Source: Candidatus Woesearchaeota archaeon
Lineage (GTDB): Archaea; Nanobdellota; Nanobdellia; Woesearchaeales; JAHWHD01
Reading direction: 5' to 3'
Assembly: GCA_019323515.1 (NCBI GenBank)
Contig: JAHWHG010000003.1
Span: 31,873 to 95,872 of the forward strand
Length of the DNA stretch: 64,000 nt
Shown: positions 1 to 64,000 of the stretch, piece by piece
How the letters are laid out: the number at the start of each line of letters is the position of its first letter
Numbering within the stretch: the stretch's first letter is position 1
Made by a program: the position numbers and the translations under genes
The notes under the pieces: generated by a model
What the model was told of the DNA's origin: nothing
What the model saw: only the letters and a program-made list of their open reading frames with translations
The model's database searches: none

Positions 1-1740
1 CAGATGTTTGTTTCAGGTACAACTAATGAACCAGGATTGAATTTAACTTTTAACATTGATGGGGATTTTCATTCTAGCTATCAAGAAGAGGACAGTAAAT
101 TGATAAGATGGTTTACTGGTTTTTATGGTACATTGGGGGATAATAAGATACAGGCAAGTGGTTCTAGGTTAGGTGTTGCTAATGTGGGTGATTATTTAAG
201 TTTTCCTTGGTTACTGGTAAGAGAATATCCTAATGCAAATAAGAGGTATAGGGTTGAATCTATTGCTTTGGAAGGCAGTGCAACTGTAATAACACTTGAT
301 GAACCTTTAGATAGGATTGTTGTTGCTAATCACAACATCTCTGTTTATACAAACAAGTATCCTTCAAATTGGTTTAGAGGTTCTGTAGAATTTAATAAGC
401 TAGGAGATGTTAATCTTTCTGTCAAGGCAAGTGATTTCATAGGCAATTCATTTGAAACTGAACCTGTTAATGTTTTCTTTGATAATCTTCCATTAAGATT
501 GTTTAGCATGAATCCTAGAAGTGGTTCTTCAATTAGATCAACTTCAGTTACCAATTCAATTGTTCTTGGTGATCTTATGACAGGTTCTGGACTTGACACG
601 TCTTCAATTGAATTAGCTATTGATGGCATTAGAATTGAACTTCCAGACATAACCCAATTAGATAGTCTGGGTAATTATCGATTATATGAAATCTCGCATG
701 CCTCTAATCTTTTGCCAGGTAACCATAGTTTTAGTATCAAAGCAAAGGATGTTGCAGGAAATACTTTAGAGGTTTCTAATGATTTTGATGTTAATGTTAC
801 TTTCTCAGATAAGCCTGTCTTGAATATAGATAATGGGGTTTATGATGGTATACTTGATAGATGGTTTGTAAATTCTCCTGGAAATTATACTTTTGAATTT
901 TCAGAGCCAATCATTGAGTTTCAGAGTAGCTTAGGATCATGTACAAATGTAAATAATAAGTACTTTGTTTGTGATTTGGGTAGTTTACAAGATGGTGATT
1001 ATGATATAGAAGTAAAATCAAAGAAGAGTGATACTTCTGCTGAATCATCTTTTAGGTTTGTTTTGACAATTGATTCAGTTGCTCCAGAGCCTAGCCTGAT
1101 AATGACCTCATCTAAAGTTTCAAATGGGCAAAATCTAGTATTTGATTTGAATGTAGACAATGAGAATTACGATTCATTGTTGCACTATAATATCTTTAAT
1201 GTAAGTGGTGAAGATATTGAAGGTTTTGTGCCTAAGTTATCTGATAACAGGTTCTATATGGAATGGCCTGTGCCTATTTTGAATCTTAGTGCCTATGATT
1301 TTACACTTAATTTTACTGATAAGGCCGGTAACAATAGAGTACTTGCAAGGAATTTTGAGTTTATAAGTTCTGAGCTTGCTTTTAGTGTTAATAGTATATC
1401 TGTTCAGGATGATAAAATATTTTCAGAGCTCAGCAATGGTTTTACTACGTATTACACTTCAAAGTATGAAGCTAATGTTAAAGTCAGAGCTGATAATATT
1501 GTTAGTTTAAGGTTTGAGAATGATGTGTGTAAAGAGGTTAGGACTGGTGAAGGAACTTATGACCCTGTAACTGGTCTTTGGAGTATTCCTGTTCAACTTA
1601 ATTGGGTTGAGGGTGGAGAGATTGAGAATAATGTTAGGTTGATTGCAACTGATGCAGGAGGAAACGAGTTTGAAATTCCTTTAAAGATTATTGTTGATAG
1701 AAAGCCTCCAGGTGCACCTAATATTTTTGTCAAAGAATAA
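1..1740 (+). CDS. Surface adhesin-like protein, 5'-truncated by the window edge. It carries repeated Ig-like (Big/cadherin-like) modules with recurring DxAGN motifs.
   Basis: The ORF is open to position 1. It repeats KASDFIGN, KAKDVAGNT, TDKAGNN and ATDAGGNE at roughly 100-aa spacing, which is typical of bacterial or archaeal Ig-like adhesin domains. It is Asn/Ser/Thr-rich. Confidence 0.5.
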   Translation, partial: QMFVSGTTNEPGLNLTFNIDGDFHSSYQEEDSKLIRWFTGFYGTLGDNKIQASGSRLGVANVGDYLSFPWLLVREYPNANKRYRVESIALEGSATVITLDEPLDRIVVANHNISVYTNKYPSNWFRGSVEFNKLGDVNLSVKASDFIGNSFETEPVNVFFDNLPLRLFSMNPRSGSSIRSTSVTNSIVLGDLMTGSGLDTSSIELAIDGIRIELPDITQLDSLGNYRLYEISHASNLLPGNHSFSIKAKDVAGNTLEVSNDFDVNVTFSDKPVLNIDNGVYDGILDRWFVNSPGNYTFEFSEPIIEFQSSLGSCTNVNNKYFVCDLGSLQDGDYDIEVKSKKSDTSAESSFRFVLTIDSVAPEPSLIMTSSKVSNGQNLVFDLNVDNENYDSLLHYNIFNVSGEDIEGFVPKLSDNRFYMEWPVPILNLSAYDFTLNFTDKAGNNRVLARNFEFISSELAFSVNSISVQDDKIFSELSNGFTTYYTSKYEANVKVRADNIVSLRFENDVCKEVRTGEGTYDPVTGLWSIPVQLNWVEGGEIENNVRLIATDAGGNEFEIPLKIIVDRKPPGAPNIFVKE

Positions 1741-1791
1741 TCCAATTGGATCCTTGGATTCATTTGTAGGTTTAAAAAGAGGGGTTAGATA

Positions 1792-4700
1792 ATGAAAAGA
1801 GTATTATTGTTATTTGTTTGTATCTTCTTTTTATTAGCCTATAATGCCTCAGCTATTAGCCAACCGATAATTACAATCACTCCTGAACCAGAGATATTTG
1901 TTTCATTCAGTGAAAATGTGAGTGTGACTGAATATTATATCTATGACACTACTATCCCCAGACTTGACAAGACCAATATTGCGATGACTAATCTTGATAA
2001 TCAAAATTTTTCGTTCTTACCAAATGTGCCTTTACCTAATGATGAGTATACCTTTGAGATAACTGCAGTTGATAAGTTAGGGAACGGTGAGTTATTCAAA
2101 AAAGAGTTTGTAGTTAACAGTTCATCAACTATAATCAAGATGGTTCATCCAAGTCATGGGGTTTCGTCTACCCAAAGCTTTGATTTAATTGTAGGTACTA
2201 GTCCTTCTGCAGATTGTAGATGGTCTGTAATTAGCAAACTTCCTTATCCTTCTGCAAGTCTTTTTGATACAACAGGTGCAAGGGCGCATATAATTGATGA
2301 TTTCTCATTACTAGACCCTGTCACTGATCCAACTGATTTCTTTGTAACATGTGTTGATGTTTTTGATAGAGAAGCTGATGCTTATTTTGAGTTAAGGTTT
2401 GATAATACTAAGCCTGGCATAACAGCTAGAGTTGAGCCTAATCCTGTTGTTCAGAATAAGTCTGGAGAGGCGCATACTGTCTTTTATGTTGACACTGATG
2501 AAGATACTATCTGTAGATGGAGTGAACAAAACGTTAAGTTTGAGAACATGAAATCGTTTAGTGGGGAGAGTAATGAATCTATGGTTTCGTACAGAAAACA
2601 TCATGAGCAGCTTATTACGCTTGGAACTCAAACTGCTTCATACACTTATTATGTTCAATGCCAAGATTTAGCAGAATTATTGAGTGACCAGGTTGCTTTA
2701 GGATTCTCTGTTGATGTTGAAAAGGGTATGGGGATTAAGGTTAATTCTCCTCCAGAGTTTGGTTCTAATAAGAGCGTCACACTTGACATTACAACTGATG
2801 AAGAAAGTTTTTGTGATTATATACTTGGAGGTGCAAGCAGCCAGAGTTTTGGCGAGGGTGAACCTTCACTATCACATATAAAACCTTTGGGTGTTGAGCT
2901 GGCTGATGGTAAATATACTATAACTTTTAGATGTGCAAATGCAGAAAGCGGGCCAATAAGCAAGACTTATGAGTTTGTGATTGATACAACGCCTGCGACA
3001 GGAGTTGATTTTAATCAGACGCCAGATGCAATATGTCAAGATAAAGATGGGGATTGGGTTATTGAAGGAAACTGGCAGGGAATTGATTTGGAAAGTGGTG
3101 TAGAACTTTATCAGTATTCTGTTGTTGATTACTATAATATTGCTGTTATAAATTGGACGCAGACGTCTTCAAATGAAGTTGAGATTGATGAAGATTTGGA
3201 TGGAAATCCTTTGAATCTTACAGTCAATAGCAAATATTTCTTTGTTGTAAGGGTTAAGAATAAGGCTGGTTTGTGGAGTACTGGATATAAAAGTCACGGC
3301 ATGATTGCTGGAGCTCCAAAAAGTGAATATTGTAAAGAGACTAATCCGCCGACTGTTAATATTGCACAGGTTCCGACTGACAGAGGTATTAATGTTTCAA
3401 TTCAGTGTACAGATGATACTGAATGTGATTCCTTGAGGCAGTATTATAATTATGTCTATAATCTTTATGATGTTTGTAGTCCTTCTCTTAGTTACATTGA
3501 CCCTATCGAGTTGAGGCAGAATGCTAAATTCTGTTATGAAGTTTATGATATATTTGGGAATGTTGCTATAGGCAATGTTACAATTAATTTGAGTGTGGTT
3601 GATAATGATGGAGATGGTATATCTGATTTTGAAGATAAGTGCCCTAATACTCCAATAACCGTGATTACAGAGATTGATGAGTTTGGATGCGCTGATATTG
3701 AGAGAGATGCTGATGATGATGGCGTGCCTGATATTCAGGATAATTGTCCTGATACACCCTACAATGTTACTGTTTATTTGACCGGTGAAAAACAGGGTTG
3801 TCCTATAGACTCTGATGAGGATGGTATGCCAGATTATTGGGAGGATAAATATGAACTTAATAAAACTGACCCCAGTGATGCAATCCTAGATAAAGATGGT
3901 GATGGTGCAACTAATCTTGAAGAATATCGAGCTGGGACCGATCCTACCAATGCTTTGGATTTTCCTAGTAAAGATACTGATGGTGATGGTGTTGATGACA
4001 GGAATGATATCTGTCCTAATACTCCTTCTGGTGTAAGCGTTGATACCTTTGGTGAAAGAGCTGGATGCCCGCGTGATTCTGATGGTGATGGTGTTCCAGA
4101 TTTTGAAGATCAATGTGCAGATACTAAGAAGGATGCTGAGATTTATAAAGAAGGTGATAAGAAGGGTTGTACAATTCCTAATTATCTTGCATGGTTTTTA
4201 TTAATCTTAGGAATCTTATTATTATTGGGAGGCTCAGGTTATATTGTTTATAAGATTTCTAAAAAGAAAGCTGTCGTAAGTACAGCGGTAACATACAAAC
4301 CAATTAGTGTAACAAAAGGCGCTCCTTCTAGGATTGAACTCCAAAGAAGAGCGATGGCTGATAAGGCTGCACGTGAGAGAGCTGTAAGGTTAGCGGCAGC
4401 TAGAAGGACAAGAGAGGGTATAATCTCAAAAGCTTTTGGTGTTTCTAAATTGCGCTTCCCGGAAAAGGTTAAAGAACAAGGCGTTTTTGAGAGATTAACT
4501 TCGTATACTAAAGCTGAAGATATATTTTCAAGGTTAGGTAAATTAACTAAGAGTAAGGAGCAAGAAAAAAAGGAAAGTTTTGAGAAACTTGAAAAGGTAG
4601 GTAGCAAGGTTAAAGAGAGTGAGGCATTTGAAAGGCTTGCAAGATTTAAGAAAGTTAAAACTAAAGGCGATGTTTTTAAGGAGCTTTCTGCGATGGTTAG

Positions 4701-4974
4701 ACCAGAGGTTAAGGTAAAGACTATGCGCGATTTAAAGAAGATTACAAGGAATGGAAAAGCAAGAAAAAATGAAATTATTGAAATGCTTGCTGCTGTTGAA
4801 GCTCCTCGTGAGACAATAAAGAATGTTTACCATACAATACTATCTTATCTTCTCAATTCTAAGAAGATTACTAAGCGTGAAATTAATGAGATTCTAATCA
4901 ATTTAGCTGATAAGGGTGTTATGACTAAAAAAGATGTAAGTGATGTGATGTTTTCGTTAGAGGTGAAAAAATGA
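1792..4974 (+). CDS. Large surface protein of 1060 aa. It has a Sec signal peptide, Ig-like modules, thrombospondin type-3-like Ca-binding repeats, a single TM helix and a long Lys-rich cytoplasmic tail with repeated FE(R/K)L motifs.
   Basis: The N-terminus MKRVLLLFVCIFFLLAYNASA is a signal peptide. A TAVDKLGNGE motif marks an Ig-like module. There are at least six DxDxDGxxDxxDxCPxT repeats (DNDGDGISDFEDKCPNTP, DADDDGVPDIQDNCPDTP, DTDGDGVDDRNDICPNTP, DSDGDGVPDFEDQCADT). The TM helix is YLAWFLLILGILLLLGGSGYIVY. The C-terminal 230 aa is K/E-rich and repeats FERL/FEKL/FKEL. Confidence 0.6.
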   Translation: MKRVLLLFVCIFFLLAYNASAISQPIITITPEPEIFVSFSENVSVTEYYIYDTTIPRLDKTNIAMTNLDNQNFSFLPNVPLPNDEYTFEITAVDKLGNGELFKKEFVVNSSSTIIKMVHPSHGVSSTQSFDLIVGTSPSADCRWSVISKLPYPSASLFDTTGARAHIIDDFSLLDPVTDPTDFFVTCVDVFDREADAYFELRFDNTKPGITARVEPNPVVQNKSGEAHTVFYVDTDEDTICRWSEQNVKFENMKSFSGESNESMVSYRKHHEQLITLGTQTASYTYYVQCQDLAELLSDQVALGFSVDVEKGMGIKVNSPPEFGSNKSVTLDITTDEESFCDYILGGASSQSFGEGEPSLSHIKPLGVELADGKYTITFRCANAESGPISKTYEFVIDTTPATGVDFNQTPDAICQDKDGDWVIEGNWQGIDLESGVELYQYSVVDYYNIAVINWTQTSSNEVEIDEDLDGNPLNLTVNSKYFFVVRVKNKAGLWSTGYKSHGMIAGAPKSEYCKETNPPTVNIAQVPTDRGINVSIQCTDDTECDSLRQYYNYVYNLYDVCSPSLSYIDPIELRQNAKFCYEVYDIFGNVAIGNVTINLSVVDNDGDGISDFEDKCPNTPITVITEIDEFGCADIERDADDDGVPDIQDNCPDTPYNVTVYLTGEKQGCPIDSDEDGMPDYWEDKYELNKTDPSDAILDKDGDGATNLEEYRAGTDPTNALDFPSKDTDGDGVDDRNDICPNTPSGVSVDTFGERAGCPRDSDGDGVPDFEDQCADTKKDAEIYKEGDKKGCTIPNYLAWFLLILGILLLLGGSGYIVYKISKKKAVVSTAVTYKPISVTKGAPSRIELQRRAMADKAARERAVRLAAARRTREGIISKAFGVSKLRFPEKVKEQGVFERLTSYTKAEDIFSRLGKLTKSKEQEKKESFEKLEKVGSKVKESEAFERLARFKKVKTKGDVFKELSAMVRPEVKVKTMRDLKKITRNGKARKNEIIEMLAAVEAPRETIKNVYHTILSYLLNSKKITKREINEILINLADKGVMTKKDVSDVMFSLEVKK

Positions 4975-5480
4975 ATGCCGTAAAAAAAGCGCAGATTCAG
5001 CATGTATTTATTTATATCCTTGCAATTGTTGTAATAGGCCTTACTTTGATCTTGGGTTACAGAGGAATTAAAAGTGTAATCCAGGGAGGGAATGAGGTTG
5101 CACTTTTAAATTTCCAGAAGCAACTTGAGAATGATATTGAAAGGTTGAGTGCTGCTTATAGGAATAGAGAGATGATACCTTATGATGTGCCTGGGGATTA
5201 TAAACAGATATGTTTTGTTGATGTTATTACTCCTGACGTTACATATCCCTCGGAGCTTGAAGCATATCCCTTTATTAAAGAAAGTGTAGATTCTAATTTG
5301 GAAAGTAATGTTTGGTTAGTATCCCGTAGATCTGAGGACCCTCTTGGAGAGGGTAAGTTAGGTGATATTGAAGTTGATAATGGTTTTGAATGTGTTGATA
5401 TTGTTGGCGGTAAAATAAGGTTGAGTATAGAGGGTACTGGCGGAAAGGCTAAGGTAAAAGGACTTGAAGCAATTTCTTAA
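4971..5480 (+). CDS. Class-III signal peptide (type IV pilin-like) protein.
   Basis: The N-terminus is MNAVKKAQ followed by a hydrophobic helix (IQHVFIYILAIVVIGLTLILGY). This is a KKAQ-type prepilin peptidase site. The start overlaps the upstream stop as ATGA. Confidence 0.5.
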   Translation: MNAVKKAQIQHVFIYILAIVVIGLTLILGYRGIKSVIQGGNEVALLNFQKQLENDIERLSAAYRNREMIPYDVPGDYKQICFVDVITPDVTYPSELEAYPFIKESVDSNLESNVWLVSRRSEDPLGEGKLGDIEVDNGFECVDIVGGKIRLSIEGTGGKAKVKGLEAIS

Positions 5481-5483
5481 AAA

Positions 5484-6518
5484 ATGAAACATAAGAGAGG
5501 ACAGGTAGAACAGCAATTTAATTGGTTGTTTGTTTTGATAGCAGGAGCTGTTATACTCTTGTTTTTTGTAGGAATAATCCTTAGGCAGAAGGGTGCTTCT
5601 GAAACTAAACTTTGTGTAACTATACTTGATGATCTTGATTTGAGTTTTGCAACTTCAAAAGAGCAAGCCGGTATGTCGAGTCCTGTTGATCTTTTTGATG
5701 TAGGGCTTGATTTCTCTTGCGATAATTTTCGTTGTGCAGATATTGATGGACCTGAGAGAAGTCTTGGAAGGACAATCTTGTTTGCTCCAAAAGAGTTAAG
5801 AGGTGATAGGTTACTTACTTGGGCTTTGGAATGGAATATTCCCTTCAAAGTTGATAATTTCTTGTTTGTGACAGCTGAAGAGAATAGATATTATATCTTG
5901 TGCAATTCTGCTTTATCCAATAACTGTCAGAGGGCTAGGAATGTATATGAAAGGATTCCTGACAATTTTACAAAGGATTTCATTGATGTTAGAACAGAAA
6001 TGCCTGAGATTAAGGACTTAAATGATAATAAAGTAAGGTTTTTGCTTTATAATTTAGGAGGTACTAATGAAGTTGAAAATATTATCCAACAAATTATTCC
6101 AAAGTTTGAACGTTTGGAAGATGAAGATGTAACGTTTTTAGTTCTTGATGATTTGAATGCTGGCTTCTATAGTAAACATGGTTCTAGTTTTGAGGATTAT
6201 GGAATAGTTCCATTGCCTGAACAGGAAGGTGCTTCCTTGTATGGAGCTTTGTTCACTGATGATAAGGATAATTTTAATTGTATATTAGAAAAGGCTAAAC
6301 AAAGAGTAAAATGGGTTGCTGACATCTACAGAAGAAAGGCTAGTATGTTTGCAACTCAAGGTGTTACTGATCCGCTTTGCGGATATTATTATGATACTGC
6401 TGTAAATGAACTTACTAAGTTGGTTAATGAGGGTTTTAGTGATTTTGCCTCTGTCAAATCTAAATTAAGGGAAATTAATGGTGATTTACAGAGTAAGACA
6501 TGTCCTTTAATATATTGA
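5484..6518 (+). CDS. Class-III signal peptide (pilin-like) protein of 344 aa with a Cys-containing extracellular domain.
   Basis: The N-terminus is MKHKRGQ followed by VEQQFNWLFVLIAGAVILLFFVGI. Confidence 0.5.
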   Translation: MKHKRGQVEQQFNWLFVLIAGAVILLFFVGIILRQKGASETKLCVTILDDLDLSFATSKEQAGMSSPVDLFDVGLDFSCDNFRCADIDGPERSLGRTILFAPKELRGDRLLTWALEWNIPFKVDNFLFVTAEENRYYILCNSALSNNCQRARNVYERIPDNFTKDFIDVRTEMPEIKDLNDNKVRFLLYNLGGTNEVENIIQQIIPKFERLEDEDVTFLVLDDLNAGFYSKHGSSFEDYGIVPLPEQEGASLYGALFTDDKDNFNCILEKAKQRVKWVADIYRRKASMFATQGVTDPLCGYYYDTAVNELTKLVNEGFSDFASVKSKLREINGDLQSKTCPLIY

Positions 6519-6545
6519 TAAGGTTGATTATATAACATGTTTAAC

Positions 6546-7148
6546 ATGAAAAGGGGTCAAGTAAAGATGCTGGAGAATGTGTTTATATTAGTTATATTTT
6601 TTATTCTGCTTGTTATTGGAATTACTTTTTATACAAAGGTTTCAACAAAGAGTGCAGAGATTTATGCAAGGCAGTTGACAGGAGAGGAGGCTGTTAAAAA
6701 ATCGCAAAAGTTACTGCATCTACCAGAAGTGCAGTGTACTTCTGATTTACCAGAATTAACTGCTATTGAAAATTGTGTAGATATTTATAAACTTAAAGCT
6801 TTTGAGGAAGTAGCAAGGGATCAGGGAGACATGTTCCTTGATTATTATTATGATATCTTTGGGTATTCGAGTTTCACAGTAAAACAGGTTTATCCTTCTA
6901 CTATTAAGATTTTAACATCTGAATTAGGAATTACTCCAGGTTCGCCAGATTCTCCAACTGGTGATTATCAGGTGGTTGATAGGGAGTATAATGAAATACA
7001 AGCACCTGAGTGGGTTGTATATAATAAAACTCCAGATGAAATCGTTGATAGCAGGAGGGCTGCAGTTCCTGTCTTGCTTTTTGATGAAACAGTAAGGCCT
7101 TTAGGAAGTTTTAGCCTTGGAATGGTTGTGATAGAGGTTTATTCATAA
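6546..7148 (+). CDS. Class-III signal peptide (pilin-like) protein.
   Basis: The N-terminus is MKRGQ followed by VKMLENVFILVIFFILLVIGITF. The ORF track starts 9 nt earlier at 6537. Confidence 0.5.
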   Translation: MKRGQVKMLENVFILVIFFILLVIGITFYTKVSTKSAEIYARQLTGEEAVKKSQKLLHLPEVQCTSDLPELTAIENCVDIYKLKAFEEVARDQGDMFLDYYYDIFGYSSFTVKQVYPSTIKILTSELGITPGSPDSPTGDYQVVDREYNEIQAPEWVVYNKTPDEIVDSRRAAVPVLLFDETVRPLGSFSLGMVVIEVYS

Positions 7149-7675
7149 TGGAGAGGGTTGAGTCTAAGAGGAAAGGGCAGATGGAGGTATTTGGATTAGC
7201 TTTAATTGTAATTTTATTAGTCATTGGCATGATTTTTGTTGTAAGTTTTATGCTTTTAAGACCGAGCAGAGAGATTCCTGCTATATTTGTGAGCGAACAA
7301 CTTACAAAGAACCTTGTGAATGAGATTCCAAAGGTAACAACTGATTGTAATAAGTATAACCTTGGAGCATTATTAATGGATTGTGCTACTTATGGTCAGC
7401 CTGGTACAATAGCTTGCGGAGGTGAGACATATTCCTGTGAAAAGGCTCATGATGTAGTTGAGGAGATATTTAAGAATACTTTAGAGAAAGAGAAGGTTAA
7501 GTATTTTTTTAGGGCATATGTTATAATGGCTGGACAGGACCAAGGTTCTATATTTGATGATATTGGGCAGGAATGTCTTATTGATGAAGATATAACAACC
7601 GGGCAGCAGCCTTTGCCTTTAGATGTTAATACTTTAATACTTGAATTACAGGTTTGTCATGCTTCAAACACTTGA
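7148..7675 (+). CDS. Class-III signal peptide (pilin-like) protein.
   Basis: The N-terminus is MERVESKRKGQ followed by MEVFGLALIVILLVIGMIFVV. The start and upstream stop are shared as ATAATG. Confidence 0.5.
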   Translation: MERVESKRKGQMEVFGLALIVILLVIGMIFVVSFMLLRPSREIPAIFVSEQLTKNLVNEIPKVTTDCNKYNLGALLMDCATYGQPGTIACGGETYSCEKAHDVVEEIFKNTLEKEKVKYFFRAYVIMAGQDQGSIFDDIGQECLIDEDITTGQQPLPLDVNTLILELQVCHASNT

Positions 7676-7774
7676 ATTTAAAGAAAGATTTATATATTAC
7701 GATATAATAAAACAGAACAATTAAAAGTATGCTATTATGTATGAATGATTATAGAAAATATTAAGAGGTGAATT

Positions 7775-8122
7775 TTGATGGATAAAAAGGCACAGGAAAT
7801 CTCTTTGAATGTTATTATTATAGCTGCAATTGCACTTATAGTATTAGTAGTTATAGTAGCTGTGTTTACTACTGAGTTTGGGGGTTTTGTTAAAAAGCTG
7901 CCGAAGGTTGACGATGCTGAAGTAATTAGGGTTCAGTTGCTTTCAAATTATGACTGTAAGCCAAGTAAGACTGGAATTGCAGAAGTTAAAAAGAATCTTG
8001 AAAATGTTGCAACAGAAGAGTATGATTCAAGATACACTGTTGCAATTAATGATTTAGTAAACTCCTGTGGTCAGAATGGAAAGTCTGCTTGTACAAGGAG
8101 TTGTGAGTGGAAGGGTTCTTAG
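7775..8122 (+). CDS. Small pilin-like protein of 115 aa with a class-III signal. It is a candidate major pilin.
   Basis: The N-terminus is MMDKKAQ followed by EISLNVIIIAAIALIVLVVIVAVF, with a Q-x-S-L motif as in EppA-type pilins. It has its own AT-rich upstream region with TATA-like boxes and an AAGAGGTG ribosome-binding site. Confidence 0.55.
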   Translation: MMDKKAQEISLNVIIIAAIALIVLVVIVAVFTTEFGGFVKKLPKVDDAEVIRVQLLSNYDCKPSKTGIAEVKKNLENVATEEYDSRYTVAINDLVNSCGQNGKSACTRSCEWKGS

Positions 8123-8159
8123 GATTAAACTTTGATTACTTGTTTTTTATTTATTTTTT

Positions 8160-8216
8160 TTCATAATATTTATATACTATTTATTCTGTTATTTAACTAA
8201 AAGGAGGTCATTTTCT
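8160..8216 (+). promoter_or_regulatory. Promoter-like AT-rich TATA region plus a strong Shine-Dalgarno site for the small pilin gene at 8217.
   Basis: The TATA-like sequence is atatttatatact. AAGGAGGT lies 9 nt before the ATG. Confidence 0.4.
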
Positions 8217-8486
8217 ATGAAAAAGGGACAAGGAATGCCGTTGAATGTTATCATAATAGCTATCATTGTTATTTTAGTAGGAATTGTTTTGATAGCAGTG
8301 TTTAATAGATATATAACAGGGGAGACAGGAAGATTAGAAAGCTGTGTAGCAAAGGGTGGTCAGTGTAAGTTGAGAGTTAATAATGTTGAAGGTTCAGGTT
8401 GTAATAAGGAAACTGAAGTTTACTTGCCAAAGACTGATTGTGAGAAAGGTACAAATAAGGATTGCTGTTTAAAGGTGTTGGGTTAA
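8217..8486 (+). CDS. Small pilin-like protein of 89 aa with a class-III signal and a Cys-rich C-terminal half. It is a candidate major pilin.
   Basis: The N-terminus is MKKGQ followed by GMPLNVIIIAIIVILVGIVLIAVF. A strong AAGGAGGT ribosome-binding site lies 9 nt upstream and TATA-like sequence lies upstream. There are 6 Cys in the last 45 aa. Confidence 0.55.
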   Translation: MKKGQGMPLNVIIIAIIVILVGIVLIAVFNRYITGETGRLESCVAKGGQCKLRVNNVEGSGCNKETEVYLPKTDCEKGTNKDCCLKVLG

Positions 8487-8605
8487 TGCGAATATTGAAG
8501 AAAGGCCAGATAGAGATGAGAACTTTAGTAATCCTTATAATTATTATAATGTTAGCTTTATTACTATTTATGATGATATGGAGGTTGACTAATCTTGCGG
8601 GATAA
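8486..8605 (+). CDS. Mini pilin-like ORF of 39 aa, absent from the ORF track because it is shorter than 60 aa.
   Basis: It reads MRILKKGQIEMRTLVILIIIIMLALLLFMMIWRLTNLAG. It has the same KKGQ-plus-hydrophobic-helix architecture. Its start overlaps the upstream stop as TAATG. Confidence 0.4.
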   Translation: MRILKKGQIEMRTLVILIIIIMLALLLFMMIWRLTNLAG

Positions 8606-9347
8606 GAAAGGTGTAGAGCTTGCATGGAGCAAGACAGCTGGCTTGCTTATTATGTTAATTGGGTTTATAGCGATTTTAGTGGTCATATATGCTTTAAGGT
8701 CTACAGTTGACAAAGAGCAGCCAAGGATTTTGTGCCAGACAAGCAACGGGTTTAGAGCTAGGAATGCATTAACAATTGGCGATATAAATAAGATTATGAA
8801 TGAAAAGATTCCTTTAGGTCCTCTTAAATGTAAGATTACTAATTTTACTGTCCAGACTGAGAAGGATTTGGCTGATAGGATTGCTTATACTTGGGAAGAT
8901 TTTTTGATGGGAGAGTATACATGGATGTTTCCTGATTATGACCAGGATTGTATGGTATATTACTCTTTTACGCTTGAAAATGATGCTCCTCCAATTTCTG
9001 CAAATGATTTCACGAATAAGTTAAAGCAGATGACATACAAACTAGACCCTAAGACTGGTGATCCTATAACTTATCTTGATTATGTGCAGAATTATGCTGG
9101 TGAGGGTAAGGTTATAGTTGATAATACGCTTGGTGCTTTTGCACCTGGACAGATTTATGGGATTGCAATAGTCAGTCCGATACTGCCACAGGATAGGTCT
9201 CTTTATTGGAGTGCAAAGACATTTCTCAATGGCTTGTACCAATCTTATTGGGTTGGAAAGACTCCTATGGATTATCCTGAGCATAATGTTATTATCATCG
9301 GAGACCTGAATAAAATACAGAACAGTGGTGAGTGTTTTGGCATCTAA
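8595..9347 (+). CDS. Class-III signal peptide (pilin-like) protein of 250 aa.
   Basis: It has a TTG start. The N-terminus is (M)RDKKGVELAWSKTAGLLIMLIGFIAILVVIYAL. Confidence 0.5.
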   Translation: MRDKKGVELAWSKTAGLLIMLIGFIAILVVIYALRSTVDKEQPRILCQTSNGFRARNALTIGDINKIMNEKIPLGPLKCKITNFTVQTEKDLADRIAYTWEDFLMGEYTWMFPDYDQDCMVYYSFTLENDAPPISANDFTNKLKQMTYKLDPKTGDPITYLDYVQNYAGEGKVIVDNTLGAFAPGQIYGIAIVSPILPQDRSLYWSAKTFLNGLYQSYWVGKTPMDYPEHNVIIIGDLNKIQNSGECFGI

Positions 9348-9489
9348 GAAAGGAGTAGAACTTGCATGGTCACAGATAGTTATAATACTTATAGTGCTTG
9401 CCTTGATCTTATTTTTTATATTTTTTTCGGGTTCTATTAAGGAGCAGTTGATTGATAAGATAAAGTCATTTTTCAATATATTCAGATGA
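9337..9489 (+). CDS. Mini pilin-like ORF of about 50 aa with a TTG start.
   Basis: It reads (M)ASKKGVELAWSQIVIILIVLALILFFIFFSGSIKEQLIDKIKSFFNIFR. Its N-terminal KKGVELAWS is nearly identical at the nucleotide level to the start of the 8595 gene. Confidence 0.35.
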   Translation: MASKKGVELAWSQIVIILIVLALILFFIFFSGSIKEQLIDKIKSFFNIFR

Positions 9490-10871
9490 ATAAGAAAGGT
9501 TTAACATGGAGTGTAATAGTAATATTAATCATTGTATTAGTTGTAGGTTTAGTTGTATTGATGATGTTGTTTGGTGGAAAAGGTTTCTTGAGCAGGCTTG
9601 CTTCTAATATATTAGGATTGAATGTTACATTTGGTGTTGAGCCAAGGCCAGCAGGACCGTTAGTTGCGCAACCTAATGTCGATGCAGATTTTAAGTTGGT
9701 CACTCAAGCGATCAGTTCTGTGCAGAATATGAAGGATTACAGATGCAGGCTTAATCTTAGCGAATGGAAAACTATTGAAGAAGGTTATAGCTTAGTGATG
9801 ACTCCAAAGAATCCTGGAATCTGGGTTGCTTTGAACCAGGATGATAAGATAGTTAAACAGCAGGAATATGCTACACTTCAGCTTTGTTCAATTGAAGCAA
9901 GGGTAGGTTCAAGTTTCCATAATAATTGGGTTAAGAAAGTTTATCCTAGACAGCCTGAGGTACCAAGAAGCGAGACAAAGATTACAGTTGATAAAGATAA
10001 TGTATTTACAAACACTATCAATTATGATGTAGCAAACCTTATGTTATATAAAGTCCTGAATGACAGAATTTGTGTATTGCATACAGCTCCTGTAGCATTG
10101 AAAGATTATTTGAATAACGTCCCTGTATGTTCTTCGGGAGCCTTAGAAGTTAATTTAAGTTCTTTTGTTGCTGAGATGTCAGATGGTTATGGTTTGGGGT
10201 TTGATTTGTATATCTCTGTGCATGGCAGCCATAAGGAATTGGAGAGTTTACTGAATTCTTCAAGGGACAAGTTTGTTGATGGATTTAAGGATATTAAAAC
10301 AGTAAGTGGCTTGACAAAGGATGAAATCTCCAAGCAACCTGACAATAAATCTTATGTTAAGGAAAAGATAAAGAGCGGAGTTATATCAATATTTCATGGT
10401 GTTGTTGGAAATTATTACTCTGGTTTATTTAATGATCTTAGGCTTTATGATATTCGTATTATTGATAAGGCAAAAGTAAAGCTGCCTAATGAACTAGTTG
10501 AGGCTTTTAATAAAGGGGATTTTGCTAAAGCTGAGCAATTGTATGGTCAATTGCATTCAAAACAGAAATTTGAACCAAATTTTATTGCTTATCCTCTTAA
10601 TATGGATCTTGCAAAGTTTTTTGAAAGCGTATTTGCTAAACAGTCTAAGCAGACTGCAAATCTGAATTATGTTGATAATTTAGGAGCAAAGCATCCTTAT
10701 AAGATCGAGATAACTCAAGTATCAAAAGATAGTTTTGATTTTTCATTCTATATTGATAATGTTAGGAAGGATTGTCATTGGATGTGGGGGATGAGAGGGG
10801 GCACCATTACAAACGATAGAATTAGAGAATCAATTACGTTACAAGATTTTGAGAAGATGTGCAGTTATTAA
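9486..10871 (+). CDS. Class-III signal peptide (pilin-like) protein of 461 aa with a large extracellular domain.
   Basis: The N-terminus is MNKKG followed by LTWSVIVILIIVLVVGLVVLMMLFGG. Confidence 0.5.
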   Translation: MNKKGLTWSVIVILIIVLVVGLVVLMMLFGGKGFLSRLASNILGLNVTFGVEPRPAGPLVAQPNVDADFKLVTQAISSVQNMKDYRCRLNLSEWKTIEEGYSLVMTPKNPGIWVALNQDDKIVKQQEYATLQLCSIEARVGSSFHNNWVKKVYPRQPEVPRSETKITVDKDNVFTNTINYDVANLMLYKVLNDRICVLHTAPVALKDYLNNVPVCSSGALEVNLSSFVAEMSDGYGLGFDLYISVHGSHKELESLLNSSRDKFVDGFKDIKTVSGLTKDEISKQPDNKSYVKEKIKSGVISIFHGVVGNYYSGLFNDLRLYDIRIIDKAKVKLPNELVEAFNKGDFAKAEQLYGQLHSKQKFEPNFIAYPLNMDLAKFFESVFAKQSKQTANLNYVDNLGAKHPYKIEITQVSKDSFDFSFYIDNVRKDCHWMWGMRGGTITNDRIRESITLQDFEKMCSY

Positions 10872-10882
10872 GTTTGTTGTTA

Positions 10883-11623
10883 TCAATTCTTTTGTGTTGT
10901 GAAGTTAGGATTTGTGTTGGTAGGATCTTCAAGTGTTTGGATTAATTGTTTGATTAGTTTAGGTGTTCTTGGATTGCCCCATTCATTTTTCCAAGATAGA
11001 GGATAAATCGCACCAATGCATGATGGCATTTGTTCATGATATTCGCATTCTACTGTGCCATATGCTATTGTTTTTTCTTTGATCACTTCAACTCCATAGG
11101 AATCATTAGACTTTCTCCAAAATCTAAAAGTCTCTCCTGAATTTCTTATCTGTTGTGAATAAAATCTAATTATTCCCTCTTTTCTTTTATTTCCATGTAA
11201 AATGCCTTTTGGTGTTTTTATCCTACCCATAAGTTTATAGATATCTCCGGTTAGTACTGCTGCGTTAAATCTTACATTGAAGTCGTCCATGTGAAATACT
11301 GAACTAGAGGATCCTGAAGCAAAATGAATCTCTGTTTGCTTTTCTTTATCATATTGGTCTCCTATTATTATCTTGCATCCATAGGAGTATTCAGTAAATC
11401 TTGGGTTTAGTTCTGCAATAAATAAATTAGTATATAATTCAAAGAAGTCTAATGGTTTCCAATCACTATTTACTTCTTGGATTCCAAAATTTGGGTTGTC
11501 TTTAATGTAATCGTTATCTGCAATAAGGAATAATCTTTTATTGTTCTTATCATCAATAAGGCTCATAAAATATAATTCTGGTTTGTTATTGTTGGGCCTT
11601 ATGAAATAAAAGTAATTCAACAT
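10883..11623 (-). CDS. Hypothetical protein of 246 aa, directly adjacent to and co-directional with the lipase-like gene.
   Basis: It is a long ORF with no recognisable motif. It abuts the stop of the upstream ORF (11624). Confidence 0.4.
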   Translation of the reverse strand: MLNYFYFIRPNNNKPELYFMSLIDDKNNKRLFLIADNDYIKDNPNFGIQEVNSDWKPLDFFELYTNLFIAELNPRFTEYSYGCKIIIGDQYDKEKQTEIHFASGSSSSVFHMDDFNVRFNAAVLTGDIYKLMGRIKTPKGILHGNKRKEGIIRFYSQQIRNSGETFRFWRKSNDSYGVEVIKEKTIAYGTVECEYHEQMPSCIGAIYPLSWKNEWGNPRTPKLIKQLIQTLEDPTNTNPNFTTQKN

Positions 11624-13288
11624 TTAATGATATGGTTCGTGACTTGTTATGTTATCGCTAACTTTGAGGAATATATCCTGTAGGACCTTTGTTTTTGAGC
11701 AGATACAGTGATAATCCCTTATCGATATAATCCTATATCCTTTTGGGTAAGAAATTTTATAATGTCCTTTAGAAGGATTAGGTTCAATGCTATGATTCAA
11801 TAGAAATTCGATTGAAGGATATTCGCCAATTAAATTGTTCTGATTTATCCCAATGAATAACAAAATTTCGTCAATTACCCTCTTGTCAGAAGCTAAATCA
11901 AAATGATTTAGTTCGTATTCTTTTTCTAAGTCATCACTGTTCCAGTTATTTACAGATGATGCTTTGGCATCTGTTACATCAAATATTCCATCATTTCTAT
12001 CCTTACTACTTGGATTTAAATTAACCCTCGATAAAGGGGTCAGAACTAATCTTAGTCTTGACGTATTTTGAGTTCCGATTATATTGAAATAGCTAATTTT
12101 TGGATTTAAACCATTACTGTTTAAAGCTAAAACTTGTGGTATTGTTATATTCTTAAAGTTAGGATCAAGTTGAGATATTGGTTCAGTATAACCTCCTTTA
12201 TTATTTGTTGCAATCAAAATAACCTTGTTAATCCTTAAATCATTATATTGAGGTGACTCAGCCAGAGTTCTTGCGATTATTCCGTCTATTGAGTGTCCAA
12301 TTATGCAGATGTTTGGAGTTTTATGGAAGTTTTGGAGTCTTTTTATTATTGGGTAGAGGTTTGAGGCAGCTTGTTTAACATCAATAGAGATATCACATAC
12401 TGGAACATATGTTAAAAAGTTCACGTTTAAAAATTTATTTCTGACAGCTTCGGCTACTTTTTTATCCTTCACCCTGTTATAAAGTATGACTACAAGTTGT
12501 GTATTTGAATAAGAACCTTGCTTTGCAATGGTTTTTGCTTGTTGTTCATATCCTGTTATTTGTTGTTCAATCTCCTGGTAGGTTTTCCTAACTGCAAGTT
12601 CAAGCGAAATTAAAGGAGGGTATCTTTCAAGGTCTTTGTCGCTTGTCACTACTAAATCGTTTTTTCCTCCATCATTTTCGATGTCTTCTGTGCATTTGTT
12701 TGCTGCAAGTATCAAATTGAATAGTTTATGCGAAGCAATAATTTCTTTTGCTTGATCCTTTGAGAGATATGGCAGATTCTGGAAATCTTCATAGATACTT
12801 ACTCCTTTATTGAATGCTTTTTCTCCAATTTCATGGTAAACAACGGCAACTTTAACAGCAAGTTCACTTGCATGATTCTCAGATGAACTTTTGTTCATGT
12901 TTAGGATTTCTCTAATTCTTTCTATACCTGCACTAGGACTACCAGTGAGAATCATATCAGCTGCAGCTTTGAGGTTTGCTTCTGAGTCTATCAACGCATA
13001 TCCCTGTTTCTTATGTTTTTGCATGATTCTGCCTATTCTAAAATATGGCTTCCCTAATCTTCTTAGTAATCTGGCTTCTTTGAATCTTTTCAGTTCATTT
13101 TTAATTACTAATCTAGAGAATACATCATCTTCTGATGATTGTTGCATTGATGAAATAGATGGTCCAGTTACTTTGGATTCTAGTTTTTCGCTTTTAATAC
13201 ATCCTTGGATTGCTGCTAGGGATATACATGAAGTGAAGGCTAAATATTTACAGAACTTTGATTTCCTAATTTTATCAACTAGGGACAT
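11624..13288 (-). CDS. Putative secreted or lipoprotein alpha/beta-hydrolase (lipase/esterase-like).
   Basis: The N-terminus MSLVDKIRKSKFCKYLAFTSCISLAAIQGC is a signal with a lipobox-like Cys. NICIIGHSIDG resembles a nucleophile elbow. A downstream NDGIFDV resembles the lipase acid motif NDGxV. Confidence 0.45.
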   Translation of the reverse strand: MSLVDKIRKSKFCKYLAFTSCISLAAIQGCIKSEKLESKVTGPSISSMQQSSEDDVFSRLVIKNELKRFKEARLLRRLGKPYFRIGRIMQKHKKQGYALIDSEANLKAAADMILTGSPSAGIERIREILNMNKSSSENHASELAVKVAVVYHEIGEKAFNKGVSIYEDFQNLPYLSKDQAKEIIASHKLFNLILAANKCTEDIENDGGKNDLVVTSDKDLERYPPLISLELAVRKTYQEIEQQITGYEQQAKTIAKQGSYSNTQLVVILYNRVKDKKVAEAVRNKFLNVNFLTYVPVCDISIDVKQAASNLYPIIKRLQNFHKTPNICIIGHSIDGIIARTLAESPQYNDLRINKVILIATNNKGGYTEPISQLDPNFKNITIPQVLALNSNGLNPKISYFNIIGTQNTSRLRLVLTPLSRVNLNPSSKDRNDGIFDVTDAKASSVNNWNSDDLEKEYELNHFDLASDKRVIDEILLFIGINQNNLIGEYPSIEFLLNHSIEPNPSKGHYKISYPKGYRIISIRDYHCICSKTKVLQDIFLKVSDNITSHEPYH

Positions 13289-13329
13289 ATATAATCTAAT
13301 GATTATAATTTATATAAATATTGTTATTA

Positions 13330-13433
13330 TTCATAATATGAGACTTAATTATTAGTAATGTTTTACTGAGTTATTTTAACAAACATTTATATATAAGAAA
13401 ACAATAAATTTCTTTTATAAAGGAGGTGTTGCG
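13330..13433 (+). promoter_or_regulatory. Promoter-like AT-rich region plus a Shine-Dalgarno site for the small pilin gene at 13434.
   Basis: TATA-like tracts include catttatatataa. AAGGAGGTG lies 8 nt before the ATG. Confidence 0.35.
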
Positions 13434-13775
13434 ATGAAGAAAGGTCAGGGCTTTACATGGGAGACTTTGATTACTGCTACTATCGTAATATTGGTAGGAG
13501 TTATTGTAATTTTTATATTTAGAAGCTATATAAATAAGCAGACCGGAGCTATTGATACTCAGCTTGCTTCTTTAGGTGATTGTGATTGTGATGGGATTGC
13601 TAATATGTTTGATGAATGTAAGTGTGAAAAAGGAAGTGCTGAATTTAAGGGTTGTACAAAGGATCCATCACAGATGAAAGATGATGAGAAGAAATGTAAA
13701 TTGACTTCTCTTGATCAGTGTCCAGAGAATAAGTTTCCAGGAAATAAGTGTCCTCCTATTGATATTGCAAAATGA
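13434..13775 (+). CDS. Small pilin-like protein of 113 aa with a class-III signal and a Cys-rich C-terminal domain.
   Basis: The N-terminus is MKKGQ followed by GFTWETLITATIVILVGVIVIFIF. An AAGGAGGTG ribosome-binding site and an AT-rich promoter-like region lie upstream. Nine Cys residues include a CDCDG motif. Confidence 0.55.
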   Translation: MKKGQGFTWETLITATIVILVGVIVIFIFRSYINKQTGAIDTQLASLGDCDCDGIANMFDECKCEKGSAEFKGCTKDPSQMKDDEKKCKLTSLDQCPENKFPGNKCPPIDIAK

Positions 13776-14521
13776 GGACTAAATTTAAAATGAAAAAAGC
13801 AATTGCACCTCAATTTCTTGTATCATTCTTAATTGGGGCTTTACTAATTGTTTCAGTTGTTTTTATCTTAAAGGGATGTGTTGATGTTACTAATGTCGCA
13901 ACTTCAGATTATGAAAGTCTTGTTAGGGAGATGAATAGTCTCCAGCAAGGACAGAGGAAAAGCGTAAGGTTAACTATGGATGATGGCACTGCTTTATTTG
14001 GAATATCTAAAAATGCAGATAAAGTACAAATGACTTCTACAACGCTATGGGGGTTAGTTGACAGCTGGAAACTGACATTTGAACGGCCAGTTCAGTGTAC
14101 AAAGGGTAGTGCTTGTGTGTGCTTATGTAAACGTGATTTAGGTTTGAAGGAGTTTGCAGCCATACGTTCTTATACAATTCGATGTGACCCTAATGCACTT
14201 ACGTGTAAGCCTTTGAGCAGGGATATTTATAGCTCTAACTCTGAAATGTTGAAGAATTCTGATCTGGGTTTAGATGAATCTGATTTTGGGCCTTATAGTT
14301 TTAAGGGCGGCTTCTTTTTTGAGAAGGAATCAGGGTCTAGTTCTCTGGTTGATTTTATCCAGACTGTTGGCGGTACTGTTGATAAGAATATATTTAAAGG
14401 TCTTTCGCAGCAGCATGTGAAATCAGTTACTATTGAGAATTATAAAGATAGAATGGTTGTATGTTTTAAATCTCCTTGTTTTAGTCAGGAGATGAAGGCC
14501 GAGGTTGATAGGAATCCATGA
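13772..14521 (+). CDS. Class-III signal peptide (pilin-like) protein of 249 aa.
   Basis: The N-terminus is MRTKFKMKKA followed by IAPQFLVSFLIGALLIVSVVFIL. An alternative ATG lies at 13790. The start overlaps the upstream stop. Confidence 0.45.
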   Translation: MRTKFKMKKAIAPQFLVSFLIGALLIVSVVFILKGCVDVTNVATSDYESLVREMNSLQQGQRKSVRLTMDDGTALFGISKNADKVQMTSTTLWGLVDSWKLTFERPVQCTKGSACVCLCKRDLGLKEFAAIRSYTIRCDPNALTCKPLSRDIYSSNSEMLKNSDLGLDESDFGPYSFKGGFFFEKESGSSSLVDFIQTVGGTVDKNIFKGLSQQHVKSVTIENYKDRMVVCFKSPCFSQEMKAEVDRNP

Positions 14522-15342
14522 AATCTAGAAAAGCTCAAGCAATGATTTTGATAACTGTACTTGCTATTGTTATTTTTGGCGTTGTTATCGCAAGGGTTGC
14601 AAAGACTGTTGGTACTGATGAAAATCTTATTACTAGGGCAATAGTAAGAAACCATAAGTTGGCTGCGGAGTTAGCAGGGTTTGCACCAGGAAATGTCTAT
14701 TTTTTGAATACAGGAAATATATCTTACGAAACAAAGGTTGTTAATAATCTTATAAGTGTTGATGATAAGAATGCCTTTATTGTATCAAAGACTGTTTTGA
14801 ATGAGCAGTTAGGGAAGCCTAATCAACTTTATTTTGTTAAATCAGGTGAAGTTGTTGATATTTCAACAAATTTTGACAATAAGTCCTTAAAGGCTAGGCA
14901 TTATAATGATATTAGTTTGGGTGGAAGATTTCCAATAGTCTTTGTTTACAAAAGTACTTACCCTCAATTGGCTACTTTAATTGATAGGCTAAAGGATGAT
15001 TTAGTTAAACAGAATTATAATGTAAAGATTAATCCTACAACTCTCGATCCAAGGGATGTTGTTATTGTTTTTGATGCTGTACCAACCAACAATGAAGTTA
15101 TAAAGGTTTATTTTGAGTTGAATAAGGACAAGAGTGTTCAGATGAAAAGCAGAAAATTAGCTGTTTTATTGTTGAATAGTATGTTAAGTGAATTTGAATT
15201 TAATCCTCTTGTCGTACCAGCTTATAAATCCAACCTTGGAGCTTATGATGTTGCTGTAAGGTTAGAGATTGAACAATCAATGCTTGATAAGTATTATTTG
15301 CACACTCCTATAAGGGAAGCGATCATAAAATTTTTGCAGTAA
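14518..15342 (+). CDS. Class-III signal peptide (pilin-like) protein of 274 aa.
   Basis: The N-terminus is MKSRKAQ followed by AMILITVLAIVIFGVVIA. The start overlaps the upstream stop as ATGA. Confidence 0.5.
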   Translation: MKSRKAQAMILITVLAIVIFGVVIARVAKTVGTDENLITRAIVRNHKLAAELAGFAPGNVYFLNTGNISYETKVVNNLISVDDKNAFIVSKTVLNEQLGKPNQLYFVKSGEVVDISTNFDNKSLKARHYNDISLGGRFPIVFVYKSTYPQLATLIDRLKDDLVKQNYNVKINPTTLDPRDVVIVFDAVPTNNEVIKVYFELNKDKSVQMKSRKLAVLLLNSMLSEFEFNPLVVPAYKSNLGAYDVAVRLEIEQSMLDKYYLHTPIREAIIKFLQ

Positions 15343-15343
15343 A

Positions 15344-15802
15344 ATGCCAGAAGAATTTGAAACAGGACAAGCACCAATGTGGTGGATATTTTATGGAATC
15401 ATAATGCCTATATTAGTTATACTGTTTATCTTCTTTATCAGTCAATATAAATCTGTTGCTATTGCACAGACGCATAATGTAGAGACTTTGGGATACCAAC
15501 AGATGTTTCTTAACAGTGACTGTCTTTGCTATCAAGATCATTTGACTGGTAGGTTGTACCCTGGAGTGATTGAAAAAAGTAAGTTTAACAGCCAATGGTT
15601 TAGTAATTGTTTTACTAATAATCCTTTAAATTATGGTTTTAGGTTAACTCTTATCGACCATGTTGGGAAGATACTTGGTCAGGTGTCAAAGGATATTAAT
15701 ACTAATTTTAAAAGTACAAAGAGCGTTGTCCCGATCCTTGTAAGAGATAACAATGGATATTATAATGCAAAGCTTGAGGTTGAGGTGTGGTTTGGTGGAT
15801 AA
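15344..15802 (+). CDS. Membrane-anchored protein of 152 aa, possibly an atypical pilin-like protein.
   Basis: The N-terminus is MPEEFETGQ followed by APMWWIFYGIIMPILVILFIFFI. It has the G-Q-hydrophobic pattern but an acidic rather than basic leader. Confidence 0.35.
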   Translation: MPEEFETGQAPMWWIFYGIIMPILVILFIFFISQYKSVAIAQTHNVETLGYQQMFLNSDCLCYQDHLTGRLYPGVIEKSKFNSQWFSNCFTNNPLNYGFRLTLIDHVGKILGQVSKDINTNFKSTKSVVPILVRDNNGYYNAKLEVEVWFGG

Positions 15803-16325
15803 AAAAGCTATGAGGCCTTATGCAGATTTTGTAGCTGCTTTGTTAATATTGGCAGTTTTTTATTTTACTTATTTTAACATTGCCTATGGCGGCCAGATTA
15901 AGCAAATAGAAAGTAAGGTTGAGGAAGCTACAATAAATTTTGGTAATGGTTATCTTATTTTTACTTACCTTAATTCGCCAATTTTCGGTCAAGGCGCTGA
16001 TGCATCACACTTAAAAAACATTCCTGGTCTTGATTCTTCAACGATTAATGAACTTACTAAGGATTTCAATTATCTTAAGAAATTGACTTATGCGGATTTA
16101 ATAGTCCTGCATGAAGCTAGTGGTAATGATGCTTATAGTATCTTGTTAAAGGAGCTTTCAACTGCTGAGCTTGATAGATTGGTAGGGAAGGATAAGTGGA
16201 GATTGAATATAGATGGGGATTTTTATGGAAGAAGTTTTGTAAGTGCTAATACTTTTTCATACTATACTATGCTTCAAGGTTTAGATTATAAGGATTTGAG
16301 GATTGAATTGTATGTTGAGAAATAA
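15795..16325 (+). CDS. Class-III signal peptide (pilin-like) protein.
   Basis: It has a GTG start. The N-terminus is (M)DKKAMRPYADFVAALLILAVFYFTYF. The ORF track begins at an upstream in-frame ATG at 15753 that overlaps the previous gene. Confidence 0.4.
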   Translation: MDKKAMRPYADFVAALLILAVFYFTYFNIAYGGQIKQIESKVEEATINFGNGYLIFTYLNSPIFGQGADASHLKNIPGLDSSTINELTKDFNYLKKLTYADLIVLHEASGNDAYSILLKELSTAELDRLVGKDKWRLNIDGDFYGRSFVSANTFSYYTMLQGLDYKDLRIELYVEK

Positions 16326-17253
16326 GAAGTCACAATTATTGATTGGAATTGCAGCTGCTTTAATATTAGGTGTAGTGATATTTAGCATTTATGCTGCAAG
16401 GCAAGTACGTGAAGGTGGTGTGAAAGCTTTTGTTGGCGAGGAGCAGATTGAACTTATTGCAGCTTATCAAGCGGTGGGGGATGATCTTTTTTATATCGAT
16501 AAGGCTGCTGAGTTTGCTTTACACAAAACATTATTTGATTTTGCTAATAATGGAGGTCTTATGAGGTCTAGTTGTATTACTGCGGATGGTAATCTTTGGT
16601 CAGGTGGTTGTTTCCCTAAAGAGCTTGAGAAAAATTTTGAATATTACTATGCCTTAAACTTCAAGCCGAATGCTGCGCTTTATTCGTATATTGATTACGA
16701 TTTTGTTGTGTTTAATGGATTAGAGGTAATTGGTATAAGTGATGAACCTTTAAGTTTTACGATTGCTTCTCCTAGAACTAATAAAGATATTGGAAGATTT
16801 GAGGTAAGACCGGATTTCCATGTAAAAGTTGATTATGATTTAGAGGTGTATAATAAGTTGGGCGTGTTAGCTGCTCAGCTAGAGGAATGCAAGACTGATA
16901 CTTTGAGGTGTGTGAGTACGAAGATGGGTGATTTTATGGCAAATAACCCAATTGAGGTTTATCTTGAGGATTGTAATACTCCTGGTTCAAGCCTTCCAGC
17001 TGACTTTTCTAGTAAACATATATTGAGGTTTTGTGCTCGCGAAATTGATAAGAAGTTTATGACAAAAAATGGTTTTAAAGCGCCTGAGATTAAATTTGCT
17101 GTTGATGTTTTGCAGACTGGAACAAGTGTTTCTTCACCAGCTGTTCCTAGTGCAGTTCCTTCGCAGCCTTCAGCATCAGCTACTGGTATTGGACCTAGTG
17201 TTACAAGTAGTACCACTTTGGGAGGTAGAACTGTTTATATTGTAAAACTGTGA
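16312..17253 (+). CDS. Class-III signal peptide (pilin-like) protein with a Ser/Pro/Thr-rich C-terminus.
   Basis: The N-terminus is MLRNKKSQ followed by LLIGIAAALILGVVIFSIYAA. The C-terminus is SSPAVPSAVPSQPSASATG. Confidence 0.5.
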   Translation: MLRNKKSQLLIGIAAALILGVVIFSIYAARQVREGGVKAFVGEEQIELIAAYQAVGDDLFYIDKAAEFALHKTLFDFANNGGLMRSSCITADGNLWSGGCFPKELEKNFEYYYALNFKPNAALYSYIDYDFVVFNGLEVIGISDEPLSFTIASPRTNKDIGRFEVRPDFHVKVDYDLEVYNKLGVLAAQLEECKTDTLRCVSTKMGDFMANNPIEVYLEDCNTPGSSLPADFSSKHILRFCAREIDKKFMTKNGFKAPEIKFAVDVLQTGTSVSSPAVPSAVPSQPSASATGIGPSVTSSTTLGGRTVYIVKL

Positions 17254-17259
17254 TGAAAA

Positions 17260-18636
17260 ATGAACAAAAAAGTTGTAATATTCACGATTATGCTTTGTAT
17301 CTTGCCTTTTGTTATGGGGCAAAACTATTCAAATATTATTGATGAAATTCCTTTAATTAAGACACCAACTGAATATAATCAGATTAAAGATTTGATTGAG
17401 GGTTTTAATAATAATATAATTATTGAGATTACAAATAAGAACATTGATGTTAACAATGAAGTTGATTATCTCTCTAACCGTCTTAGTAAGGACTCATGCA
17501 ATGTTGTTATATTAATGCTTAACTATGAGCTTAAAGTTTCTCCTGATAAATGTAATTTTGACCAGTCTTATCTCAAGAGTCCTGCAATTATTAATGCATT
17601 GCAGACAGAGGATTATATTGGTGCGTTAGTTAACCTTATTCATTATGTAATTGAAAATAATCCCATTAAATCAAAGGAAGAATCGCAGCAAACAAAGCCT
17701 CTACAGGTTTTGAGACCTGGAGAGATTAATCGTGATGCTCTTTTTAAGGTTCTTATAGTCCCTGTTGATTGGAAAAATAAGGCTATATATTTATCTGAAG
17801 CAAGTTACGTTAGAGAAAAAATTAAATCTGCATTTCCATTTGGGGGTTGTGAGGATAAGATTGAAGTGATTATTCCTGAGTTATTGGATTATGGCGATTC
17901 TTGGCGAGATAGTTCCTGTTATGTCCCTTATCAGCACTGTAATACTTTTAGGTTATTAACCCCGCTTGCGGAAATACCCAATAAACCTTATAGCGTTCTT
18001 AGTCAACTTGATTTTATATACAATTGTGCTAAGCAATATCAATCTAAAACAGGTATTTCATTTGATAGAGTGATTGGATTAATAGAAGAAGATTTAAGTC
18101 CTCATGCGGAAAAATGTTCTGATGGAATGTCTGGTGGTGGTTGGACATTTATGTATTCTCCTGTTATTATCAGTCATAAGGATTCTGTTATCCATGAGTT
18201 AGGGCACACTTTTGGTTTTAATGAGCAGTATTGTGACATGGAATATAAAGCTGTTTCACCTCAATATTATAATAGCCGAGTGTTTAATCCATCATTTTTT
18301 GTTAAAAATCCATTATTTGATTCACAAAAAACGCAACTTTGTGGTATGTATGATTTAGTTAACCCTTTGCAACCTTCTCTTGGTTGTGCAGGGGCGTTGG
18401 ATAAGGGTTGTTTTAATGCTTTTGACGACGATGGTGATACGATGATGTTAGGTAATTATGATAGGTTTGCAAAAGATACTAATGGAGACGGTAAGTTGGA
18501 TTCTGGTGCAAGGACTGCAATGTCTAGTGGTTTTAATTATGATATCAATGAGTTCAATCATCTTAAGAAGTTTCTTGGATGTGATAAACAATTTTCACAA
18601 AGTTATTTAAGGGCTAATTCGCCTGGGAGGTATTGA
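17260..18636 (+). CDS. Secreted zinc metalloprotease (metzincin-like, HExxHxxG).
   Basis: The N-terminus MNKKVVIFTIMLCILPFVMG-QNY is a Sec-type signal peptide. The motif HELGHTFGFNEQYCDM is HExxHxxG followed by Cys/Met, as in metzincin and archaemetzincin-like enzymes. Confidence 0.55.
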   Translation: MNKKVVIFTIMLCILPFVMGQNYSNIIDEIPLIKTPTEYNQIKDLIEGFNNNIIIEITNKNIDVNNEVDYLSNRLSKDSCNVVILMLNYELKVSPDKCNFDQSYLKSPAIINALQTEDYIGALVNLIHYVIENNPIKSKEESQQTKPLQVLRPGEINRDALFKVLIVPVDWKNKAIYLSEASYVREKIKSAFPFGGCEDKIEVIIPELLDYGDSWRDSSCYVPYQHCNTFRLLTPLAEIPNKPYSVLSQLDFIYNCAKQYQSKTGISFDRVIGLIEEDLSPHAEKCSDGMSGGGWTFMYSPVIISHKDSVIHELGHTFGFNEQYCDMEYKAVSPQYYNSRVFNPSFFVKNPLFDSQKTQLCGMYDLVNPLQPSLGCAGALDKGCFNAFDDDGDTMMLGNYDRFAKDTNGDGKLDSGARTAMSSGFNYDINEFNHLKKFLGCDKQFSQSYLRANSPGRY

Positions 18637-19277
18637 CAATGATGAGAAAAGTCTTAATATATGTTTTTTTATTCCTAATCCTTGCAACCTCAGTCTTTTC
18701 TATCCCTTGTCTAGACCTACGAATTATTCTTTCTGATGATGATATTAGTGTTGATTATTCAGTTTTTGATGGTGAATTGGATTATACTTTTTCAGATAAA
18801 GGTGATTATGAATTAAGTCTTTTAGGGAACCAGGGAGTTTTGTTTCAAAATTATTATTCTTTTAGTAGGATAATGGATAATAAAAGAATTGATCTTGAAG
18901 ATACAAAGCTAATTTCAGATGTTATTCCATTTACTAAGGAAATGAAGTTTTTTGAGTTGAGAAGAGATAATGAACTGCTTAAACGAATTGAATTAGAACT
19001 TTGTAATGATAATGGCCTATGTGATTCTAAGGAGAATTCCTTAACTTGTAATGATTGTAATCCAGAAGGACAAGATAACTTGTGTATTAGCATTGAAGAT
19101 GATTTTTGTGACCCTGATTGTTTAGAGGGATTTGATCCTGATTGTTTAATAGAAGAGACAAAAGAAACTTCGAAATTGAAATGGCTTTTGTGGATTTTTG
19201 GTTTTATCCTGTTAGCTGTTTTAACCTTCTTGTACTTTAAAATTATAAAGAAGGAGAAATCTGTTGTGAAATCTTAG
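18633..19277 (+). CDS. Cys-rich surface protein with an N-terminal signal peptide and a C-terminal TM anchor.
   Basis: The N-terminus is MTMMRKVLIYVFLFLILATSVFS. A CNDNGLCDSKENSLTCNDCNPEG...CDPDC...DPDC Cys cluster is present. The C-terminal TM is WLLWIFGFILLAVLTFLYF followed by KIIKKEK. Confidence 0.45.
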   Translation: MTMMRKVLIYVFLFLILATSVFSIPCLDLRIILSDDDISVDYSVFDGELDYTFSDKGDYELSLLGNQGVLFQNYYSFSRIMDNKRIDLEDTKLISDVIPFTKEMKFFELRRDNELLKRIELELCNDNGLCDSKENSLTCNDCNPEGQDNLCISIEDDFCDPDCLEGFDPDCLIEETKETSKLKWLLWIFGFILLAVLTFLYFKIIKKEKSVVKS

Positions 19278-20064
19278 TATTGAACTCGTTTGCTGCTGTG
19301 ATTGTTAATTGCTTTGCTTGTCTTATAAGGTTTATTGCTTGGTTCGTGTCAGTTGCAATGAGTTGTTCTGCCTGTTGTATTAATGATGATGCTTCTTCTA
19401 TTGCTTGTTCAAGAGGTTCTAATATATTGGCTGGAGCTTCTAAGTGTTGGCTTGTTATACTGTCAATTATTGACTGCGCGTCCTGAATCTCTTTGTTTAT
19501 TATCGTAATAATCTTCTGTTCCAAGCTTATAATTATTTCCCGTGATTTTTCAAGTGACTTGACAGGATTTTTTTTAATCAGTCTTTCTGATTCTTTAAGC
19601 TCTTTTTCATTTTTTCTTGTGTCAATCATTAAGTTTTGTGCAACTGTTATGTCTTTCTTAGCTTTTGATAAAGCGTCAATTGCATGAGGTCTTTTAGAAA
19701 ATAATGCTTCAATAAGTGCAGTGAAAGGGATGAGGTTTGTCACGAATTCAATAGCTTCGCCTACAACAGGAATAAAGCTTAGGAAGAAGTTTGCAACAGC
19801 AAGCGCGTTTATTGTAGCCCAAAACTTCCCTACAATCTTTCTTTGTCTTGAGTAGATAATGATTGCTGCAATCCAGTCACCTATATCAAAACCCAGAGTT
19901 CCAACTCCAATGAAATTGTCAAGGTGCGACAATGCAAAGTCAAGGAAGTCGTAAAATAAAGCCACTATTTGTTTTCTGAATATGTACAGCAGTAGAAGTA
20001 TTATTGCTATAATCCCATATATCCCAAAAGTATTCCAGAACCAAGTAAGGAGTTCTAATACCAT
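19243..20064 (-). CDS. Integral membrane protein with 3-4 TM helices and a C-terminal coiled-coil domain.
   Basis: The N-terminal half is hydrophobic. The C-terminal 130 aa is Q/E/K-rich with heptad character. Confidence 0.4.
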   Translation of the reverse strand: MVLELLTWFWNTFGIYGIIAIILLLLYIFRKQIVALFYDFLDFALSHLDNFIGVGTLGFDIGDWIAAIIIYSRQRKIVGKFWATINALAVANFFLSFIPVVGEAIEFVTNLIPFTALIEALFSKRPHAIDALSKAKKDITVAQNLMIDTRKNEKELKESERLIKKNPVKSLEKSREIIISLEQKIITIINKEIQDAQSIIDSITSQHLEAPANILEPLEQAIEEASSLIQQAEQLIATDTNQAINLIRQAKQLTITAANEFNTKISQQISPSL

Positions 20065-20154
20065 AAGAATAATATTTATATTAGTTTATATATATCTTTC
20101 TGTGCATTTCAAACCTAAAATTATTTATAATATGACTTTATTTAGTTCACTGGG

Positions 20155-21126
20155 GTGTTTATAATGTTTAAGATGGATGTTATCGAAATTATTGCAAAAA
20201 TCAAGGAAAATTCAGGTTTATCTGAAGGTGAAATTAACGCTAGGATTGATAAAAAACTAAACCAGCTTTCTGGTCTGATATCTAAAGAGGGTGCTGCACA
20301 TATTGTGGCAAATGAATTAGGCGTAAAGTTGTTTGAGCAATTATCTGGTAAACTACAAGTTAAAAATGTTCTTCCAGGATTGAGGAATGTCGAGATTGTT
20401 GGAAAGGTTCAGAGAGTCTTTGATGTTAAAGAATTTAAGGTTGGGGAAAGAGAGGGTAAGGTCTTATCAATGGTTGTTGGTGATGAGACGGGTGTGATTA
20501 GAGCTGTATTGTGGAATGATCAGGTTGATTTAGGAAAGAACTTGAAAGAGGGTGATATTGTAAGAGTATCAAATGCCTATGTTAAAGAGAATCAAGGTAG
20601 GAAAGAGATTCACCTTAATGATAAAAGTAAACTTGAGATTAATCCTCCTGGTGAAAGTGTTGGTGAGGTAAGTAAGGTAACTGCAGTGCGAAAGAAGGTT
20701 TCAGAACTTAAAGAAGCTGAAGATAATGTTGAAATCTTAGGTACAATTGTCCAAGCATTTGATTTAAGGTTTTTCGAGGTATGTCCAAATTGTGGAAAGC
20801 GGGCAAGGTCTAGGGATGATGGTTTTTATTGTGATGTGCATAATAAGGTTGAACCTGAGCATTCGTATGTTATGAATGCTATAATTGATGATGGTACTGA
20901 TAATATCAGGTGTGTATTTTTTAAGAATCAGGTTCAAAACCTTTTACAGTTAAATGATACAAAAATTCAGGCTAAAAGAACCAATCCCGATGAGTTTGAT
21001 GTTGAGCAGGTTATACTTGGACAAATTATTAAGTTAATTGGAAGGGTTACAAAGAACCAGATGTTTGACAGGGTTGAGTTTGTTTCTCAAATGGTTTTTC
21101 ATCCGAAACCTGAAGAAGAATTATGA
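20155..21126 (+). CDS. Replication protein A-like ssDNA-binding protein with an OB fold and a C-terminal zinc ribbon.
   Basis: OB-fold-like segments include KVLSMVVGDETGVIRAVLWNDQ. The zinc ribbon reads CPNCGKRARSRDDGFYCDVHNK. It neighbours radA. Confidence 0.55.
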   Translation: MFIMFKMDVIEIIAKIKENSGLSEGEINARIDKKLNQLSGLISKEGAAHIVANELGVKLFEQLSGKLQVKNVLPGLRNVEIVGKVQRVFDVKEFKVGEREGKVLSMVVGDETGVIRAVLWNDQVDLGKNLKEGDIVRVSNAYVKENQGRKEIHLNDKSKLEINPPGESVGEVSKVTAVRKKVSELKEAEDNVEILGTIVQAFDLRFFEVCPNCGKRARSRDDGFYCDVHNKVEPEHSYVMNAIIDDGTDNIRCVFFKNQVQNLLQLNDTKIQAKRTNPDEFDVEQVILGQIIKLIGRVTKNQMFDRVEFVSQMVFHPKPEEEL

Positions 21127-21160
21127 TTAAGGGTTAGAAAGATTTTTATATCTTTATCTT

Positions 21161-21628
21161 TTGATTTGTCTTATGTTAGCAAAGACACATTTAGCTTTTG
21201 GATTTTTGTTTGGGCTAGTATTAATGCCTTTAGTTCCTGTTAGTAATGTAATTGTTTATTGTGCTCTGCTATTATTGTTTAGTGTTTTTCCTGATATTGA
21301 TACCCCTAATAGTTTCATTAGTCGAAAGATAGGTTTTATGTCAGGATTTGCAAGGTTTTTTGTTAAGCATAGAGGCATATTTCATAGTTTGCTTTTTGCT
21401 TTACTTTTTAGTGTTCCTGTATTGGTTTTCTGGAATAAAGCTTATGGGTTTGCAATATTTTTTGGTTATATATCGCATCTTATAATTGATGGTTTTACAA
21501 AAGCAGGGATTAATTTTTTGCATCCCTTTGGAAATCTGAGATTACAAGGTTTTGTTGAGACAGGAAGTCTTGTTGAGACTGGTTTCTTTTTGACTTTTAT
21601 TGTTTTAATTATTGCTTTTTTGATTTGA
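21161..21628 (+). CDS. Membrane protein resembling DUF457 (YdjM-type), a membrane-bound metal-dependent hydrolase.
   Basis: It has 4 TM segments and the motifs THLAFG, DIDTP and HRGIFHS. Confidence 0.35.
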   Translation: MICLMLAKTHLAFGFLFGLVLMPLVPVSNVIVYCALLLLFSVFPDIDTPNSFISRKIGFMSGFARFFVKHRGIFHSLLFALLFSVPVLVFWNKAYGFAIFFGYISHLIIDGFTKAGINFLHPFGNLRLQGFVETGSLVETGFFLTFIVLIIAFLI

Positions 21629-21854
21629 GCACTGGACATCTTGAATTTTCTTGTTTGAGACCTTCTCCTTTAAGAATTCTTTAGTTTTGGTTAGCACTGG
21701 ACACTGGACAAATCTACATGTGAAGTATATAAATGAGTTTTGTCTTATATCTATTAGGTTTGTTAATTCAAGCCTACTCCACTGCCTGGGGTCCTAGTTA
21801 TCCATAATCAAGGGCAGTTGAAATAAAATGCGAAAAGCAATGGAGGTGTTTGTT

Positions 21855-22142
21855 ATGGCAGAAGCTGTACAACCTGAAATAAAATTTAGCACAGGTGCTA
21901 TCCAAGCAACTGTGTGGAAAAACCAAGGCACATCAAAGTCTGGTGAAGCCACAGAATTTAGAACTATTTCCTTTGGAAGGAGATATAAAGACAAAGAAGG
22001 AAATTGGAGGTCTACTAATTCTTTAAGGATTAATGATCTTCCGAGGGCTGTAATCGTCCTCAACAAAGCTTATGAGTACCTTGTTCTTCGGAACAAGGCA
22101 GATGATTCTTTTCATATTGATGAAGAGGATATTGTAATGTAG
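21855..22142 (+). CDS. Small hypothetical protein, possibly a PC4/YdbC-like ssDNA-binding fold.
   Basis: [24 protein letters not shown] loosely resembles YdbC/PC4-like proteins. An upstream GGAGGTG ribosome-binding site is present. The ORF track starts at 21828. Confidence 0.3.
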
Positions 22143-22159
22143 AAATATTAAAATACGAG

Positions 22160-23236
22160 GTGATTATTATGGGTTCAAAGGCAAAAAAACGAGAAGAATT
22201 TGAATTAAAGGAGGAGATTGTTATGGAAGATAATCTAAATGTTGAGAATAATGCTCAAGAGGAAGAAAGTGTTGAAGTAGGTAAGGAAGTTGAGGTAAAG
22301 AAAGAGGTAGAAGTTACAATTAGGGATATACCTGGAGTTGGAGCAGCAACTGCTGAAAAGTTGGAAGCAGCTGGTTTTACAGACTTGCTTAGTATTGCTG
22401 TATCAAGTCCTGGTCAGATGGTTGAGGCTGCAGGAGTATCAGAGGCTGTTGCACGAAAGATGATACAGTTTGCTAGGGATAGCCTGCAGATGGGTTTTGA
22501 GTCTGGTGACGTACTCCTGAAGAAAAGAGAGTCAATAGTTAAAATATCTACAGGGTCTAAGGCGTTTGATGAACTGCTTGGAGGTGGTTTTGAGACTGGA
22601 GCTATAACAGAATGTTTTGGTGAGTTTGGTTCTGGTAAAACGCAGATAGGGCATATACTTGCTTCGTCAATGCAGAAGATAAGTCAAAATGCTGTTGCTG
22701 TTTATGTTGACACTGAGAACACTTTCAGGCCTGAAAGAATAATGCAGCTTGCACAAGGAATGAATCTTGATCCTGAGCTTGCTCTTAAGAACATTAAGAT
22801 TGCTCGTGCATATAACTCAGACCATCAGATGTTATTGACTGATAAGGTTGAAGACTTGATTAAGAATGGGCTTAATGTTAAGGTTGTGATTATTGATTCA
22901 TTAACTGCACATTTCAGGGCTGAGTTTATAGGTAGAGGTACGCTTGCAGAGAGGCAACAGAAACTTAATAAGCATATGCATACTTTGTTGAAGCTTGCTG
23001 ATACTTATAATCTAGCGGTCTATGTTACTAACCAGGTTATGGCTAAGCCTGACCAATTCTTTGGAGATCCTACAGCTGCTATAGGAGGGCATATTGTTGC
23101 GCATGCATCTACCTTTAGGATTTACCTGCGAAAAGGTAAGAAAGGAAGTAGGGTAGCGAAGTTGATTGACAGTCCTAACCTACCTGAGAGTGAGTGTAAT
23201 TTCTATGTTGAGACTGATGGTTTAAGAGATCTTTGA
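22160..23236 (+). CDS. radA: DNA repair and recombination protein RadA.
   Basis: An HhH region ([20 protein letters not shown]) is followed by a RecA core with the Walker A motif GEFGSGKTQ and Walker B-region motif [17 protein letters not shown]. Confidence 0.9.
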
Positions 23237-23271
23237 ATAATTTTTTATATTATTACTTTTTTCTATTTCTT

Positions 23272-23790
23272 ATGAGATTATTTATTGCTGTTGATGTTCC
23301 GAAAGAAGTAAGTGATTATCTTGTAGATGTACAGAAGAAGGTTGGTAGAGTTAGGAGCAATATTAATTATGTTAAGCATTTTCATTGTACGTTTAAGTAT
23401 TTAGGTGATGCTGATGTTAATAAGGTTAGGGAAGGTTTGAGGAAGGTTAAGTATAGTAAATTTAAAGTTCATTTGCATAAGTTAGGAGTTTTTCCAGATA
23501 ATGGTCTGCCGCGTGTTTTATGGGTGGGTTTAAGTCCATGGGAGGATTTGCAGAAGTTGCATACATCTATTGAGTATGCCATTAAGAATATGGAGATTAA
23601 GGGCTTTGTTCCACATATTACTCTTGGAAGAGTTAAATTCCTTAAGAATAAGGTTATGTTTAAAGAGTACTTAGAGACAATAAAGATTGCTAAGCTAGAG
23701 TTTGAGGTTAGGTCCTTTAAGTTGTATAACAGTACTTTAACCCCTAATGGGCCTGTTTATGAGGTTATTGAGGAGTATGAGTTAGGTTAA
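23272..23790 (+). CDS. RNA 2',3'-cyclic phosphodiesterase / 2'-5' RNA ligase (LigT/ThpR, 2H phosphoesterase).
   Basis: It has two H-x-T/S-x motifs, HCTFKYLG and HITLGRV, at the spacing expected for the 2H family. The ORF track starts at 23233. Confidence 0.7.
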   Translation: MRLFIAVDVPKEVSDYLVDVQKKVGRVRSNINYVKHFHCTFKYLGDADVNKVREGLRKVKYSKFKVHLHKLGVFPDNGLPRVLWVGLSPWEDLQKLHTSIEYAIKNMEIKGFVPHITLGRVKFLKNKVMFKEYLETIKIAKLEFEVRSFKLYNSTLTPNGPVYEVIEEYELG

Positions 23791-24210
23791 TTATTTCCAA
23801 AGTGTGTACTTCTTTGTCAGTTCTGTGACCTTGTCCCAGTCATCAAAGATTACAATTCCGTAGTAGATTGCATCTTCTTCCTTAAATTCCTTGCTTTTAT
23901 TTGGGTCATCGAATGTTCCTATCTTGTTTATGAAGTCAGGAAAGTCTACAAAGTTGACATTGGCTTCTATCAGTTTTTTTCTCAAATCCTTTATACTAGA
24001 ATTCTTTGCTTTACAGATTATAAACGGAAGTTCTGAGACATTAGGGTGGCTGTTACCTTCTGCATCTTTGTAATCAACCAATCTTAAGTCTTCTTTATCT
24101 TCAATGGATGCTCCTAAACCAATTGACATATGGGCAAGAGCATTCATAACTAATCCAGGTTCTACTTTACCGTTAAGTATAGCTACTATCTTTTTTTTGT
24201 ATTTTTCCAT
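23791..24210 (-). CDS. Hypothetical protein of 139 aa.
   Basis: It is an ORF with no recognised motif. Confidence 0.35.
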   Translation of the reverse strand: MEKYKKKIVAILNGKVEPGLVMNALAHMSIGLGASIEDKEDLRLVDYKDAEGNSHPNVSELPFIICKAKNSSIKDLRKKLIEANVNFVDFPDFINKIGTFDDPNKSKEFKEEDAIYYGIVIFDDWDKVTELTKKYTLWK

Positions 24211-24247
24211 TTTGTTTTTAGAAAACTTTGTTTATTTAAATCTGTTG

Positions 24248-24652
24248 CTATAGTTCGCTTCTAAACTCCTTAACCTCATCTTCCATATCAACTTCTTCTT
24301 TTGATGTTTGGATGATTTTGTGAGGTTTTTCAATCTTGAAGTATTTAATTGGCTTGTTCATTTCCTTTGCGATTTTGATTTCTGCTAGTACTCCATTGGA
24401 GATTGGGCCGAAGACCCATAACTCGTCTGATTTTATTACCAAATTGTTATTGCCTTCTCTTATCAAATCCCTGTTGACTGAGTCTAACATGAAGTAGTCA
24501 AAGATCATAAATGGGTTAAGAGGAACTTTTTGTTGCTCAATCACATACTTTGAGATGTGCATCCTGTAGTAGAAAAGGTGCTTTGACATTGCGGTGTAAA
24601 CAAGGGCTTTGTTTTCCTTAAGGTTAAGTGCTTGATGGTTGAATTCTGTCAT
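24248..24652 (-). CDS. Hypothetical protein of 134 aa, possibly with a nucleoside 2-deoxyribosyltransferase-like (DUF4406-like) fold.
   Basis: The C-terminal ELWVFGPISNGVLAEIKIAKEMNKPIKYF matches the pattern seen in that fold family. Confidence 0.3.
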   Translation of the reverse strand: MTEFNHQALNLKENKALVYTAMSKHLFYYRMHISKYVIEQQKVPLNPFMIFDYFMLDSVNRDLIREGNNNLVIKSDELWVFGPISNGVLAEIKIAKEMNKPIKYFKIEKPHKIIQTSKEEVDMEDEVKEFRSEL

Positions 24653-24769
24653 GTCTTAGCATGAGATGTGTTTAATTATATGTTTTTCTGTTCTTTTGTA
24701 CTTTATAATGTGTGTTAGGCTACCTCTTTATTAGTTAATTTTATTAATTAGTGCTAAATTTTTCTTATC

Positions 24770-24979
24770 ATGGGAATTAAAATCGATTATAGTAAATGTT
24801 GCTGGAAGGATGGAAAATGTACTAGTTGCTCATGTGGTGGTGCATGTGTTGGCTGTGTTGAAGCTTGTTCAGTTGATGCGATCACAAGAGAAGATATTGT
24901 TAAGGTTGATCAAGATAAATGCATAAGCTGCGGTGCGTGTGTTGAAGCGTGTAAGCATAATGCTATTTCTTTAAGTTGA
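24770..24979 (+). CDS. Small 4Fe-4S ferredoxin-like protein.
   Basis: CISCGACVEACKHNAI is a CxxCxxCxxxC motif. A second atypical Cys cluster, CTSCSCGGACVGCVEAC, is also present. Confidence 0.5.
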   Translation: MGIKIDYSKCCWKDGKCTSCSCGGACVGCVEACSVDAITREDIVKVDQDKCISCGACVEACKHNAISLS

Positions 24980-25161
24980 ATTTTAATATTGGTATTATTT
25001 AAATATCGCAATAGTAACCTTTATAAACACCTCCTTTGTTTAACCTATTCAGAGCCTAATCTCTTAGTGTATTGCTAGGAGGTCTGCGATGGGCGATAAA
25101 GATTGCGGTAATAAATCATAATTCTGAATTATTACTGACTGAATATTAAAGGTGAGATTAT

Positions 25162-25767
25162 ATGACAGAAGAACAACCACAGTTTTTAGTTGCACAAGAC
25201 ATGTATCTTAAATCGGGGATACATATAGGTACAAAGTTTAAGACAAAGTATATGGAAGAGTTTATATATAAGACTAGGACAGATGGATTAAGTGTTCTGA
25301 ACCTGCAGAAGATTGATGAAAGATTAAAGGTAGCTGCTGATATGCTAGCACAGTTTGAGCCAGAGGATATCTTGATTGTGAGCAGGAGGGAGAATGGTTG
25401 GAAGTCAATTAAGTTATTTGGGAAGATGACTGGTATTGATGTATTTGCTGGTAGGTATCCACCAGGAGTTATGACAAATCCTTTACTTTCAAATTATATT
25501 GAAAAGAAGGTTCTTTTTGTGACTGATCCCTGGCCTGATAGGAATGCTATAAATGATGCTTTGAAAATTGGAATTCCAGTCATCGCATTATGTGATACTA
25601 ATAATCAGCCTAACAACATCGATTTAGTGGTTCCTGCAAACAATAAAGGTAAGAAATCTTTAGGTTTGATATTTTACATTCTTACAAGAGAGTATCTGCA
25701 GGCTAAAGGTAAGCTTTTGAAAGGGCAAGAACTTGATGTAAGTGTAGATGACTTTACTGAAGAATAG
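25162..25767 (+). CDS. rps2: 30S ribosomal protein uS2.
   Basis: The N-terminal FLVAQDMYLKSGIHIGTKFKTKYMEEFIYKTRTDGLSVLNLQKIDERL matches the archaeal/eukaryotic S2 (SA) family. Confidence 0.85.
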   Translation: MTEEQPQFLVAQDMYLKSGIHIGTKFKTKYMEEFIYKTRTDGLSVLNLQKIDERLKVAADMLAQFEPEDILIVSRRENGWKSIKLFGKMTGIDVFAGRYPPGVMTNPLLSNYIEKKVLFVTDPWPDRNAINDALKIGIPVIALCDTNNQPNNIDLVVPANNKGKKSLGLIFYILTREYLQAKGKLLKGQELDVSVDDFTEE

Positions 25768-25783
25768 AATTTTATTTTTTTAA

Positions 25784-26449
25784 TTATAAATTTTTTTCAA
25801 TTCCTTTTTCTATTATTTTAAACTTAACAGATGATTCTTTTAGAAAGCGATGTTTTCTTAAAATAGCGGTTCTTGACTGGTCTTGGTTGTTTTGAAGTTC
25901 TATAAGGCATTTACTACTGTACTTAAGTAGGTCGCCTCCAACCATATTAACCTTTGATTTATCTTCAAAGTTTGAATAAATCTGGTTTGAAACAAGGATG
26001 GGTATGTTCTTTTTCCTTGCAATTTCAGTGAGTATGCCTAACTGATTTCCAAGTTGTTTATTTACTTCGTAGACCTCTTCTGATTTTCCGAGTTCTAATC
26101 TATACAACATGGCTATACTGTCTATTACAATAAGGCCGATTTCACCGTTTGCTATCTTCTTTATACTTTCAAAAGCTGCAACCTGTTCTTCAAAGTTAGT
26201 GGGCTTAAAAAATAGAAAGTTTGAAAGAATTTTTTTGTGCTCTCCTGTAAGTTGTTTTAATCTTGTGACACTAAAGCCACCTTCTGTGTCTACATAAATT
26301 ACTTTCTTGTTCTTTGCAATTTCTGTTGCTGAGATAAGGCAGAGACAGGTCTTTCCAGAACCTGATGGACCGTAGATTGTTGTGATAATGCCTTTTTCAT
26401 AACCGCCGTTTAGCAGGCTGTCAATCAACTCAGAACCTGTGGGTATCAT
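25784..26449 (-). CDS. radB: RadB-like RecA-superfamily ATPase (archaeal RadA paralog).
   Basis: It is 221 aa with Walker A GPSGSGKT and Walker B LIVIDSIAMLYR. Its size and lack of an HhH domain fit RadB. A KaiC-like ATPase is not excluded. Confidence 0.6.
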   Translation of the reverse strand: MIPTGSELIDSLLNGGYEKGIITTIYGPSGSGKTCLCLISATEIAKNKKVIYVDTEGGFSVTRLKQLTGEHKKILSNFLFFKPTNFEEQVAAFESIKKIANGEIGLIVIDSIAMLYRLELGKSEEVYEVNKQLGNQLGILTEIARKKNIPILVSNQIYSNFEDKSKVNMVGGDLLKYSSKCLIELQNNQDQSRTAILRKHRFLKESSVKFKIIEKGIEKNL

Positions 26450-26524
26450 ACAGGATTGGAAGGTGTTTTTTCTTATAAAGATTGCTAAATATATTTAAAT
26501 ACGTCTTTACATATAACATCATTT

Positions 26525-28024
26525 ATGAAAAGAGAGCATTTTATATTAGGCTTGATATTTATAGTGTCGTTATTTGCTAGGCTTTACTTTGCTTTTCAAG
26601 TACCATATTTCGATTATAATGAGGCATATTTTAATCTGAGGCAGGTTGAAGCTATTGGCAGTAGTGGTCTTCCGATTTATAATGATATTTTAAGTTATGG
26701 AGGAAGAACTTTCATATTCCTGCCTTTTTTTCATTATTCTTTGGCTTTTTTTGATATATTTTTTAGCACAGATTTTGTTGCAAAGGTGCTTCCTAACTTA
26801 TTCTTAAGTTTAAGTATTATTGTTGTTTATCTAATATCTAAGAAGATTACTGAAAGTCCAAACGCTGCTTTAGTTGGTGCTTTTGTTTCAGGTTTTATCC
26901 CAATATTGTTTGCAAAGACTCTTAATAATGTTTCAGTATATTCTTTGGCAATTCCTCTGTTGTTCTTGGCTTTGTACTTTTTTATTAAGATTCAGGATGA
27001 TAATATTAACATTATATTTTACGTTGCGACAGTGTTTTTATTTGGTATCACACATGCGAGTGTGTTACTACTAATACTTGTGCTTTTGATTTACCTTATA
27101 TTACTAAAGGTCGAGAAAAGTAAGGTAAAGCCCCATACACTTGAGTTAATGCTTTTTACTATGCTTTTTCTTGTGTGGTTAGAGTTTCTGGTATATAAGC
27201 GAGCTTTTCTTGCACATGGTTTTTCTTTAATATGGCAGAATGTTCCAGTGGAGATTATTGGTAATTATTATGCTTCAACTAGCATATTCCAGGCTTTAGC
27301 ATTAATAGGATTGTTTCCGTTTGTATGTGGAGTTTATGTGTTCTATGTTTATACAACTACTAAGAGGGATCAGAAGATGTATCTTTTGATTTCATTTGCA
27401 ATTGCTATATTCTTATTGCTTTGGCTTAAGTTAATAAGCCCTGATAATGGTCTTATGATTCTTGGAGTATTGCTTGCTATTGCATTTGCTAAGTTTTATG
27501 ATATGATTATTATCTCTCTTGAGGATACAAAGTTTAGTTTCTTGAAGGGTATCACTTTTTATTCTGTCATTATATTGTTGGTTTTTAGTTCAGTGCTCCC
27601 AAGTTTTGTATATGCTGGTAGGAGCTTACAAAATGTACCTTCTGATAAATTAATAGATGCATTGGGCTGGATTAGACATAACACCCAAGAGCAAGATGTT
27701 GTGCTGTCTATATATCAAGAAGGGCAGTTGGTTAATTATTTTGCTTACAGGAAGAATGTCGTTGATGAGAACTTTTTATTAATTGAGAATGTTGACCAGC
27801 GTTTTCGCGACGTAAATATGATGTTTAATTCGTTCTACAAAACAAATGCTATCGAGTTATTAAATAAATACAATGTAAACTATATTTTGTTTACTAGTAA
27901 TTCTAAGCGTGAGTTGGGTATTGAAGAGATAACGTATATTGATGAGGATTGTTTTAGCCGTGTTTATGATAACAGTGAAGTTATAGTTTATGAGTCATTA
28001 TGTAAACTGGAGGAGTTTGAATGA
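26525..28024 (+). CDS. GT-C fold membrane glycosyltransferase (PMT/ArnT-like, PMT_2 family) with a C-terminal soluble domain.
   Basis: It has about 11 TM helices. The first extracytoplasmic loop carries YFDYNEAYF, a DE-like motif. It is paralogous to the 28021 and 32001 genes. Confidence 0.5.
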   Translation: MKREHFILGLIFIVSLFARLYFAFQVPYFDYNEAYFNLRQVEAIGSSGLPIYNDILSYGGRTFIFLPFFHYSLAFFDIFFSTDFVAKVLPNLFLSLSIIVVYLISKKITESPNAALVGAFVSGFIPILFAKTLNNVSVYSLAIPLLFLALYFFIKIQDDNINIIFYVATVFLFGITHASVLLLILVLLIYLILLKVEKSKVKPHTLELMLFTMLFLVWLEFLVYKRAFLAHGFSLIWQNVPVEIIGNYYASTSIFQALALIGLFPFVCGVYVFYVYTTTKRDQKMYLLISFAIAIFLLLWLKLISPDNGLMILGVLLAIAFAKFYDMIIISLEDTKFSFLKGITFYSVIILLVFSSVLPSFVYAGRSLQNVPSDKLIDALGWIRHNTQEQDVVLSIYQEGQLVNYFAYRKNVVDENFLLIENVDQRFRDVNMMFNSFYKTNAIELLNKYNVNYILFTSNSKRELGIEEITYIDEDCFSRVYDNSEVIVYESLCKLEEFE

Positions 28025-29364
28025 AACTTCATGAAAAGAAAGGTGTAGTATTTGCAATAGTTTTGTTCCTTATTTTGATTAGTATCTTTCATATTGTAAG
28101 ATACAAATATTTTGATTCCTATGTGGTTGGTGTTGAACCTTATCGTTATATGTTAGATAATTCAAGCAATAACCCTTATACTTTTATAATAAATGTACTC
28201 CATGAGGTTACTAGTGTTCCTATACAGACTTTGTCAGCTTTTCTTCCAAATATCTTAGGATTGTTATGTATTATCCTCTTTTTCTTTTTTTTGCAGAATA
28301 CTAATCTTAAGGTTCATCAAAGAATTATTTTTATCATTGTACTAGCACTTTCGCCAGCTTTTGTGTACAGTTCACTATTTTCGAATCCGCATATATTTGC
28401 TTTGCTCTTAATGATCCTCGGGTTTTGGTTTTTGTTAGTAAGGAATCGGGCCTTAAATCTTGTCTCTGGATTAATATTTGCAATTATAGGTCTTTTTAGT
28501 ATAGTAGACGTATCAGTTGCTATTATGGCTTTATTTGCTTTTTATCTGTCTAAAAGAAAAAGATATATTCTTTATGTCATGTTATTATGTTTGTTGGTAT
28601 TTCTTTTGAATTATGATGTTGTTATACCTATTAATTTTGATATGGGTATTATTCAAGGTTCGTTTACAGATTTAGGGGGATTGATAGGTTTTGGGGTTTT
28701 TACTGTAATTTTTTCAGTCTTTGGTTTTGTTTCTTCATGGAAAAATAAAGAATCTCTTTGGCAACTCTATTTTTTCTTACTATTTCTTGTTGCTTTTTTG
28801 TTAACCTTTGGGACTGTAGTTAATATATATATTAATATTATTTTGACTTATTTTATTACTTTAGGGATTTCAAGGCTTATCAGTAGAAAGTGGGAACTTT
28901 GGATTATTAAGTATTTAACAATAATAATTATGGTTTGCGGATTTATATTTTCAGCTGTGTCCTATACCAATATAGTATCTAATCTAGGTCCTAATCCTGA
29001 TGTTGTTACAAGTCTTTACTGGTTGAGAGAGAATGTTGCTGAAGATTCTGTAGTATTAGCTCATTATTCAAGAGGTTTTTGGATAAACTATTTTAGTGAG
29101 CGAACCCCTACTTTAGATAGCTTTTCTTCTAAATCAAACTTGGCGATTATGGATGAGTTATTTCAGACAAGGGATTTAAGAAAAGCGCAGATAATATTAA
29201 GAGAGTTTGATGTAAATTATATCTGGATAGATTCTGAGATGAGGGATGGTTTAATCTGGACAAAGGAAAAGCAGGGCTTGCTGTTTCTATTTATTGATGA
29301 GGATAACTTTAATAAAGTTTATGCTAATAACAATGTAGAGATTTGGGAATATATTGGTGGTTGA
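28021..29364 (+). CDS. GT-C fold membrane glycosyltransferase paralog.
   Basis: It is polytopic with a VEPYRYM loop motif and a C-terminal soluble domain. Its start overlaps the upstream stop as ATGA. Confidence 0.45.
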   Translation: MKLHEKKGVVFAIVLFLILISIFHIVRYKYFDSYVVGVEPYRYMLDNSSNNPYTFIINVLHEVTSVPIQTLSAFLPNILGLLCIILFFFFLQNTNLKVHQRIIFIIVLALSPAFVYSSLFSNPHIFALLLMILGFWFLLVRNRALNLVSGLIFAIIGLFSIVDVSVAIMALFAFYLSKRKRYILYVMLLCLLVFLLNYDVVIPINFDMGIIQGSFTDLGGLIGFGVFTVIFSVFGFVSSWKNKESLWQLYFFLLFLVAFLLTFGTVVNIYINIILTYFITLGISRLISRKWELWIIKYLTIIIMVCGFIFSAVSYTNIVSNLGPNPDVVTSLYWLRENVAEDSVVLAHYSRGFWINYFSERTPTLDSFSSKSNLAIMDELFQTRDLRKAQIILREFDVNYIWIDSEMRDGLIWTKEKQGLLFLFIDEDNFNKVYANNNVEIWEYIGG

Positions 29365-30069
29365 ATGTTAATTAGTATTATTATACCTGCTTACAATGAA
29401 GAAAGAAGGATTGGCAAGAGTTTAAGGAAGGTTATTAAATTTCTTGACTCTAAAGATTATGACTATGAGGTTCTTGTAGTGAGTGATGGTAGCAGGGATA
29501 GGACTATTGACATTGTTAGAAGCTTTAAACATAAGAATTTGAGATTAATTAATTATCGGAAGAATATGGGGAAGGGTTTTAGTGTTAGAAGGGGCTTTTA
29601 TTATGCAAAAGGGAACTTGATTTTATTTTCTGATGCTGATCTTTCAACACCTATTTCAGAACTAGATAAACTTATGAAGCATATTGCACAATATGATGTT
29701 GTTGTAGCATCTAGGAGTTTAAAGGGTTCTAATGTAAAGGTTAAGCAACCATTTCATAGGGTTTTGTTTGGTAGGTTGTTTAATCTTTTAGTGCAGTTTA
29801 TTGCTTTGCCTGGGATAAAGGATTCACAATGCGGTTTTAAGCTTTTTACTAGGGAAGCTGGTAAAAAAATTTTTGCGAATCAGAGGCTTAATGGGTTTGC
29901 TTTTGATGTTGAAGCTTTACTCTTAGCTAGAAAGATGAATTTTAAGGTTAAAGAGATTCCAGTAATTTGGATCGATTCTGAAGGAAGCAAGGTTAATGCC
30001 TTAAAAGATGCGTTTAAGATGCTATTTGATATCTTTAAAATAAGGGTTCTCCATATAGGTAAAATATAG
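29365..30069 (+). CDS. GT2 family glycosyltransferase, dolichyl-phosphate mannose/glucose synthase-like.
   Basis: It has the motifs IIIPAYNEE, VVSDGSRDRT, a SDADL DxD motif and CGFKLF, as in DPM1/AglJ-type enzymes. Confidence 0.75.
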   Translation: MLISIIIPAYNEERRIGKSLRKVIKFLDSKDYDYEVLVVSDGSRDRTIDIVRSFKHKNLRLINYRKNMGKGFSVRRGFYYAKGNLILFSDADLSTPISELDKLMKHIAQYDVVVASRSLKGSNVKVKQPFHRVLFGRLFNLLVQFIALPGIKDSQCGFKLFTREAGKKIFANQRLNGFAFDVEALLLARKMNFKVKEIPVIWIDSEGSKVNALKDAFKMLFDIFKIRVLHIGKI

Positions 30070-30125
30070 ATATTTAACGAAAAATTTATAATCCCTCAGA
30101 AATTTTATTAGTCTAGAGGGATATT

Positions 30126-31361
30126 ATGGATTTTGGGACAGTATTAGTTTATATAACATGTTTTTTTGGTTTATATACATTGGTATATTTCTATGTCACT
30201 TTATATGAAAATCGCAATAACCTTAAAAGCGAAGAATTAAAGCAATTTCCTAAGGTTAGCATAGTAGTGCCCGCATATAATGAGCAGGATACAATTGCAA
30301 AGACTCTTGATTCTTTGCTTGAGCTTGATTATCCCAAGGATAAGGTTGAGATTGTTGTTTTGGATGATGGAAGCACTGATGATACCTATAAAATTGCTAA
30401 GGAATATAAAAAAAAGGGTGTTATTGTCTTTACTAAAGAAAATGGGGGTAAGGGTCTTGCTTTGAACTTTGCATTAACTAAGGTGACTGGTGAGTTTTTT
30501 GGTGCTCTTGATGCTGACAGTTATGTTGATAGTCAAGCATTAAAGAGAATAATGCCCTTCTTTAAGGACCCAAATGTCATGGGTGTCACGCCTTCGCTTA
30601 AGATTTGGAAGCCGCAGAGCTTTTTACAACATATACAGAGGGTTGAATTTTTGGTAGGGATTTTTTTGAGAAAGGTTTTTGGATTTTTGAGATGTATACA
30701 TGTTGCGCCTGGGCCTTTTACAATATATCGGAAAGAGTTCTTTGATAAGTATGGCAATTATGATCATACAACAATAACAGAGGATATTGAGATTGCGTTA
30801 AGGACACAGTCATTGCATTATAATATTGAGAATTCTGTTGATGCTTATGTCTATACAAAAGGGCCTAATAAGTTCTTTCCTTTGTTTAGGCAGAGAATAA
30901 GATGGTATCGCGGCTTTCTTGATAATCTTTTGAGGTACAAGCAACTTTTCTCTTCTAAGTATGGGGAGTTGGGCTTATTTATATTACCTGCTTCAGTTAT
31001 CTCTGTGTTTTTTGTTATTATAACATTGTTTTATACTGCTTATAAATTAAGCGATGATTTAATCAATCGTTATCTCCTTTATAGTTCAATTGGTTTTGAC
31101 TGGAGCCATATATTTGACTGGAACTTCGACTGGTTTTTGGTTAATCTTGGACCAATTGCTTTTCTTTCAATCATATCCTTAATAGGTGCTGTGAGCATGA
31201 TTGCAATTGCTAAGAAAATCTCTGAAGAGAAACCTAATGTTAAGTTCTCTTATCTTATGTATTTTTTTTTCTATTGGATTTTGTTTGGAAGTTGGTGGTT
31301 TGTTGCAATCTACTATAAAGTCACTGGTAAAAAAATTAGATGGGCTGGAAGGTTGATGTAA
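30126..31361 (+). CDS. Processive-type GT2 glycosyltransferase (cellulose/chitin/PNAG-synthase-like) with flanking TM helices.
   Basis: It has the motifs SIVVPAYNEQ, VLDDGSTDDT, ALDADS and QRIRWYRG (QxxRW), an N-terminal TM and 3-4 C-terminal TMs. Confidence 0.7.
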   Translation: MDFGTVLVYITCFFGLYTLVYFYVTLYENRNNLKSEELKQFPKVSIVVPAYNEQDTIAKTLDSLLELDYPKDKVEIVVLDDGSTDDTYKIAKEYKKKGVIVFTKENGGKGLALNFALTKVTGEFFGALDADSYVDSQALKRIMPFFKDPNVMGVTPSLKIWKPQSFLQHIQRVEFLVGIFLRKVFGFLRCIHVAPGPFTIYRKEFFDKYGNYDHTTITEDIEIALRTQSLHYNIENSVDAYVYTKGPNKFFPLFRQRIRWYRGFLDNLLRYKQLFSSKYGELGLFILPASVISVFFVIITLFYTAYKLSDDLINRYLLYSSIGFDWSHIFDWNFDWFLVNLGPIAFLSIISLIGAVSMIAIAKKISEEKPNVKFSYLMYFFFYWILFGSWWFVAIYYKVTGKKIRWAGRLM

Positions 31362-32014
31362 TGAAAAGTAAACCACTTTCAAGGCACTTAGGAGTCTTTG
31401 CAGCGACCGTGTTAATTTTTTTATTGGGGATTTTGATAGGTAGTTATGTAACTGGTCTTAAATTGAAAGCCTTAACTGGGATGCAAGATGATCTTAAGAC
31501 ACAGACATTATCAGTTGAACTCCAGTATGAAATCTTAAAGGAAGACCCTTGCTCTGCAATTAATTATTCTAAATTGACTGATGAGTTATATAATTTAGGT
31601 GAGAGACTGGTTTTTATGGAGAATAGTCTTGGTTGGGATGATCCAAATGTTCTTGAACTTAAGGAGTATTTTTCATTACTCGAATTGAGGCATTGGTTAT
31701 TAATTAAGAAGAATAATAAGGTCTGTGGCGATAAAGTAGTACCAATCTTATACTTTTATTCAAATAAGGGGGATTGTCCTAAATGTGAACAGCAAGGTTT
31801 TATACTTACTAATGTAAGGCGGAATTTTCCAGAGGTCAGAGTTTATCACTTTGATATGAATATTGTGAATCCAGCTATTGATACTGTTAAAGGTTTGTAT
31901 AATGTTAAAAGTGCTCCCACTGTAGTTGTTCTTGATGAGACATTTAATGGTTTTGTTACTAAGAGCGTGATTGAGGAAAAGCTTGAAGATTTGCGTGAAG
32001 ATGAAATTAAGTAA
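31361..32014 (+). CDS. Membrane-anchored thioredoxin-fold protein with a CPKC active-site motif.
   Basis: The N-terminal anchor is MKSKPLSRHLGVFAATVLIFLLGILIGSYV. The motif YFYSNKGDCPKCEQQ is present. The start overlaps the upstream stop as TAATG. The ORF track begins at 31340. Confidence 0.45.
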   Translation: MKSKPLSRHLGVFAATVLIFLLGILIGSYVTGLKLKALTGMQDDLKTQTLSVELQYEILKEDPCSAINYSKLTDELYNLGERLVFMENSLGWDDPNVLELKEYFSLLELRHWLLIKKNNKVCGDKVVPILYFYSNKGDCPKCEQQGFILTNVRRNFPEVRVYHFDMNIVNPAIDTVKGLYNVKSAPTVVVLDETFNGFVTKSVIEEKLEDLREDEIK

Positions 32015-33374
32015 TAAGCTGCAGATTTTACTTTTCTTTATTGTATTCGTTATAATCCCATTTTACTTTAGTCTTTATCCTATCAGGACTTATGCTTATT
32101 GGGATGAAAGTGTTTATCTCCAGCATTCAGAGATATTTTATTCGGGTAGGATGAATTATTCAGAATTAGAGTTTAGGCCTCCACTTCTTTCTATTGTTCT
32201 TGCTGCTTCTTATGTGTTTTGGCATAGTATTATCACTGCGAGAATAGTGATGGCAATGTTTCTTGTAGGAAGTGGTTTAATGTTCTTCCTTTTATTTAGA
32301 CAAGTTTATGGGAGAAAGGTTGGTCTTTTGGCGACTTTGCTTTTCTTTTATAATCCATTTATCATAAAGCAAAGTCATTTTATCTTAAGCGATATCCCTG
32401 CACTCTTCTTTATTTTAGTTTCACTTTATTTTTATTTTAAGAAGTCTAAGTATAACCTTTGGTTTGTCGGATTTTTTGCAGGGTTAGCTATACTTACAAG
32501 GTTTACAAGTTTAATTGTGCTATTGTTGTTTATTATGTTATTTTATTTTAACAAGGATAGTATTAGGAATATGGTTACTTTCTTTTCTGCTTTGTTCTTG
32601 ACTTTGCTGCCTTATCTTTTATGGGCACAGTTAAAGTTTGGATTTTTTTTACACCCTTTTATCAAGGCTCGAGGTTTTGTGCAGTTGTATGATGATCCTT
32701 TCTTTTTTTATCTTAGTAATTTTATGGACTATATTACTATTTGGATACTTATAGCTATTTTGTTATACTTGTTAGTATTTGTTTATTGTTTATCAAAGAA
32801 GAAGGGTAATTTTAAGTTTGATATTATATTCTTATTATGGTCTCTTGTTTTTTTACTTTATATGTCATATCTTCCGCATAAGGAGATAAGGTATATCATA
32901 CCTTTGTTTGTTATCTTAATTTTGATGGCTGCGAAGGGTTATAATTATATGTTTAATATTCGTAAAGGTAAATATTTTTGGGCTTGTTTCATTGTTCTTT
33001 TTATTTTATGTTCTCCGCCTGTATTTGAGCTTAGGACACATTATACCTATGATTATGCATTGACAAGAGGCGAATTGTTGGGCATCTGGGTAAAGAGTAA
33101 TCTTGTTGATGATAAGCCCGTGTTTACAAATCTTGACTTCCCTATTATGGCTTATTATTCTGGAAGGAGGATTGTTGGTGTTTACCCGCAAGATGAATAT
33201 TTTTACAGTAACATATCACTTGTGATGTATGAACCGGGTTATTTTATTTATGGTAATCCAGACATACATCCAACAAAAGATTTCTTAGATACAGATGAAA
33301 GATTTAAGCTTTATGATTCTATAGATGAGAAGTATCATGTATATGAATTTGATCCTTTTTCTAATTTTGAATAA
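32001..33374 (+). CDS. GT-C fold membrane glycosyltransferase paralog (PMT/ArnT-like).
   Basis: The first loop carries YWDESVYLQHSE (DE motif). It has at least 11 TM helices and a C-terminal soluble domain. The ORF track begins at 31971. Confidence 0.55.
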   Translation: MKLSNKLQILLFFIVFVIIPFYFSLYPIRTYAYWDESVYLQHSEIFYSGRMNYSELEFRPPLLSIVLAASYVFWHSIITARIVMAMFLVGSGLMFFLLFRQVYGRKVGLLATLLFFYNPFIIKQSHFILSDIPALFFILVSLYFYFKKSKYNLWFVGFFAGLAILTRFTSLIVLLLFIMLFYFNKDSIRNMVTFFSALFLTLLPYLLWAQLKFGFFLHPFIKARGFVQLYDDPFFFYLSNFMDYITIWILIAILLYLLVFVYCLSKKKGNFKFDIIFLLWSLVFLLYMSYLPHKEIRYIIPLFVILILMAAKGYNYMFNIRKGKYFWACFIVLFILCSPPVFELRTHYTYDYALTRGELLGIWVKSNLVDDKPVFTNLDFPIMAYYSGRRIVGVYPQDEYFYSNISLVMYEPGYFIYGNPDIHPTKDFLDTDERFKLYDSIDEKYHVYEFDPFSNFE

Positions 33375-33830
33375 TCATTTCTTAACTTTCTTGATTTGAA
33401 TAAGGTCGCCTATTGTTAAAGCAGATGACTTTGATCTTTGAAGGGGTGCTTGCCTTGTCTTTACCTCTTCGATTAAGGTTATCTTCAAGAATGATTCAAG
33501 TTTTTTTGCAAGGTTCATATTTGGACGGATATGACCTGCTTCGATTTTTTGTAAAAGTGATTCCTTTTCAGCTATCCTTTTTGCAAGCTTTTCTTGGCTT
33601 AGGTTTAAAGATTCACGTTTTGACTTGATTAACTTGGCATAATCTGGGACGATCCTTTCTTCTGTATCTTCTCTTTGCACAAGTTCAATCTTTTGTGATG
33701 ATTTAGGTTTGAATGTCCTTTCTTTTATAACTCTTCCATACCTACAACAAGATTTACAAACATTAAGTTCAGTACCTTCAACTATTGCTTTATAAAGCAA
33801 TGTTTCTTTTCCACACATGTCGCATTGCAT
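33375..33830 (-). CDS. MBF1-like transcription factor (N-terminal zinc ribbon plus C-terminal HTH_XRE).
   Basis: The zinc ribbon is CDMCGK...CKSCC. The HTH is SQEKLAKRIAEKESLLQKIEAGHIRPNMNLAKKLESFL. Confidence 0.7.
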   Translation of the reverse strand: MQCDMCGKETLLYKAIVEGTELNVCKSCCRYGRVIKERTFKPKSSQKIELVQREDTEERIVPDYAKLIKSKRESLNLSQEKLAKRIAEKESLLQKIEAGHIRPNMNLAKKLESFLKITLIEEVKTRQAPLQRSKSSALTIGDLIQIKKVKK

Positions 33831-34160
33831 ATGGCTTATTTAATACATCATATTTTTATATCTTTGCTTTATTCTAAGTTTACTATGGGGAATGCTTTTA
33901 CAAGAATTTTAGCTGTGATGGATTTTGCAGCTTTAGTAGTTTTGGTGTTGCTACATTTTGATATGGTAGGCTGGAGAATAGGCTTTGCTTTTGCTTTTTA
34001 CCTTATATTAAAGGCTGTTGCTTTTTTTGGAAACATACACAGTGTAATTGATGGTGTGATAGGTTTATATATGGTTCTTATGCTCTTTGGATATACTTCT
34101 ATACTAACTCTTGTAGCTGCTGTTTATCTACTTCAGAAAGCGTTTTTTTCGATAATTTAA
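33825..34160 (+). CDS. Small hypothetical membrane protein.
   Basis: It has three hydrophobic helices. The likely start is the internal ATG at about 33885. Confidence 0.3.
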   Translation: MHMAYLIHHIFISLLYSKFTMGNAFTRILAVMDFAALVVLVLLHFDMVGWRIGFAFAFYLILKAVAFFGNIHSVIDGVIGLYMVLMLFGYTSILTLVAAVYLLQKAFFSII

Positions 34161-34879
34161 AGTTTTCTTTCAACTTGTACATAATATATGAGCCAGATTG
34201 TTCCAGCTAAGATTATAGCAGTTATAATTGTCCAGATGATAGATTGCATGAAGAACATTAGGAAGCCTAATAGGACTAAGAGTACAAAATAGAATATGTA
34301 TGCAAATCTTGACCAAAATAGTAAGTAGAAGCCATTGAATTCAGGAAATGGAAGGAAAGAATAGATTGCGAGTAGTATGTTAATAAACATGAACCTTTCA
34401 AATAAAGCTAAGTTTGTTAATGTGAGAAAAAGTTTGCAGATGAAAGCTATTATTATATTTGTAAGGCTTCCTGAGAATCCAATGTTACTTAAGTCTTCGA
34501 GATTTGTTCCCGGTGGAAATTTTCCTATCCTGTAGCTTGTCATAAGTTTTGTCTTGAAAGACCCTGGTGAGAATAATGGGAAGCCATTAGTAAGGAATAC
34601 AAGGTATAAAGTTACTAAAGAAGACCATTTACTGAATTCGTAATGAACTTTGTGGCCTATTGAAATTCCTCTTATCTTCATAATTGTGATATGGATAAGT
34701 AAGCTGAAAAGTACAATTATAAAGCTAAGTAGCATGTTAAGTAAGTATTCTGATATAGTAGGATTGCCTTCAAGGTTAAAACCTAGGATGAAACCCACTA
34801 CCAAAGAGCTTAGAATTAAATGAAAAACCTCTTTTTTTGTGAACTCAAACCTTTTCTTGATTTTTGTGAGTAATTGCAT
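34157..34879 (-). CDS. Polytopic membrane protein with about 6 TM helices.
   Basis: It is hydrophobic throughout. It has no intact HExxH motif. Confidence 0.4.
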   Translation of the reverse strand: MQLLTKIKKRFEFTKKEVFHLILSSLVVGFILGFNLEGNPTISEYLLNMLLSFIIVLFSLLIHITIMKIRGISIGHKVHYEFSKWSSLVTLYLVFLTNGFPLFSPGSFKTKLMTSYRIGKFPPGTNLEDLSNIGFSGSLTNIIIAFICKLFLTLTNLALFERFMFINILLAIYSFLPFPEFNGFYLLFWSRFAYIFYFVLLVLLGFLMFFMQSIIWTIITAIILAGTIWLIYYVQVERKL

Positions 34880-35585
34880 TATAGGTTTTTATATTATCTT
34901 TATTTAAATAGTTTTTGATTAATCTATGCATTGCCTTTTCATGGCCTGCTCCGACAACTGCCAGTATCTTTTTTTCAGGGTAGGTTTTTATAAGTTTTGC
35001 AATACGTTTTGCCATAATCTTATTCCTGTCTTCTATTAAAGTTTTGTAGAAGTTTGGGTAGCGGTCTTTGACTTCTTTAATCATCTTTTCAATGACCTCT
35101 TCTTCAGGTACTTTTGTAAGGTCGAATTCTGTTAAGCCTAGACGTTTAAGTTCACGTTTCTTGAAGAATATTGATTTGAAGACGTCTTTTATTAGATGGA
35201 GTTTTTCTTTTGTTGAAAACTTTAATTTTTTCATTGTAATTATTATGTCTTGGTCAATAAGTGCTAAGGAGATATTGTGTTTTTTTGCAAGAGCTATTGC
35301 TTGTTTCATCTCTGCTCCTGGTGTAAGGCCTACTTTTCTTCCAAGTGTCCTTTCAATCCAGCCCCCAATCATCATGAAAAAGAAACCTTTCAATCCTATC
35401 TTTCTTATGTCTCTAAGTTTAAGTTTAGAGGGTTGCTTCTGGAGAAGTGCATGGAAACGGTTCCTGTCTAACTCTAGGCAGATGATATCAGGTTTTTCTG
35501 CTTCTACGAAGTGTTTAATCTCCCTTACACTCTGGATTGAGATGTGAGAGGTTCCTATAATTGTAAGATTGTTTATACTTTGCAT
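34845..35585 (-). CDS. TraB/PrgY/GumN-family protein.
   Basis: It has the motifs IIGTSHIS, LELD, and AVVGAGH. Confidence 0.7.
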   Translation of the reverse strand: MQSINNLTIIGTSHISIQSVREIKHFVEAEKPDIICLELDRNRFHALLQKQPSKLKLRDIRKIGLKGFFFMMIGGWIERTLGRKVGLTPGAEMKQAIALAKKHNISLALIDQDIIITMKKLKFSTKEKLHLIKDVFKSIFFKKRELKRLGLTEFDLTKVPEEEVIEKMIKEVKDRYPNFYKTLIEDRNKIMAKRIAKLIKTYPEKKILAVVGAGHEKAMHRLIKNYLNKDNIKTYNAITHKNQEKV

Positions 35586-35660
35586 TTTTTGTTATATATA
35601 ATAGTAATATTTATAAATATAAGCATTATAATTTAAGAATTATAAAAGAGGTCGCTATAC

Positions 35661-36662
35661 ATGAAAAAAGGTCAAATAACTATATACATAATTTTGGGAA
35701 TCGTGATTCTCGCTATTGTTGGTGCTTTATTGTTTTTTCGGACTACTGATACAGGTGTTGCTGAAACATTATCATTGGATGCTGCTAGGGCTGAAGTTGA
35801 GCAGTATGTGAAGACTTGCATAAAAACAGAAGGTGATTATGTTCTTCTTGCTTTAGGGTATCAGGGAGGGTACTTGTTCACTCCTAGTTTTGGTGGTATT
35901 AATTATGAAGGGTATACTGCTGCTTATGATTATTATCTTGGATATAATATGCTTCCTTCTGTAAATGAGATTGAGGATTTGCACATAGATGATTTTCTTG
36001 ATTTAACATTATTGGAATGTGTTAATGACCTAGACGTGTTTGCTGATAGAGGCGTTGGTATTGAGACTGGAGCCTTGGATGTTAATTCTGAGATTAATTA
36101 TGGAGATGTCTTGATAACTGTTAATTATCCTGTTACATTAGTTCAGGGCGATAGTGTTGTTGAGCTTGAAAGTTTTAGTGAGAAGTTTCCTATAAGGTTG
36201 GGTTATATATTGGCTCAGGTTGATGAGTTGATTGAGAAAGAGGTTGATGATCCTAATTGGGTTGATTTGACTTATATCAATGATTTGGAGCTTGATGTTC
36301 GGGTTGTTCCAATCTCACAGACAGAGAACCTTTACTTTGTGACTGATGAGATGAGTATCCTGAAGAATCAGCCATATGTGTTTGTGTTTGGTAACAAGTT
36401 TACAGATAATCACCCTCCTTACTTGGATATAATCCCTGATGTTAGTTTAAGGTTAGGAGAGAGTTATACTTATACTGTTAATGCAGTTGATTTTGATGAT
36501 GATGAAATCACGTATAGTGATGATAGTATGCTTTTTGATATTACAGAAGAGGGCGAGATAAGTTTTACTGCTACAAGGCCTATTTTCGAGGTTGTTACAA
36601 TAACAGCCACTGATGTAAATGGGTTCATAGACACTCAACAATTTTTTATAGAGGTAAGTTAA
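35661..36662 (+). CDS. Class-III signal peptide (pilin-like) protein with a C-terminal cadherin-like/dystroglycan-type domain.
   Basis: The N-terminus is MKKGQ followed by ITIYIILGIVILAIVGALLFF. The C-terminal PPYLDIIPDVSLRLGESYTYTVNAVDFDDDEITYS is a cadherin-like motif. An AAAAGAGGT ribosome-binding site and TATA-like sequence lie upstream. Confidence 0.5.
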   Translation: MKKGQITIYIILGIVILAIVGALLFFRTTDTGVAETLSLDAARAEVEQYVKTCIKTEGDYVLLALGYQGGYLFTPSFGGINYEGYTAAYDYYLGYNMLPSVNEIEDLHIDDFLDLTLLECVNDLDVFADRGVGIETGALDVNSEINYGDVLITVNYPVTLVQGDSVVELESFSEKFPIRLGYILAQVDELIEKEVDDPNWVDLTYINDLELDVRVVPISQTENLYFVTDEMSILKNQPYVFVFGNKFTDNHPPYLDIIPDVSLRLGESYTYTVNAVDFDDDEITYSDDSMLFDITEEGEISFTATRPIFEVVTITATDVNGFIDTQQFFIEVS

Positions 36663-36663
36663 A

Positions 36664-39315
36664 ATGAAGAAGATAATATTATTCTTGGTGTTAATTGTTT
36701 TGGTAAGTGGGATTGTTATTAGTGCTGAAGAGACTAAGACTGAGGCTCAACTGAAGCAGATGAATGATGCTGATATTCAAACTTATTTTGCAGCTCGTTT
36801 TTCTGGAGCTACAATAAATCCTACTGGTGAAGAACTAAAGTTTCTTTTTCCAAGATTATGGATTGCAAAACCTTACCTTGACAAAATATTTAACAGTGAC
36901 CCCTTAATTGCTGTTGATCCAGATGCACAGGAACTTTCTAAAGAATATTTTGAGGGTTCTAGTGCTACATCCAATATGGGTAAGTCTTGGGAAGCAGCCA
37001 GGCAATATTTTGCTCATACATCTACTAGTGCACAGGGTAAGGATAAGAATGCAGTAGCTAGTTTCTTGCAGTTATTATCAGTTAATGGGGATTCTTCAAA
37101 AGTTGGAAATGCTCCGACTATAGAATTAACAGATAATTCTAAATTGAATATTATTGGAAGTACTCTTCGGGTTGGTGATACTGGTGTCACATTGAATTTA
37201 GCTAATTTTGGTAAAAATGATAAGATTACAATTGAAAAAGATAATATTAAAGTTGATGTGGCTGGTATGGGGCCAGTGCTTTTTGCCCAGAATTTCCCAA
37301 GAGGTTCGACGCTTAAGTTTGATGGTCAAGCTCTTGATTTGGATGGCATGAAGTTTAATTTTAAGAAAGGATTGGGACAAGGAACTGTGAGTTATGATGG
37401 GAATAAACTTTCTTTAGGGAGCATTCAGGATTATGAGTTTACATTAAAGGATGGAAGGAAGTTTAAGGTTAATAAAGGTGTTAGCAATTTTGAATTCGGT
37501 AATGGGAAACTAACTAAAGCAGAGATTGCGAATTCATGGACATTTGCAGATGCAACCTATACTGGAGTGTCTTCCACATTAAATTTTGATAAAAATGGAA
37601 AACTGGTTGAAATTGATTATACTAAGGGAGGCAAGGTTAGTTTGTTTAATGGCGCTTCATTGATAACGTCAAAAGAGAATACTGCATCTATTATGTTGGT
37701 TTCAGATTTTAGTTCTGCAGGTTCACCATATGCTAATGGGGCCTTATTAATGAAGGATGATGGTTCTGAATGGAAGGCAAAAGGTCAGGTTGATGTTAAT
37801 GCTCAAGGGAAGTATAAGTATAGCGGTCGTGCAGGTACAACTGCTGGCTTAAATTTTGCAAATAATAAGTATAATTTGGCTTTGGATACTTCTGATTATA
37901 CTGAAGGTTCAGCAGGTACATTTGAATTAGAAGGCGCGCCAAAATTGTCTTTTAATAAAGATAAGAACGGGGATCTTATTGCGAAGAATAGTAGGGATAC
38001 AGTCAGTGAAGGAGCTTCTAACTTAGATGTTACTCATTCAGATTCCAAAGTAAAGAATCTAATAGTAACTATGCTTGACAATGAGGGGTTGAAGATTAGG
38101 AATTATGACTCTGAAGCGTTCAGGACTGCAGCAGGACAAAGGCTTGCAGCTTCACAGGCAGTTCTTAATAATGAGTTAGGGAATATTGAGAAATTGCTTA
38201 ATGCAAAGAATTGGGATGAGATGGAAAAGAAGTCACTTGAATTGTATAAGAGTTACCAATTTATGAGTGTTGAACAAAAGGCTAAGTTCTATGAACTATT
38301 ATATAATACTGAAAGTCAGGTTCATATGCAAAGGAAGGATTGGTATAATGTTTATGTAGTTGCTCGTGATGATACTAAAGCTTATAGGGATGCAAGGGAT
38401 ACTTCTGAAGATACTTGGTACAGATTAGAGTCAACTGCAAAACAAGCACAGCAGAATGCCCAACTACTTAAGCAACAAGGTGATAAGCAAGCGCTTGAAA
38501 ATTATATGGCATGGCTTGCTGAACAAGAAAATCCAGACATGCAAAAGTTGCTCTTTGATTTACAGCAACAGAGAGAGGTAAAGCCAGTTGTACCTGCTAA
38601 GCCACCTGCAGAAGCAAAACCTGCAGCTAGAGATCCACAAGGTGTAGCGCAGGCAAAGGCAAATTCAGTTCCAGATTACACTCCGGCGCTCAATCAGTTG
38701 AAATCTTTTGTGAATAATCCTGCTAATAAAGGTCAATGGAGCAAAGAGGTAGGTACTACTGATAATACTGGTAAAAAGGTAACAAAGTACGTAGATGCAC
38801 AAGGAAGTGAGTTTGCAAGTGTTACTTATCAAGATGGTAATGTTAAATCTGTTAGTTATTACAAAGAAAAGATTCCTGCAGGACAAAGAGAAATCCCTGC
38901 TCCTGTACCAGAACCTGATCCTGCAGTTCCTGCGAGAGATGCTGTTAAGCAAGCTGCTGAGCAAAATGCATACAAGTTTGATTTGAGTCATGCTCAAAAG
39001 GTAATGGACACAATAAATGCTTATGATTTGGGAGAGACTGCTCAGGAGCGTAGCAGAGCGTTTTCAGAACTACAGAGATTTGCTTATGAGGTTATGTCAA
39101 GGAAAATAGATAGGAATTATCCTAGTATTGTTCATCAAGGGTTGAATTTTGATTCATATCTCTTAGATTTAAGGAATTTAGCAAGAACTAGTGATGATGG
39201 TTTTGTAGATGCAAATCGCAGATTAGATTTGTTGGAGAATCAGTATAGTCCAAACCCTGAAAAACTTCAACAAATACAAGAGACCAGAAATTTTATCAGA
39301 GCTCTGAATAGGTAA
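36664..39315 (+). CDS. Large secreted protein of 883 aa with a Pro/Ala-rich linker.
   Basis: The Sec signal is MKKIILFLVLIVLVSGIVISA. The middle is Gly/Asn/Lys-rich. PAKPPAEAKPAA and PAPVPEPDPAVPA linkers are present. Confidence 0.5.
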   Translation: MKKIILFLVLIVLVSGIVISAEETKTEAQLKQMNDADIQTYFAARFSGATINPTGEELKFLFPRLWIAKPYLDKIFNSDPLIAVDPDAQELSKEYFEGSSATSNMGKSWEAARQYFAHTSTSAQGKDKNAVASFLQLLSVNGDSSKVGNAPTIELTDNSKLNIIGSTLRVGDTGVTLNLANFGKNDKITIEKDNIKVDVAGMGPVLFAQNFPRGSTLKFDGQALDLDGMKFNFKKGLGQGTVSYDGNKLSLGSIQDYEFTLKDGRKFKVNKGVSNFEFGNGKLTKAEIANSWTFADATYTGVSSTLNFDKNGKLVEIDYTKGGKVSLFNGASLITSKENTASIMLVSDFSSAGSPYANGALLMKDDGSEWKAKGQVDVNAQGKYKYSGRAGTTAGLNFANNKYNLALDTSDYTEGSAGTFELEGAPKLSFNKDKNGDLIAKNSRDTVSEGASNLDVTHSDSKVKNLIVTMLDNEGLKIRNYDSEAFRTAAGQRLAASQAVLNNELGNIEKLLNAKNWDEMEKKSLELYKSYQFMSVEQKAKFYELLYNTESQVHMQRKDWYNVYVVARDDTKAYRDARDTSEDTWYRLESTAKQAQQNAQLLKQQGDKQALENYMAWLAEQENPDMQKLLFDLQQQREVKPVVPAKPPAEAKPAARDPQGVAQAKANSVPDYTPALNQLKSFVNNPANKGQWSKEVGTTDNTGKKVTKYVDAQGSEFASVTYQDGNVKSVSYYKEKIPAGQREIPAPVPEPDPAVPARDAVKQAAEQNAYKFDLSHAQKVMDTINAYDLGETAQERSRAFSELQRFAYEVMSRKIDRNYPSIVHQGLNFDSYLLDLRNLARTSDDGFVDANRRLDLLENQYSPNPEKLQQIQETRNFIRALNR

Positions 39316-40222
39316 TACCTTTAACCAATTCATTAAACTTTTTATTATTATTTAATTCATTGCAAAGCCTAGCACTTGCTCTAATGTATTGTTTTCTCAT
39401 TCTTTTAATCTCTGAACTGGAATTTATCCTATAAGCGATCCTGTTTCTTGAGTTTATGAAAAGTATATTTGAGAAAGGTTCAATGCCGAACCTTTCTTGG
39501 ATCAACCTGTCAGATAATCTCCAAGCTTTACCATGCATATTGTCCTTATTTTTTTGGATATTAACATATGAGTCGAATAGTGAAGGCAAATAATCACCTA
39601 CTAAATCTGATAACATTATAAGTCCAGCCCTTAAAGCATACATCTCATCATAGAAAGGTTTTGGATTTCTGCAGCAAAGATGTGCTCTTTCATGAAAACA
39701 TATTTCTGCAACGCCAAAGGGAGAGCCACTGCAATCAGTATAAATTGTATAATGCATCTTATTTCCAATTGCCCTAGGATAAGTATATCCATCTCTGCCT
39801 TTACCATATTTTGTAGTGAGGTAATCTTTTCTTTCCATTACCTTTAATCTAATTGTTGCATCTTTTGAACTAAAGAAGTCTGAGCCATAGCGAGCCTTGA
39901 AAACCATATTAATAAGGCGTTCAAATCTTGTATTATCATGCTGTGAGCTGTCATAAGTACCAGTAGATTTCCAGTTTTGCATATAGAACTTTGAAACATA
40001 GTCAACTGGTTCAACCTCTTCCCTTATCTTTGCGATATAGCCATACCTGCCATCAATATTCCAATGTGATTCAGGAGACATGTCCTTTTTTCTGCATGTT
40101 TCTCTCCATTCTCTTTCAAGCTTTGTCAATCTTGCTTCAAGATCCTTAGTACCTAGTAGAAGGCATCCTAAACCTGCCATTCTAGATAGAAGGCTACGTC
40201 TGCTCATACAATCCCCAGTCAT
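39296..40222 (-). CDS. Putative secreted zinc metallopeptidase (HExxH) with a twin-arginine-like signal.
   Basis: The N-terminus is MSRRSLLSRMAGLGCLLLG. The motif FHERAHLCC is HExxH. Its 3' end overlaps the 36664 gene by about 20 nt in convergent orientation. Confidence 0.4.
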   Translation of the reverse strand: MTGDCMSRRSLLSRMAGLGCLLLGTKDLEARLTKLEREWRETCRKKDMSPESHWNIDGRYGYIAKIREEVEPVDYVSKFYMQNWKSTGTYDSSQHDNTRFERLINMVFKARYGSDFFSSKDATIRLKVMERKDYLTTKYGKGRDGYTYPRAIGNKMHYTIYTDCSGSPFGVAEICFHERAHLCCRNPKPFYDEMYALRAGLIMLSDLVGDYLPSLFDSYVNIQKNKDNMHGKAWRLSDRLIQERFGIEPFSNILFINSRNRIAYRINSSSEIKRMRKQYIRASARLCNELNNNKKFNELVKGITYSEL

Positions 40223-40342
40223 AATGCTAATTACCTTAATTATCTTTATAAATTTACCTATAAGTAGTTACAAAGGCCTATAGAAAGTTTTATATATGTA
40301 AGGAATCATCATAGAAAGCATAAAAGTCGTGAGGGTGATTTC

Positions 40343-40615
40343 ATGTTAAAGATGAAGAAGATTACTGAAACATATGATATGAAGGTTTTTACTGACTCAG
40401 GAGAGTATTTTGGAGATGTTGATGAGTCAATTCTAACAACAAATAAGCTATTTGGCTGGAAAGTAAGAGCTACTAAGAGTTCATTCCTGAATAAGGTGCT
40501 TGGTTCTGCAAAAGGCGTGATTGTTCCACATCAGCTAGTGAAGAGCATTGGAGATATAATGATCATAAGCAAAGCTGCAGTGCCATCATATAGCCCTGAG
40601 GAAGAAGCTGAATGA
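40343..40615 (+). CDS. Small PRC-barrel-like protein.
   Basis: At 90 aa, the pattern KVFTDSGEYFGDVDESIL...KGVIVPHQLVKSIGDIMII resembles the PRC barrel. Confidence 0.4.
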   Translation: MLKMKKITETYDMKVFTDSGEYFGDVDESILTTNKLFGWKVRATKSSFLNKVLGSAKGVIVPHQLVKSIGDIMIISKAAVPSYSPEEEAE

Positions 40616-40820
40616 ACATAGAGCAGATTGAAGAACTTAGCCCTGAGCTAAGGAAGTATGCTTTATTTTATAATTATTTTTATGAAAGGAATCAAGAGAT
40701 TCCTAATTAAATCTTTTTTGAGAATTCCTTTGAGTCTATTGCTTCTACTTGTTCAAATAGGATTTTTAATGTCTTTTTGTTTGAGATTTTTTCATGGGTG
40801 TGAGGGTATACTATCCATAG

Positions 40821-41171
40821 TTATTGTGTTTCAGAGAATGGGTTGATAAAGTAGAGTGATAAGGTATTATCTTTGATTAATTCGCTCCATGAGTCAATTA
40901 CTTTTTTTAAGTTTTCTTTTGAATTAAGAAGCACGATTGAAGAATGTGATGCTTTTAGATTTGTTTTAGCGCTATTGAGCTTTTCCAGTGTGGCAATTAA
41001 GTTGTCAATCTCAGGTTCTATTAGAAATGCTTGGGTCTTTTCCTTAAATTCTACGAATAAATCAACCCCCTCCTTGTCTTCTGTAATAGAAATAATCGCT
41101 CTCCTAATCAAGTCTTTGTTCTTTAGATACTCTTTTGTCCATTCCTTTAGAAAGGCTTTTGGTTTGTCCAT
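40821..41171 (-). CDS. Hypothetical protein of 116 aa.
   Basis: It is an ORF downstream of pcn on the same strand. Confidence 0.35.
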   Translation of the reverse strand: MDKPKAFLKEWTKEYLKNKDLIRRAIISITEDKEGVDLFVEFKEKTQAFLIEPEIDNLIATLEKLNSAKTNLKASHSSIVLLNSKENLKKVIDSWSELIKDNTLSLYFINPFSETQ

Positions 41172-41237
41172 GTCACATCCTTTTTTAAGTAGAATTGATA
41201 GAATTAGTATTTAAAATTTTTTAAAAAATAAAAAAAT

Positions 41238-41975
41238 CTAATCGTTCTCTACCCTAGGAGCAAGTATAAAGCTAAGCATAAGCCTGTCCATCTCTTTATA
41301 CTCAAGCTTTAAAGGGTAATCTTTTGAGAAGTATAGAGAGACCTGGTTAGCAAGTTTTGAACCACCCATCATCTTCTTAAGGTATTCGATTGAGTACTTT
41401 GCTTTTATCTTATCCTGAGTCTCAATGTTAACATCATCTGCCTTGTTAATGTCGATCCTTGCTTTACTTAAATCACCTGTGGCTTCAACTACAAGTTTTT
41501 CAGGCTCTGCCTGGAATGTGACTGACTCTGCTACTATATCAACATCTTCAATTGCGTCTGTAAGGAATTCAGTAGGCATTACAATAGAAGCGCCGAAGTT
41601 TAAATCAGGAATCTTTTGTTCCTTTTCATCAAGTTCGATGATTGGAATCGAGAATGTTCTCTTCGAATTGCCCTGTAATGTCAATTTTAGCTTGTTGTTG
41701 TCAAGCTCTAAAGTAAGCATATCGCTTGGCTTTGTCCTTCTTAGTATCTGTTTAAGGTTGTTGAGGTTAATAGCGATTTCGGTATCCTGGTCAACCTTGT
41801 ATTCAGTAAATGTAGAAGATAGAAGCTTGAATATTACCATTGCAACGTTTGCAGGGTCCATTGCAATCATTTCAATTGCTTCAGGTGTAATCTTAAAGCA
41901 AGCTTCATTCACTAATTCTGATATTATTGATATACTATCCTTAAAGTATTTAGGTTCAGCTAGAGTAAGTCTCAT
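41238..41975 (-). CDS. pcn: DNA polymerase sliding clamp PCNA.
   Basis: It is 245 aa. The N-terminal FKITPEAIEMIAMDPANVAMVIFKL and the two-domain layout with an interdomain connector fit PCNA. Confidence 0.8.
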   Translation of the reverse strand: MRLTLAEPKYFKDSISIISELVNEACFKITPEAIEMIAMDPANVAMVIFKLLSSTFTEYKVDQDTEIAINLNNLKQILRRTKPSDMLTLELDNNKLKLTLQGNSKRTFSIPIIELDEKEQKIPDLNFGASIVMPTEFLTDAIEDVDIVAESVTFQAEPEKLVVEATGDLSKARIDINKADDVNIETQDKIKAKYSIEYLKKMMGGSKLANQVSLYFSKDYPLKLEYKEMDRLMLSFILAPRVEND

Positions 41976-42056
41976 TTTATAATCCCCCCAGATTTTAATG
42001 TTTTAATGTATACTTAACCTATTTATATATATTTTTGTTTTAGAATATAGGTCTTT

Positions 42057-43394
42057 TTAAAGGGTAATCCTTTGATGATTTTTAAGCAGATGTACATTAT
42101 TTGAGAGGTCATAGCCTAATTCACCTGAAAGTTCTTTTAAAGCTTCCATCATGTTCTTTTCGCCATGCGCTGGAAATATATGTTTTGGCTTAAGCATGTG
42201 AAGGAAGTCTCTTAAATCTTCTCTTGAGGCGTGTCCTGATACATGAATGTCCTTGAAGATCCTTACGCCATATTTCTTTAGTTTTCTTTCAAGTTCTTCC
42301 CTATTCTCGATATTGAGCTTGTTAGGGATAACTTTGCATGAAAATATAACATGATCCTCTGGAAGGAATTCAAATGGGAGTTCTTTGTCAACCATCTTTG
42401 AAAGAGTCGCTTTTGGTTCTCCTTGATGGCCTGTGACAACGAAAAGGTATTTGTCACGTTCTCCATTCTTTTCGATACTTGCAAGCTTTCTTCTAATCTG
42501 CTTACCAAACTTAACAATCTCTGCTTTTTTCTTGAAATTGATTACTTCTGCTTCTTCGCCTGCATTTACGTACTTATAAAGTGACCTGCCAAGAAATAAC
42601 ACTTTTCTGTTCATCTTTCTTCCGAACTCTACGATTGATTTAAGGCGTGCAAGGTGGCTTGAAAATGTAGTTACAATCACAGCCTTGCCTTTTGAGTTGG
42701 TTCCGAGCATTACTTCATTAAGCATCTCTTTAGCGACCATCTCTGATGGTGTTTTCATAGCATTTGGCGCATATAATGAGTCAACTATTAAAGCAATAAC
42801 GCCTTTTTTACCAATCTCTTCAAGCTTTTCAAAGTTTGTTGCTTTTCCTAAAGTTGGGTGTCTGTCAAACTTGAAGTCATTTGCATACAATATTGAACCA
42901 TATGGGGTATGAAGCACTGCAAGCACTGTCTGTGGTGTCGAGTGCGTCATATTGATGAACTCTAAAGTAATCTTGTCAGATATGTGGTATTTTGAGTTAA
43001 TGTTCATCCTAAGAATTCTGTTCTTAATTTTTGAACGTTCGTCTTCTTCAATGGCTTTTATTACAGCTGCGGTAAAAGGTGTGCAGAGAATAGGTGCTTT
43101 GAATTTGTTTGATAAGAATGGGATAGCTCCTGTATGATCAAGATGGGCATGTGTAGGAACTATTGCTTTTACTTTATCTTTCCAGTCATTTATCACTGAT
43201 ATATCAGGTATAGCGCCTACCTTGATAAGTTCAGCAGCCGAAACGCCGTGGATATCCTCATCTTCTGTGTATCGGATATAATTTTCAAGATGGATGCCCA
43301 TGTCTATAAGAATTACTTCGTCGTCTACTTTAATAGCAGTCATATTCTTTCCTATTTCTTGGTATCCGCCAACTGCACAGATTTCTATTCCCAT
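42057..43394 (-). CDS. Beta-CASP metallo-beta-lactamase ribonuclease (archaeal RNase J / aCPSF2-like).
   Basis: The MBL motif is VPTHAHLDHTGAIP. C-terminal beta-CASP motifs include HVSGHASREDL. At 445 aa with no N-terminal KH domains, it is not aCPSF1. Confidence 0.7.
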   Translation of the reverse strand: MGIEICAVGGYQEIGKNMTAIKVDDEVILIDMGIHLENYIRYTEDEDIHGVSAAELIKVGAIPDISVINDWKDKVKAIVPTHAHLDHTGAIPFLSNKFKAPILCTPFTAAVIKAIEEDERSKIKNRILRMNINSKYHISDKITLEFINMTHSTPQTVLAVLHTPYGSILYANDFKFDRHPTLGKATNFEKLEEIGKKGVIALIVDSLYAPNAMKTPSEMVAKEMLNEVMLGTNSKGKAVIVTTFSSHLARLKSIVEFGRKMNRKVLFLGRSLYKYVNAGEEAEVINFKKKAEIVKFGKQIRRKLASIEKNGERDKYLFVVTGHQGEPKATLSKMVDKELPFEFLPEDHVIFSCKVIPNKLNIENREELERKLKKYGVRIFKDIHVSGHASREDLRDFLHMLKPKHIFPAHGEKNMMEALKELSGELGYDLSNNVHLLKNHQRITL

Positions 43395-43507
43395 AGGTTT
43401 TTGGATTATATGCTATGATATATAAATTTTTGTGTATTTACTATGTATTTGGGACAAGAAAAGTTATTTATAATATCTTTAAGTTGCATTTTTCTGAGGT
43501 GGTTTGT

Positions 43508-44230
43508 ATGGAATGGTATATGCAACATGCTTATTACGAGTTCTTGATGAAGAATAATGTAATTGGTTTTTTTGAGGAAAGAAGGAAGTTGAAATCAGGA
43601 AGGATGTCAAATTGGTATGCGAATTTTAGGAAGGTTACTAATTCTTTATCAAGTAAGAGGGAATTGTTGGGATTTTTGAAGGATTATATTGATAATTTTG
43701 TTGAATCTGTTGATTACTTTATTGGTGTTCCTGAGAGTATGACCTGTGCTGGTGAGAGCCTTAATGAAATGTGTGGGATTGAGAGACTTGTCAAGTTAAG
43801 AGCAAATACTAAAGAGCACGGAGCACCGCAGGACAGGTATTTCTTGGGGGAAATTAGGGAAGGTGATAAAGTTGTTTTGCTTGAGGATGTCACGACAACA
43901 GGTGGAAGTCTTTTGAAGAGAGTTTATGAGTGTAAAGAGGCAGGTCTTGATGTGGTTGGAACAGTTGGATTGTTAAACAGATTAGAATATGTGGATAAAG
44001 ATACTTTTGAAAGACTTGGATTACTAGAGAAGTTGAAACATGGTGATAATTTTGAGTTAGGTGTAGAAGATTTTTTTAGGAGAGAGACAGATGTAACACA
44101 TTATTCTATGATAAATGCTAAGTATGCATTGCCAAGAGCTGCTCAAAAATTAAAACCTCATAATGAAATCATAAGTGATATTGAGGCTGATTTTGAAAAT
44201 TATGGTGTAAAGCCAATTAAGTTAAGGTGA
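43508..44230 (+). CDS. pyrE: Orotate phosphoribosyltransferase.
   Basis: LKSGRMSNWYANFR matches the PRTase N-terminal motif. VVLLEDVTTTGGSL is the PRPP-binding loop. The ORF track starts at 43415 with an implausible N-terminus. Confidence 0.65.
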   Translation: MEWYMQHAYYEFLMKNNVIGFFEERRKLKSGRMSNWYANFRKVTNSLSSKRELLGFLKDYIDNFVESVDYFIGVPESMTCAGESLNEMCGIERLVKLRANTKEHGAPQDRYFLGEIREGDKVVLLEDVTTTGGSLLKRVYECKEAGLDVVGTVGLLNRLEYVDKDTFERLGLLEKLKHGDNFELGVEDFFRRETDVTHYSMINAKYALPRAAQKLKPHNEIISDIEADFENYGVKPIKLR

Positions 44231-45150
44231 TGATTATGGAACTGATAGAATTGAATGATAAGGAGAAGTTAGCAAGAGAAAAGTTATGCTTTGCGATGGA
44301 TAACATAAAAGAGCTTGACAAAGTTGAGGAAATTGTTAAGGAGCTGAGTCCTTATGTTGGATTATTTAAAGTTGGGATGGAATCTTACACAAGGTTTGGG
44401 CCAAGGGTTGTTGAATTGATAAAGGGTTATGGTTCAGAGATGTTTCTTGATTTGAAATATCATGATATCCCTAATACTGTTGTTGGTGCTGGAAGTGCTG
44501 TAAGTGATCTTAAGGGTATCAGGTTCTTTAACATCCATGCAAGTAATGGTTATGAGACCTGTAAGAAGACTAAAGAGAAGTTGGTTGAAGTAAAAGCTGA
44601 TGCAAAAGTGATTGGGGTTACAGTCTTGACAAGCATGGATTTAGTAAGATATTTTCATACACATGCTCTTCCAGTAATTGAGACATGGCCAGAGAATTTT
44701 AAGGGTGCAGATGATTTGTTGAAGTTTCCTTATACTACATTAATAAACTATGATTCTGAATTCAGGAAGGATCCTAATTTTAAAGATAAGTTTGAATATG
44801 AATGCATGCTTGAGAATTTTAAAGGTCTGCTAGGGGAAAATGGTGATAGGTATGTTTCAAATGCTGTGAAGCATATGGCTAGTATAGCTGTTAATGCTGG
44901 ATTAGATGGGATAGTTTGTTCTGCTGCTGATTTAGAGAACTTGAAGCTGCCTAAAGATTTTATGACAGTTACTCCTGGAATCAAAGGTCGGAAGAAAGGA
45001 GCAGGTAGTGATCAGAGTAGGGTTTTTACAGCTGGAAAAGCTGTCCAGGCAGGTTCTGATGTCTTAGTAGTGGGAAGAGCTATAGGGAATGCTGAAGATA
45101 GGGCAGAGGCAGCTTATGATATGTTGAATGAGATGGCGGAGTATCTTTAA
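44227..45150 (+). CDS. pyrF: Orotidine 5'-phosphate decarboxylase.
   Basis: The motifs FLDLKYHDIPNTV and LCFAMD are present. Confidence 0.8.
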   Translation: MMIMELIELNDKEKLAREKLCFAMDNIKELDKVEEIVKELSPYVGLFKVGMESYTRFGPRVVELIKGYGSEMFLDLKYHDIPNTVVGAGSAVSDLKGIRFFNIHASNGYETCKKTKEKLVEVKADAKVIGVTVLTSMDLVRYFHTHALPVIETWPENFKGADDLLKFPYTTLINYDSEFRKDPNFKDKFEYECMLENFKGLLGENGDRYVSNAVKHMASIAVNAGLDGIVCSAADLENLKLPKDFMTVTPGIKGRKKGAGSDQSRVFTAGKAVQAGSDVLVVGRAIGNAEDRAEAAYDMLNEMAEYL

Positions 45151-45151
45151 A

Positions 45152-46057
45152 ATGCCAAAATTAAACTTAAACCCTCCTTTTATCAATGGTTCTGGGTTAT
45201 TGAGTTATTTAGATGTGTTTGAGAGGTTAGAGAAAGAGGGTGTTATGTTTGGTGGTTGGGTTACAAAATCAATTGGCCCGCAAGCTAAGGACGGCAATTA
45301 TAATCCTACGATACATATTGATGGACCTATTGTAATGAATAGTTTTGCATTACCAACCCAATCATGGAGAGGGTGGAGAAACGAGTTTAAGGTTTCTCGC
45401 ATCACAAAGCCAATCATAGGTTCATGTTATGGTGAAAATCCTACAGATTATCATACAGTAATAGTCCAGTTTGATACATTTGTGCAGGGATGGGAACTTA
45501 ATCTTTCTTGTCCAAATAAGGTCAAGGGTGAAAAGAGTCTTCAGGAAGTTGTTGATAACAGATGGGTTAAGGATGTTGTTGAGCCTTTGAGAAGTTTAAC
45601 TGCGAAGCCGATCATTGCTAAGTTGTCTCCTAATTATAATTATCTTGGAATGACTGAATTAGTACAAGAGCATGTTGATTATATAGGGTGTGGTAACACA
45701 ATTGGTCCAGGTTTAGCGATTAATATCTATGTTAGGAAGCCAATCTTAGCTGGAGTTTATGGTGGTTTGTCTGGTGAGGCTATAAGGCCTATTAATATGA
45801 AGATGGTGAATGATGTGTATAACGCTGTTCATGGTTCCGAGCTGGAGATAATTGCTTATGGTGGAATAAGTAAGTGGCAGGATGTAATTGAGTATGCAAT
45901 TGCAGGAGCAAGTGTCTATGGGATTGGAACTGCTTTGTTGAACAAGAATACTCAGCAAATTGTTAAGTTTACTAAAGATTTGTGTGAAGGTGTTGATAAG
46001 TTCTTAAAGAGTGAAGGTCTCATGCTACAGGAATTAGTCGGGAGTCTAAGAAAATGA
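45152..46057 (+). CDS. pyrD: Dihydroorotate dehydrogenase catalytic subunit (class 1B).
   Basis: The motifs NPPFINGSG, ELNLSCPN and a C-terminal GIGTAL are present. The ORF track starts at 45128. Confidence 0.8.
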   Translation: MPKLNLNPPFINGSGLLSYLDVFERLEKEGVMFGGWVTKSIGPQAKDGNYNPTIHIDGPIVMNSFALPTQSWRGWRNEFKVSRITKPIIGSCYGENPTDYHTVIVQFDTFVQGWELNLSCPNKVKGEKSLQEVVDNRWVKDVVEPLRSLTAKPIIAKLSPNYNYLGMTELVQEHVDYIGCGNTIGPGLAINIYVRKPILAGVYGGLSGEAIRPINMKMVNDVYNAVHGSELEIIAYGGISKWQDVIEYAIAGASVYGIGTALLNKNTQQIVKFTKDLCEGVDKFLKSEGLMLQELVGSLRK

Positions 46058-46788
46058 AAACCTATAAAATCCAGAAGATTGAAGAACATAGTGATTTGAT
46101 AAGAAGTTTTTATGTTGATGATTTTTTAGTCACTGGTCCAGGTATGTTTGTTATGGTTGGGATTCCTGGAATTGGTGAGAAGCCAATGTCTTTAAGTGGC
46201 AGGGGAAGGTTTACAGTAAAGAAAGTAGGCAGATTCACTAAAGAATTGTTTCAGAAAGATGAGGGTGATTATATTACATTAAGGAATCCAAGAGGATTTG
46301 TGTATAATGAAAGGGCAGAGACTTTGATTGGGGGAGGTATGGGGATAGCGCCTTTAGCAGCTTCAAGGGTTAGCCATAAGAATATTGTAATTGCAGGAAA
46401 AACTATTGATGATATTATTTTTAAGGATGAGTTTGAGATGATGCTTACTAACAAAGGAAATTTTTCTGTTTATACTGAAGATGGTTCTATGGGGAAGAAG
46501 GGAATCATTATAGACCATGATTTTTCTAAGTGTGAAGGTCCTTATTTGATATGTGGTCCTGAGCTGATGATGGAGGCTGTGGCAGAGAAGATAAATAAAC
46601 CTAAATCTACATGGTTAATCATGGAGAGGTATATGAAGTGCGGGGTTGGTCTTTGTGGTGCTTGTTCTTGTTCTGGTTATCGTGTTTGTGTTGATGGACC
46701 TGTAATGCGATATGATATATTGAAAGGGACAGAGCATTTTGGTAAGTTAAAGAGAAAGAAGAATGGTGAACTTGTTGAGTTAAAATGA
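46054..46788 (+). CDS. pyrK: Dihydroorotate dehydrogenase electron-transfer subunit (FAD/NAD-binding, 2Fe-2S).
   Basis: The GGGMGIAP nucleotide-binding motif is present. The C-terminus carries CGVGLCGACSC...CVDGP. Confidence 0.75.
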   Translation: MKTYKIQKIEEHSDLIRSFYVDDFLVTGPGMFVMVGIPGIGEKPMSLSGRGRFTVKKVGRFTKELFQKDEGDYITLRNPRGFVYNERAETLIGGGMGIAPLAASRVSHKNIVIAGKTIDDIIFKDEFEMMLTNKGNFSVYTEDGSMGKKGIIIDHDFSKCEGPYLICGPELMMEAVAEKINKPKSTWLIMERYMKCGVGLCGACSCSGYRVCVDGPVMRYDILKGTEHFGKLKRKKNGELVELK

Positions 46789-48017
46789 GGATTTCTGGTA
46801 AGATTGTTAATCATGATGAATTTTTTGTTGGTACAATTGAAATTGATGAGGAAAATGGATTGATAACAAAGGTTAAAAGGTGCAAGAGCAATAAAGCGTT
46901 TTATAAATATTTTGATCCTAATATCTATATCTTTCCAGGTTTTGTTGATATACATGTACATGCAAGGGAAGATATTTCTGGTAAGAATAAGCATAAAGAG
47001 GATTTCCAGAGTTGTAGCAGAGCAGCAATAAATGGTGGTGTTACAGCAATAGCTGATATGCCTAATAATCCAATACCTCCAGTTGATGATGAAAGTTATC
47101 TTGCGAAAAAGGAAATTGCTGAAAGGAATTCTTTGGTGCCTGTCTTGTTATATGCTGGGATTGGTCCTGATACTATGCCACTAAGCTTTGATGTTCCTTA
47201 TAAATTGTATTTTGCGCCAAGTACTGAATCTCTTAATTTTGATAATTATAGGGTTATGGAGAGAAGGTTGAAGCTCTATACAGGAAAGCAGGTGAGTTTT
47301 CATTGTGAAGACCCTGAAGTCATGAGGGCTAGCAGTCATATGGTTCAGCATGAAGATAAGAGGCCTGAGGTTTGTGAAGTGATAGCCATTGAAAGGGCTA
47401 TTGATTATATCCGAAAGTTTAAGTTAGACGGGGTCATCTGTCATGTCTCAACTAAAAGAGGATTGGAGAGTATTGTCAAAGCAAAGCTGGGTGTTATTAA
47501 TCTTAGTTGCGAGGTTGCACCACATTATCTTTATTTTGATGTGTGGAACAAATCTGATTGTAAGTATCCTAAATGGATAAAGATGAATCCTCCTGCAAGG
47601 TCTGTAAGTGATAGACAATTCATCTTGAAATCATTTAATCTCTTTGATTTTCTTGCATCTGATCATGCGCCGCATAGTAAAGTTGACAAGGAATGTGATG
47701 AACCTTCTGGTCTGCCTGGTCTTGATACTTATTCTAATCTTGTGGCTTGGCTACATGTTGAGAAAGGTATTAATGTTAAAACATTGTCAAGGGTGTGTTC
47801 ATATAATCCAGGAAGGTTTGTGTCAAGGTTTATGAACGAGAGGTTTGGAAGGGTTGAAGAAGGTTATGCAGCTAACCTGACTGTTTTGAACTTTGGCGAG
47901 ACTACAAGAATAACAAACTCTTACTTGAGAACTAAGTGTGCTTGGAGCCCTTGGGAGGATATGGAGTTACCAGGCAAAGTTGTGAATGTGTTTGTTAAAG
48001 GAAAGAAGATGAAGTAA
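46785..48017 (+). CDS. pyrC: Dihydroorotase.
   Basis: FVDIHVHAREDISGKNKHKEDFQSCSRAAINGGVTAIADMPNN (HxH motif) is present. DHAPH lies later. It sits in pyr operon context. Confidence 0.8.
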   Translation: MRISGKIVNHDEFFVGTIEIDEENGLITKVKRCKSNKAFYKYFDPNIYIFPGFVDIHVHAREDISGKNKHKEDFQSCSRAAINGGVTAIADMPNNPIPPVDDESYLAKKEIAERNSLVPVLLYAGIGPDTMPLSFDVPYKLYFAPSTESLNFDNYRVMERRLKLYTGKQVSFHCEDPEVMRASSHMVQHEDKRPEVCEVIAIERAIDYIRKFKLDGVICHVSTKRGLESIVKAKLGVINLSCEVAPHYLYFDVWNKSDCKYPKWIKMNPPARSVSDRQFILKSFNLFDFLASDHAPHSKVDKECDEPSGLPGLDTYSNLVAWLHVEKGINVKTLSRVCSYNPGRFVSRFMNERFGRVEEGYAANLTVLNFGETTRITNSYLRTKCAWSPWEDMELPGKVVNVFVKGKKMK

Positions 48018-48033
48018 TTTGGCTTATCAGTTT

Positions 48034-49710
48034 TTATTCTATTCTCTTTTTAGATGTAAGTATTCCTATTGCAAGCGTTATGATTGCATATAAAGCAAGG
48101 ATTATCACTGGTTTAGCAATCTCTGCTAAAGGTGTTGCTTTTATCATGATTTCTCTTAGAGCTACATTTGAATAGAACATTGGACTTAGATAAGCAACGT
48201 ATTGCATAAATCTTGGCATTACTTCAATTGGTGAGAATGTCTGTGAGATTAGGACTGAAGGTATTACTATAAGCGGAACTAACATCACTGCCTGGCGCAT
48301 GGTTCTTACAAGTGAAGAGATTAATAATCCAAGGCCTATGCTTGCTGCCATTAGCAGAAGTAAAACTAATCCAGCTGCTAGAAGTGATCCAGCTACTTTT
48401 ACCTTGAACAATAAAGTTGCAAGGAGTAATACATAAATAACTTCAATTATGCCAAGTATTAGGAAGACAAGGAACTTTCCACCAAAGAGTTCTATTTTCT
48501 TTAAAGGAGTGGTAGAGACCCTGAAGAGAGTCTTTGTATTTCTTTCGTCAACTATATTGATAGTTGTTAGCATGACACCTATAAAGAAGAGTACTAAAGT
48601 CATAATTGCAGGGGTAAGGTATTCGAAGTATGAAATCTCTCCGAATAGGTACTCTCTTTCAATGTCAAGCGGGTGTGAAAGAAACTCTTTCTTCAGGGTC
48701 TTTAGTTCTAAGTAAATAACATCAATTCTTTCCTGAACTTCATAGTAAGTGTCTTCAAGTTCATGCGCTGTGATGTTTATTTCTTGAGCAATAACCTCAT
48801 TTTCATTTAATTTAACATTAAAATCATCCATGTTATAATACTCATTTGATAAAGGGATTTTTGATAAGGGTTTTAGTCTGTTTACCTCTTCAATTGAGTC
48901 TTCAATCTCTTTTTTTGAGTTTGAGACCTCTTTTAAGATAGGATCAATGTATATAGAAAGATTAGCCTCAATTACTTTTATTTGGTTCAATGCAGTGCTC
49001 AAGTCGTCAAATGTGTCCAGTGATTTTTCCATATCAACTTTGATTGATTCTACATCTGAGTTAAGTTGTTCAGCTTCCCTTCTTGAGCTGTCAAGTTTTG
49101 TTTCGGTATCAGTTATTAAGTCTCTGGTTTCATCAAACTTGTTAGTAAGGTTTGTAACTTTCTCAAGTGTTGTTTGTGAGCTTTCTTCTGCCTTGTCAAT
49201 CAAAGCCTGTATCTCATCAATATTGTCTTGTTTTTTTGAGCGTTCTTCTTCAAGATCATGCACAATGAATTGGATAATCTCGTGAAGTGAATCTTTTATA
49301 ACTCCTGCTGATGCGCCTTTTAAGAAGTTGTAGATTGCATAATCTGAACTATCTAAGTATAAGTGGATGTCTGCTTTTGTTGCGTTGTCAAGTGTTGCCT
49401 GAAAGTCTTCAGGAATCAGGAAGACAGCTCTTACATCACTTTTCCTAAGTAACTCGTTGGCTTCCTCGAGACTTCCTGTAAAAGGAATTCTATTGAAATA
49501 TTCACTATCATCAATTGCATCTATAATTGTTTGAGAGTATAAAGTAAGGTCCTTGTCAATCACTATTGTGTTTAGGTCAGTGATATTAGCTTGGAATGCA
49601 TATCCAAAGACTAACATAAGGATTAGAGGTTCAAGTATCATAGTCAGGATGTATCCTTTATCTCGCATATACTGCTTATACTCTTTTTTTATTACTTTTA
49701 GAATCCTCAT
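48034..49710 (-). CDS. ABC-2 family transporter permease with a large extracellular coiled-coil domain.
   Basis: It has an N-terminal TM, an extracytoplasmic domain of about 300 aa rich in E/K/D, and 5 C-terminal TM helices. Its 5' end overlaps the ATPase gene. Confidence 0.6.
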   Translation of the reverse strand: MRILKVIKKEYKQYMRDKGYILTMILEPLILMLVFGYAFQANITDLNTIVIDKDLTLYSQTIIDAIDDSEYFNRIPFTGSLEEANELLRKSDVRAVFLIPEDFQATLDNATKADIHLYLDSSDYAIYNFLKGASAGVIKDSLHEIIQFIVHDLEEERSKKQDNIDEIQALIDKAEESSQTTLEKVTNLTNKFDETRDLITDTETKLDSSRREAEQLNSDVESIKVDMEKSLDTFDDLSTALNQIKVIEANLSIYIDPILKEVSNSKKEIEDSIEEVNRLKPLSKIPLSNEYYNMDDFNVKLNENEVIAQEINITAHELEDTYYEVQERIDVIYLELKTLKKEFLSHPLDIEREYLFGEISYFEYLTPAIMTLVLFFIGVMLTTINIVDERNTKTLFRVSTTPLKKIELFGGKFLVFLILGIIEVIYVLLLATLLFKVKVAGSLLAAGLVLLLLMAASIGLGLLISSLVRTMRQAVMLVPLIVIPSVLISQTFSPIEVMPRFMQYVAYLSPMFYSNVALREIMIKATPLAEIAKPVIILALYAIITLAIGILTSKKRIE

Positions 49711-50638
49711 TATCCATCACATGTTTTAGAATCGTCCTAAGGTCTGGTTTTACTATGTCAATGTTTTTGACATGGTTCTTTAGATAGTTCAATGAATCCA
49801 TTACTTGCACAATTGTTGTGCCGATGTCTTTGCTTGTGAATGAGAGAGTTGTTCCTCTATGTTTAAGGTTATGAATCTTGAATCCTGATTTCTTGAGGCG
49901 TTTTTCTACCTTTACTGCATCTATGCTTGTCTTAAATTCAATATGAATATCTTCTCCTAGATTTTTTGAGTATTGTTTGACAATGCCTTTAGGTGTTCCT
50001 TCAAGGATTTTCTTGCCTTTATCCATAAAGACAATGTAATCACATACAGATTCTGCTTCTTTTATTGAGTGTGTTGTGAAAATAACTGTCATGTCTTTGA
50101 TAGATCGAATGAATTTCATGATGATTGAGTTAGTGCGCATGTCAATTCCTGTAAGGGGTTCGTCGAGGAAAAGCACTTTTGGTTTGGATACCAAAGCGCA
50201 GGCAATTGAGCATCTTTTCTTATAACCTCCAGAGAGTGTAGCTACAATTTGATCAGCTTTGTCTTTTATTTGGAATATCTTAAGCATCTTGTTGATGCTT
50301 TTCTTTAACTTTTCTTCATCTTCTATGAACATCCCTCCAAAGAATTCAATGTTTTCATAGACTGTCAATTCTTCGTATAATGACATTGCTTGAGGAACAA
50401 GCGCGATGTTCTGTCTTATCTTTTCAATCTCCTTTGCAGTGTTCATGTTCAGGACTTTTATTGAGCCTTTTGTAGGGAGAAGAAGTCCAGTTATCATGTT
50501 TATTGTTGTAGTTTTACCTGCTCCATTTGATCCTAATAATCCAAAAATCTTATTCTTAGGTATAGAGAATGAGAGTTTATCTACAGCTGTGTAATCCCCG
50601 AATTTCTTAGTTATATTTCTAACTATTATTGCGTCCAA
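49676..50638 (-). CDS. ABC transporter ATP-binding protein.
   Basis: Walker A is GLLGSNGAGKTT, the signature is LSGGYKKR and Walker B is LFLDEP. Confidence 0.85.
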   Translation of the reverse strand: MDAIIVRNITKKFGDYTAVDKLSFSIPKNKIFGLLGSNGAGKTTTINMITGLLLPTKGSIKVLNMNTAKEIEKIRQNIALVPQAMSLYEELTVYENIEFFGGMFIEDEEKLKKSINKMLKIFQIKDKADQIVATLSGGYKKRCSIACALVSKPKVLFLDEPLTGIDMRTNSIIMKFIRSIKDMTVIFTTHSIKEAESVCDYIVFMDKGKKILEGTPKGIVKQYSKNLGEDIHIEFKTSIDAVKVEKRLKKSGFKIHNLKHRGTTLSFTSKDIGTTIVQVMDSLNYLKNHVKNIDIVKPDLRTILKHVMDNEDSKSNKKRV

Positions 50639-50726
50639 GTTACCTTACCCCTTTTTAGTATGTTAAATATATGTTTGATTATAAACTTTTTGGAAAATAA
50701 AGGGTTTTTAACATTTAAAAATAGAA

Positions 50727-50931
50727 TGCGGAGGTAGGGACTTTCACAGCTGAGCTGTTCGGTCGTTTGACCTTACGCTCAAACTATTTGAACCCCAGTA
50801 GGCACTAAGCCAACAGATGGCTCACGAGTTCTTCATCAGCATAAGCCTCAGCACTCAACAGTCTTGAGTATGGACTTTTAGTACCTAATGCACTTAAAAA
50901 CTGTCCCGTTTGACCGCTCCGGCACCTCCGC
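50727..50931 (-). tRNA. Candidate intron-containing tRNA, most consistent with tRNA-Leu(UAA) carrying up to three introns. An alternative is another structured ncRNA.
   Basis: It is a 205-nt GC-rich island in AT-rich intergenic DNA. On the minus strand the acceptor pair is GCGGAGG/CCTCCGC plus discriminator A. U8 and G9 are present. The D-arm CCGG-AGCGGTCAAA-CGGG has A14, R15, Y16 and G18G19. The anticodon stem is CAGTT/GACTG. The loop TTTAAG|A is interrupted exactly at 37/38 by a 28-nt insert, giving anticodon TAA with G37. A TGGGG-TTCAAAT T-arm 5' half has its partner CCCTA displaced about 46 nt, abutting the acceptor 3' strand. Confidence 0.5.
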
Positions 50932-51021
50932 AATGAGCTTGGGACATTTTTGTGAATAAGTAGGCTATATATAAATTTAATTGTTGAAGATACTTAGAAT
51001 TAATTTAAATGTAAAAAAAGA

Positions 51022-51462
51022 TTAAACTAGTTTACCTAGTTTGTTTTCAATATTTGCAAGTTCTGCTTCAAGCTTTTCAAGTTCGCTGGTAGCTCTTGGT
51101 TTTGGCATTACCAAGGGTTTTTCAATGACTTGAGCTTTTTTGATTTCTGTTTTTTGTTTATTTGCAGATTTCTTCTTGAGCATATTCACCTTTTCTTTAT
51201 TTGCCTTAATCCTTAATTCAGTTTCTGGAAGCAATTGTTTGAGTTTATTTGCTAGTTTTTTAATCTCAGAGATTATTTCTTTTAGGTTTTGAACTTCATC
51301 AATCTTTTCTTTTCTTACTTCCTTGAAACGTTCATACCTTTGCATGGCATGGACCATCTCTTTTGATGATTCTAAAAGAGTCCTTCGTATCTCTATTGGA
51401 TCCTTTACGCCCACATAAAAAATCTCTTTCTTTGTTTCTTTTTTTGCTGCCAATTCTATCAC
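51022..51462 (-). CDS. Small coiled-coil protein of 146 aa.
   Basis: It is a K/E-rich heptad sequence. It is the third of three consecutive small coiled-coil ORFs. Confidence 0.35.
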   Translation of the reverse strand: MIELAAKKETKKEIFYVGVKDPIEIRRTLLESSKEMVHAMQRYERFKEVRKEKIDEVQNLKEIISEIKKLANKLKQLLPETELRIKANKEKVNMLKKKSANKQKTEIKKAQVIEKPLVMPKPRATSELEKLEAELANIENKLGKLV

Positions 51463-51711
51463 CTAAAGTGTTTCAGGTTCAAATAAAGTCTTATCTACAA
51501 ATTCGATTCTTCTCTCAACTTCATCTAAGCCCGTGTGCCAGAGTTCGAGCTCTGCGTCTTCTTCATTTTTTAGGTCGTTTATTTTGCCAAGAATGCTTCT
51601 TGCTTCATTTAGTTTTGACTTGATCATATTCATTATATCAAGTACATCCTTATACTCTTCAATCCTTACAAAGATTGGCATTGTTTCGCGAGTTTCGTCC
51701 ATGATTATCAC
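51463..51711 (-). CDS. Small coiled-coil protein of 82 aa, paralogous to the 51721 ORF.
   Basis: The C-terminus ELELWHTGLDEVERRIEFVDKTLF parallels EFDKWRRTIEDVQRKLIFADKILF in the neighbouring gene. Confidence 0.35.
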   Translation of the reverse strand: MIIMDETRETMPIFVRIEEYKDVLDIMNMIKSKLNEARSILGKINDLKNEEDAELELWHTGLDEVERRIEFVDKTLFEPETL

Positions 51712-51720
51712 CCTTTTTAA

Positions 51721-52149
51721 TTACCTTCCAAATAATATTTTATCTGCAAAAATAAGTTTTCTTTGAACATCTTCAATTGTTCTCCGCCACTTGTCGAATT
51801 CCTTATCTTTTGCGATGTTCATCTCTGCCATATTTGACAAGTTTTCGTTCATGTTCTTTACGTCCCTTCTAACTGTGCCTATCTCGTCAACCATAGCTTT
51901 AAATGAATCCAGTTCAATAAATAATGGTTTATCAAGGCTTAAATGTTCTCGTTCTTCTAGCTGACTTTGTTCCTTTTTTACAGCCTTTGCCTCAAATGAT
52001 TCGATGAATGAAGGCTTTGAGATTTCTTTCTCTTCAGTAAATTCTGGTAATTCTTCAGGAACTTCACGCATAGAAGGCGGAGCAGTAGGAACTTCAAGAT
52101 TCTTCTTACTCTTTGATTTAAATAAATCTAACAAACCCATAACAACCAC
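51721..52149 (-). CDS. Small coiled-coil protein of 142 aa, paralog of the 51463 ORF.
   Basis: It shares the W..T.EDV.R...F.DK.LF C-terminal motif. The N-terminal half is acidic. Confidence 0.35.
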   Translation of the reverse strand: MVVMGLLDLFKSKSKKNLEVPTAPPSMREVPEELPEFTEEKEISKPSFIESFEAKAVKKEQSQLEEREHLSLDKPLFIELDSFKAMVDEIGTVRRDVKNMNENLSNMAEMNIAKDKEFDKWRRTIEDVQRKLIFADKILFGR

Positions 52150-52276
52150 ACCTCCTTTTTAGTAGTATTTTAAGATAAAATGGTTATAAACTTTTCTTAC
52201 TACTGTTGAAAGGTAATGGGTTATGTTAAATCCTTTTAAGCATAATTTAATATATTATTTCAAATTAGATTCACTT

Positions 52277-53290
52277 ATGAAAAAGCTAAAGGAAGCTATG
52301 TACTATAAGAAACTTAAAAACAAAATAGTCCAGTGTCAGTTGTGTCCGCATTTCTGTGTGTTAAAAGATAAACAGAGAGGTAAGTGTAAGGCAAGGCAGA
52401 ATAAAGATGGTAAACTATATTCGTTAGTCTATGCAACCCCTTGTTCCTATGCAATTGATCCAGTTGAGAAAAAACCTTTGTTTCATTTTTTGCCAGGTTC
52501 TAAGATTTATTCAATTGGTGTAGCTGGTTGTAACCTTGCTTGTAAGTTCTGTCAGAATTGGACAATTTCACAGACAGGACCTGAGGGTATTGCAAGTTTA
52601 GATCTCCCTCCTGCAAAGATTGTTAATGAAGCTGTTAAGAATAAATGTGAAGGGATTGCATATACTTATACAGAACCGACGATTGCTTTTGAATATGTCC
52701 TTGATACTGCTAAACTCGCAAGAAAAAAAGGACTTAAAAATATCATGGTTACAAATGGTTTTATTAATCCAGAGCCAATTAAGGAATTATATCCTTACAT
52801 TGATGCTGCTAATGTTGATTTGAAGGGTTTTACTGAAAAATTTTATTCTGAAATAACTGGTGCAAAACTTAAGCCAGTCTTAGATGCTTTGAAATCTATT
52901 AAGATTCAGGGTACATTTATTGAGATAACAAACCTTATGATTCCAACGCTTAATGATGATATGAAGATGGTTGAAAAGATGTGTAAATGGATAAAGCAGA
53001 ACCTTGGTGATGAAACTCCTTTGCATTTTTCAAGGTTTTTCCCTGATTATCTGTTAGAGCATCTTCCTCCAACACCTGTTGAAACTTTGGAACAGGCTTA
53101 TAACATCGCGAAAAGGACAGGTTTGAAGTTTGTATATCTGGGAAATCTTTATGTTGATAAGGAGGATGATACTATATGTCCAAAGTGTAAAAATGTTTTG
53201 ATTAAGCGTGAAGGTTTTGTTGTTGCTGAGAATAGTATCAAGAAAGGGCATTGTAATTGTGGCTATACTGTGCCGGGTGTTTGGAAATAA
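52277..53290 (+). CDS. AmmeMemoRadiSam-system radical SAM enzyme (pyruvate-formate-lyase-activase-like).
   Basis: An N-terminal CQLCPHFC precedes the CNLACKFCQNW CxxxCxxC radical SAM motif. The ORF track begins at 52223. Confidence 0.65.
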   Translation: MKKLKEAMYYKKLKNKIVQCQLCPHFCVLKDKQRGKCKARQNKDGKLYSLVYATPCSYAIDPVEKKPLFHFLPGSKIYSIGVAGCNLACKFCQNWTISQTGPEGIASLDLPPAKIVNEAVKNKCEGIAYTYTEPTIAFEYVLDTAKLARKKGLKNIMVTNGFINPEPIKELYPYIDAANVDLKGFTEKFYSEITGAKLKPVLDALKSIKIQGTFIEITNLMIPTLNDDMKMVEKMCKWIKQNLGDETPLHFSRFFPDYLLEHLPPTPVETLEQAYNIAKRTGLKFVYLGNLYVDKEDDTICPKCKNVLIKREGFVVAENSIKKGHCNCGYTVPGVWK

Positions 53291-55656
53291 AAAATATTTG
53301 GAATTTATCTGTTAGAATCTTTTGCTGTTTTTTCTTATTAGTCATATTTTCTTTTTTTGTTTCTGCTGTTAATATTAATGAAATCATGTATAACCCAACT
53401 GGAAGTGATAATAATAGAGAGTTTATTGAAATTTATGGTATTAATGATTTGGCGGGTTGGATTATTGGTGATAGTTCTTCTAATGATTCTTTAGAATTGT
53501 TGTTTGATGGTTCTTCTTTTGAATCTGAGTACGTTTTAATTGTTGAGGAAGGTTTCAATTATTCAAATATCAATTGCAGTGTTTATTCTGTTGGCACTAC
53601 TATTGGTGACAATCTTAATAATGATGGTGACAAAATATTTTTATATAATGATGAAGCTGTACTAATTGATTCTGTTGAATATGAAGATACTTATGCTGAT
53701 GATAATGGGAAATCACTTGAATTCATAAATGGTTCATGGCTGGAATCTTCTTCTATTGGTGGTTCTCCTGGTTATGTTAATGGTGGAGGCGGTGATTCTG
53801 ATGCTCTGTTATTTCAAGATTTAAGCATTGAACAATATCTTAATGATCCTGTTTATCTTGGTTTAAGTTATGATAGCTTATTTAAGATTAAGAATATAAA
53901 TTACGAATTGGGTAAGGTTTATGATGTTAATGTTGTTTTTAACATAACTAAAGATGCTTTATTAGTTTATGAGGGTTCTTTCTTACTCGAAGAGATTAAT
54001 CAGTATAAGACAGCGGGCACAGGTCTATTTGATGTACAAGATGCTGGTGAATTTCTTATCTGTGGTTTTATCCAGAGTTCTAGTGCAAATGATACTAATA
54101 TTGATAATAATGTTATCTGTTTTAATGTTACTTCTATAGACCCTAGCACTATCCCTTGTAACATCAGTTTAAATTTAAGTCTAGAAAGGCAGGTATTTGA
54201 AAATGGGGAAAAGGTTGAGTTCTATAACCTTTTGAACAATGAGACTTTTAGTTATCTTATTGAGTATTGGATAGAGGATTTGTTTGGTGATATAAGAAAG
54301 AGCCGGTATAATACTTCGAATACAAATAAGAAAAGCTGGACTCCTAATATTGATGAGAAAGATGAAGGATTCTTGTTAAAGTCCAGGATTGCTTATGTTG
54401 CTTGCAACGATGAAAATATTAATGATAACTATGATGAGAAGTTGTTTATTGTTAGGAATAATGGATTCTCTTTAGTTACTTCTGAAGATAGTGAGGGGAA
54501 TCCTAATAGTAGTATTGTTATAGATAATATCTATCTCGGTTCTGATAACAAAACTAAGTTTGGACAGACATTTCGTGTTAAATTAGATATCCATAAAGGC
54601 AATGATACAAAGGATTCTGTTAAAGTTTGGGTTGAGAACGATGATGGGAATAGAATTAGTGCTCAGACAACCAGTATGCTTCTTTATTCAACTTATACTG
54701 ATTATATTCTGGCAGTGCCTGTGCAGATGAAGCCTAACTGTAATGAGGAATTTGATGATGGTATTTATCATCTTATTGTAGAAGGTCTTGATATTAGGCA
54801 GCAACAAGATTTTTATGTTGAGGGAATTGATACTAGTATGTGTATTGAACTCAATGATTGTGAATGTGATGATGAGGATGATTCTAGTAGCGGTGTTGAT
54901 TATTCATTTAATTCAATGCCGCTTGCAGTTGATGTAGGAAATGATTTTTTGGTTTCTGTTAAGATTGAGAATAATGATGATGAGTCACATGAATTTCAAG
55001 TATATGGTTATGTTTATAGAGGAAGCAAGGCTTATACTGAACGAGAAATTAATATGAAGAAAGTTTATGTTCCTAGGAAGAGTGATGTGATCATTGAATT
55101 GAACAATCTAATTGAAGAAGCTGAGGCTGGTGATTATAAGTATAAGGTTAAGATTAGAAAGGATGAGCAAAAGACTCAGAAGGAATTGACTTCTAATATT
55201 GTTGTTCTGGGTAGACCGCACATTGAAAAATTTTACACTAGGTCTACAAAACCCACGGATGAAATAAATCTCTATGCTAATATTGTAGGTGGAGATAAGG
55301 TTATTCTTGAGACATTTCATGAAAGTATTGAAAAGGAGGTTGATGAAGATTTGAAGTTCCCCGTAAAGGTTTTTAATGGCAGAAATGTTTTTTTCTTGAA
55401 GTTAATTAAGAATAATAAAGTAGTTGATTTTAAGGATTTAGTTATAGAGGTTGAGAATGGTATGGTTTATTCTCTTGATGAGGCAGTTGAAGTGTACTCT
55501 GATGATATATTAGATAATTTTGATAGTCCGCTTGAGTCTGGTAAAGATGTTATTGTTTATCAATCAAGTAGCAGGAAGGCATTTAATCTTGTCCCTTATT
55601 TTACAATGTTTTCTTGTATTTTGATTTGCGTAGTTGTTGTTGTGTGGAAGTTTTAG
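53257..55656 (+). CDS. Surface protein of 799 aa with an N-terminal lamin-tail domain and a C-terminal TM anchor.
   Basis: After a signal or TM segment, VNINEIMYNPTGSDNNREFIEIYGINDLAGWIIGDSS...VLIDSVEYED...SIGGSPGYVNGG matches the LTD consensus. The protein is Asn/Asp-rich. It ends in LVPYFTMFSCILICVVVVVWKF. The true start may be an internal TTG at about 53281. Confidence 0.5.
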   Translation: MWLYCAGCLEIKNIWNLSVRIFCCFFLLVIFSFFVSAVNINEIMYNPTGSDNNREFIEIYGINDLAGWIIGDSSSNDSLELLFDGSSFESEYVLIVEEGFNYSNINCSVYSVGTTIGDNLNNDGDKIFLYNDEAVLIDSVEYEDTYADDNGKSLEFINGSWLESSSIGGSPGYVNGGGGDSDALLFQDLSIEQYLNDPVYLGLSYDSLFKIKNINYELGKVYDVNVVFNITKDALLVYEGSFLLEEINQYKTAGTGLFDVQDAGEFLICGFIQSSSANDTNIDNNVICFNVTSIDPSTIPCNISLNLSLERQVFENGEKVEFYNLLNNETFSYLIEYWIEDLFGDIRKSRYNTSNTNKKSWTPNIDEKDEGFLLKSRIAYVACNDENINDNYDEKLFIVRNNGFSLVTSEDSEGNPNSSIVIDNIYLGSDNKTKFGQTFRVKLDIHKGNDTKDSVKVWVENDDGNRISAQTTSMLLYSTYTDYILAVPVQMKPNCNEEFDDGIYHLIVEGLDIRQQQDFYVEGIDTSMCIELNDCECDDEDDSSSGVDYSFNSMPLAVDVGNDFLVSVKIENNDDESHEFQVYGYVYRGSKAYTEREINMKKVYVPRKSDVIIELNNLIEEAEAGDYKYKVKIRKDEQKTQKELTSNIVVLGRPHIEKFYTRSTKPTDEINLYANIVGGDKVILETFHESIEKEVDEDLKFPVKVFNGRNVFFLKLIKNNKVVDFKDLVIEVENGMVYSLDEAVEVYSDDILDNFDSPLESGKDVIVYQSSSRKAFNLVPYFTMFSCILICVVVVVWKF

Positions 55657-55714
55657 AGTTTGAATTTAAGGTTTAGCATAAATTATATAAACTATTGCTA
55701 AATTTGTTTTTCCT

Positions 55715-55969
55715 GTGATAATAATGGAAGAAAAAAAAATAACACGGAAGTCTACTTTGGGTGAAGCGATTGTGGCTTGTCCTGAGGCTGGGAAAATCAT
55801 GTTTGAGTATGGTTTGCATTGTATAGGATGCCATATAGCAGCCACTGAAAGCATTGAAGATGGATGTAAAGTGCATGGGTTAAGTGATGAACAGATTGAT
55901 GAGATGGTTGAAAGGATAAATAAAGCGATTGAAAAATCAAGTTCTGATGAAGAAAGTAAGGGGGAATAA
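55715..55969 (+). CDS. DUF1858-like small redox/disulfide domain protein.
   Basis: TLGEAIVACPEAGKIMFEYGLHCIGCH matches the DUF1858 pattern. Confidence 0.4.
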   Translation: MIIMEEKKITRKSTLGEAIVACPEAGKIMFEYGLHCIGCHIAATESIEDGCKVHGLSDEQIDEMVERINKAIEKSSSDEESKGE

Positions 55970-55973
55970 AAAA

Positions 55974-56180
55974 ATGGCTGTTAGGATTCAGTTTGATGAG
56001 GATAAGTGTATTGGGTGTGGTGCTTGTGCTAGCGTATGTGCTGATAATTGGGATATTGTTGAGAAGGATAATGGATATAAGGCAAAACCTAAAGCAGAAA
56101 GCTTGGATGAGCCGGGGTGCAACGCAGAAGCAGCTGATGTGTGTCCTGTTGAATGTATTAAAGTCGTTGAGATAGATTAA
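55974..56180 (+). CDS. 4Fe-4S ferredoxin.
   Basis: MAVRIQFDEDKCIGCGACASVCADNWD...CPVECI is a Pyrococcus-type single-cluster ferredoxin layout. An AAGGGGGAA ribosome-binding site lies upstream. The ORF track begins at 55929. Confidence 0.7.
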   Translation: MAVRIQFDEDKCIGCGACASVCADNWDIVEKDNGYKAKPKAESLDEPGCNAEAADVCPVECIKVVEID

Positions 56181-56243
56181 GACTTTTCTTAGGTAATCAT
56201 TAGAGTACTTTATAAATTGTTTTCAAAAGGTTTATAAATAATA

Positions 56244-56828
56244 TTGTATGGATTGGTTCTTATGGCAGAAACAAGTGTTAGGGTGAGGGCTATACTAGAA
56301 TTGTTAGGCAAGCCTAAGGAACATGTTGAAGAGATAGCAAGAGCCTTGATAAAAAAGCTGAAAGAGAGTAACGAGTTTACAGTGCATAATGAGTTTTTTT
56401 CAGATACTGAACAAAAGGAACATTTGTTCTCTTTGTTTGTTGAAATTGAGTTTGAAGCCAAGAAATTTGAAGATTTGTTTGGTTTTTGCTTTGATTATAT
56501 GCCATCTTCAATTGAAATCATAAGTCCAGAGGAGTTTAAATTAAATGCTGCTGAGCTTACAGGGTATCTTTCTGATCTTCAGGCGAAACTGCATAATACT
56601 GAGATGGTTACTAAGAAATTGAATAGTGTTGTTCTGCATCTAAGAGCTAATGTTTATTCGTTAGTTAAGAATATTGTATTGCTTCTCTTGAGGAATAATG
56701 AGTTGGATTTAGCCACGATATCTAAGCATTCAGGGATTGGTGAAACTGAATTAAATCAATTCTTGGAGAGATTAATCAAAGAAGGTACTATCAAAAAAGA
56801 AGGTGAGAAATTTTCTATTGTAAAATGA
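56244..56828 (+). CDS. Hypothetical protein with a C-terminal winged-helix, possibly an ScpA-like kleisin partner of ScpB.
   Basis: The C-terminal LDLATISKHSGIGETELNQFLERLIKEGTIKKEG is a wHTH. It lies immediately upstream of scpB with an ATGA overlap. Confidence 0.35.
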   Translation: MYGLVLMAETSVRVRAILELLGKPKEHVEEIARALIKKLKESNEFTVHNEFFSDTEQKEHLFSLFVEIEFEAKKFEDLFGFCFDYMPSSIEIISPEEFKLNAAELTGYLSDLQAKLHNTEMVTKKLNSVVLHLRANVYSLVKNIVLLLLRNNELDLATISKHSGIGETELNQFLERLIKEGTIKKEGEKFSIVK

Positions 56829-57631
56829 CTGATCTGAAACATAAGATAGAGGCATTGCTTTTTGCATCAGGAAGAAAGATGAAGGTAGATGAGATTGCAA
56901 AACTTTGTAATGCTACAAATATTGATGATGTTAAGTCATCTTTGTACCAACTTAAAGAGGAGTATGATAAAAGGGATTCTTCTCTTATGCTTTTTGAGGA
57001 AGGTAATGCATGGAAGTTGAATGTAAAAGAAAGACACCTTGATGTAGTGCATAGTATTGTCTCTGAGACTGAGCTTTCAAAATCTTTAATGGAGACTTTA
57101 GCAGTAATTGCATGGAAGTATCCTGTGTTGCAGAGTGAGGTCATACATATAAGGACGAATAAAGCTTATGATCATCTTAAAGAGTTAGAGGAAATGGGTT
57201 TTATATCAAGAAGTGTCTCAGGGAGGACTAAAAAGATTAAACTTACTGATAAGTTCTTTACTTATTTTGACCTCCCAAGTAAAGAGAGAGCTCAAGCTGT
57301 GTTTAGAAGGATTTTGCCAGATGAAATCAAGGAGAAGATAATCAGGGCAGAGAAAGAGATTATGGCCACTGAAAAGGCTATTGAAGAGGCTTTGGCTAAG
57401 AAGGTTGAACAAGCTGAGCAGGAGAAGAAAGAAGAGGAAGAGCAGAAAGCTAATGAAGAGGCTTTGAAGCAGGAACTTGAAGAGGATTCAAATATGGAAG
57501 AAAGTGAGAAAAAGAAGGTTTTGAATGAAGTGGATGTTCGAACTGAAGAATTTGTTCAAGGAGAAGTAAAGGATAATGTAGATGGCGATGAAGTTGATGA
57601 TGAAGATAAACCTGAAGGTGAGGAGGAATGA
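56825..57631 (+). CDS. scpB: Segregation and condensation protein B (ScpB) with an acidic C-terminal tail.
   Basis: The N-terminal IEALLFASGRKMKVDEIAKL and tandem winged-helix pattern fit ScpB. The C-terminal 100 aa is E/K-rich. Confidence 0.65.
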   Translation: MTDLKHKIEALLFASGRKMKVDEIAKLCNATNIDDVKSSLYQLKEEYDKRDSSLMLFEEGNAWKLNVKERHLDVVHSIVSETELSKSLMETLAVIAWKYPVLQSEVIHIRTNKAYDHLKELEEMGFISRSVSGRTKKIKLTDKFFTYFDLPSKERAQAVFRRILPDEIKEKIIRAEKEIMATEKAIEEALAKKVEQAEQEKKEEEEQKANEEALKQELEEDSNMEESEKKKVLNEVDVRTEEFVQGEVKDNVDGDEVDDEDKPEGEEE

Positions 57632-57777
57632 TATTTCTATTGAAATGTCCTTCCTGTAAGAATGATATGAAGTATGCTACTAATGGCTCAATTCTTGAAA
57701 AAAAGCAGAAAAAATGTGTATATTGTGGCAAGTCCTTTGCTGTTAAAAATAGTGTTATTCAAAGGATTAAAGTATAG
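57628..57777 (+). CDS. Small zinc-ribbon protein of 49 aa, not in the ORF track.
   Basis: It reads MIFLLKCPSCKNDMKYATNGSILEKKQKKCVYCGKSFAVKNSVIQRIKV, with CxxC...CxxC. Its start overlaps the scpB stop as ATGA. Confidence 0.4.
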   Translation: MIFLLKCPSCKNDMKYATNGSILEKKQKKCVYCGKSFAVKNSVIQRIKV

Positions 57778-57898
57778 GCTTTCTAATGCCTGATTTCACA
57801 AGGCTGAAACTGTAGAATTCGTAGGTTTCAGGCCCTGTAATGCCAGAATTCAATACAAACATTTATAAATAAACCTCATTTTCAATTTATTAGTTAAA

Positions 57899-60769
57899 AT
57901 GGATGAAAATAATGAAGAAATTCATGAAAATCATGATATGAACGTTGAAGACCCTTCTGAGGAAGAAAATGGGCAAAATGAGACTCCAATTGTTGTTAAA
58001 GATAGCGCTGAGCCTGTAAATGAAGATGATGAGAATCCTGTGCTGGAGAAGCTTAGTACAGAAGTTCTTGCTCTAGAAGGTTTCAAATCAAAGATGGTCA
58101 CGCCTGGAGCCAGTTTATCTGACAATTCCCCAACAAAGGAGCCTGAAAAAGAAGCTCCTGGTGCTAAAAGGGTTATGTCTCAGGTTATAGTTGATGAAAT
58201 GAAAGCTAGTTTCTTAGATTATGCCATGTCTGTTATTGTTTCAAGGGCATTGCCGGATGTAAGAGATGGTTTGAAGCCTGTTCATAGAAGGATTTTATAT
58301 GCTATGAACGAGATGGGGATGCTTCATGATAAGCCTTACAAAAAGTCAGCAAGGATTGTAGGGGAGGTGCTTGGTAAATATCATCCACATGGGGATACTG
58401 CTGTTTACGATGCTATGGTAAGGATGGCGCAAGCATTTTCTCTTAGATATACTTTGGTTGATGGTCAGGGTAATTTTGGTTCGGTTGATGGTGACTCTGC
58501 AGCAGCTATGAGGTATACTGAAGCTAGGCTTGACAAGAGAGCTGAAGAGATATTAGATGATATCAAGAAAGATACAGTTGATTTTGTTCCTAATTTTGAT
58601 GGTTCTCTTAAAGAACCCAGTGTATTACCTTCTAAGATACCTAATCTTTTGGTAAACGGTAGTTCTGGTATTGCTGTTGGGATGGCTACAAATATCCCTC
58701 CGCATAATCTTACAGAGGTTGCAGATGGTACAGTTTATCTGATCGATAATCCTGAATGTTCTGTTAAGGACCTCATGAGTTTTATCAAAGGTCCTGATTT
58801 TCCTACGGGTGCGAGGATTTATGGCAGAGGAGGAATCAAGAGTGCTTACCTGTCTGGAAGGGGTCGAATCTGTATAAGGGCAAGAGCTGAGATTGAAGAA
58901 GCTAAGAATAAGCAGAAGATCATTATAAGGGAGATACCTTACATGGTAAATAAATCCATGTTAATTGAGCAAATTGCAGATATTGTAAGGGATAAACGGA
59001 TAACCGGGATTTCTGACATAAGAGATGAATCAGATAGAGAGGGTATGAGGATTGTGGTTGAGTTGAAGTCAGGTGCTAATCCTGATATACTTCTTAATCA
59101 GCTTTACAAGCATTCAAGGTTGCAAGTTACCTTTGGTGTGATAATGTTGGCTTTAGTGGATAATGCTCCAAGGGTCTTAAACCTAAAACAGATGCTCCAG
59201 AGTTTCATTAGACACAGGCAGGTTATTGTAAGAAGGAGGACTGAATTTGATTTAAACAAAGCAAAGAAAAGGTTACATATTGTTGAGGGATTAATCGTTG
59301 CACTAGATAACATTGATCCTATGATTAAACTGATTAAGGATTCAAAAGGTGTTAATGAAGCGAAAAATGCTCTGATGACTAATTATTCTTTGACAGAAAT
59401 TCAGGCTCAGGCTATACTTGAGATGAGATTGCAGAAGTTAACAGGTCTTGAGCAGGATAAGATTAAGGAAGAGCATGCAAGTCTCTTAAAACTGATTGAA
59501 GAGTTAAGTTCTATACTTGCTTCTGAACAGAAGATACTTGATATAATTAAAAGTGAGCTTCTAGATATTAAAGAGAAATATGGTGATGAAAGAAGGACTG
59601 AGATTGTTGAGGGCCAGGGTATTGATATTGAGGTTGAGGACCTTATTGAAGAGGAGAATATGGTTGTTACAATAACTCATTCAGGTTATATAAAGAGAGT
59701 TCCATTGTCTATTTACAAGCAACAGAGAAGGGGTGGAAAAGGAATAATAGCTACAAATACTAGAGAGGAGGATTTTGTTGAGCATCTATTCACAGCTTCT
59801 ACGCATAGTTATATCTTATTCTTTACAGATAAAGGTAAAGTCTATTGGTTGAAGGTTTATAACCTTCCACAGGGTTCAAGGACTTCGTTAGGTAAAGCTA
59901 TAGTCAATCTTCTATCTCTCGATAAAGATGAGAAAATAACCACTTTTATACCTGTGAAAGAGTTTAACGATGGGCATTTTCTTTTGATGGCCACTAGGAA
60001 AGGAATAGTTAAGAAAACAAGCATTAGTGCATACAGTAGACCAAGACGTGGTGGAATCATAGCTGTTGACTTAGTTGAAGGAGATCATTTAGTTAATGTT
60101 GTGATGACTTCTGGAGAGGATCAAATAATGCTAGCAACTCAAAATGGTATGGCTGTGCGTTTTAGTGAGACTGATGTAAGGCCTGTTGGCAGGGGCGCTA
60201 AAGGAGTAAGAGGTATAAAGTTAAGGAAAGGCGATGTTGTTGTAGGTATTGTTAAGACCGACGAACAAAATTGTCTCTTAACAATTACAGAGAATGGTTA
60301 TGGAAAGAGGACAAAGATAACTGATTATAGGTTGATAAATCGCGGTGGTATTGGTGTGAGAAACATTATATGTTCTGAAAGGAATGGCAGAGTCATCGGT
60401 GTGATGGATGTTGAGGAAGGTAATGAAGTGATGCTTATATCCAAAGATGGAATAATAATAAGAATACCTGTCAATGGTGTTTCTGTTATTGGAAGAAATA
60501 CTCAGGGTGTAAGGTTGATGAAGCTCAATCCTGGTGATAAGGTTGTTGCAACTGCTAAACTTGTTGTTGAGGATGAAGATGTTGATGGGGAGGATTTTGA
60601 TGGGGTAACTGATGGTTCTGAAAGTTCTCAGAGTTCTGACCCTAATCAAATTATTGAGACCAGACGGCAAGTAGAGGTTAATGAAGAAGTTGAAGATGCA
60701 GAAGAGATTCAAGATATAGATAATTTAGAGGATAATTCAGAAGATGAAAGGCCTAGTGATTACGCATAA
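57899..60769 (+). CDS. gyrA: DNA gyrase subunit A, with an acidic N-terminal extension of about 90 aa and an acidic C-terminal tail.
   Basis: The motifs [19 protein letters not shown] and the active-site [10 protein letters not shown] are present. GyrA-box-like beta-pinwheel repeats follow. The C-terminus is [12 protein letters not shown]. Confidence 0.9.
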
Positions 60770-61841
60770 GGGTTTTGAAGATGTATGTGCTAGCGAGATT
60801 TCTGAGTTAATTAAGACTAAATGTGAAGAAGGGGATTCTGTTGTTATTTTTGACGTGAACCAAGAGGTTCAACTTTGTGATCTTTGTTATAATGTGCAAT
60901 CTGCTATCAAGGTAATGTCATTGTTGGCTGATTTTGAGTTCAGTTCTTTTGATGATATAGTTAATAAGCTTAAAGCTGTTAAAATTGCTGGCTTGCTGAA
61001 GAAAAAAAGTTTTGTTGTTAGATGCTTGAGAGAAGGCGATCATAGTTTTAATGGAAGAGATGTTGAGGCAGCTATAGGCGAGCTTGTACATGAGAAGTTT
61101 AAGGCAAAGGTTGATTTAGAGAATCCTGATATTATATTATATGTTTATATCTATGATAATCATTGTTATTTTGGTGTTGATTATTCTGGTTTTGACTTAA
61201 GCAAAAGAAGCTATAAAATATTTTCAAGCCCCAGATCCTTGAGAGGTACGATTGCTTATTGTCTTGTAAGGTTGAGTGGTTTTAACAAAAAGAAGGTTTT
61301 GATTGATCCTTTCTGTAATGATGGTACGATTGTGATTGAGACAGGGCTTTATGTATCTGGTTTTCCTGTGCATTATTATGATAGAGATAAGTTTGCTTTC
61401 CTTAAGTTGATGAAGTATGATTTTAAAGAGCCTGCAGGGATTGTTGAGGGACAGGTGAATGGTTCTGATCCTAGTCTTGCTTCTATAAGGGCGGTAAGTA
61501 AGAATTCTAAAGTAGCGGGAGTGTTTAAAGCGATTAAGACTTCAAGGGTTGATATTGAATGGCTTGATACGAAATTTGATAAGAATTCTGTTGATGTTGT
61601 GGTGACTCATCCGCCGATTCCTTCAAAGATACATAAAGAGGAAGAGATTAAGAAGATTTATCGTGAGTTTTTTTATCAGTGTGAGTTTATACTTAAGGAG
61701 AAAGGTAAGATATTTGTGATTGCAAAGAGGGTTGATCTTTTGAAGCAAGAGGGAGAGAAGCAGAGCTTTAAGGTTTGTGAAGAACGTGAAGTTATGACTG
61801 GGAGTGAAAGCTTGATTGTTTTGGGTTTTGTTAAAGCGTAA
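60744..61841 (+). CDS. THUMP-domain RNA methyltransferase-like protein (Trm14/Trm11/RlmL-like) with a degenerate catalytic motif.
   Basis: The N-terminal is THUMP-like. [17 protein letters not shown] matches the SAM-binding motif I of THUMP methyltransferases. The expected (D/N)PPY motif reads THPPIP. Confidence 0.5.
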
Positions 61842-61871
61842 TCTTTATATAGGCAGCAAACTTCTATATGT

Positions 61872-62210
61872 GCAGTAGGGAGGTGGTTAACTTACGGTAA
61901 TGTTGTCTTTTTGTTTAAATACAAAAGATGACTCACTGAGGAAAGTCCGCCCACTATAAAAAAAGGCCACTTGTGGGAGCAAGCTCTGGAAACAGAGGGC
62001 AATGTCTCAGAAACGGCACGGTCTTTTGACAATGGAATGATGCTGTGAAGTTCCTGGTGACAGGGATGAGAACCAGCTGACGTCTCAAAAGAATACGTTG
62101 AAACGGTCAACCCTGGCTAGTGCAACTCGTTATGAGGCTTAGTAAAATGTTAACAGGAACCTTCCTTTAATGGGGTTCTACAGAAGGCGGCTTATAGCTT
62201 CCCTACACTT
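61872..62210 (+). ncRNA. rnpB: RNase P RNA.
   Basis: The 5' P4 strand GAGGAAAGTCCGCCC (61938-61952) and 3' P4 strand ACAGAAGGCGGCTTA (62180-62194) are universal P4 consensus. The terminal P1 pairing is GTAGGGAGG/CTTCCCTAC. The region is GC-enriched in AT-rich surroundings. Confidence 0.85.
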
Positions 62211-62268
62211 TAATTTATTAATGTGATTCAGTAAAATTTTTATATTAGGGTTTTAGGTTAATAAAAAA

Positions 62269-62448
62269 ATGTCAAGAGATAATAAGATTTCAATGCCTAC
62301 ATCTACGGCAGGGATTACTAGGTTTAGTGATGCGTCTAAAAGTAAAGTATCCTTCAAGCCTGAGTATGTGATAGTGTTTGTTATTGTTGTAGCTTTAATA
62401 ATCATACTATTGCATCTTTATGGTGCAAGATGGTTAGGTATTGCATAA
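62269..62448 (+). CDS. Preprotein translocase Sec61-beta / archaeal SecG, 59 aa, not in the ORF track.
   Basis: MSRDNKISMPTSTAGITRFSDASKSKVSFKPEYVIVFVIVVALIIILL matches the archaeal Sec-beta pattern (SAGL.RY.DE....V.P..V) with a C-terminal TM. Confidence 0.65.
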   Translation: MSRDNKISMPTSTAGITRFSDASKSKVSFKPEYVIVFVIVVALIIILLHLYGARWLGIA

Positions 62449-62482
62449 AAAGTTTTTTGAAGTTTTATTTTAAGAGGTAATA

Positions 62483-62824
62483 ATGATGCTTCCAGGAATG
62501 AATCCTAAAAAGATGCAGCAGATGATGCAGAAGATGGGTATCAAGCAAATTGATATCCCTGCGACTGAAGTCATAATAAAAACTGGTGATAAGGAATTAG
62601 TCATTACTGAGCCAAAAGTCAGTAAGGTTAATATGATGGGTCAAGAGACATTTCAGGTAGTAGGGAATGTTCATGAACGCGAGAGTGTCTCAGAACTTGT
62701 GGTGAGTGATGATGATATCCAGACTGTCGCAGACCAGGCTGGTGTTTCAATTGATAAGGCTAAAGAGGCTATAATTGCAGCGAATGGAGACTTAGCTGAG
62801 GCGATTTTGAACCTTCAAAGCTGA
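62483..62824 (+). CDS. nac: Nascent polypeptide-associated complex protein (NAC alpha homolog).
   Basis: The NAC domain is IKQIDIPATEVIIKTGDKELVITEPKVSKVNMMGQETFQVVG. The C-terminal UBA-like region is IDKAKEAIIAANGDLAEAILNL. Confidence 0.85.
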   Translation: MMLPGMNPKKMQQMMQKMGIKQIDIPATEVIIKTGDKELVITEPKVSKVNMMGQETFQVVGNVHERESVSELVVSDDDIQTVADQAGVSIDKAKEAIIAANGDLAEAILNLQS

Positions 62825-62876
62825 GATTTATAAAATCACAAGATTTTTAAAGTTCTACACTATAACATAATAAATT

Positions 62877-63368
62877 ATGGAAAAATATCAAGAGGCGCGA
62901 GATAAGGCTATAAAATATATAAAAACGGCTGATCACATGCTTTCTGTGACTTATCCGGTTGTTAAGGATACTAAGCTTTTAGTAGCAGTCATGGATAATA
63001 TTTTCCTGAGTTTAACAAGTTCAATGGCGGCAATCTTATACTTTGATAGATTGTTTAAGCAGATACCACCTTTTCATAATACCTTTGAATCAAAGCTTAA
63101 TATGTTCAAAGAGAAGTCAATGCATCTGCATGGCCTTGATGAAAGTTTTATTAGGCTGATGATGGATATAAAGGAGATTATTGTTCAGCATAAGGAAAGT
63201 CCAATGGAATTTTCAAGGAACGATAAATTCGTCATATGCAATAAGGATTATAAGATGCGAACTCTCACTACAGTTCAGATGAAGGAGTATATTGCAAAGA
63301 CTAAAGTCTTTGTAAGTAAGATGAATGAGGTTGTGAATAAATATGAAGGAATATTTAAAAGACGCTAA
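62877..63368 (+). CDS. Hypothetical protein, tandem paralog of the 63343 ORF.
   Basis: The N-terminal MEKYQEARDKAIKYIKTADHMLSVTYP parallels MKEYLKDAKEELKRVDHLIFVSLKY in the neighbour. Confidence 0.35.
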   Translation: MEKYQEARDKAIKYIKTADHMLSVTYPVVKDTKLLVAVMDNIFLSLTSSMAAILYFDRLFKQIPPFHNTFESKLNMFKEKSMHLHGLDESFIRLMMDIKEIIVQHKESPMEFSRNDKFVICNKDYKMRTLTTVQMKEYIAKTKVFVSKMNEVVNKYEGIFKRR

Positions 63369-63795
63369 AGAAGAATTGAAAAGAGTTGATCATTTAATCT
63401 TTGTCAGTCTAAAGTATACAAGGACTGTAGATGTTATTAGAAGCATTATTGATAGACTTATCAATGCATGTGATTTTATTGTTGACCAAACATTAGACTA
63501 TGCAAAAAAAGATAAGAAAATTGACGAAATACCTAAACTTCCTGGTCCTAAGTGTGATATTGTGAAAGAGGTATATTCTGATGATAAGGAACTTAATCAG
63601 TTTATTGATTTTTATCTGATGTTAAGGAAGATTATGAGGTTAGAATATACAAGAAATATTGAGTACAGGCGACATGTTTATATGGGAATTAACCTTGATG
63701 GAGAAGAGTTGAGGATTAATATTGATATTATGCAAGAGTATTATGATAAGATTAAAAATTATTTTAATTATGTGAATAACCTGAAAGAGGATTAA
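63343..63795 (+). CDS. Hypothetical protein, tandem paralog of the 62877 ORF.
   Basis: See the 62877 ORF. The two genes overlap by 26 nt. Confidence 0.35.
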   Translation: MKEYLKDAKEELKRVDHLIFVSLKYTRTVDVIRSIIDRLINACDFIVDQTLDYAKKDKKIDEIPKLPGPKCDIVKEVYSDDKELNQFIDFYLMLRKIMRLEYTRNIEYRRHVYMGINLDGEELRINIDIMQEYYDKIKNYFNYVNNLKED

Positions 63796-64000
63796 GATGG
63801 TAGAACTAAAAAAGAGGTTGAAGCAAAAGGGTTGGCCAGAGGATATTGCAAAGAAGACTGAGGAGATTTTAAGTTCTCCAGAGAAAAAAGAGAAGCATGT
63901 TATGTTCGGTAAGACTATGTCTGGTTATATGTTTTGGCTTGGGCTTATAGTATTGACACTTTGCATGCTTGGGATAGCTTTTTTCTTGATTCCATTCTTT
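63796..64000 (+). CDS. Hypothetical membrane protein, 3'-truncated by the window edge.
   Basis: The ORF MVELKKRLKQKGWPEDIAKK... is followed by the TM YMFWLGLIVLTLCMLGIAFFLIPF and runs off the end. Confidence 0.3.

What the first reader, a model, noticed from the sequence alone, without database searches (positions are those of the whole stretch)
1792..4974. Giant adhesin with thrombospondin-type-3 Ca-binding repeats and an unusually long Lys-rich cytoplasmic tail carrying FE(R/K)L repeats
The extracellular part combines Ig-like modules with at least six DxDxDGxxDxxDxCPxT repeats, which are calcium-binding TSP3-type motifs more familiar from eukaryotic matrix proteins and some bacterial OmpA-like proteins. 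After a single TM helix the protein continues for about 230 aa with K/E-rich sequence that repeats F-E-R/K-L about every 20 residues. Long cytoplasmic tails are unusual for prokaryotic adhesins. The repeat could dock the adhesin to an intracellular partner such as a cytoskeletal filament, or to the pilus-like system encoded immediately downstream. The preceding partial gene (1..1740) is a second Ig-repeat adhesin.
Basis: seen in the sequence. Interest (0 to 1): 0.55.

Follow-up and report, generated by a model that had tools for sequence, protein, structure and literature searches.

The report
Woesearchaeal adhesin with conserved cytoplasmic tail
A large cell-surface protein of an uncultured DPANN archaeon (Woesearchaeota) carries a long tail on the inner side of the membrane; this tail is a conserved, undescribed module shared by many surface proteins of that lineage and sits next to the same pilin-like genes in every locus checked, so it probably links what the cell touches outside to something inside.

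Summary
ORF 1792-4974 (+) encodes a 1060-aa type I membrane protein. It has a signal peptide and an acidic, Cys-rich ectodomain with three tandem ~100-aa Cys-pair modules. Six TSP type-3 Ca-binding motifs follow (Pfam TSP_3, E=1.3e-8), then one TM helix and a 238-aa basic tail. The tail holds five F-x-x-L motifs 13-18 residues apart (16 of 200,000 shuffles reach five).

The window is archaeal, and NCBI names the protein as from a Candidatus Woesearchaeota archaeon.

The tail is conserved. An exhaustive phmmer search found 34 other representative proteins (79-3476 aa) that match it, always at their extreme C-terminus and, where a TM is present, after the last one. Across the family the motif is D-h-F-[DE]-[KR]-L-x-x-[LI], 3-5 copies per tail. 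It precedes a ~100-aa six-helix domain (AF2 pLDDT 86) with no Pfam, NCBIfam, PDB or Foldseek match.

In 12 of 12 cluster loci the tail-bearing protein directly precedes the same four pilin-like genes.

Cytoplasmic location is well supported. The tail's function is inferred to be a docking or clustering module, and no partner was identified. I rate it a new variant of a known kind: an adhesin-like protein in an archaeal type-IV-filament-like locus, with a new cytoplasmic domain family.

The parts
1..1740 (+). 3' part (last 578 codons) of the upstream 2023-aa secreted protein of Ig/CarboxypepD_reg type; first gene of the conserved cluster
   Evidence: Big_13 E=4.4e-8, 34 bits. The full gene is 2023 aa with CarboxypepD_reg and Big_13 in L016. 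A homologous gene occupies the same position in L001, L003, L004, L007, L008 and L009.
1792..4974 (+). The gene in question: a 1060-aa type I membrane protein (P0001, NCBI name 'thrombospondin type 3 repeat-containing protein [Candidatus Woesearchaeota archaeon]')
1792..1854 (+). Signal peptide, aa 1-21 (MKRVLLLFVCIFFLLAYNASA|ISQP)
   Evidence: Hydropathy peak at aa 1-24 and an A-x-A site, by inspection
1855..2118 (+). N-terminal Ig-like module, aa 22-109 (Big_13-like, sub-threshold)
   Evidence: Big_13 E=2.3e-4, 22 bits against a 27-bit cut-off. The same position reaches 28-35 bits in family members P0011, P0021, P0023 and P0032.
2119..3003 (+). Three tandem ~100-aa modules, each with a conserved Cys pair (C142/C187, C241/C290, C341/C381); presumed disulfide-bonded beta-sandwich modules
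   Evidence: Self-alignment A5 has invariant V, T, C, L, C and D columns; Cys positions. The fold was not modelled.
3004..3591 (+). Further ectodomain region, aa 405-600; Cys-containing; no family match
   Evidence: Conserved with P0002.
3592..4182 (+). Membrane-proximal block of six TSP type-3 Ca-binding motifs (aa 604, 639, 673, 700, 728, 762)
   Evidence: Pfam TSP_3 E=1.3e-8 and TSP3_bac at aa 700-721. Motif positions. The only PDB sequence relative is the OmpA-family protein 5wtl, E=6e-8, matching in this region.
4183..4257 (+). Single TM helix, aa 798-822 (YLAWFLLILGILLLLGGSGYIVYKI), with the family-wide motif G-x-x-G-Y-h-h-Y-K
   Evidence: Hydropathy. This is the best-conserved segment against P0002 (68% identity), and the motif recurs across the family.
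4258..4473 (+). Juxtamembrane basic segment of the tail, aa 823-894, including the R/A/E-rich stretch RIELQRRAMADKAARERAVRLAAARRTREGIISKAFG
   Evidence: Net charge +12 over aa 823-880. Similar '...KRAxERExhhxAFG' stretches are seen in P0010, P0013, P0014 and P0017 and in P0003, by inspection.
4474..4707 (+). Run of five short amphipathic motifs: VFERL (aa 899), IFSRL (912), SFEKL (930), AFERL (946), VFKEL (962). Family consensus: K-K-D-[VAI]-F-[DE]-[KR]-L-x-K-[LI]-x-K.
   Evidence: The first, second, fourth and fifth F..L sites are invariant in P0002; the third is SIDKL there. AF2 models helices here with pLDDT 60-70.
4657..4971 (+). C-terminal six-helix domain, aa 956-1060. The fifth motif helix is its first helix. 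It ends in two or three tandem 'G-K-h-T-K-x-[DE]-h-x-[DE]-h-h-x-x-L' units.
   Evidence: AF2 on A3: mean pLDDT 86, pTM 0.77, helices H3-13, 16-31, 37-45, 51-67, 73-85 and 91-103. Family alignments A2 and A3. No Pfam, NCBIfam or PDB match.
4971..7675 (+). Four conserved genes with class-III-signal-peptide-like (type IV pilin-like) N-termini: 4971-5480, 5484-6518, 6537-7148 and 7148-7675. They are always found directly after the tail-bearing gene.
   Evidence: N-termini KKA|QIQ.., KRG|QVEQQFNWLF.., KRG|QVKMLEN.., RKG|QMEVFG.., by inspection. Homologues lie in the same order in L001, L003-L010 and L012; in L002 the same gene order is seen by inspection only. No Pfam or NCBIfam pilin model matches.
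7775..10871 (+). Four further genes with pilin-like N-termini (7775-8122, 8217-8486, 8595-9347, 9486-10871); less conserved

Best explanation
The gene encodes a type I membrane protein of a Woesearchaeota-specific surface-structure gene cluster.

Outside the cell it presents an acidic, probably disulfide-bonded stalk of Ig-like modules. Close to the membrane sit six calcium-binding TSP type-3 motifs, so it looks like an adhesin or matrix-type ectodomain.

It is held by one TM helix with a conserved G-x-x-G-Y motif. It then continues in the cytoplasm with a lineage-wide module of three parts:
- a basic juxtamembrane segment;
- 3-5 copies (five here) of a short N-capped amphipathic helix motif, D-h-F-[DE]-[KR]-L-x-x-[LI], separated by Lys-rich linkers;
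- a compact ~100-aa six-helix domain.

Shown: the anatomy, the inside location of the tail, its conservation as a movable C-terminal module on many different membrane proteins, and the fixed gene order with a large secreted Ig-type protein upstream and four pilin-like genes downstream.

Inferred: the tail works as a cytoplasmic docking or clustering module. The helical domain and the repeated motifs would give several binding sites, either for a cytoplasmic partner or for each other in trans. This would gather or position the surface proteins, coupling the adhesin to the pilin-like apparatus encoded next to it. The closest analogy is the way integrin or cadherin tails, or bacterial FimV/HubP, couple an external domain to an internal hub.
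For: Organism: archaeal RNase P RNA, RadA, RPA and RNase J, and the NCBI name Candidatus Woesearchaeota archaeon.

Anatomy.

Inside location:
- Signal peptide plus a single TM.
- Charge +4 after the TM against 0 before it.
- Net charge of the tail +29 against -85 for the ectodomain.
- 0 Cys and 0 sequons in the tail against 20 and 14 in the ectodomain; 0 Cys in all 22 family tails.
- The same domain follows a 2-TM, bPH_2-like N-terminus whose charge distribution puts its C-terminal part inside (P0042 and a weak bPH_2 hit for P0024; topology by inspection).

Conservation:
- P0002 is 40% identical over the full length, including the tail. Tail identity is 24-40% by segment and TM identity is 68%.
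- Exhaustive phmmer gave 35 proteins (the query itself plus 34 others), all matching within 16 residues of their C-terminus.
- The F..L motif occurs 3-5 times per tail against about 1 expected. The 88-site logo is K-K-D-[VAI]-F-[DE]-[KR]-L-S-K-[LI]-G-K.

Domain: the AF2 model has pLDDT 86 and pTM 0.77.

Synteny: window, L001, L002-L010 and L012 make 12 of 12 loci with the tail-bearing gene followed by the same four pilin-like genes. In L012 two tail-bearing proteins flank that module.

Background: large Ig-fold adhesin-like proteins are a described accessory of archaeal type-IV-filament loci (bioRxiv 10.64898/2026.04.22.720090).
Against: - No partner protein was identified.
- No type-IV-filament ATPase, platform protein or prepilin peptidase was found among the 40 window ORFs scanned with Pfam, or in the 8 kb upstream.
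- The 'pilin-like' label rests on N-terminal sequence features only; no Pfam or NCBIfam pilin model matches.
- The C-terminal domain also occurs on small multi-TM proteins beside NFACT_N genes, without pilin genes. Its partner therefore cannot be only the pilus apparatus.
- Many members give sub-threshold hits to winged-helix DNA-binding domains (MCM_C in 22 of 36, GMT-wHTH in 17 of 36), which could point to nucleic-acid binding instead.
- The motif region is modelled with only pLDDT 60-70.
- Trans docking of motifs onto the domain is pure inference.
Confidence: 0.55

Rival explanations
1. The tail has no specific protein partner. It is a membrane-surface anchor: the Lys/Arg-rich segments and the repeated amphipathic helices lie on the inner leaflet, bind anionic archaeal lipids and stabilise, or locally shape, the membrane under a large, heavily loaded ectodomain.
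For: - Net charge +29.
- The motifs are amphipathic: hydrophobic moment 0.37-0.62 against a tail mean of 0.34.
- Lys-rich flanks appear in the family logo.
- AF2 models them as isolated, low-confidence helices.
Against: - The motif has conserved acidic residues at -2 (D or E in 60 of 88 sites) and +1 (D or E in 45 of 88). These would oppose binding to anionic lipids and look more like an N-cap and a specific recognition pattern.
- The well-folded ~100-aa C-terminal domain is not explained by this model.
- Mean hydrophobicity of the motifs is at or below zero.
Confidence: 0.15
2. The tail is a nucleic-acid-binding or signalling module. The basic, winged-helix-like C-terminal domain binds DNA or RNA at the membrane, or is released by intramembrane cleavage at the Gly-rich TM helix to signal contact with a host cell, in the manner of regulated intramembrane proteolysis.
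For: - Consistent sub-threshold similarity to wHTH domains: MCM_C in 22 of 36 members (best E 3.5e-4), GMT-wHTH in 17 of 36, DnaB_2 in 13 of 36, z-alpha in 9 of 36. The weak profile hits to PDB are pArc, MarR and Lrs14.
- The tail is strongly basic.
- The TM contains helix-weakening GGSG and is the best-conserved segment.
- A second architecture with the domain sits beside NFACT_N, an RNA- and ribosome-associated family.
Against: - No hit reaches any curated cut-off.
- The AF2 model is all-helical with no beta wing.
- Foldseek retrieves no wHTH protein.
- No protease gene is part of the conserved cluster.
- The repeated F..L motifs are unexplained by this model.
Confidence: 0.1
3. The protein is a cell-envelope (S-layer-like) component. 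The conserved TM and tail are a sorting or insertion signal, recognised once during biogenesis for targeting or positioning next to the pilin-processing machinery, rather than a permanent docking site.
For: - The module is always C-terminal and is attached to very different ectodomains, as sorting signals are.
- The TM motif is conserved.
- S-layer-like Ig-fold proteins occur in archaeal filament loci.
Against: - Known C-terminal sorting signals (PGF-CTERM, PEP-CTERM, LPXTG, GlyGly-CTERM) end a few basic residues after the TM. Here 225-385 residues, including a folded domain, follow it.
- No NCBIfam sorting-signal model matches.
- No sortase-like gene was seen in the cluster.
Confidence: 0.12
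4. The F-x-x-L periodicity is a by-product of low-complexity K/E-rich sequence and has no function of its own.
For: - The tail is compositionally biased: K 17%, E 10%, R 8%.
- Tandem Repeats Finder reported no DNA-level repeat.
Against: - Only 16 of 200,000 composition-preserving shuffles reach five F..L.
- Four of the five F and L positions are invariant in a 40%-identical orthologue whose surrounding tail is only 24-30% identical; at the third site only the L is kept (SIDKL).
- The same extended motif recurs 3-5 times in most family tails, against about 1 expected.
Confidence: 0.03

Closest known systems
Thrombospondin type-3 repeat proteins of prokaryotes (Pfam TSP_3 PF02412 / TSP3_bac PF18884; e.g. 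OmpA-family protein PDB 5wtl; Myxococcus MtsC/TraB in NCBIfam)
   Same: Tandem DxDxDGxxDxxD calcium-binding motifs in an extracellular, membrane-proximal position. The HMM score is above the Pfam cut-off. There are partial NCBIfam hits to MtsC, TraB and the PA1041 anchor, far below their whole-protein cut-offs, and a PDB hit to 5wtl.
   Different: Those proteins are bacterial outer-membrane or lipoprotein-anchored. They lack a C-terminal TM followed by a long cytoplasmic module. All NCBIfam whole-protein scores are far below their cut-offs (54 against 350 bits, and similar).
Large Ig-fold adhesin-like or S-layer-like accessory proteins of archaeal type-IV-filament (TFF) loci (described in bioRxiv 10.64898/2026.04.22.720090 and Makarova et al. 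2016, PMC4858521)
   Same: A large surface protein of Ig-like modules encoded directly beside a set of genes with class-III-signal-peptide-like N-termini, in an archaeon.
   Different: No ATPase, platform protein or signal peptidase lies in or near this locus. The pilin-like genes match no existing pilin model. In the passages of that preprint retrieved with 'DPANN', 'adhesin', 'Nanoarchaeota' and 'Ig-like', no conserved cytoplasmic tail is mentioned for those adhesins; the paper was not read in full.
FimV / HubP polar hub proteins of Gammaproteobacteria (from general knowledge)
   Same: Works alike on paper: an external domain, one TM, a long repeat-bearing cytoplasmic region and a small conserved C-terminal helical domain. 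FimV is functionally tied to type IV pili.
   Different: No sequence relationship: no LysM or FimV C-terminal model hit in Pfam or NCBIfam. The FimV/HubP cytoplasmic regions are acidic, whereas this one is basic. The domain of life differs.
Eukaryotic adhesion receptors with adaptor-binding tails (integrins; cadherins; cadherin-23 tail binding the harmonin N-terminal helical domain)
   Same: Type I topology, a Ca-binding repeat ectodomain, and a cytoplasmic tail with short helical motifs and/or a helical-bundle module. The best geometric Foldseek match of the C-terminal domain is a harmonin-homology domain (RTEL1 HHD2, 7wu8: TM 0.53/0.64, rmsd 2.8 over 83 columns).
   Different: That Foldseek match is not significant (E=2.6). 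There is no sequence similarity. The partner proteins (talin, catenins, harmonin) have no known archaeal counterparts. This is an analogy only.
C-terminal sorting signals (PGF-CTERM/archaeosortase, PEP-CTERM, LPXTG, GlyGly-CTERM)
   Same: A conserved C-terminal TM-containing module attached to many unrelated surface proteins of one lineage.
   Different: Those signals end within about 10 residues after the TM. Here 225-385 residues, including a folded domain, follow it. No NCBIfam model hit was found.

Membership tests
TSP type-3 repeat (Pfam PF02412 / PF18884) | HMM score above the curated gathering cut-off | tested here: met
   TSP_3 scores 34.8 bits against a cut-off of 25, E=1.3e-8, over 3 stretches.
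TSP type-3 repeat (Pfam PF02412 / PF18884) | Tandem DxDxDGxxDxxD acidic loops | tested here: met
   Five strict motifs and one variant between aa 604 and 773.
TSP type-3 repeat (Pfam PF02412 / PF18884) | Calcium binding | not testable with these tools
   Needs biochemistry or a structure.
Bacterial Ig-like domain Big_13 (PF19077) | HMM score above the cut-off | tested here: not met
   22 bits against 27 for this protein. Homologues P0011, P0021, P0023, P0032 and P0033 reach 28-35 bits at the same N-terminal position. Three further Cys-pair modules were found by self-alignment. The fold was not modelled.
Type I single-pass membrane protein (N-out, C-in) | Cleavable N-terminal signal peptide, exactly one further TM helix, and positive-inside charge bias | tested here: met
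   Kyte-Doolittle scan shows hydrophobic segments only at aa 1-27 and 792-823. No dedicated predictor (TMHMM or DeepTMHMM) was available.
Archaeal type-IV-filament (TFF) system | Pilin-type subunits with class III signal peptides | tested here: inconclusive
   At least eight downstream genes have a short basic leader, [KR][GA]Q and about 20 hydrophobic residues, by inspection, and these are conserved in homologues. No Pfam or NCBIfam pilin model matches.
Archaeal type-IV-filament (TFF) system | Assembly ATPase, platform protein and class III signal peptidase in the locus | tested here: not met
   None among the 40 window ORFs scanned with Pfam, nor among the genes 8 kb upstream. They may be encoded elsewhere in the genome.
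Woesearchaeal C-terminal cytoplasmic tail module (family defined here; no database entry) | Match to other members over the tail, located at the extreme C-terminus after the last TM | tested here: met
   phmmer with the tail alone returned 34 other representatives at E from 2.6e-23 to 7e-4, all ending within 16 residues of their C-terminus.
Woesearchaeal C-terminal cytoplasmic tail module (family defined here; no database entry) | Repeated D-h-F-x-[KR]-L motifs and the terminal 'h-L-x-Y-L-L-K-S-G-K-I-T-K-x-D-V-S-x-h-L-F-x-L-x-x-x-G-h-h-x-K-K-D-V' helical domain | tested here: met
   Five motifs. The domain aligns at 24-40% identity to 35 members. This protein and its two close orthologues form a divergent branch (NVYHTILSYLLNSKKITKREINEIL...).
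Winged helix-turn-helix DNA-binding domains (MCM_C, GMT-wHTH, z-alpha, MarR) | HMM score above the cut-off; three-helix core plus a beta wing | tested here: not met
   Only sub-threshold hits (best 3.5e-4). The AF2 model has no strands. Foldseek returns no wHTH.
C-terminal sorting signals (PGF-CTERM, PEP-CTERM, LPXTG, GlyGly-CTERM) | TM helix followed by only a few basic residues at the very C-terminus; matching NCBIfam/TIGRFAM model | tested here: not met
   238 residues follow the TM. No NCBIfam hit.
FimV / HubP | Periplasmic LysM domain and FimV C-terminal domain models | tested here: not met
   No such hits in Pfam or NCBIfam. This is a functional analogy only.

The most novel reading that the evidence does not exclude
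Woesearchaeota, which are ultrasmall and presumably host-dependent DPANN archaea, possess an integrin- or cadherin-like transmembrane coupling system. A lineage-specific cytoplasmic module is grafted onto many different adhesins. It consists of a conserved TM, multivalent D-h-F-x-K-L helix motifs and a six-helix domain of apparently new fold. The motifs dock onto the helical domains of neighbouring molecules or onto a cytoplasmic hub. The adhesins and the adjacent pilin-like apparatus are thereby gathered into an attachment plaque at the contact site with the host cell, and contact can be sensed or controlled from inside.
Probability: 0.2. Interest if true: 0.8.

Novelty: new variant of a known kind. 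Interest (0 to 1): 0.55.

Why it matters
DPANN archaea are thought to live attached to other cells, yet how they attach is almost unknown, and most of their surface proteins are unannotated.

This finding defines a recognisable, testable module: a conserved TM, a repeated helix motif and a new helical domain. The module marks a whole set of Woesearchaeal surface proteins and is tied by gene order to a conserved four-gene pilin-like unit.

It gives a handle for three things:
- finding the lineage's adhesins in metagenomes;
- asking what lies under the membrane at contact sites;
- testing whether a prokaryote with a minimal cell couples outside adhesion to inside organisation through a long cytoplasmic tail, which is uncommon for prokaryotic adhesins.

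Tried and rejected
Searches that found nothing useful:
- A word-indexed homologue search with the tail alone found nothing. The same index with the family profile returned only 5 proteins. Only the exhaustive phmmer search revealed the family.
- The search for related loci with the 36-sequence alignment failed because no stretch was conserved enough. A 10-sequence subset worked, but it samples only one clade.
- Pfam, NCBIfam and PDB sequence searches of the tail and of family members gave no hit above any cut-off.
- The weak PDB hits to designed PPR proteins are repeat and composition artefacts.
- Foldseek of two AF2 models against PDB and BFVD gave no hit with E<0.4.
- MA3, MIF4G and harmonin-homology resemblances are not significant and were not adopted.
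- Tandem Repeats Finder found no DNA repeat under the motif run.
- No second copy of the domain exists in the 64-kb window (six-frame HMM search).
- Pilin models did not match the downstream genes.
- Five literature searches found no description of this tail, nor of TSP3 adhesins in Woesearchaeota.

Ideas considered and set aside:
- MIT-interacting motif (MIM1)-like reading of the motif. The hydrophobic/basic spacing is similar, but this is a recalled resemblance only; no Vps4/CdvC was seen and no test was possible.
- EF-hand reading of the terminal units. There are weak EF-hand_6/7 hits in 6-7 of 36 members, but no acidic Ca-ligand pattern.
- WH2 or FtsZ C-terminal-peptide resemblance. The patterns do not match.

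Full report
**1. What is in the sequence**

ORF 1792..4974 on the + strand encodes 1060 aa. A Kyte-Doolittle scan shows only two hydrophobic segments. One is an N-terminal signal segment (aa 1-21...AYNASA|ISQP). The other is a TM helix at aa ~798-822, YLAWFLLILGILLLLGGSGYIVYKI.

The 776-aa part between them is acidic (D 10.8%, net charge -85). It holds 20 Cys and 14 N-x-S/T sequons.

Pfam finds TSP_3 above its curated cut-off (34.8 against 25 bits, E=1.3e-8) and TSP3_bac at aa 700-721. By pattern there are five strict DxDxDGxxDxx[DE] motifs (aa 604, 639, 673, 728, 762) and one variant (aa 700). Four of them are followed by C-[PA]-[ND]-T. The only solved structure related by sequence is an OmpA-family protein (5wtl, E=6e-8), which matches in this block.

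The Ig-like claim is weaker:
- Big_13 scores 22 bits against a 27-bit cut-off.
- Three tandem ~100-aa modules share a conserved Cys pair and flanking residues.
- Homologues reach the Big_13 cut-off at the same N-terminal position.

After the TM come 238 residues (K 16.8%, R 8.4%, E 10.1%; net +29; no Cys, no sequon). F[ESK][ERK]L occurs at aa 899, 912, 930, 946 and 962, with spacing 13-18 residues. Only 16 of 200,000 shuffles of the tail reach five F..L. Tandem Repeats Finder reports no DNA-level repeat, and no other frame or gene of the window has such a cluster.

**2. Organism and neighbours**

The window is archaeal. It has an archaeal RNase P RNA at 61875-62206, and RadA, RPA, RNase J and GyrA. 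G+C is about 34%. The protein is in NCBI as 'thrombospondin type 3 repeat-containing protein [Candidatus Woesearchaeota archaeon]'.

The partial gene upstream is the end of a 2023-aa protein with CarboxypepD_reg and Big_13 domains.

Directly downstream lie eight genes whose N-termini look like archaeal class III (type IV pilin-type) signal peptides. Each has a short basic leader, [KR]-[GA]-Q, then about 20 hydrophobic residues. A second set of such genes lies at 13434-17253. No Pfam or NCBIfam pilin model matches them, so 'pilin-like' rests on inspection and on conservation.

No filament ATPase, platform protein or signal peptidase was found among the 40 ORFs scanned, nor in the 8 kb upstream.

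**3. Is the tail inside?**

All available evidence says yes:
- There is a signal peptide and a single TM.
- There are +4 charges in the 15 residues after the TM and 0 in the 15 before it.
- Cys and glycosylation sequons are completely absent from the tail.
- In 22 family members with an ectodomain, Cys runs at 1.8-11.7 per 100 aa outside and 0.0 in every tail.
- The same C-terminal domain also ends small proteins with two N-terminal TM helices. In these the basic loop after TM2 places the rest inside (P0042; a weak bPH_2 hit for P0024; topology by inspection).

A dedicated topology predictor was not available.

**4. Is the tail conserved?**

Yes, and this is the main new result.

A full-length orthologue (P0002, 1067 aa, 40% identity) keeps the tail. 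Four of the five F..L sites are invariant; the third is I..L. By segment, identity is 42% in the N-terminal ectodomain, 48% in the TSP3 block, 68% in the TM and 24%, 30% and 40% in the three tail segments.

The word-indexed search with the tail alone found nothing. The exhaustive phmmer search of 1.84 billion representatives found 35 proteins at E<=1e-3, namely the query itself and 34 others. They are 79 to 3476 aa long, and every match ends within 16 residues of the protein's C-terminus.

Where the sequence is complete, the architecture is: signal peptide, variable ectodomain, one TM, a 224-385-aa tail, and the conserved end. The ectodomain often has a Big_13-like start and TSP3_bac repeats before the TM.

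All members that carry an organism name are Woesearchaeota or Nanoarchaeota. Three GTDB MAGs are labelled 'uncultured Methanosarcinales'.

**5. Anatomy of the tail module**

- (a) The TM carries a family-wide G-x-x-G-Y-h-h-Y-K(-K-Y-Y) motif.
- (b) A basic juxtamembrane segment follows. It contains an R/A/E-rich stretch ending in ...AFG, which is also recognisable in other members.
- (c) Next is a run of short motifs. Across 88 sites in the family the logo is K-K-K-K-D-[VAI]-F-[DE]-[KR]-L-[S]-K-[LI]-G-K-K-K, with 3-5 copies per tail against about 1 expected by shuffling. The motifs are amphipathic (hydrophobic moment 0.37-0.62). AF2 models them as separate helices of modest confidence (pLDDT 60-70).
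- (d) The tail ends in a ~100-aa domain, aa 956-1060. Its first helix is the fifth motif copy. It is modelled as six helices with mean pLDDT 86 and pTM 0.77. Its last helices are two or three tandem units of the type G-K-h-T-K-x-[DE]-h-x-[DE]-h-h-x-x-L.

No Pfam or NCBIfam family covers the module. Profile and sequence searches of PDB are empty. Foldseek gives nothing below E=0.4 in PDB or BFVD.

Many members give sub-threshold hits to winged-helix domains (MCM_C in 22 of 36, GMT-wHTH in 17 of 36). However, the model has no beta wing, and no wHTH is retrieved by structure.

The best geometric match is a harmonin-homology domain (7wu8, TM 0.53/0.64). It is not significant (E=2.6).

**6. Gene order**

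- In L001, the locus of the orthologue P0002, the same order holds: 2045-aa Ig-type protein, tail-bearing protein, then homologues of window genes 4971-8486.
- All nine loci recovered from GTDB species genomes with a profile of the domain (L002-L010) show the tail-bearing protein followed at once by homologues of the same four pilin-like genes, in the same order. This protein is about 1430-1477 aa, about 27% identical to ours over 820-870 aa, and is truncated by contig ends in two loci. Six of the nine also show a large homologous protein upstream.
- In a more distant locus (L012), a 3386-aa protein ending in the module precedes the four-gene unit. A second module-bearing protein (P0019) follows it.

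That makes 12 of 12 loci. The link between the tail-bearing adhesin and this pilin-like unit is therefore well supported.

The domain is not confined to this setting. Proteins of 260-303 aa (P0024, P0029, P0042), with N-terminal TM helices and the same C-terminal domain, lie in 4 of 4 loci directly after a short NFACT_N gene among housekeeping genes.

**7. How it most likely works**

Shown: this is a type I surface protein with a Ca-binding, Ig-like ectodomain. Its cytoplasmic end is a conserved, portable module of one archaeal lineage, and it is genetically locked to a pilin-like four-gene unit and to a giant secreted Ig-type protein.

Inferred: the module is a docking or clustering device. 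The multivalent short helices plus a folded helical domain form the typical layout of motif-domain interaction systems. One motif copy is already packed on the domain in the model. The upstream copies could therefore bind domains of neighbouring molecules, or a common cytoplasmic partner. This would gather adhesins and the adjacent apparatus at one site.

The conserved Gly-rich TM may add intramembrane contacts, for instance with the hydrophobic N-terminal helices of the pilin-like proteins.

I put about 0.55 on this reading. The rivals are:
- lipid-binding amphipathic anchor (0.15);
- sorting or biogenesis signal (0.12);
- nucleic-acid-binding or cleavage-released signalling domain (0.10);
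- chance periodicity (0.03).

**8. Comparison with what is known**

The TSP3 block is a regular member of its Pfam family. Large Ig-fold adhesin-like proteins beside pilin genes are a described feature of archaeal type-IV-filament loci (bioRxiv 10.64898/2026.04.22.720090). This locus, however, lacks the defining ATPase and platform genes, so it cannot be filed as a complete system.

The tail module matched no library and turned up in none of five literature searches. Functionally it resembles FimV/HubP hubs and eukaryotic adhesion-receptor tails, but it shares none of their defining sequence features. It fails the definition of the known C-terminal sorting signals, because 238 residues follow the TM.

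**9. Verdict**

Novelty: a new variant of a known kind, namely an adhesin-like protein of an archaeal filament-type locus carrying a previously undescribed cytoplasmic domain family. Interest 0.55.

Noticed in passing
L011 4949-6783; L013 2840-4898; L014 160-2218; L015 2884-4798: Small proteins of 260-303 aa (P0042, P0024, P0029) have N-terminal TM helices, a bPH_2-like stretch and the same C-terminal helical domain. In 4 of 4 loci they lie directly after, or overlapping, a short NFACT_N (PF05833) gene of 351-400 aa, in a housekeeping context (RFC-like AAA, RsmB/F methyltransferase) and not in a pilin cluster. This is a possible conserved gene pair.
   Followed up: partly
window 10883-13288 (- strand); L016 19092-21497: Here the gene is split by an in-frame TAA (at 11624-11626) into ORFs of 554 and 246 aa. 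In another sample carrying the otherwise identical locus, it is one 801-aa gene with a PGAP1-like alpha/beta-hydrolase hit. There are two mismatches in 14 kb, at window 11618 and 11626.
   Followed up: yes
window 13434-19277: A second run of genes has class-III-signal-peptide-like N-termini (13434-13775, 14518-15342, 16303-17253 and others). It is followed by a secreted 458-aa protein with an HELGH zinc-protease-type motif (17260-18636). After that comes a Cys-rich secreted protein with a C-terminal TM and only a short basic tail (18633-19277). None has a Pfam match.
   Followed up: no
L012 1-7563: Two module-bearing proteins flank the four-gene pilin-like unit: a 3386-aa giant protein and the 520-aa P0019. 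P0019 combines a class-III-like N-terminus (NRKG|IIDDAMLAILAVAIIL) with the C-terminal TM and tail module.
   Followed up: partly
L003, L004, L008: Three TPA MAGs labelled 'uncultured Methanosarcinales archaeon' carry the Woesearchaeota-type cluster at 70-81% identity to the domain profile. This suggests a taxonomic mislabel of these bins.
   Followed up: no
window 61875-62206: Archaeal RNase P RNA (RF00373, 149 bits). No tRNA gene was detected anywhere in the 64 kb.
   Followed up: no
window 1-64000: GC skew is positive in all but one of the 2-kb bins (50001-52000 is -0.095) and the cumulative skew rises almost without interruption. This goes with most genes lying on the + strand.
   Followed up: no
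window 53257-55656 and 36664-39315: A 799-aa protein has a lamin-tail-domain (LTD) hit just below cut-off (32.7 against 34.3 bits). An 883-aa ORF has no Pfam match. Both may be further surface proteins.
   Followed up: no
P0003 (1648 aa, JGI/ENA): This distant homologue of the ectodomain (28% identity, 47% coverage) also ends with one TM and a 142-aa K/R-rich tail. That tail has the basic stretch and one IFTRL motif but lacks the C-terminal helical domain. It may be a reduced or ancestral form of the tail.
   Followed up: no

What the first reader, a model, noticed from the sequence alone, without database searches (positions are those of the whole stretch)
4971..19277. A 14-kb island of about 16 consecutive class-III (type IV pilin-like) signal-peptide genes with no assembly machinery in the window
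Almost every ORF from 4971 to 17253 begins with a short basic leader ending K/R-G/A-Q or G followed by a 20-aa hydrophobic helix. The leaders are MNAVKKAQ, MKHKRGQ, MKRGQ, MERVESKRKGQ, MMDKKAQ, MKKGQ, MRILKKGQ, RDKKGVE, ASKKGVE, MNKKG, MKKGQ, MKMKKA, MKSRKAQ, VDKKAM and MLRNKKSQ. The Q at +1 and the Q-x-S/E-L pattern are hallmarks of EppA-type archaeal pilins. The genes are packed with ATGA/TAATG overlaps, which points to one or two operons. Three small ones (7775, 8217, 13434) have their own strong ribosome-binding site and promoter, as expected for major pilins. Two mini-ORFs of 39 and 50 aa fit the same pattern. The larger members carry diverse, mostly unrecognisable extracellular domains. 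The island ends with a Sec-secreted HExxH metzincin-like protease and a Cys-rich C-terminally anchored protein. An isolated seventeenth member with a cadherin-like domain sits at 35661. This number of pilin-like paralogs with heterogeneous C-terminal domains suggests a surface appendage or adhesion system. In a small-genome DPANN-like archaeon it may serve host-cell contact. I regard it as the strongest candidate for an undescribed system in this window.
Basis: partly seen in the sequence, partly recalled or inferred. Interest (0 to 1): 0.8.

Follow-up and report, generated by a model that had tools for sequence, protein, structure and literature searches.

The report
Conserved Woesearchaeal pilin-like surface gene cluster
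This stretch of a tiny, uncultivated DPANN archaeon (Woesearchaeota) carries about 16 unannotated genes whose products all start with a conserved pilin-type cleavage signal. The same gene set, in the same order and next to giant adhesin-like proteins, occurs in hundreds of related species, so it is a good candidate for the still-unknown genes behind their surface or host-contact filaments.

Summary
A [KR][GA]+hydrophobic-helix rule hits 14 ORFs between 4971 and 17253; two more deviate. Elsewhere in the window it hits only ORF 35661 and one likely false positive. The window is from a Ca. Woesearchaeota MAG and holds no secretion ATPase, platform or A24 peptidase.

This is not a strain-specific island or a paralog expansion. 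It is a syntenic core cluster: giant Sec-secreted surface proteins, then four conserved proteins (g1-g4), small Cys-rich pilin-like proteins with their own TATA box and ribosome-binding site, two roughly 45-aa mini-pilins, and eight or nine larger members. The marker protein g2 has relatives in at least 232 GTDB species and 2,123 protein clusters; no curated model recognises any member. Position -3 is K/R in 90% and +1 is Q in 62% of 537 sites (background 11% and 3%).

Two confident AlphaFold models lack a canonical pilin head: g4 is PAS/Cache-like and g2 has no structural relative.

One cluster-bearing genome encodes an EppA-type A24 peptidase. Published work reports flaI, flaJ and flaK in Woesearchaeota.

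Best reading (about 0.55): structural subunits of a type-IV-filament-class adhesive surface structure, assembled by machinery encoded elsewhere. I rate it a new variant of a known kind.

The parts
4..1740 (+). C-terminal 578 aa of a roughly 2023-aa Sec-secreted giant surface protein (family F0; Ig-like Big_13 and CarboxypepD_reg repeats). The gene begins upstream of the window.
   Evidence: the full gene is seen in L001. A giant ORF of at least 700 aa lies directly upstream of the cluster in 55 of 72 related loci.
1792..4974 (+). 1060-aa Sec-secreted surface protein (F0) with thrombospondin type-3 Ca-binding repeats, a C-terminal TM helix and a Lys/Glu-rich cytoplasmic tail. Its stop overlaps the g1 start (ATGA).
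4971..5480 (+). g1 (family F6), 169 aa, N-terminus MNAVKKA|Q plus helix.
   Evidence: HMM E 1.5e-59; 54 of 57 family members carry the motif; +1 Q in 85%.
5484..6518 (+). g2 (family F1), 344 aa, N-terminus MKHKRG|Q. This is the marker family of the cluster. The model has a continuous N-terminal helix (residues 5-60), then a beta domain, an alpha/beta domain and a helical bundle. It has no structural relative.
6546..7148 (+). g3 (family F3), about 200 aa, N-terminus MKRG|Q (the listed ORF starts at 6537). +1 Q in 97% of the family.
7148..7675 (+). g4 (family F4), 175 aa, N-terminus ...KRKG|QME. Q+1 and E+3 are invariant, with 6 conserved Cys. The ectodomain has a PAS/Cache (PDC)-like fold.
7689..7696 (+). 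TATA-like box (TTTATATA) upstream of the first small pilin-like gene.
7778..8122 (+). Small pilin-like protein (F31/F23/F2 superfamily), 114 aa, N-terminus MDKKA|Q. It has its own TATA box and GAGGTG ribosome-binding site and is followed by an oligo-T tract. Candidate major subunit.
8169..8176 (+). TATA-like box upstream of 8217.
8217..8486 (+). Small Cys-rich pilin-like protein (F2), 89 aa, N-terminus MKKG|Q. Candidate major subunit.
   Evidence: (F2 HMM E 6e-21).
8486..8605 (+). Mini-pilin 1 (about 39 aa from the ATG at 8486; N-terminus MRILKKG|Q). It is essentially a bare helix, similar in size to Flp/Epd pilins.
   Evidence: (positional counterparts in 18 of 48 loci).
8595..9347 (+). F5 family member, 250 aa, N-terminus (M)RDKKG|VE.
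   Evidence: E 2.4e-34.
9325..9489 (+). Mini-pilin 2 (54 aa or fewer; N-terminus ...SKKG|VELAWS) with a conserved aromatic C-terminal tail.
   Evidence: counterparts in 22 of 48 loci.
9486..10871 (+). F13 family member, 461 aa, N-terminus MNKKG|L.
   Evidence: F13 HMM E 6e-10.
13386..13393 (+). TATA-like box upstream of 13434.
13434..13775 (+). Small F2-like pilin-like protein, 113 aa, N-terminus MKKG|Q, with a TSP3-like Ca-binding motif (DCDCDGIANMFDEC).
13772..14521 (+). F11 family member, 249 aa, N-terminus ...MKKA|I.
   Evidence: E 6e-57.
14518..15342 (+). F7 family member, 274 aa, N-terminus MKSRKA|Q.
   Evidence: E 2.7e-16.
15344..15802 (+). F9 family member, 152 aa. The site is degenerate here (ETG|Q); 15 of 18 family members carry the motif.
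15753..16325 (+). Fast-evolving member of about 175-190 aa (N-terminus ...VDKKA|M). Positional counterparts of 160-198 aa with the motif occur in most loci.
16312..17253 (+). F8 family member, about 313 aa, N-terminus MLRNKKS|Q. It is the last conserved gene of the cluster.
   Evidence: E 5e-70.
17260..19277 (+). Two lineage-specific Sec-secreted proteins, co-oriented with and coupled to the cluster: a 458-aa protein with an HELGH motif and a 214-aa Cys-rich protein with a C-terminal anchor. They are not part of the conserved set.
35661..36662 (+). F10 family member, 333 aa, N-terminus MKKG|Q. In other genomes this family sits directly upstream of the giant protein. Here it is displaced and followed by an 883-aa secreted protein.
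   Evidence: E 7.8e-83.

Best explanation
The region is the structural-gene cluster of a type-IV-filament (TFF)-class cell-surface structure that is characteristic of Woesearchaeota.

Proposed mechanism:
1. About 16 proteins are made with a short basic leader ending [KR][KR][G/A/S].
2. An A24-family (EppA/FlaK-type) class III signal peptidase, encoded elsewhere in the genome, cuts the leader before a usually conserved Gln.
3. The remaining hydrophobic N-terminal helix then serves as the assembly module.
4. The small proteins with their own promoters (7778, 8217, 13434) and/or the roughly 45-aa mini-pilins (8486, 9325) build the shaft.
5. The larger, single-copy, order-conserved members carry diverse ectodomains and act as minor or tip subunits. 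The four members g1-g4 are translationally coupled to the giant adhesin-like proteins upstream, so they may prime assembly and present or anchor those proteins. This would resemble the minor pilins and PilY1 in bacteria.
6. Extrusion is driven by a FlaI/FlaJ-like ATPase and platform encoded at another locus.
7. The likely role is adhesion, plausibly contact with a host cell.

Shown here: the motif and its conservation, the synteny, the operon structure, the predicted folds of g2 and g4, and an A24 peptidase in one cluster-bearing genome.

Inferred: cleavage, filament assembly, the role of each subunit, and the biological function.
For: 1. Motif clustering. 14 canonical and 2 deviant sites lie in 12 kb, against 2 hits elsewhere in 52 kb.
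2. Motif conservation. Across 537 sites in 16 orthologous families, -3 is K/R in 90% (background 10.7%) and +1 is Q in 62% (background 3.2%). In g4, Q+1 and E+3 are 100%. The motif stays next to the helix while leader length ranges from 3 to 60 aa.
3. Helix conservation. In g2, g3, g4 and the small F2 proteins, the motif-plus-helix segment is more conserved than the ectodomain (identity 0.63-0.71 against 0.42-0.47), and each family has its own helix sequence. That is expected for subunits that pack through the helix.
4. Mini-pilins. Conserved genes of 40-60 aa have a mature part that is little more than the helix. That makes sense for a filament subunit but not for an anchor of an ectodomain.
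5. Expression signals. The small members have separate TATA boxes, ribosome-binding sites and a terminator, and occur as 1-3 tandem copies. This is typical of major subunits.
6. g2 model. It has a continuous 56-residue N-terminal helix followed by a beta-sheet domain.
7. Linkage to adhesin-like proteins. The gene order is fixed and coupled to giant surface proteins.
8. Peptidase. A Peptidase_A24 + Arc_PepC protein with both Asp motifs lies on the same contig as a cluster in L038.
9. Literature. flaI, flaJ and flaK are reported in Woesearchaeota genomes (PMC5994134; PMC8407392). [quoted passage not shown] TFF systems 1 and 4A occur in some DPANN (bioRxiv 10.64898/2026.04.22.720090).
Against: 1. 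No curated class III or archaeal pilin model (PF04021, PF07790, TIGR02537-type) matches any member, even at permissive E-values. Only 1 of 47 small members touches Flp1_like, at E 0.006.
2. A classical FlaFind-type pattern, which I recalled from memory, fits only 81 of 666 cluster proteins. A polar stretch of 4-7 residues follows the putative cut site.
4. No secretion ATPase or FlaJ/TadC-like platform gene lies within 10 kb of the cluster in any of more than 80 genomes, and an A24 peptidase does so in only one, L038. This is atypical for archaeal TFF loci.
5. Presence of the machinery in this particular genome could not be checked.
6. Module-B families show no extra helix conservation.
7. There are no expression, proteome or imaging data.
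Confidence: 0.55

Rival explanations
1. A cluster of uncleaved type-II (N-in) single-pass membrane proteins. The basic N-terminus simply obeys the positive-inside rule. The proteins form a membrane-anchored envelope or surface complex, for example a scaffold that holds the giant surface proteins or an S-layer-like coat. No prepilin peptidase or filament assembly is involved.
For: The ectodomains are not pilin-like: g4 has a PAS/Cache fold with a flexible linker after the TM helix, and g2 is novel. Curated class III models do not match. A classical FlaFind-type pattern mostly fails. No assembly genes lie in cis in more than 80 loci. Module-B helices are no more conserved than their ectodomains.
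Against: The positive-inside rule does not explain the small residue at -1 together with Q at +1 (62% against 3.2% background; up to 100% in some families), nor its fixed position next to the helix whatever the leader length. Conserved mini-proteins of 40-60 aa have no ectodomain to anchor. The helices of g2, g3, g4 and F2 are more conserved than their ectodomains. A24 peptidases exist in the lineage (PMC5994134).
Confidence: 0.22
2. A bindosome-like or pseudopilus-like array. The proteins are processed by the class III peptidase but are not built into a long filament. They stay at or just above the membrane as a short pseudopilus or oligomeric platform. This displays ligand-binding or sensor-like ectodomains and the giant proteins, to capture nutrients or recognise a partner cell.
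Against: None of the members resembles a known substrate-binding protein family. No ABC transporter is linked to the cluster. The small members and mini-pilins with strong expression signals look like shaft subunits.
Confidence: 0.18
3. A degenerate or divergent archaellum gene set.
For: Published KEGG-style annotations call FlaI, FlaJ, FlaK and even FlaA/FlaD in Woesearchaeota (PMC8407392).
Against: No member matches the archaellin domain or FlaF/FlaG/FlaH families in Pfam or NCBIfam. The gene content and order are unlike fla/arl operons. Giant adhesin-like proteins are attached to the cluster.
Confidence: 0.02

Closest known systems
Methanococcus maripaludis Epd pili (archaeal TFF 'system 1'), with the dedicated EppA peptidase
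   Same: Gln at +1 of the cleavage site. Polar residues in the first few mature positions. A very short major pilin lacking a globular head. Many different minor pilin-like proteins are required. Some pilin genes are encoded away from the ATPase and platform locus. The peptidase is the 9-TM A24 form, the same type as the one found in L038. System 1 is reported in some DPANN (bioRxiv 10.64898/2026.04.22.720090).
   Different: No member matches DUF361/PF04021 or any arCOG-derived pilin model available here. There are about 16 signal-bearing genes, far more than the handful of pilin-like genes in the 11-gene Epd cluster. The ATPase and platform are never in the cluster. Giant surface proteins are co-transcribed with it. 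The ectodomains are unrelated to Epd minor pilins as far as sequence can tell.
Bacterial type IVa minor-pilin/PilY1 operon (fimU-pilVWXY1E) and the type II secretion pseudopilins GspH-K
   Same: An operon of several different low-abundance pilin-like proteins with a fixed order is encoded together with a very large adhesin. In bacteria these prime assembly and sit at the filament tip. The family-specific conserved N-terminal helices and an acidic residue near the mature N-terminus (E+3 in g2 and g4) recall the E5 of bacterial pilins.
   Different: It is in a different domain of life, and there is no sequence or detected fold similarity. The acidic residue is at +3, not +5, and is not universal. 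There are many more members. This is an analogy only.
Sulfolobus bindosome (Bas) and class III-signal substrate-binding proteins
   Same: A class III-type N-terminus is attached to ectodomains that are not pilin folds. The g4 ectodomain has a ligand-binding sensor-type fold.
   Different: No substrate-binding-protein families and no linked ABC transporter. In the bindosome locus the ATPase and platform are adjacent, whereas here they are absent from the cluster.
Attachment organelle and intercellular filament of Nanobdellota (YN1, Nanobdella aerobiophila)
   Same: A related DPANN lineage with a host-contact structure that includes a roughly 6.6-nm filament. Its protein components are explicitly unknown (PMC11420986).
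   Different: No genetic or structural link has been shown. Presence of this cluster in Nanobdellales was not testable here. The organelle also has a cone and portal for which nothing in this cluster is an obvious candidate.

Membership tests
Archaeal class III signal peptide / type IV pilin-like proteins (TFF subunits) | A short positively charged leader ending K/R at -2 and G/A/S at -1, immediately followed by a hydrophobic helix of about 20 residues. | tested here: met
   14 island ORFs and ORF 35661 meet it. At least 90% of members in most of the 16 orthologous families meet it, and -3 K/R (90%) and +1 Q (62%) were not imposed by the rule.
Archaeal class III signal peptide / type IV pilin-like proteins (TFF subunits) | Recognition by curated N-terminal models (Pfam PF04021 Class_IIIsignal/DUF361, PF07790 Pilin_N; NCBIfam archaeal flagellin-N-terminal-like domain). 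| tested here: not met
   No hit at E <= 0.1 (Pfam) or E <= 1 (NCBIfam) for any island protein. Among 47 F2-family members, none hits PF04021 or PF07790, and 1 hits Flp1_like at E 0.0056.
Archaeal class III signal peptide / type IV pilin-like proteins (TFF subunits) | Classical FlaFind-type cut-site pattern with hydrophobic residues at +2 to +4 (pattern recalled from memory, Szabo et al. 2007). | tested here: not met
   81 of 666 cluster proteins fit; in the window only 14518 and 35661 do. A polar stretch of 4-7 residues follows the putative cut. Polar early positions are also a feature of EppA substrates (my own knowledge).
Archaeal class III signal peptide / type IV pilin-like proteins (TFF subunits) | Actual cleavage by an A24 prepilin peptidase. 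| not testable with these tools
   Needs N-terminal proteomics or a cleavage assay. Indirect support only: an A24 + Arc_PepC peptidase on a cluster-bearing contig.
Archaeal class III signal peptide / type IV pilin-like proteins (TFF subunits) | Pilin fold: a long N-terminal helix whose C-terminal half packs on a beta-sheet head domain, with structural similarity to known pilins, pseudopilins or archaellins. | tested here: inconclusive
Complete archaeal TFF system (ATPase + platform + pilin + class III peptidase) | A VirB11/FlaI-type secretion ATPase and a FlaJ/TadC platform encoded with, or at least in the same genome as, the pilins. | tested here: not met
   This row answers the co-localisation part only. 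None is present in the 64-kb window or within 10 kb of the cluster in more than 80 related loci. Presence elsewhere in the same genome was not testable. The literature reports flaI and flaJ in Woesearchaeota (PMC5994134, PMC8407392).
Complete archaeal TFF system (ATPase + platform + pilin + class III peptidase) | A class III signal peptidase (Peptidase_A24) in the genome. | tested here: inconclusive
   Found in 1 related cluster-bearing contig: L038, PF01478 at 28.5 bits (cutoff 26.5) plus PF06819 at 25.3 bits (cutoff 23.4), with motifs YTD and AGDAKL. It is not in the window.
Archaellum (arl/fla) operon | Archaellin domain proteins plus FlaF/G/H/I/J. | tested here: not met
   No such Pfam or NCBIfam family is hit by any island protein.
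Metzincin / zinc metalloprotease (claim for ORF 17260) | A recognisable metalloprotease domain around HExxH (extended HExxHxxGxxH plus a Met-turn for metzincins). | tested here: not met
   The sequence reads HELGHTFGFNE, so the third His is absent. There is no Pfam, NCBIfam or PDB-sequence hit.

The most novel reading that the evidence does not exclude
The cluster encodes a Woesearchaeota-wide, multi-subunit host-contact organelle that is not just another pilus. In this reading, about 16 different class III-type subunits with family-specific helices form a heteromeric filament, or a filament with a base and tip complex, that carries the giant adhesins. This would make it the first genetic handle on the DPANN intercellular filaments and attachment structures, whose proteins are currently unknown (PMC11420986). 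It might use non-canonical processing or assembly; a presenilin/SPP-type protease is inserted in the cluster in one genome, and no ATPase is ever linked to it.
Probability: 0.2. Interest if true: 0.85.

Novelty: new variant of a known kind. Interest (0 to 1): 0.66.

Why it matters
Woesearchaeota are among the most widespread uncultivated archaea. They have tiny genomes and presumably depend on other cells, yet the genes for their surface and contact structures are essentially unknown.

The published picture is inconsistent. One genomic survey stated that type IV pilus components are missing in DPANN (bioRxiv 10.1101/2020.05.14.094862). The main census of archaeal T4P found ATPases in 'nanoarchaea' but could not identify the cognate pilins (PMC4858521). 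Cryo-ET studies of related DPANN see host-piercing filaments whose proteins are unknown (PMC11420986).

This cluster takes up about 1% of a roughly 1-1.5 Mb genome. It is conserved in gene order across at least 232 species, and its marker family g2 alone spans more than 2,000 protein clusters. It is invisible to Pfam and NCBIfam.

It therefore offers:
- concrete candidate subunits, with predicted cleavage sites;
- 16 family profiles that could improve TFF detection in DPANN;
- testable targets for metaproteomics, heterologous cleavage assays and structure prediction of complexes.

Tried and rejected
1. Hidden assembly genes in the window. Pfam scans of about 30 further ORFs plus topology and GxGD inspection of the rest found nothing. 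The right flank beyond the window holds ribosomal protein genes.
2. Inserted gene families inside the cluster in other genomes as possible machinery. F19/F27/F33 are NuoE/NuoF/Fe-hydrogenase-like by their sequence motifs. F29/F24/F25 are a Ser/Thr kinase and PhoU-like and Lrp-like regulators. All are unrelated insertions.
3. Walker-A and P-loop regex searches and a polytopic-protein scan over about 1,400 flank proteins found no secretion ATPase or platform. They did find one A24 peptidase and one SPP.
4. A metagenome scan with the L038 peptidase, meant to find its neighbours, returned no relatives. I judged a second scan with a motif-only pattern too unspecific and did not run it.
5. The search for homologous proteins with g4 alone returned only itself. 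It worked only when an alignment was used as the query.
6. PDB profile searches with F2 and F4 gave no significant hits. Archaeal pilin-type chains (8fk7, 8rey) scored only E 0.4-0.7, on the helix alone.
7. A Foldseek search against AFDB50 was unavailable.
8. Viral or mobile origin is rejected. There are no relatives in IMG/VR, and GC content matches the surroundings.
9. Paralog expansion is rejected by profile-profile comparison of the ectodomains.
10. The protease and cadherin readings of 17260 and 35661 are not supported.

Full report
WHAT IS THERE

The window is archaeal. It holds an archaeal RNase P RNA and genes for RadA, RadB, PCNA, RPA and GyrA, and its GC content is a uniform ~34%. 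An exact protein match identifies the source as a Candidatus Woesearchaeota MAG, locus tags KY330_00730 and KY330_00740, on a 166,628-bp contig. NCBI places Woesearchaeota in the kingdom Nanobdellati, that is DPANN.

I applied a FlaFind-like rule, [KR][GA] followed by at least 17 hydrophobic residues with at most one charge, to all 311 ORFs of at least 35 aa. It gives 16 hits:
- 14 lie between 4971 and 16325.
- 1 is ORF 35661.
- 1 is a probable false positive in an ABC-2 permease.
ORF 16303 has Ser at -1, and ORF 15344 has a degenerate site. Two minus-strand genes (10883-13288) interrupt the run.

Gene junctions are ATGA (four cases), TAATG (two cases) or a few bases. The only true plus-strand intergenic gaps precede 7778, 8217 and 13434. 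Each of these has a TTTATATA box 35-50 nt upstream and a GGAGGT-type ribosome-binding site, and an oligo-T tract follows 7775-8122. TTTATATA is over-represented in the window (23 matches against 9.3 expected). It also precedes RPA and the RNase P RNA, so it is a plausible TATA box.

The plus-strand genes therefore fall into about four transcription units:
- the giant proteins plus g1-g4;
- 7778 alone;
- 8217 to 10871;
- 13434 to at least 17253.

NO ANNOTATION, NO MACHINERY IN CIS

None of the roughly 20 island proteins hits any Pfam family at E <= 0.1 or any meaningful NCBIfam family at E <= 1. That includes the curated class III and pilin N-terminal models.

The rest of the window holds housekeeping genes, a glycosylation cluster, ABC-2 transporter genes and pyrimidine biosynthesis genes. 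It has no secretion ATPase, no FlaJ/TadC platform and no A24 peptidase. The DNA beyond the right edge encodes ribosomal proteins.

IT IS A CONSERVED CORE CLUSTER, NOT AN ISLAND OF PARALOGS

The 344-aa protein g2 (5484-6518) has homologs at 25-38% identity in Woesearchaeota and Nanoarchaeota MAGs. A scan of one genome per GTDB species found 232 genomes with a relative, and I kept 80 loci. An exhaustive HMM search of 1.84 billion cluster representatives found 2,123 clusters at E <= 1e-3 and 1,036 at E <= 1e-30.

Gene order around g2 is conserved:
1. one or two giant Sec-secreted surface proteins (1,000-3,100 aa; CarboxypepD_reg, Big_13 and TSP3 domains);
2. g1 (family F6);
3. g2 (F1);
4. g3 (F3);
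5. g4 (F4);
6. one to three small proteins of 80-140 aa (F2/F23/F31);
7. a mini-gene of about 45 aa;
8. F5, in one or two copies;
9. a mini-gene of about 50 aa;
10. F13;
11. a small F2-like protein of about 100 aa;
12. F11 or F14;
13. F7;
14. F9 or F15;
15. a fast-evolving protein of about 170-200 aa;
16. F8;
17. often followed by RPA, as in this window.

In 36 loci with at least 9.5 kb downstream of g2, the families occur as follows:
- g3: 33
- g4: 33
- F2-type small gene: 33
- F5: 30
- F7: 29
- F11 or F14: 28
- F9 or F15: 25
A giant ORF lies directly upstream in 55 of 72 loci.

Profile HMMs place almost every window gene in one of these families. The two mini-ORFs have positional counterparts with the same motif in 18 and 22 of 48 loci.

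With the helix trimmed off, the ectodomains of different families are unrelated by hhalign. The exceptions are F9~F15 and F11~F14, which are positional equivalents in different subclades. The members are therefore distinct orthologs with distinct roles, not recent paralogs.

The HELGH protein (17260), the Cys-rich protein (18633) and the minus-strand pair are lineage-specific. IMG/VR holds no relative.

IS THE N-TERMINAL SIGNAL REAL?

Across 537 sites in 16 families, compared with background composition:
- -3 is K/R in 90% (background 10.7%).
- +1 is Q in 62% (background 3.2%).
- +1 Q by family: F3 97%, F4 100%, F6 85%, F10 90%, F2 79%.
- In F4, E+3 is also invariant.
Neither -3 nor +1 was imposed by the search rule.

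Leader length varies from 3 to 60 aa, yet the motif always abuts the helix.

In g2, g3, g4 and F2 the motif-plus-helix segment is markedly more conserved than the ectodomain: identity 0.63-0.71 against 0.42-0.47, and 2.9-3.2 against 1.75-2.1 bits. Each family has its own helix sequence (see also the invariant columns). Subunits that pack through their N-terminal helices are expected to show this. Generic anchors are not. Module-B families (F5, F13, F11, F7, F9, F8) do not show it.

There is contrary evidence. Curated models do not recognise the N-termini. A classical FlaFind-type pattern, which I recalled from memory, fits only 81 of 666 proteins, because a polar stretch of 4-7 residues follows the putative cut. 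This deviation may explain why earlier censuses missed these proteins.

STRUCTURES

So the larger members carry non-pilin ectodomains on a pilin-type N-terminus, as the class III-signal binding proteins of the Sulfolobus bindosome do.

The small F2 proteins consist of the helix plus a 4-6-Cys knot, with weak defensin- or knottin-like hits. The mini-pilins are little more than a helix.

MACHINERY ELSEWHERE

No secretion ATPase or platform lies within 10 kb of the cluster in any of the more than 80 loci.

One locus, L038, has a split cluster (g1-g4 plus two F2 genes). It encodes a 370-aa, 9-TM protein that exceeds the Pfam cutoffs for Peptidase_A24 and for the archaeal A24 C-terminal domain. Both catalytic Asp motifs are present. 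The gene lies 1.5 kb from the cluster on the opposite strand. At least one cluster-bearing genome therefore has an EppA-type class III signal peptidase.

Another locus, L078, has a presenilin/SPP-type GxGD protease directly after g4. This is a single occurrence and remains unexplained.

Published genome surveys report flaI, flaJ and flaK in Woesearchaeota (PMC5994134; PMC8407392). Makarova et al. [quoted passage not shown] The 2026 TFF census places systems 1 and 4A in some DPANN and Nanoarchaeota (bioRxiv 10.64898/2026.04.22.720090). By contrast, another study stated that T4P components are missing in DPANN (bioRxiv 10.1101/2020.05.14.094862).

INTERPRETATION

The best-supported model, at about 0.55, is that these are the structural subunits of a TFF-class surface structure. 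An A24 peptidase would process them, and a FlaI/FlaJ-type machine encoded elsewhere would assemble them.
- The small, separately transcribed proteins and/or the mini-pilins would form the shaft.
- The larger single-copy members would be minor or tip subunits.
- g1-g4 are translationally coupled to the giant adhesin-like proteins. They may prime assembly and present those proteins, by analogy with minor pilins and PilY1.

The rivals are:
- uncleaved type-II membrane proteins forming an envelope complex (about 0.22);
- a processed but non-filamentous, bindosome-like display platform (about 0.18).

Adhesion or host contact is an inference. It rests on the DPANN lifestyle, the adhesin-like partner proteins and cryo-ET of related lineages, where the filament proteins are unknown (PMC11420986).

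NOVELTY AND SCORE

The principle, class III-signal subunits of a type IV filament, is known. The new features are:
- the families themselves, all unannotated;
- the deviant cut-site context;
- the size of the set and its fixed order;
- the non-pilin ectodomains;
- the coupling to giant surface proteins;
- the consistent separation from the assembly genes.

I rate it a new variant of a known kind, with interest 0.66.

Noticed in passing
L078:5338-6279 (+): A 313-aa, 9-TM presenilin/signal-peptide-peptidase-type GxGD protease (PF06550, E 1.6e-17) is encoded directly after g4, inside the cluster, in one genome. SPPs cut type-II oriented TM helices, which is the topology of the cluster proteins.
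   Followed up: partly
L038:7422-8534 (-): A 370-aa protein with Peptidase_A24 plus the archaeal A24 C-terminal domain (the 9-TM, EppA-like form), carrying the motifs YTD and AGDAKL. It lies 1.5 kb from a split copy of the cluster (g1-g4 plus two F2 genes).
   Followed up: yes
window 13434-13775 and 1792-4974: The small pilin-like protein at 13434 carries a thrombospondin-type-3-like Ca-binding motif (DCDCDGIANMFDEC). The giant upstream surface protein carries the same kind of repeat, and BLAST clustering joined the two.
   Followed up: partly
window 10883-13288 (-): Two minus-strand genes are inserted in the cluster. The 554-aa one has a lipoprotein-like N-terminus and a weak PGAP1-like alpha/beta-hydrolase match. 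A 534-aa minus-strand gene sits at the same position in the closest related locus, L008.
   Followed up: partly
window 39296-40222 (-): A 308-aa protein with a twin-arginine-like N-terminus (SRRSLLSRMAG) and an HERAH (HExxH) motif. It has no Pfam hit.
   Followed up: no
window 26525-33374 (+): A glycosylation gene cluster: PMT_2-type and Alg9/PMT-like membrane glycosyltransferases, two GT2 enzymes and a 10-TM protein. It could glycosylate surface proteins.
   Followed up: no
window 35661-39315 (+): The F10-family class III-type protein at 35661 is followed by an 883-aa Sec-secreted protein with no family match. In other genomes F10 sits directly upstream of the giant protein of the cluster.
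   Followed up: partly
window 53257-55656 (+): A 799-aa protein with a lamin-tail domain, likely another surface protein.
   Followed up: no
window 61875-62206 (+): Archaeal RNase P RNA (Rfam RF00373, 149 bits), preceded by a TTTATATA box at 61844.
   Followed up: yes
L008-L087 record titles: Many cluster-bearing MAGs in the genome collection are titled 'uncultured Methanosarcinales archaeon'. They carry this Woesearchaeota-type cluster, so the labels are probably wrong.
   Followed up: no

What the first reader, a model, noticed from the sequence alone, without database searches (positions are those of the whole stretch)
50727..50931. 205-nt GC-rich structured RNA that reads on the minus strand as a multi-intron tRNA-Leu(UAA)
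The element stands out by GC content, and the ORF track gives it no gene. Its termini pair as GCGGAGG/CCTCCGC followed by A. On the minus strand, canonical tRNA marks follow the 5' strand: U8, a D-arm CCGG-AGCGGTCAAA-CGGG with A14 and G18G19, and an anticodon stem CAGTT. The anticodon loop TTTAAG is interrupted after G37 by 28 nt before A38-GACTG closes the stem. That is exactly the canonical archaeal 37/38 intron position, and it leaves anticodon UAA. Further on, a TGGGG-TTCAAAT T-arm 5' half is present. Its partner CCCTA sits directly before the acceptor 3' strand, about 46 nt away, implying a second, non-canonical intron at about 60/61. Roughly 45 nt of extra sequence in the variable-arm region implies a third. 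Multi-intron or non-canonical-intron tRNAs are known in some archaea and are routinely missed by default tRNA finders. If real, this may be an essential Leu isoacceptor missing from the annotation.
Basis: seen in the sequence. Interest (0 to 1): 0.7.

Follow-up and report, generated by a model that had tools for sequence, protein, structure and literature searches.

The report
Hidden three-intron leucine tRNA gene
This 205-base stretch is a leucine tRNA gene of a tiny DPANN archaeon, cut into four pieces by three introns so that standard tRNA finders miss it; its anticodon is CAA, not UAA as first thought, and one intron carries a motif that may guide a chemical mark onto the tRNA.

Summary
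Window 50727-50931, minus strand, is a real tRNA gene. It encodes tRNA-Leu(CAA), 84 nt once spliced. Three archaeal bulge-helix-bulge (BHB) introns interrupt it: 30/31 (31 nt), 37/38 (44 nt) and 59/60 (46 nt).

It was wrong on the anticodon and on two intron positions. The "UUUAAG" loop lies inside intron 1, and the variable arm is intact.

Evidence:
- ARAGORN calls the spliced product tRNA-Leu(caa).
- Of 17,316 BHB-compatible splice products, this one scores best against a profile of 60 intronless relatives (75.3 bits; next 67.8).
- It is 89% identical, without gaps, to intronless tRNA-Leu(CAA) genes of Pacearchaeota and Nanoarchaeia MAGs.
- Each junction has a perfect 4-bp central helix between 3-nt bulges.
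- Relatives share the 30/31 and 37/38 introns. The 30/31 motif covaries strongly.

Multi-intron tRNAs, up to three introns, are known in archaea including DPANN. This is a new member of a known kind.

One extra: intron 2 and related tRNA-Leu introns hold a conserved K-turn resembling box D'/C'. By the C/D-box rule it would point at C34 (C39 in the UAG relatives). That is suggestive, not shown.

The parts
50966..50975 (-). TATA-like box TTTATATATA, 34 nt upstream of the mature 5' end. Presumed archaeal promoter.
   Evidence: Read from the sequence. Homologues L133 and L129 have a similar A/T box 23-28 nt upstream. Promoter function is inferred, not tested.
50901..50931 (-). Exon 1, tRNA positions 1-30: acceptor 5' strand, U8, D-arm, G26, A27-G30.
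   Evidence: nhmmer hit E = 8e-8 against the profile of 60 intronless tRNA-Leu genes. Boundary set by homology and BHB.
50870..50900 (-). Intron 1, 31 nt, at position 30/31. HBh' motif: central helix G25G26A27C28/GUCC, bulges AG|U and AU|A, inner helix UUUUA/UAAAA.
   Evidence: The local MFE fold forms the motif unaided. The same intron position occurs in 10 distinct relatives, with covariation: 98% of cells paired against 65% in shuffles, 0/500.
50863..50869 (-). Exon 2, ACUCAAG = positions 31-37. It carries the anticodon C34 A35 A36 and G37.
   Evidence: Identical to the anticodon loop of intronless tRNA-Leu(CAA) relatives (ACAGACUCAAGAUCUGU). Conserved 100% in L133 and L129-L132.
50819..50862 (-). 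Intron 2, 44 nt, at the canonical 37/38 position. Central helix C32U33C34A35/UGAG, bulges AG|A and CC|A.
   Evidence: Homologous intron in L133 (34 identical positions in an alignment of the 44- and 48-nt introns, about 71%). The outer helix is the anticodon stem, which is complete only after intron 1 is removed.
50831..50851 (-). K-turn-like motif inside intron 2 (box D'/C'-like): CUGA-GGC-UUAU-GCU-GAU-GA-AG.
   Evidence: Same architecture in 9 tRNA-Leu 37/38 introns. UGA...UGA is invariant and the C-stem is 96% paired with covariation. Found in 11 of 16 long introns against 2.45 expected from shuffles. Protein binding is not tested.
50852..50858 (-). UUGAGUG, directly upstream of the CUGA box. 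Complementary to exon 2 (U)ACUCAA. The fifth nucleotide upstream of the box pairs with C34.
   Evidence: This hairpin is in the centroid structure of the whole precursor. It ties in score with a site in intron 3 (GCUCAGC), and it can also pair with AGAACUC further down intron 2. Guide function is hypothetical.
50787..50818 (-). Exon 3, positions 38-59: anticodon stem 3' strand, intact variable arm UGGCUUAGUGCCUAC, T-stem 5' strand, T-loop UUCAAA.
   Evidence: nhmmer hit E = 5e-5. Logan contigs break inside this exon, which is shared with other tRNA-Leu genes.
50741..50786 (-). Intron 3, 46 nt, at 59/60 in the T-loop. hBH(h') motif: outer helix = T-stem (5 bp), central helix U54U55C56A57/UGAA, bulges AA|U and AG|U, structured inner hairpin.
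   Evidence: All 133 splice products that ARAGORN accepts lack exactly this segment. None of the fetched relatives has it.
50727..50740 (-). Exon 4, positions 60-73: U60, T-stem 3' strand CCCUA, acceptor 3' strand CCUCCGC, discriminator A73. No encoded CCA.
50717..50721 (-). T5 run, 5 nt downstream of the gene. Presumed archaeal terminator.
   Evidence: Read from the sequence. Function is inferred.

Best explanation
The element is a functional gene for tRNA-Leu(CAA) of a Nanoarchaeota-type (Woesearchaeales/Pacearchaeales-like) DPANN archaeon.

Proposed pathway (inferred from the anatomy):
1. A precursor of about 205 nt plus a short leader is transcribed from the minus strand.
2. RNase P and a 3' nuclease trim the ends.
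3. The archaeal splicing endonuclease cuts at three bulge-helix-bulge motifs: 30/31, 37/38 and 59/60.
4. An RtcB-type ligase joins the four exons into an 84-nt class II tRNA.
5. CCA is added afterwards.

Intron 1 probably has to be removed first. Its central helix uses A27 and C28, and the anticodon stem, which is the outer helix of the intron-2 motif, is whole only after exon 1 and exon 2 are joined.

Shown here: the exon-intron structure, homology of the spliced product, the BHB geometry, and its conservation in relatives. Inferred only: transcription, the enzymes involved, and the order of splicing.
For: 1. Spliced product. The 84-nt product is called tRNA-Leu(caa) by ARAGORN, with a full cloverleaf, A73 and a long variable arm.
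2. Unbiased enumeration. All 17,316 distinct products of up to three BHB-compatible introns were scored against a profile of 60 intronless relatives. Introns 32-62, 70-113 and 146-191 (RNA numbering) give the top score: 75.3 bits, model 1-84 end to end with no indel. The runner-up scores 67.8 bits.
3. Identity. The product is 89% identical, without gaps, to intronless tRNA-Leu(CAA) of L096 and L081. The anticodon arm ACAGACUCAAGAUCUGU is identical in L081, and differences lie mainly in the acceptor and T stems.
4. BHB geometry. All three central helices are four Watson-Crick pairs between 3-nt bulges, with cuts after the second bulge nucleotide: GGAC/GUCC, CUCA/UGAG, UUCA/UGAA. This register matches the published definition, in which the first two anticodon nucleotides lie in the central helix (PMC4090602). 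From homology alone, the boundaries of introns 2 and 3 can each slide by one nucleotide. My estimate for three perfect Watson-Crick helices by chance is therefore about (1/256)^3 x 4, or roughly 2e-7.
5. Homologues. Metagenome relatives L133 and L129-L132 carry tRNA-Leu(CAA) with the same 30/31 and 37/38 introns and the same exon 2.
6. Covariation. The 30/31 HBh' motif covaries across 11 genes: 98% paired, 7 of 9 pairs with changes on both sides, 0/500 shuffles reach this, and sliding the register drops pairing to 26-50%.
7. Precedent. 59/60 introns and a maximum of three introns per gene are documented in archaea, including DPANN ARMAN-2 (PMC3239211; PMC4033280).
8. Expression signals. A TATA-like box lies upstream and a T5 run downstream.
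Against: - There are no expression or splicing data.
- No endonuclease, ligase or other splicing gene lies in the window, so the enzyme type is unknown.
- Intron 3 is unique to this organism among the roughly 110 relatives fetched, so it has no comparative support.
- The inner helix of intron 3 is offset by one nucleotide. The inner helix of intron 2 is not adjacent to the 5' bulge, so that motif is relaxed.
- The structure with all three BHB cores enforced is 11 kcal/mol above the MFE (-65.9 against -77.3).
- BHB-like 4-bp/3-nt arrangements are common by chance: 228 to 236 in this RNA, depending on the intron length cap. BHB alone proves nothing. The weight rests on BHB combined with homology.
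- The rest of the genome is not available, so an intact second copy cannot be excluded. If one exists, this copy could be decaying.
Confidence: 0.9

Rival explanations
1. One reading: tRNA-Leu(UAA), with a 28-nt intron at 37/38 after UUUAAG, a second intron of about 45 nt in the variable arm, and a third at about 60/61.
For: Removing RNA positions 40-67, 74-119 (or 75-120) and 146-191 gives an 85-nt product that ARAGORN calls tRNA-Leu(taa). It scores 66.0 bits against the profile.
Against: - It scores 9 bits below the CAA product and needs a 1-nt insertion relative to all 60 relatives (85 nt against 84).
- Neither anticodon-region junction appears among the BHB-compatible candidates. By hand, U32 would face U and A would face G in the central helices.
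- The variable arm is intact. Its supposed 'extra' sequence is intron 2.
- The UUUUUAAG string is not conserved in the closest homologue L133, which reads UUCAUUUAG at that place, whereas ACUCAAG is conserved.
- In the CAA model the UUUU run is the inner helix of the intron-1 BHB, pairing with AAAA.
Confidence: 0.03
2. A decaying tRNA-Leu pseudogene, disrupted by three insertions and no longer processed into a working tRNA.
For: There is no expression evidence. Intron 3 has no counterpart in relatives. Standard detectors reject the locus.
Against: - All stems of the spliced product are intact, and the conserved tertiary nucleotides are present.
- Each of the three insertions sits in a perfect 4-bp/3-nt BHB frame. 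Random insertions would not do this.
- Introns 1 and 2 are shared with L133, and their structural elements are preserved despite about 25-30% sequence divergence.
- The locus is identical in assemblies from three samples, as far as those contigs reach (exon 4, intron 3 and 29 nt of exon 3).
Confidence: 0.05
3. Another structured non-coding RNA (SRP RNA, an sRNA or a riboswitch) on either strand, with the tRNA-like ends being a coincidence.
For: The element is GC-rich, intergenic and strongly folding.
Against: - No Rfam family matches on either strand, even at E <= 10. The only hits were a miRNA model and a fungal sRNA model at E = 4 and 8.
- The plus strand folds no better than many of its shuffles (z = -1.9, 10 of 200 fold as well).
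- Two collinear, significant profile hits to tRNA-Leu fall on the minus strand.
Confidence: 0.01

Closest known systems
[quoted passage not shown]
   Same: Protein-spliced BHB, hBH or HBh' introns. One canonical and two non-canonical positions. Three introns is the documented maximum (PMC4033280, PMC3239211). A BHB that is complete only after another intron is removed.
   Different: The host is an AT-rich DPANN (Nanoarchaeota-type) archaeon, not a hyperthermophilic crenarchaeon. The introns are long (31, 44 and 46 nt), against a typical median of 12-25 nt (PMC4090602). No similar intron copies were found elsewhere in the window or the loci, so there is no sign of the intron transposition described for Thermoproteales.
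Disrupted tRNA genes of DPANN archaea: ARMAN-2 pre-tRNA-Cys (59/60) and pre-tRNA-Pro (53/54 and 59/60), and the predicted sets for Pacearchaeota and Woesearchaeota
   Same: Same superphylum. The same 59/60 T-loop position, shown to be cleaved in vitro in ARMAN-2 (PMC3239211). Incomplete tRNA sets in DPANN MAGs have been attributed to undetected disrupted genes (PMC5829648).
   Different: This specific gene, tRNA-Leu(CAA) with 30/31 + 37/38 + 59/60, was not found in the papers I read. The endonuclease type of this organism is unknown; ARMAN-2 uses an epsilon2 enzyme, and other DPANN use alpha4 with an L3 loop (PMC5829648).
Box C/D guide RNA nested in the tRNA-Trp(CCA) intron of Euryarchaeota (Haloferax volcanii; Pyrococcus sR50)
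   Same: A K-turn-forming box motif inside a 37/38 intron. Antisense to the tRNA's own anticodon region. The predicted targets are positions 34 and 39, the two sites methylated in tRNA-Trp. The guide pairing excludes the BHB.
   Different: There is only one K-turn (D'/C'-like), with no terminal C and D boxes. The duplexes are 5-7 bp, not 10-12. The boxes are degenerate in relatives (AUGA or GUGA; UAUGA or UGUGA). The tRNA is Leu, not Trp. Each intron family has one predicted target rather than two. No Rfam C/D family matches.
[quoted passage not shown]
   Same: Same target nucleotide (C34) in the same isoacceptor (PMC7994747).
   Different: Those are free-standing complete C/D sRNAs. Here the candidate guide sits in the tRNA's own intron and is a half-unit at most.

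Membership tests
Archaeal class II tRNA-Leu | Cloverleaf with a 7-bp acceptor stem, D-arm with G18G19, 5-bp anticodon stem with a 7-nt loop (U33, purine 37), and T-arm with a UUCRAAU loop. | tested here: met
   ARAGORN on the spliced 84-mer gives a full cloverleaf. The profile alignment covers 1-84 of 84 with no indel.
Archaeal class II tRNA-Leu | Long variable arm and discriminator A73, the Leu identity elements in archaea. | tested here: met
   The variable arm UGGCUUAGUGCCUAC is identical to relatives, and A73 is at 50727.
Archaeal class II tRNA-Leu | A leucine anticodon. | tested here: met
   The anticodon is CAA, in the loop CUCAAGA with G37. The anticodon arm is identical to that of intronless tRNA-Leu(CAA) genes such as L081.
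Archaeal class II tRNA-Leu | Expressed, spliced and aminoacylated with leucine. | not testable with these tools
   No RNA-seq or biochemistry is available.
Archaeal BHB (protein-spliced) tRNA intron | A 4-bp central helix flanked by two 3-nt bulges on opposite strands, with cuts at symmetric positions in the bulges. | tested here: met
   All three introns meet this: GGAC/GUCC, CUCA/UGAG and UUCA/UGAA, each with 3-nt bulges. The register agrees with PMC4090602.
Archaeal BHB (protein-spliced) tRNA intron | At least one flanking helix (h or h'), giving hBHBh', hBH or HBh'. | tested here: met
   Intron 1: h' of 5 bp. Intron 3: h is the 5-bp T-stem, and h' is offset by 1 nt. Intron 2: h is the 5-bp anticodon stem, but only after intron 1 is removed.
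Archaeal BHB (protein-spliced) tRNA intron | The motif is conserved, with compensatory changes, in homologous introns. | tested here: met
   30/31 motif: 98% paired, 7 of 9 pairs change on both sides, 0/500 shuffles. 37/38 central helix: 3-4 of 4 pairs in 22 of 24 relatives' genes. Intron 3 has no homologue, so it is untested.
Archaeal BHB (protein-spliced) tRNA intron | Cleaved by the splicing endonuclease (EndA) and ligated by RtcB. | not testable with these tools
   Neither gene family is in the 64-kb window. No enzyme assay is possible.
Archaeal box C/D guide RNA | A K-turn: canonical stem, 3-nt bulge, tandem G.A pairs formed by a UGA of box C/C' and the GA of box D/D'. | tested here: met
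   CUGA-GGC...GCU-GAU-GA in the window. The same layout occurs in 9 introns, with invariant UGA/UGA and a covarying stem. This is met at the sequence level only.
Archaeal box C/D guide RNA | Both a terminal C/D pair and an internal C'/D' pair, with spacers of about 12 nt. | tested here: not met
   Only one box pair is present. No RUGAUGA lies upstream of the guide and no CUGA lies downstream of the second spacer (read from the intron sequence). A separate regular-expression scan found no complete C/D sRNA anywhere in the window.
Archaeal box C/D guide RNA | A guide of at least about 8-10 nt, complementary to the target, with the target nucleotide opposite the fifth nucleotide upstream of box D/D'. 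| tested here: inconclusive
   The register points to C34 in 4 CAA introns and to C39 in 5 UAG introns. The duplexes are only 5-7 bp, except 10 bp in L104.
Archaeal box C/D guide RNA | Binds L7Ae, Nop5 and fibrillarin, and the target is 2'-O-methylated. | not testable with these tools
   These proteins are not encoded in the window. Fibrillarin and Nop5 are listed among near-universal archaeal marker genes (PMC9258230).
Rfam families (SRP RNA, tRNA, others) | A covariance-model match at or near the gathering score. | tested here: not met
   There is no match to the unspliced locus on either strand. The tRNA model also misses the two-intron relatives L133 and L086 and the single-intron L107.

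The most novel reading that the evidence does not exclude
The 37/38 intron is more than a spacer. It may be a minimal, single-K-turn box C/D-like guide that recruits L7Ae, Nop5 and fibrillarin to 2'-O-methylate the wobble nucleotide C34 of its own tRNA-Leu(CAA). It could act in cis before splicing, or in trans after excision and circularisation.

Sister introns in tRNA-Leu(UAG) of related Nanoarchaeota would target C39 in the same way. That would extend the only known case of an intron-encoded tRNA modification guide (tRNA-Trp of Euryarchaeota) to a second tRNA, a second superphylum, and a stripped-down half-unit architecture.

A weaker version is also possible: the K-turn only binds L7Ae, which helps fold the long intron so that the BHB forms.
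Probability: 0.3. Interest if true: 0.65.

Novelty: new member of a known kind. Interest (0 to 1): 0.42.

Why it matters
Practical:
- Standard tools miss this gene. ARAGORN and the Rfam tRNA model find nothing here.
- On two-intron relatives, ARAGORN's intron mode calls the wrong isotype, such as Gly or Val.
- Genome annotations of Woesearchaeales/Pacearchaeales-type DPANN archaea will therefore look as if they lack the UUG decoder, or will carry wrong tRNA calls. Published work already suspected hidden disrupted tRNAs in these lineages (PMC5829648).

Biological:
- It shows that an AT-rich DPANN lineage reaches the archaeal maximum of three introns in one tRNA gene.
- Two of the introns are older and shared with relatives. 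The T-loop intron is a recent gain.
- The layout implies that the introns must be removed in order.
- If the K-turn and antisense element in the 37/38 intron is a working methylation guide, it would be only the second intron-encoded tRNA modification guide known.

Tried and rejected
1. ARAGORN on the unspliced region, with intron options and lowered thresholds: nothing.
2. Rfam at the gathering score and at E <= 10 on both strands: nothing relevant.
3. ARAGORN as the judge of splice products: too lenient. It was replaced by profile scoring against intronless relatives.
4. BHB geometry alone: too common by chance, with 228-236 candidates in 205 nt.
5. Automatic BHB-plus-profile parsing of all relatives: noisy for genes with relaxed motifs. 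Key genes were parsed by hand and each was checked with ARAGORN.
6. Looking for the same locus in other assemblies. Contigs holding the neighbouring ABC genes all end inside exon 3, and the 146-aa neighbour is not on record.
7. Introns as mobile or repeated elements: no other copy in the window or in 133 loci.
8. Similarity of intron 3 to the D-arm: only a shared 9-mer.
9. K-turns in introns 1 and 3: none seen by eye.
10. A full C/D sRNA in the window by regular expression: none.
11. Splicing or methylation enzymes in the window: none.
12. Literature on tRNA-Leu intron guides or K-turns in DPANN: nothing found in the held library.
Full report
**What is at the coordinates**

Window 50727-50931 is a 205-nt intergenic island. 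Its GC is 49.8%, against 34.6% for the window. It lies between an ABC-transporter ATPase gene (49676-50638, minus strand) and a 146-aa ORF of unknown function (51022-51462, minus strand).

The window is archaeal. It holds an archaeal RNase P RNA and genes for PCNA, RadA, RPA-like and NAC proteins.

The minus strand folds far better than its shuffles (z = -4.0). The plus strand does not stand out (z = -1.9).

ARAGORN finds no tRNA anywhere in the 64 kb. It also finds none in this region with intron options and lowered thresholds. Rfam finds nothing here on either strand, even at E <= 10.

**Bringing in relatives**

I scanned the GTDB species genomes for the D-arm string CCGGAGCGGTCAAACGGG. This returned 120 loci, mostly tRNA-Leu genes of Woesearchaeota, Pacearchaeota and Nanoarchaeota MAGs.

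The intronless genes fix the numbering for this family. The D-stem is C10-G25, C11-G24, G12-C23. Position 26 is G. The anticodon stem starts with the A after GGG. The variable arm is UGGCUUAGUGCCUAC. An example is ...GGG-ACAGA-CUCAAGA-UCUGU-UGGCUUAGUGCCUAC... in L014, L081 and L089.

In the window, that variable arm is intact and is directly preceded by AUCUGU. There is therefore no intron in the variable arm.

**The exon-intron structure**

Read against the family, the gene is as follows (RNA numbering from the 5' end; window coordinates in brackets):

| Segment | RNA positions | Window | Length | Content |
|---|---|---|---|---|
| Exon 1 | 1-31 | 50931-50901 | 31 | tRNA 1-30 |
| Intron 1 | 32-62 | 50900-50870 | 31 | at 30/31 |
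| Exon 2 | 63-69 | 50869-50863 | 7 | ACUCAAG, tRNA 31-37 |
| Intron 2 | 70-113 | 50862-50819 | 44 | at 37/38 |
| Exon 3 | 114-145 | 50818-50787 | 32 | tRNA 38-59 |
| Intron 3 | 146-191 | 50786-50741 | 46 | at 59/60 |
| Exon 4 | 192-205 | 50740-50727 | 14 | tRNA 60-73 |

ARAGORN calls the spliced 84-mer tRNA-Leu(caa) with a complete cloverleaf.

**Is this the right parse? An unbiased test**

BHB-like arrangements are frequent by chance: 228 to 236 in this RNA, depending on the intron length cap. ARAGORN is also lenient. It accepted 133 different spliced products with many different anticodons. All 133 lacked exactly segment 146-191, which makes intron 3 robust.

To settle the anticodon region I built a profile HMM from 60 intronless relatives. 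I then scored all 17,316 distinct products obtainable with up to three BHB-compatible introns.
- The parse above came first, at 75.3 bits. It matches the model end to end with no indel.
- The next product scored 67.8 bits. It differs only in intron 3.
- The same profile, run on the whole window, hits only exon 1 (E = 8e-8) and exon 3 (E = 5e-5). The hits are collinear on the minus strand.
- The spliced product is 89% identical, without gaps, to intronless tRNA-Leu(CAA) genes L096 and L081. The anticodon arm is identical in L081, and differences lie mainly in the acceptor and T stems.

**The splice motifs**

The published definition is a 4-bp helix between two 3-nt bulges. At 37/38, the first two anticodon nucleotides lie in that helix (PMC4090602). 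Using it, all three junctions have four Watson-Crick pairs in the central helix:

| Intron | Central helix | Bulges |
|---|---|---|
| 1 | G25 G26 A27 C28 / GUCC | AG\|U and AU\|A |
| 2 | C32 U33 C34 A35 / UGAG | AG\|A and CC\|A |
| 3 | U54 U55 C56 A57 / UGAA | AA\|U and AG\|U |

- Intron 1 has a 5-bp inner helix (UUUUA/UAAAA). Its local minimum-energy fold forms the motif unaided.
- Intron 3 uses the T-stem as its outer helix and has a structured inner hairpin, offset by one nucleotide.
- Intron 2 uses the anticodon stem as its outer helix. That stem is complete only when exon 1 and exon 2 are joined. A27 and C28 are also engaged in the central helix of intron 1. I therefore infer that intron 1 is removed first. 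This is an inference, not a result.

From homology alone, the boundaries of introns 2 and 3 can each slide by one nucleotide. By my estimate, three perfect central helices at these places have a chance probability of roughly 2e-7.

**Relatives with the same introns**

A metagenome scan for exon 1, a gap, GUCCNN and exon 2 found five contigs.
- L133 is the closest homologue. It is tRNA-Leu(CAA) with a 29-nt intron at 30/31 and a 48-nt intron at 37/38, but no T-loop intron.
- L129-L132 have a 22- or 24-nt intron plus a 14-nt intron at the same two positions.
- The window and L133 share 87% of exon positions and about 71-74% of intron positions, with indels. Introns 1 and 2 are therefore inherited, and intron 3 is a recent gain.

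Thirteen genes in all carry a 30/31 intron: CAA, UAG and AAG isoacceptors, in the window and 12 relatives. ARAGORN calls each an 84-nt tRNA-Leu once it is spliced by hand.

On an alignment of 11 distinct junction constructs, the central and inner helices are paired in 98% of cells, against 65% in shuffles. Seven of nine pairs change on both sides. No shuffle out of 500 reaches the observed values. Sliding the register drops pairing to 26-50%.

The 37/38 central helix has 3-4 of 4 pairs in 22 of the 24 relatives' genes that could be parsed, and it is perfect in the window.

Removing 40-67, 74-119 and 146-191 gives an 85-nt product that ARAGORN does call tRNA-Leu(taa). Four things count against it:
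- It scores 66.0 bits, against 75.3.
- It needs a one-nucleotide insertion relative to every relative.
- Neither of its two anticodon-region junctions has a BHB.
- Its "anticodon loop" is not conserved in L133, which reads UUCAUUUAG there.

In the supported model, the UUUU run is the inner helix of the intron-1 motif.

It was wrong about the anticodon and the other two positions.

**How it compares with what is known**

- Archaeal tRNA genes carry one to a maximum of three introns (PMC3239211; PMC4033280).
- 59/60 introns are documented in DPANN ARMAN-2, and one of them has been cleaved in vitro.
- Disrupted tRNAs have been predicted for Pacearchaeota and Woesearchaeota. Incomplete tRNA sets there were attributed to disrupted genes not yet identified (PMC5829648).

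This gene is therefore a new member of a known kind, at the known upper limit of introns.

Its practical weight lies in annotation:
- The Rfam tRNA model finds the single-intron relatives L041 and L104. It misses L107, L133 and L086.
- ARAGORN's intron mode calls two-intron relatives as tRNA-Gly(ccc), tRNA-Val(gac) or tRNA-Val(tac), by swallowing exon 2 into one long "intron".

**An extra feature in intron 2**

Intron 2 contains CUGA-GGC-UUAU-GCU-GAU-GA-AG (50851-50831). It reads as a K-turn: a GA directly before a short hairpin stem, then after the stem a 3-nt bulge ending in U, then a second GA. This is the arrangement of box D' (CUGA) and box C' (UGAUGA) in archaeal C/D RNAs. That comparison rests on established knowledge of K-turns and C/D boxes.

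The same layout occurs in the long 37/38 introns of nine tRNA-Leu genes:
- CAA isoacceptors: the window, L133, L104, L041.
- UAG isoacceptors: L107, L086, L098, L123, L025.

In these nine, both UGA elements are invariant. The stem is 96% paired and covaries. A simple pattern for the motif is found in 11 of 16 introns of at least 30 nt, against 2.45 expected from shuffles.

Directly upstream of the D'-like box lies a short antisense stretch. I applied the C/D rule, under which the target nucleotide pairs with the fifth nucleotide upstream of box D/D'. The best or joint-best pairing then puts C34 opposite that nucleotide in all four CAA introns, and C39 in all five UAG introns. The UAG family shows two compensatory changes in this pairing, which I read by hand from the sequences.

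Positions 34 and 39 are exactly the two sites guided by the C/D RNA nested in the tRNA-Trp intron of Haloferax (PMC4090602). Pyrococcus has a free-standing C/D sRNA aimed at C34 of tRNA-Leu(CAA) (PMC7994747).

Against a working guide:
- There is only one box pair.
- The boxes are degenerate in relatives.
- The duplexes are 5-7 bp in all but one intron.
- In the window and L133 the same stretch can pair within the intron instead. In the window it also ties in score with a site in intron 3.
- No Rfam C/D family matches.
- No L7Ae, Nop5 or fibrillarin gene lies in the window.

I rate a real L7Ae-binding K-turn as likely and a methylation guide as possible, about 0.3.

**What was not possible**

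No expression data, no complete genome and no enzyme genes were available. Transcription, the enzymes, the order of intron removal and any modification therefore remain inferences.

**Verdict**

This is a genuine three-intron tRNA-Leu(CAA) gene (confidence 0.9). The gene is a new member of a known kind, of moderate interest. The side hypothesis about an intron-borne guide is testable and worth a follow-up.

Noticed in passing
window 61875-62206 (+): Archaeal RNase P RNA (RF00373, 149 bits, E = 4e-42), with large insertions relative to the model. It is the only Rfam hit in the window.
   Followed up: no
L001 (end 14031), L002, L127, L128; window about 50815: Logan contigs from three samples carry the neighbouring ABC-transporter genes. 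All of them stop about 29 nt into exon 3 of the tRNA gene. That stretch (variable arm plus T-arm) is identical in other tRNA-Leu genes such as L098 and L107, so assemblies appear to break at this paralogous repeat.
   Followed up: partly
L133 c[572,734]; L123 [6622,6789]; L098 c[1122,1288]; L086 c[5429,5583]; L025 c[1332,1485]: ARAGORN with intron search mis-calls two-intron tRNA-Leu genes as tRNA-Gly(ccc), tRNA-Val(gac), tRNA-Val(tac) or Leu(caa), each with one long intron. The Rfam tRNA model misses L133, L086 and L107. This is a systematic annotation error in these lineages.
   Followed up: partly
L011, L021, L041, L069 (tRNA-Leu(CAA) genes with a 37/38 intron): The intron strand of the central BHB helix is UAAG. 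It would pair perfectly with a CUUA loop (U34) but leaves a C34.A mismatch with CUCA. This hints that these CAA genes arose from UAA or UAG genes by a change at position 34 after the intron was acquired.
   Followed up: no
L107, L086, L098, L123, L025 (37/38 introns of tRNA-Leu(UAG)): A conserved helix GGUGU/ACACC spans the 3' splice site. It pairs intron nucleotides just upstream of the AUGA box with the last two intron nucleotides plus A38-C40 (to position 41 in four of the five), and shows two compensatory changes. It is incompatible with the BHB and puts C39 at the C/D-rule target position.
   Followed up: partly
window 50763-50771 (intron 3) and 50908-50916 (exon 1): The 9-mer GGUCAAACG of the D-loop region is repeated inside intron 3. 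Only 17 of 2000 shuffles reach the alignment score. This may be chance, or a trace of the intron's origin.
   Followed up: partly
window 50878-50887 and 50799-50808: A 10-bp complementarity (one G.U) links the loop region of intron 1 (UAGGUACUAA) and the variable arm (UUAGUGCCUA). By my rough estimate, about one helix of this length is expected by chance in a 205-nt RNA.
   Followed up: no
window, ORFs across 1-64000: The window encodes several RNA- or DNA-handling proteins: a THUMP + UPF0020 methyltransferase (tRNA m2G-type architecture), a LigT-like 2'-5' RNA ligase/phosphoesterase, RNase J, two RadA paralogues, PCNA and DNA gyrase A. It encodes no EndA, RtcB, L7Ae, fibrillarin or Nop5. About a third of the ORFs (for example 16 or more of the 21 between 4971 and 22139) have no Pfam match.
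   Followed up: partly
L053 4488-4656 and L081 5939-6138: Relatives carry a tRNA-Met(CAU) gene with a 93-nt intron and a putative tRNA-Asn(GUU) gene with a 126-nt intron. These are ARAGORN calls. Both introns are unusually long, and neither was examined for multiple introns or guide motifs beyond a glance.
   Followed up: no
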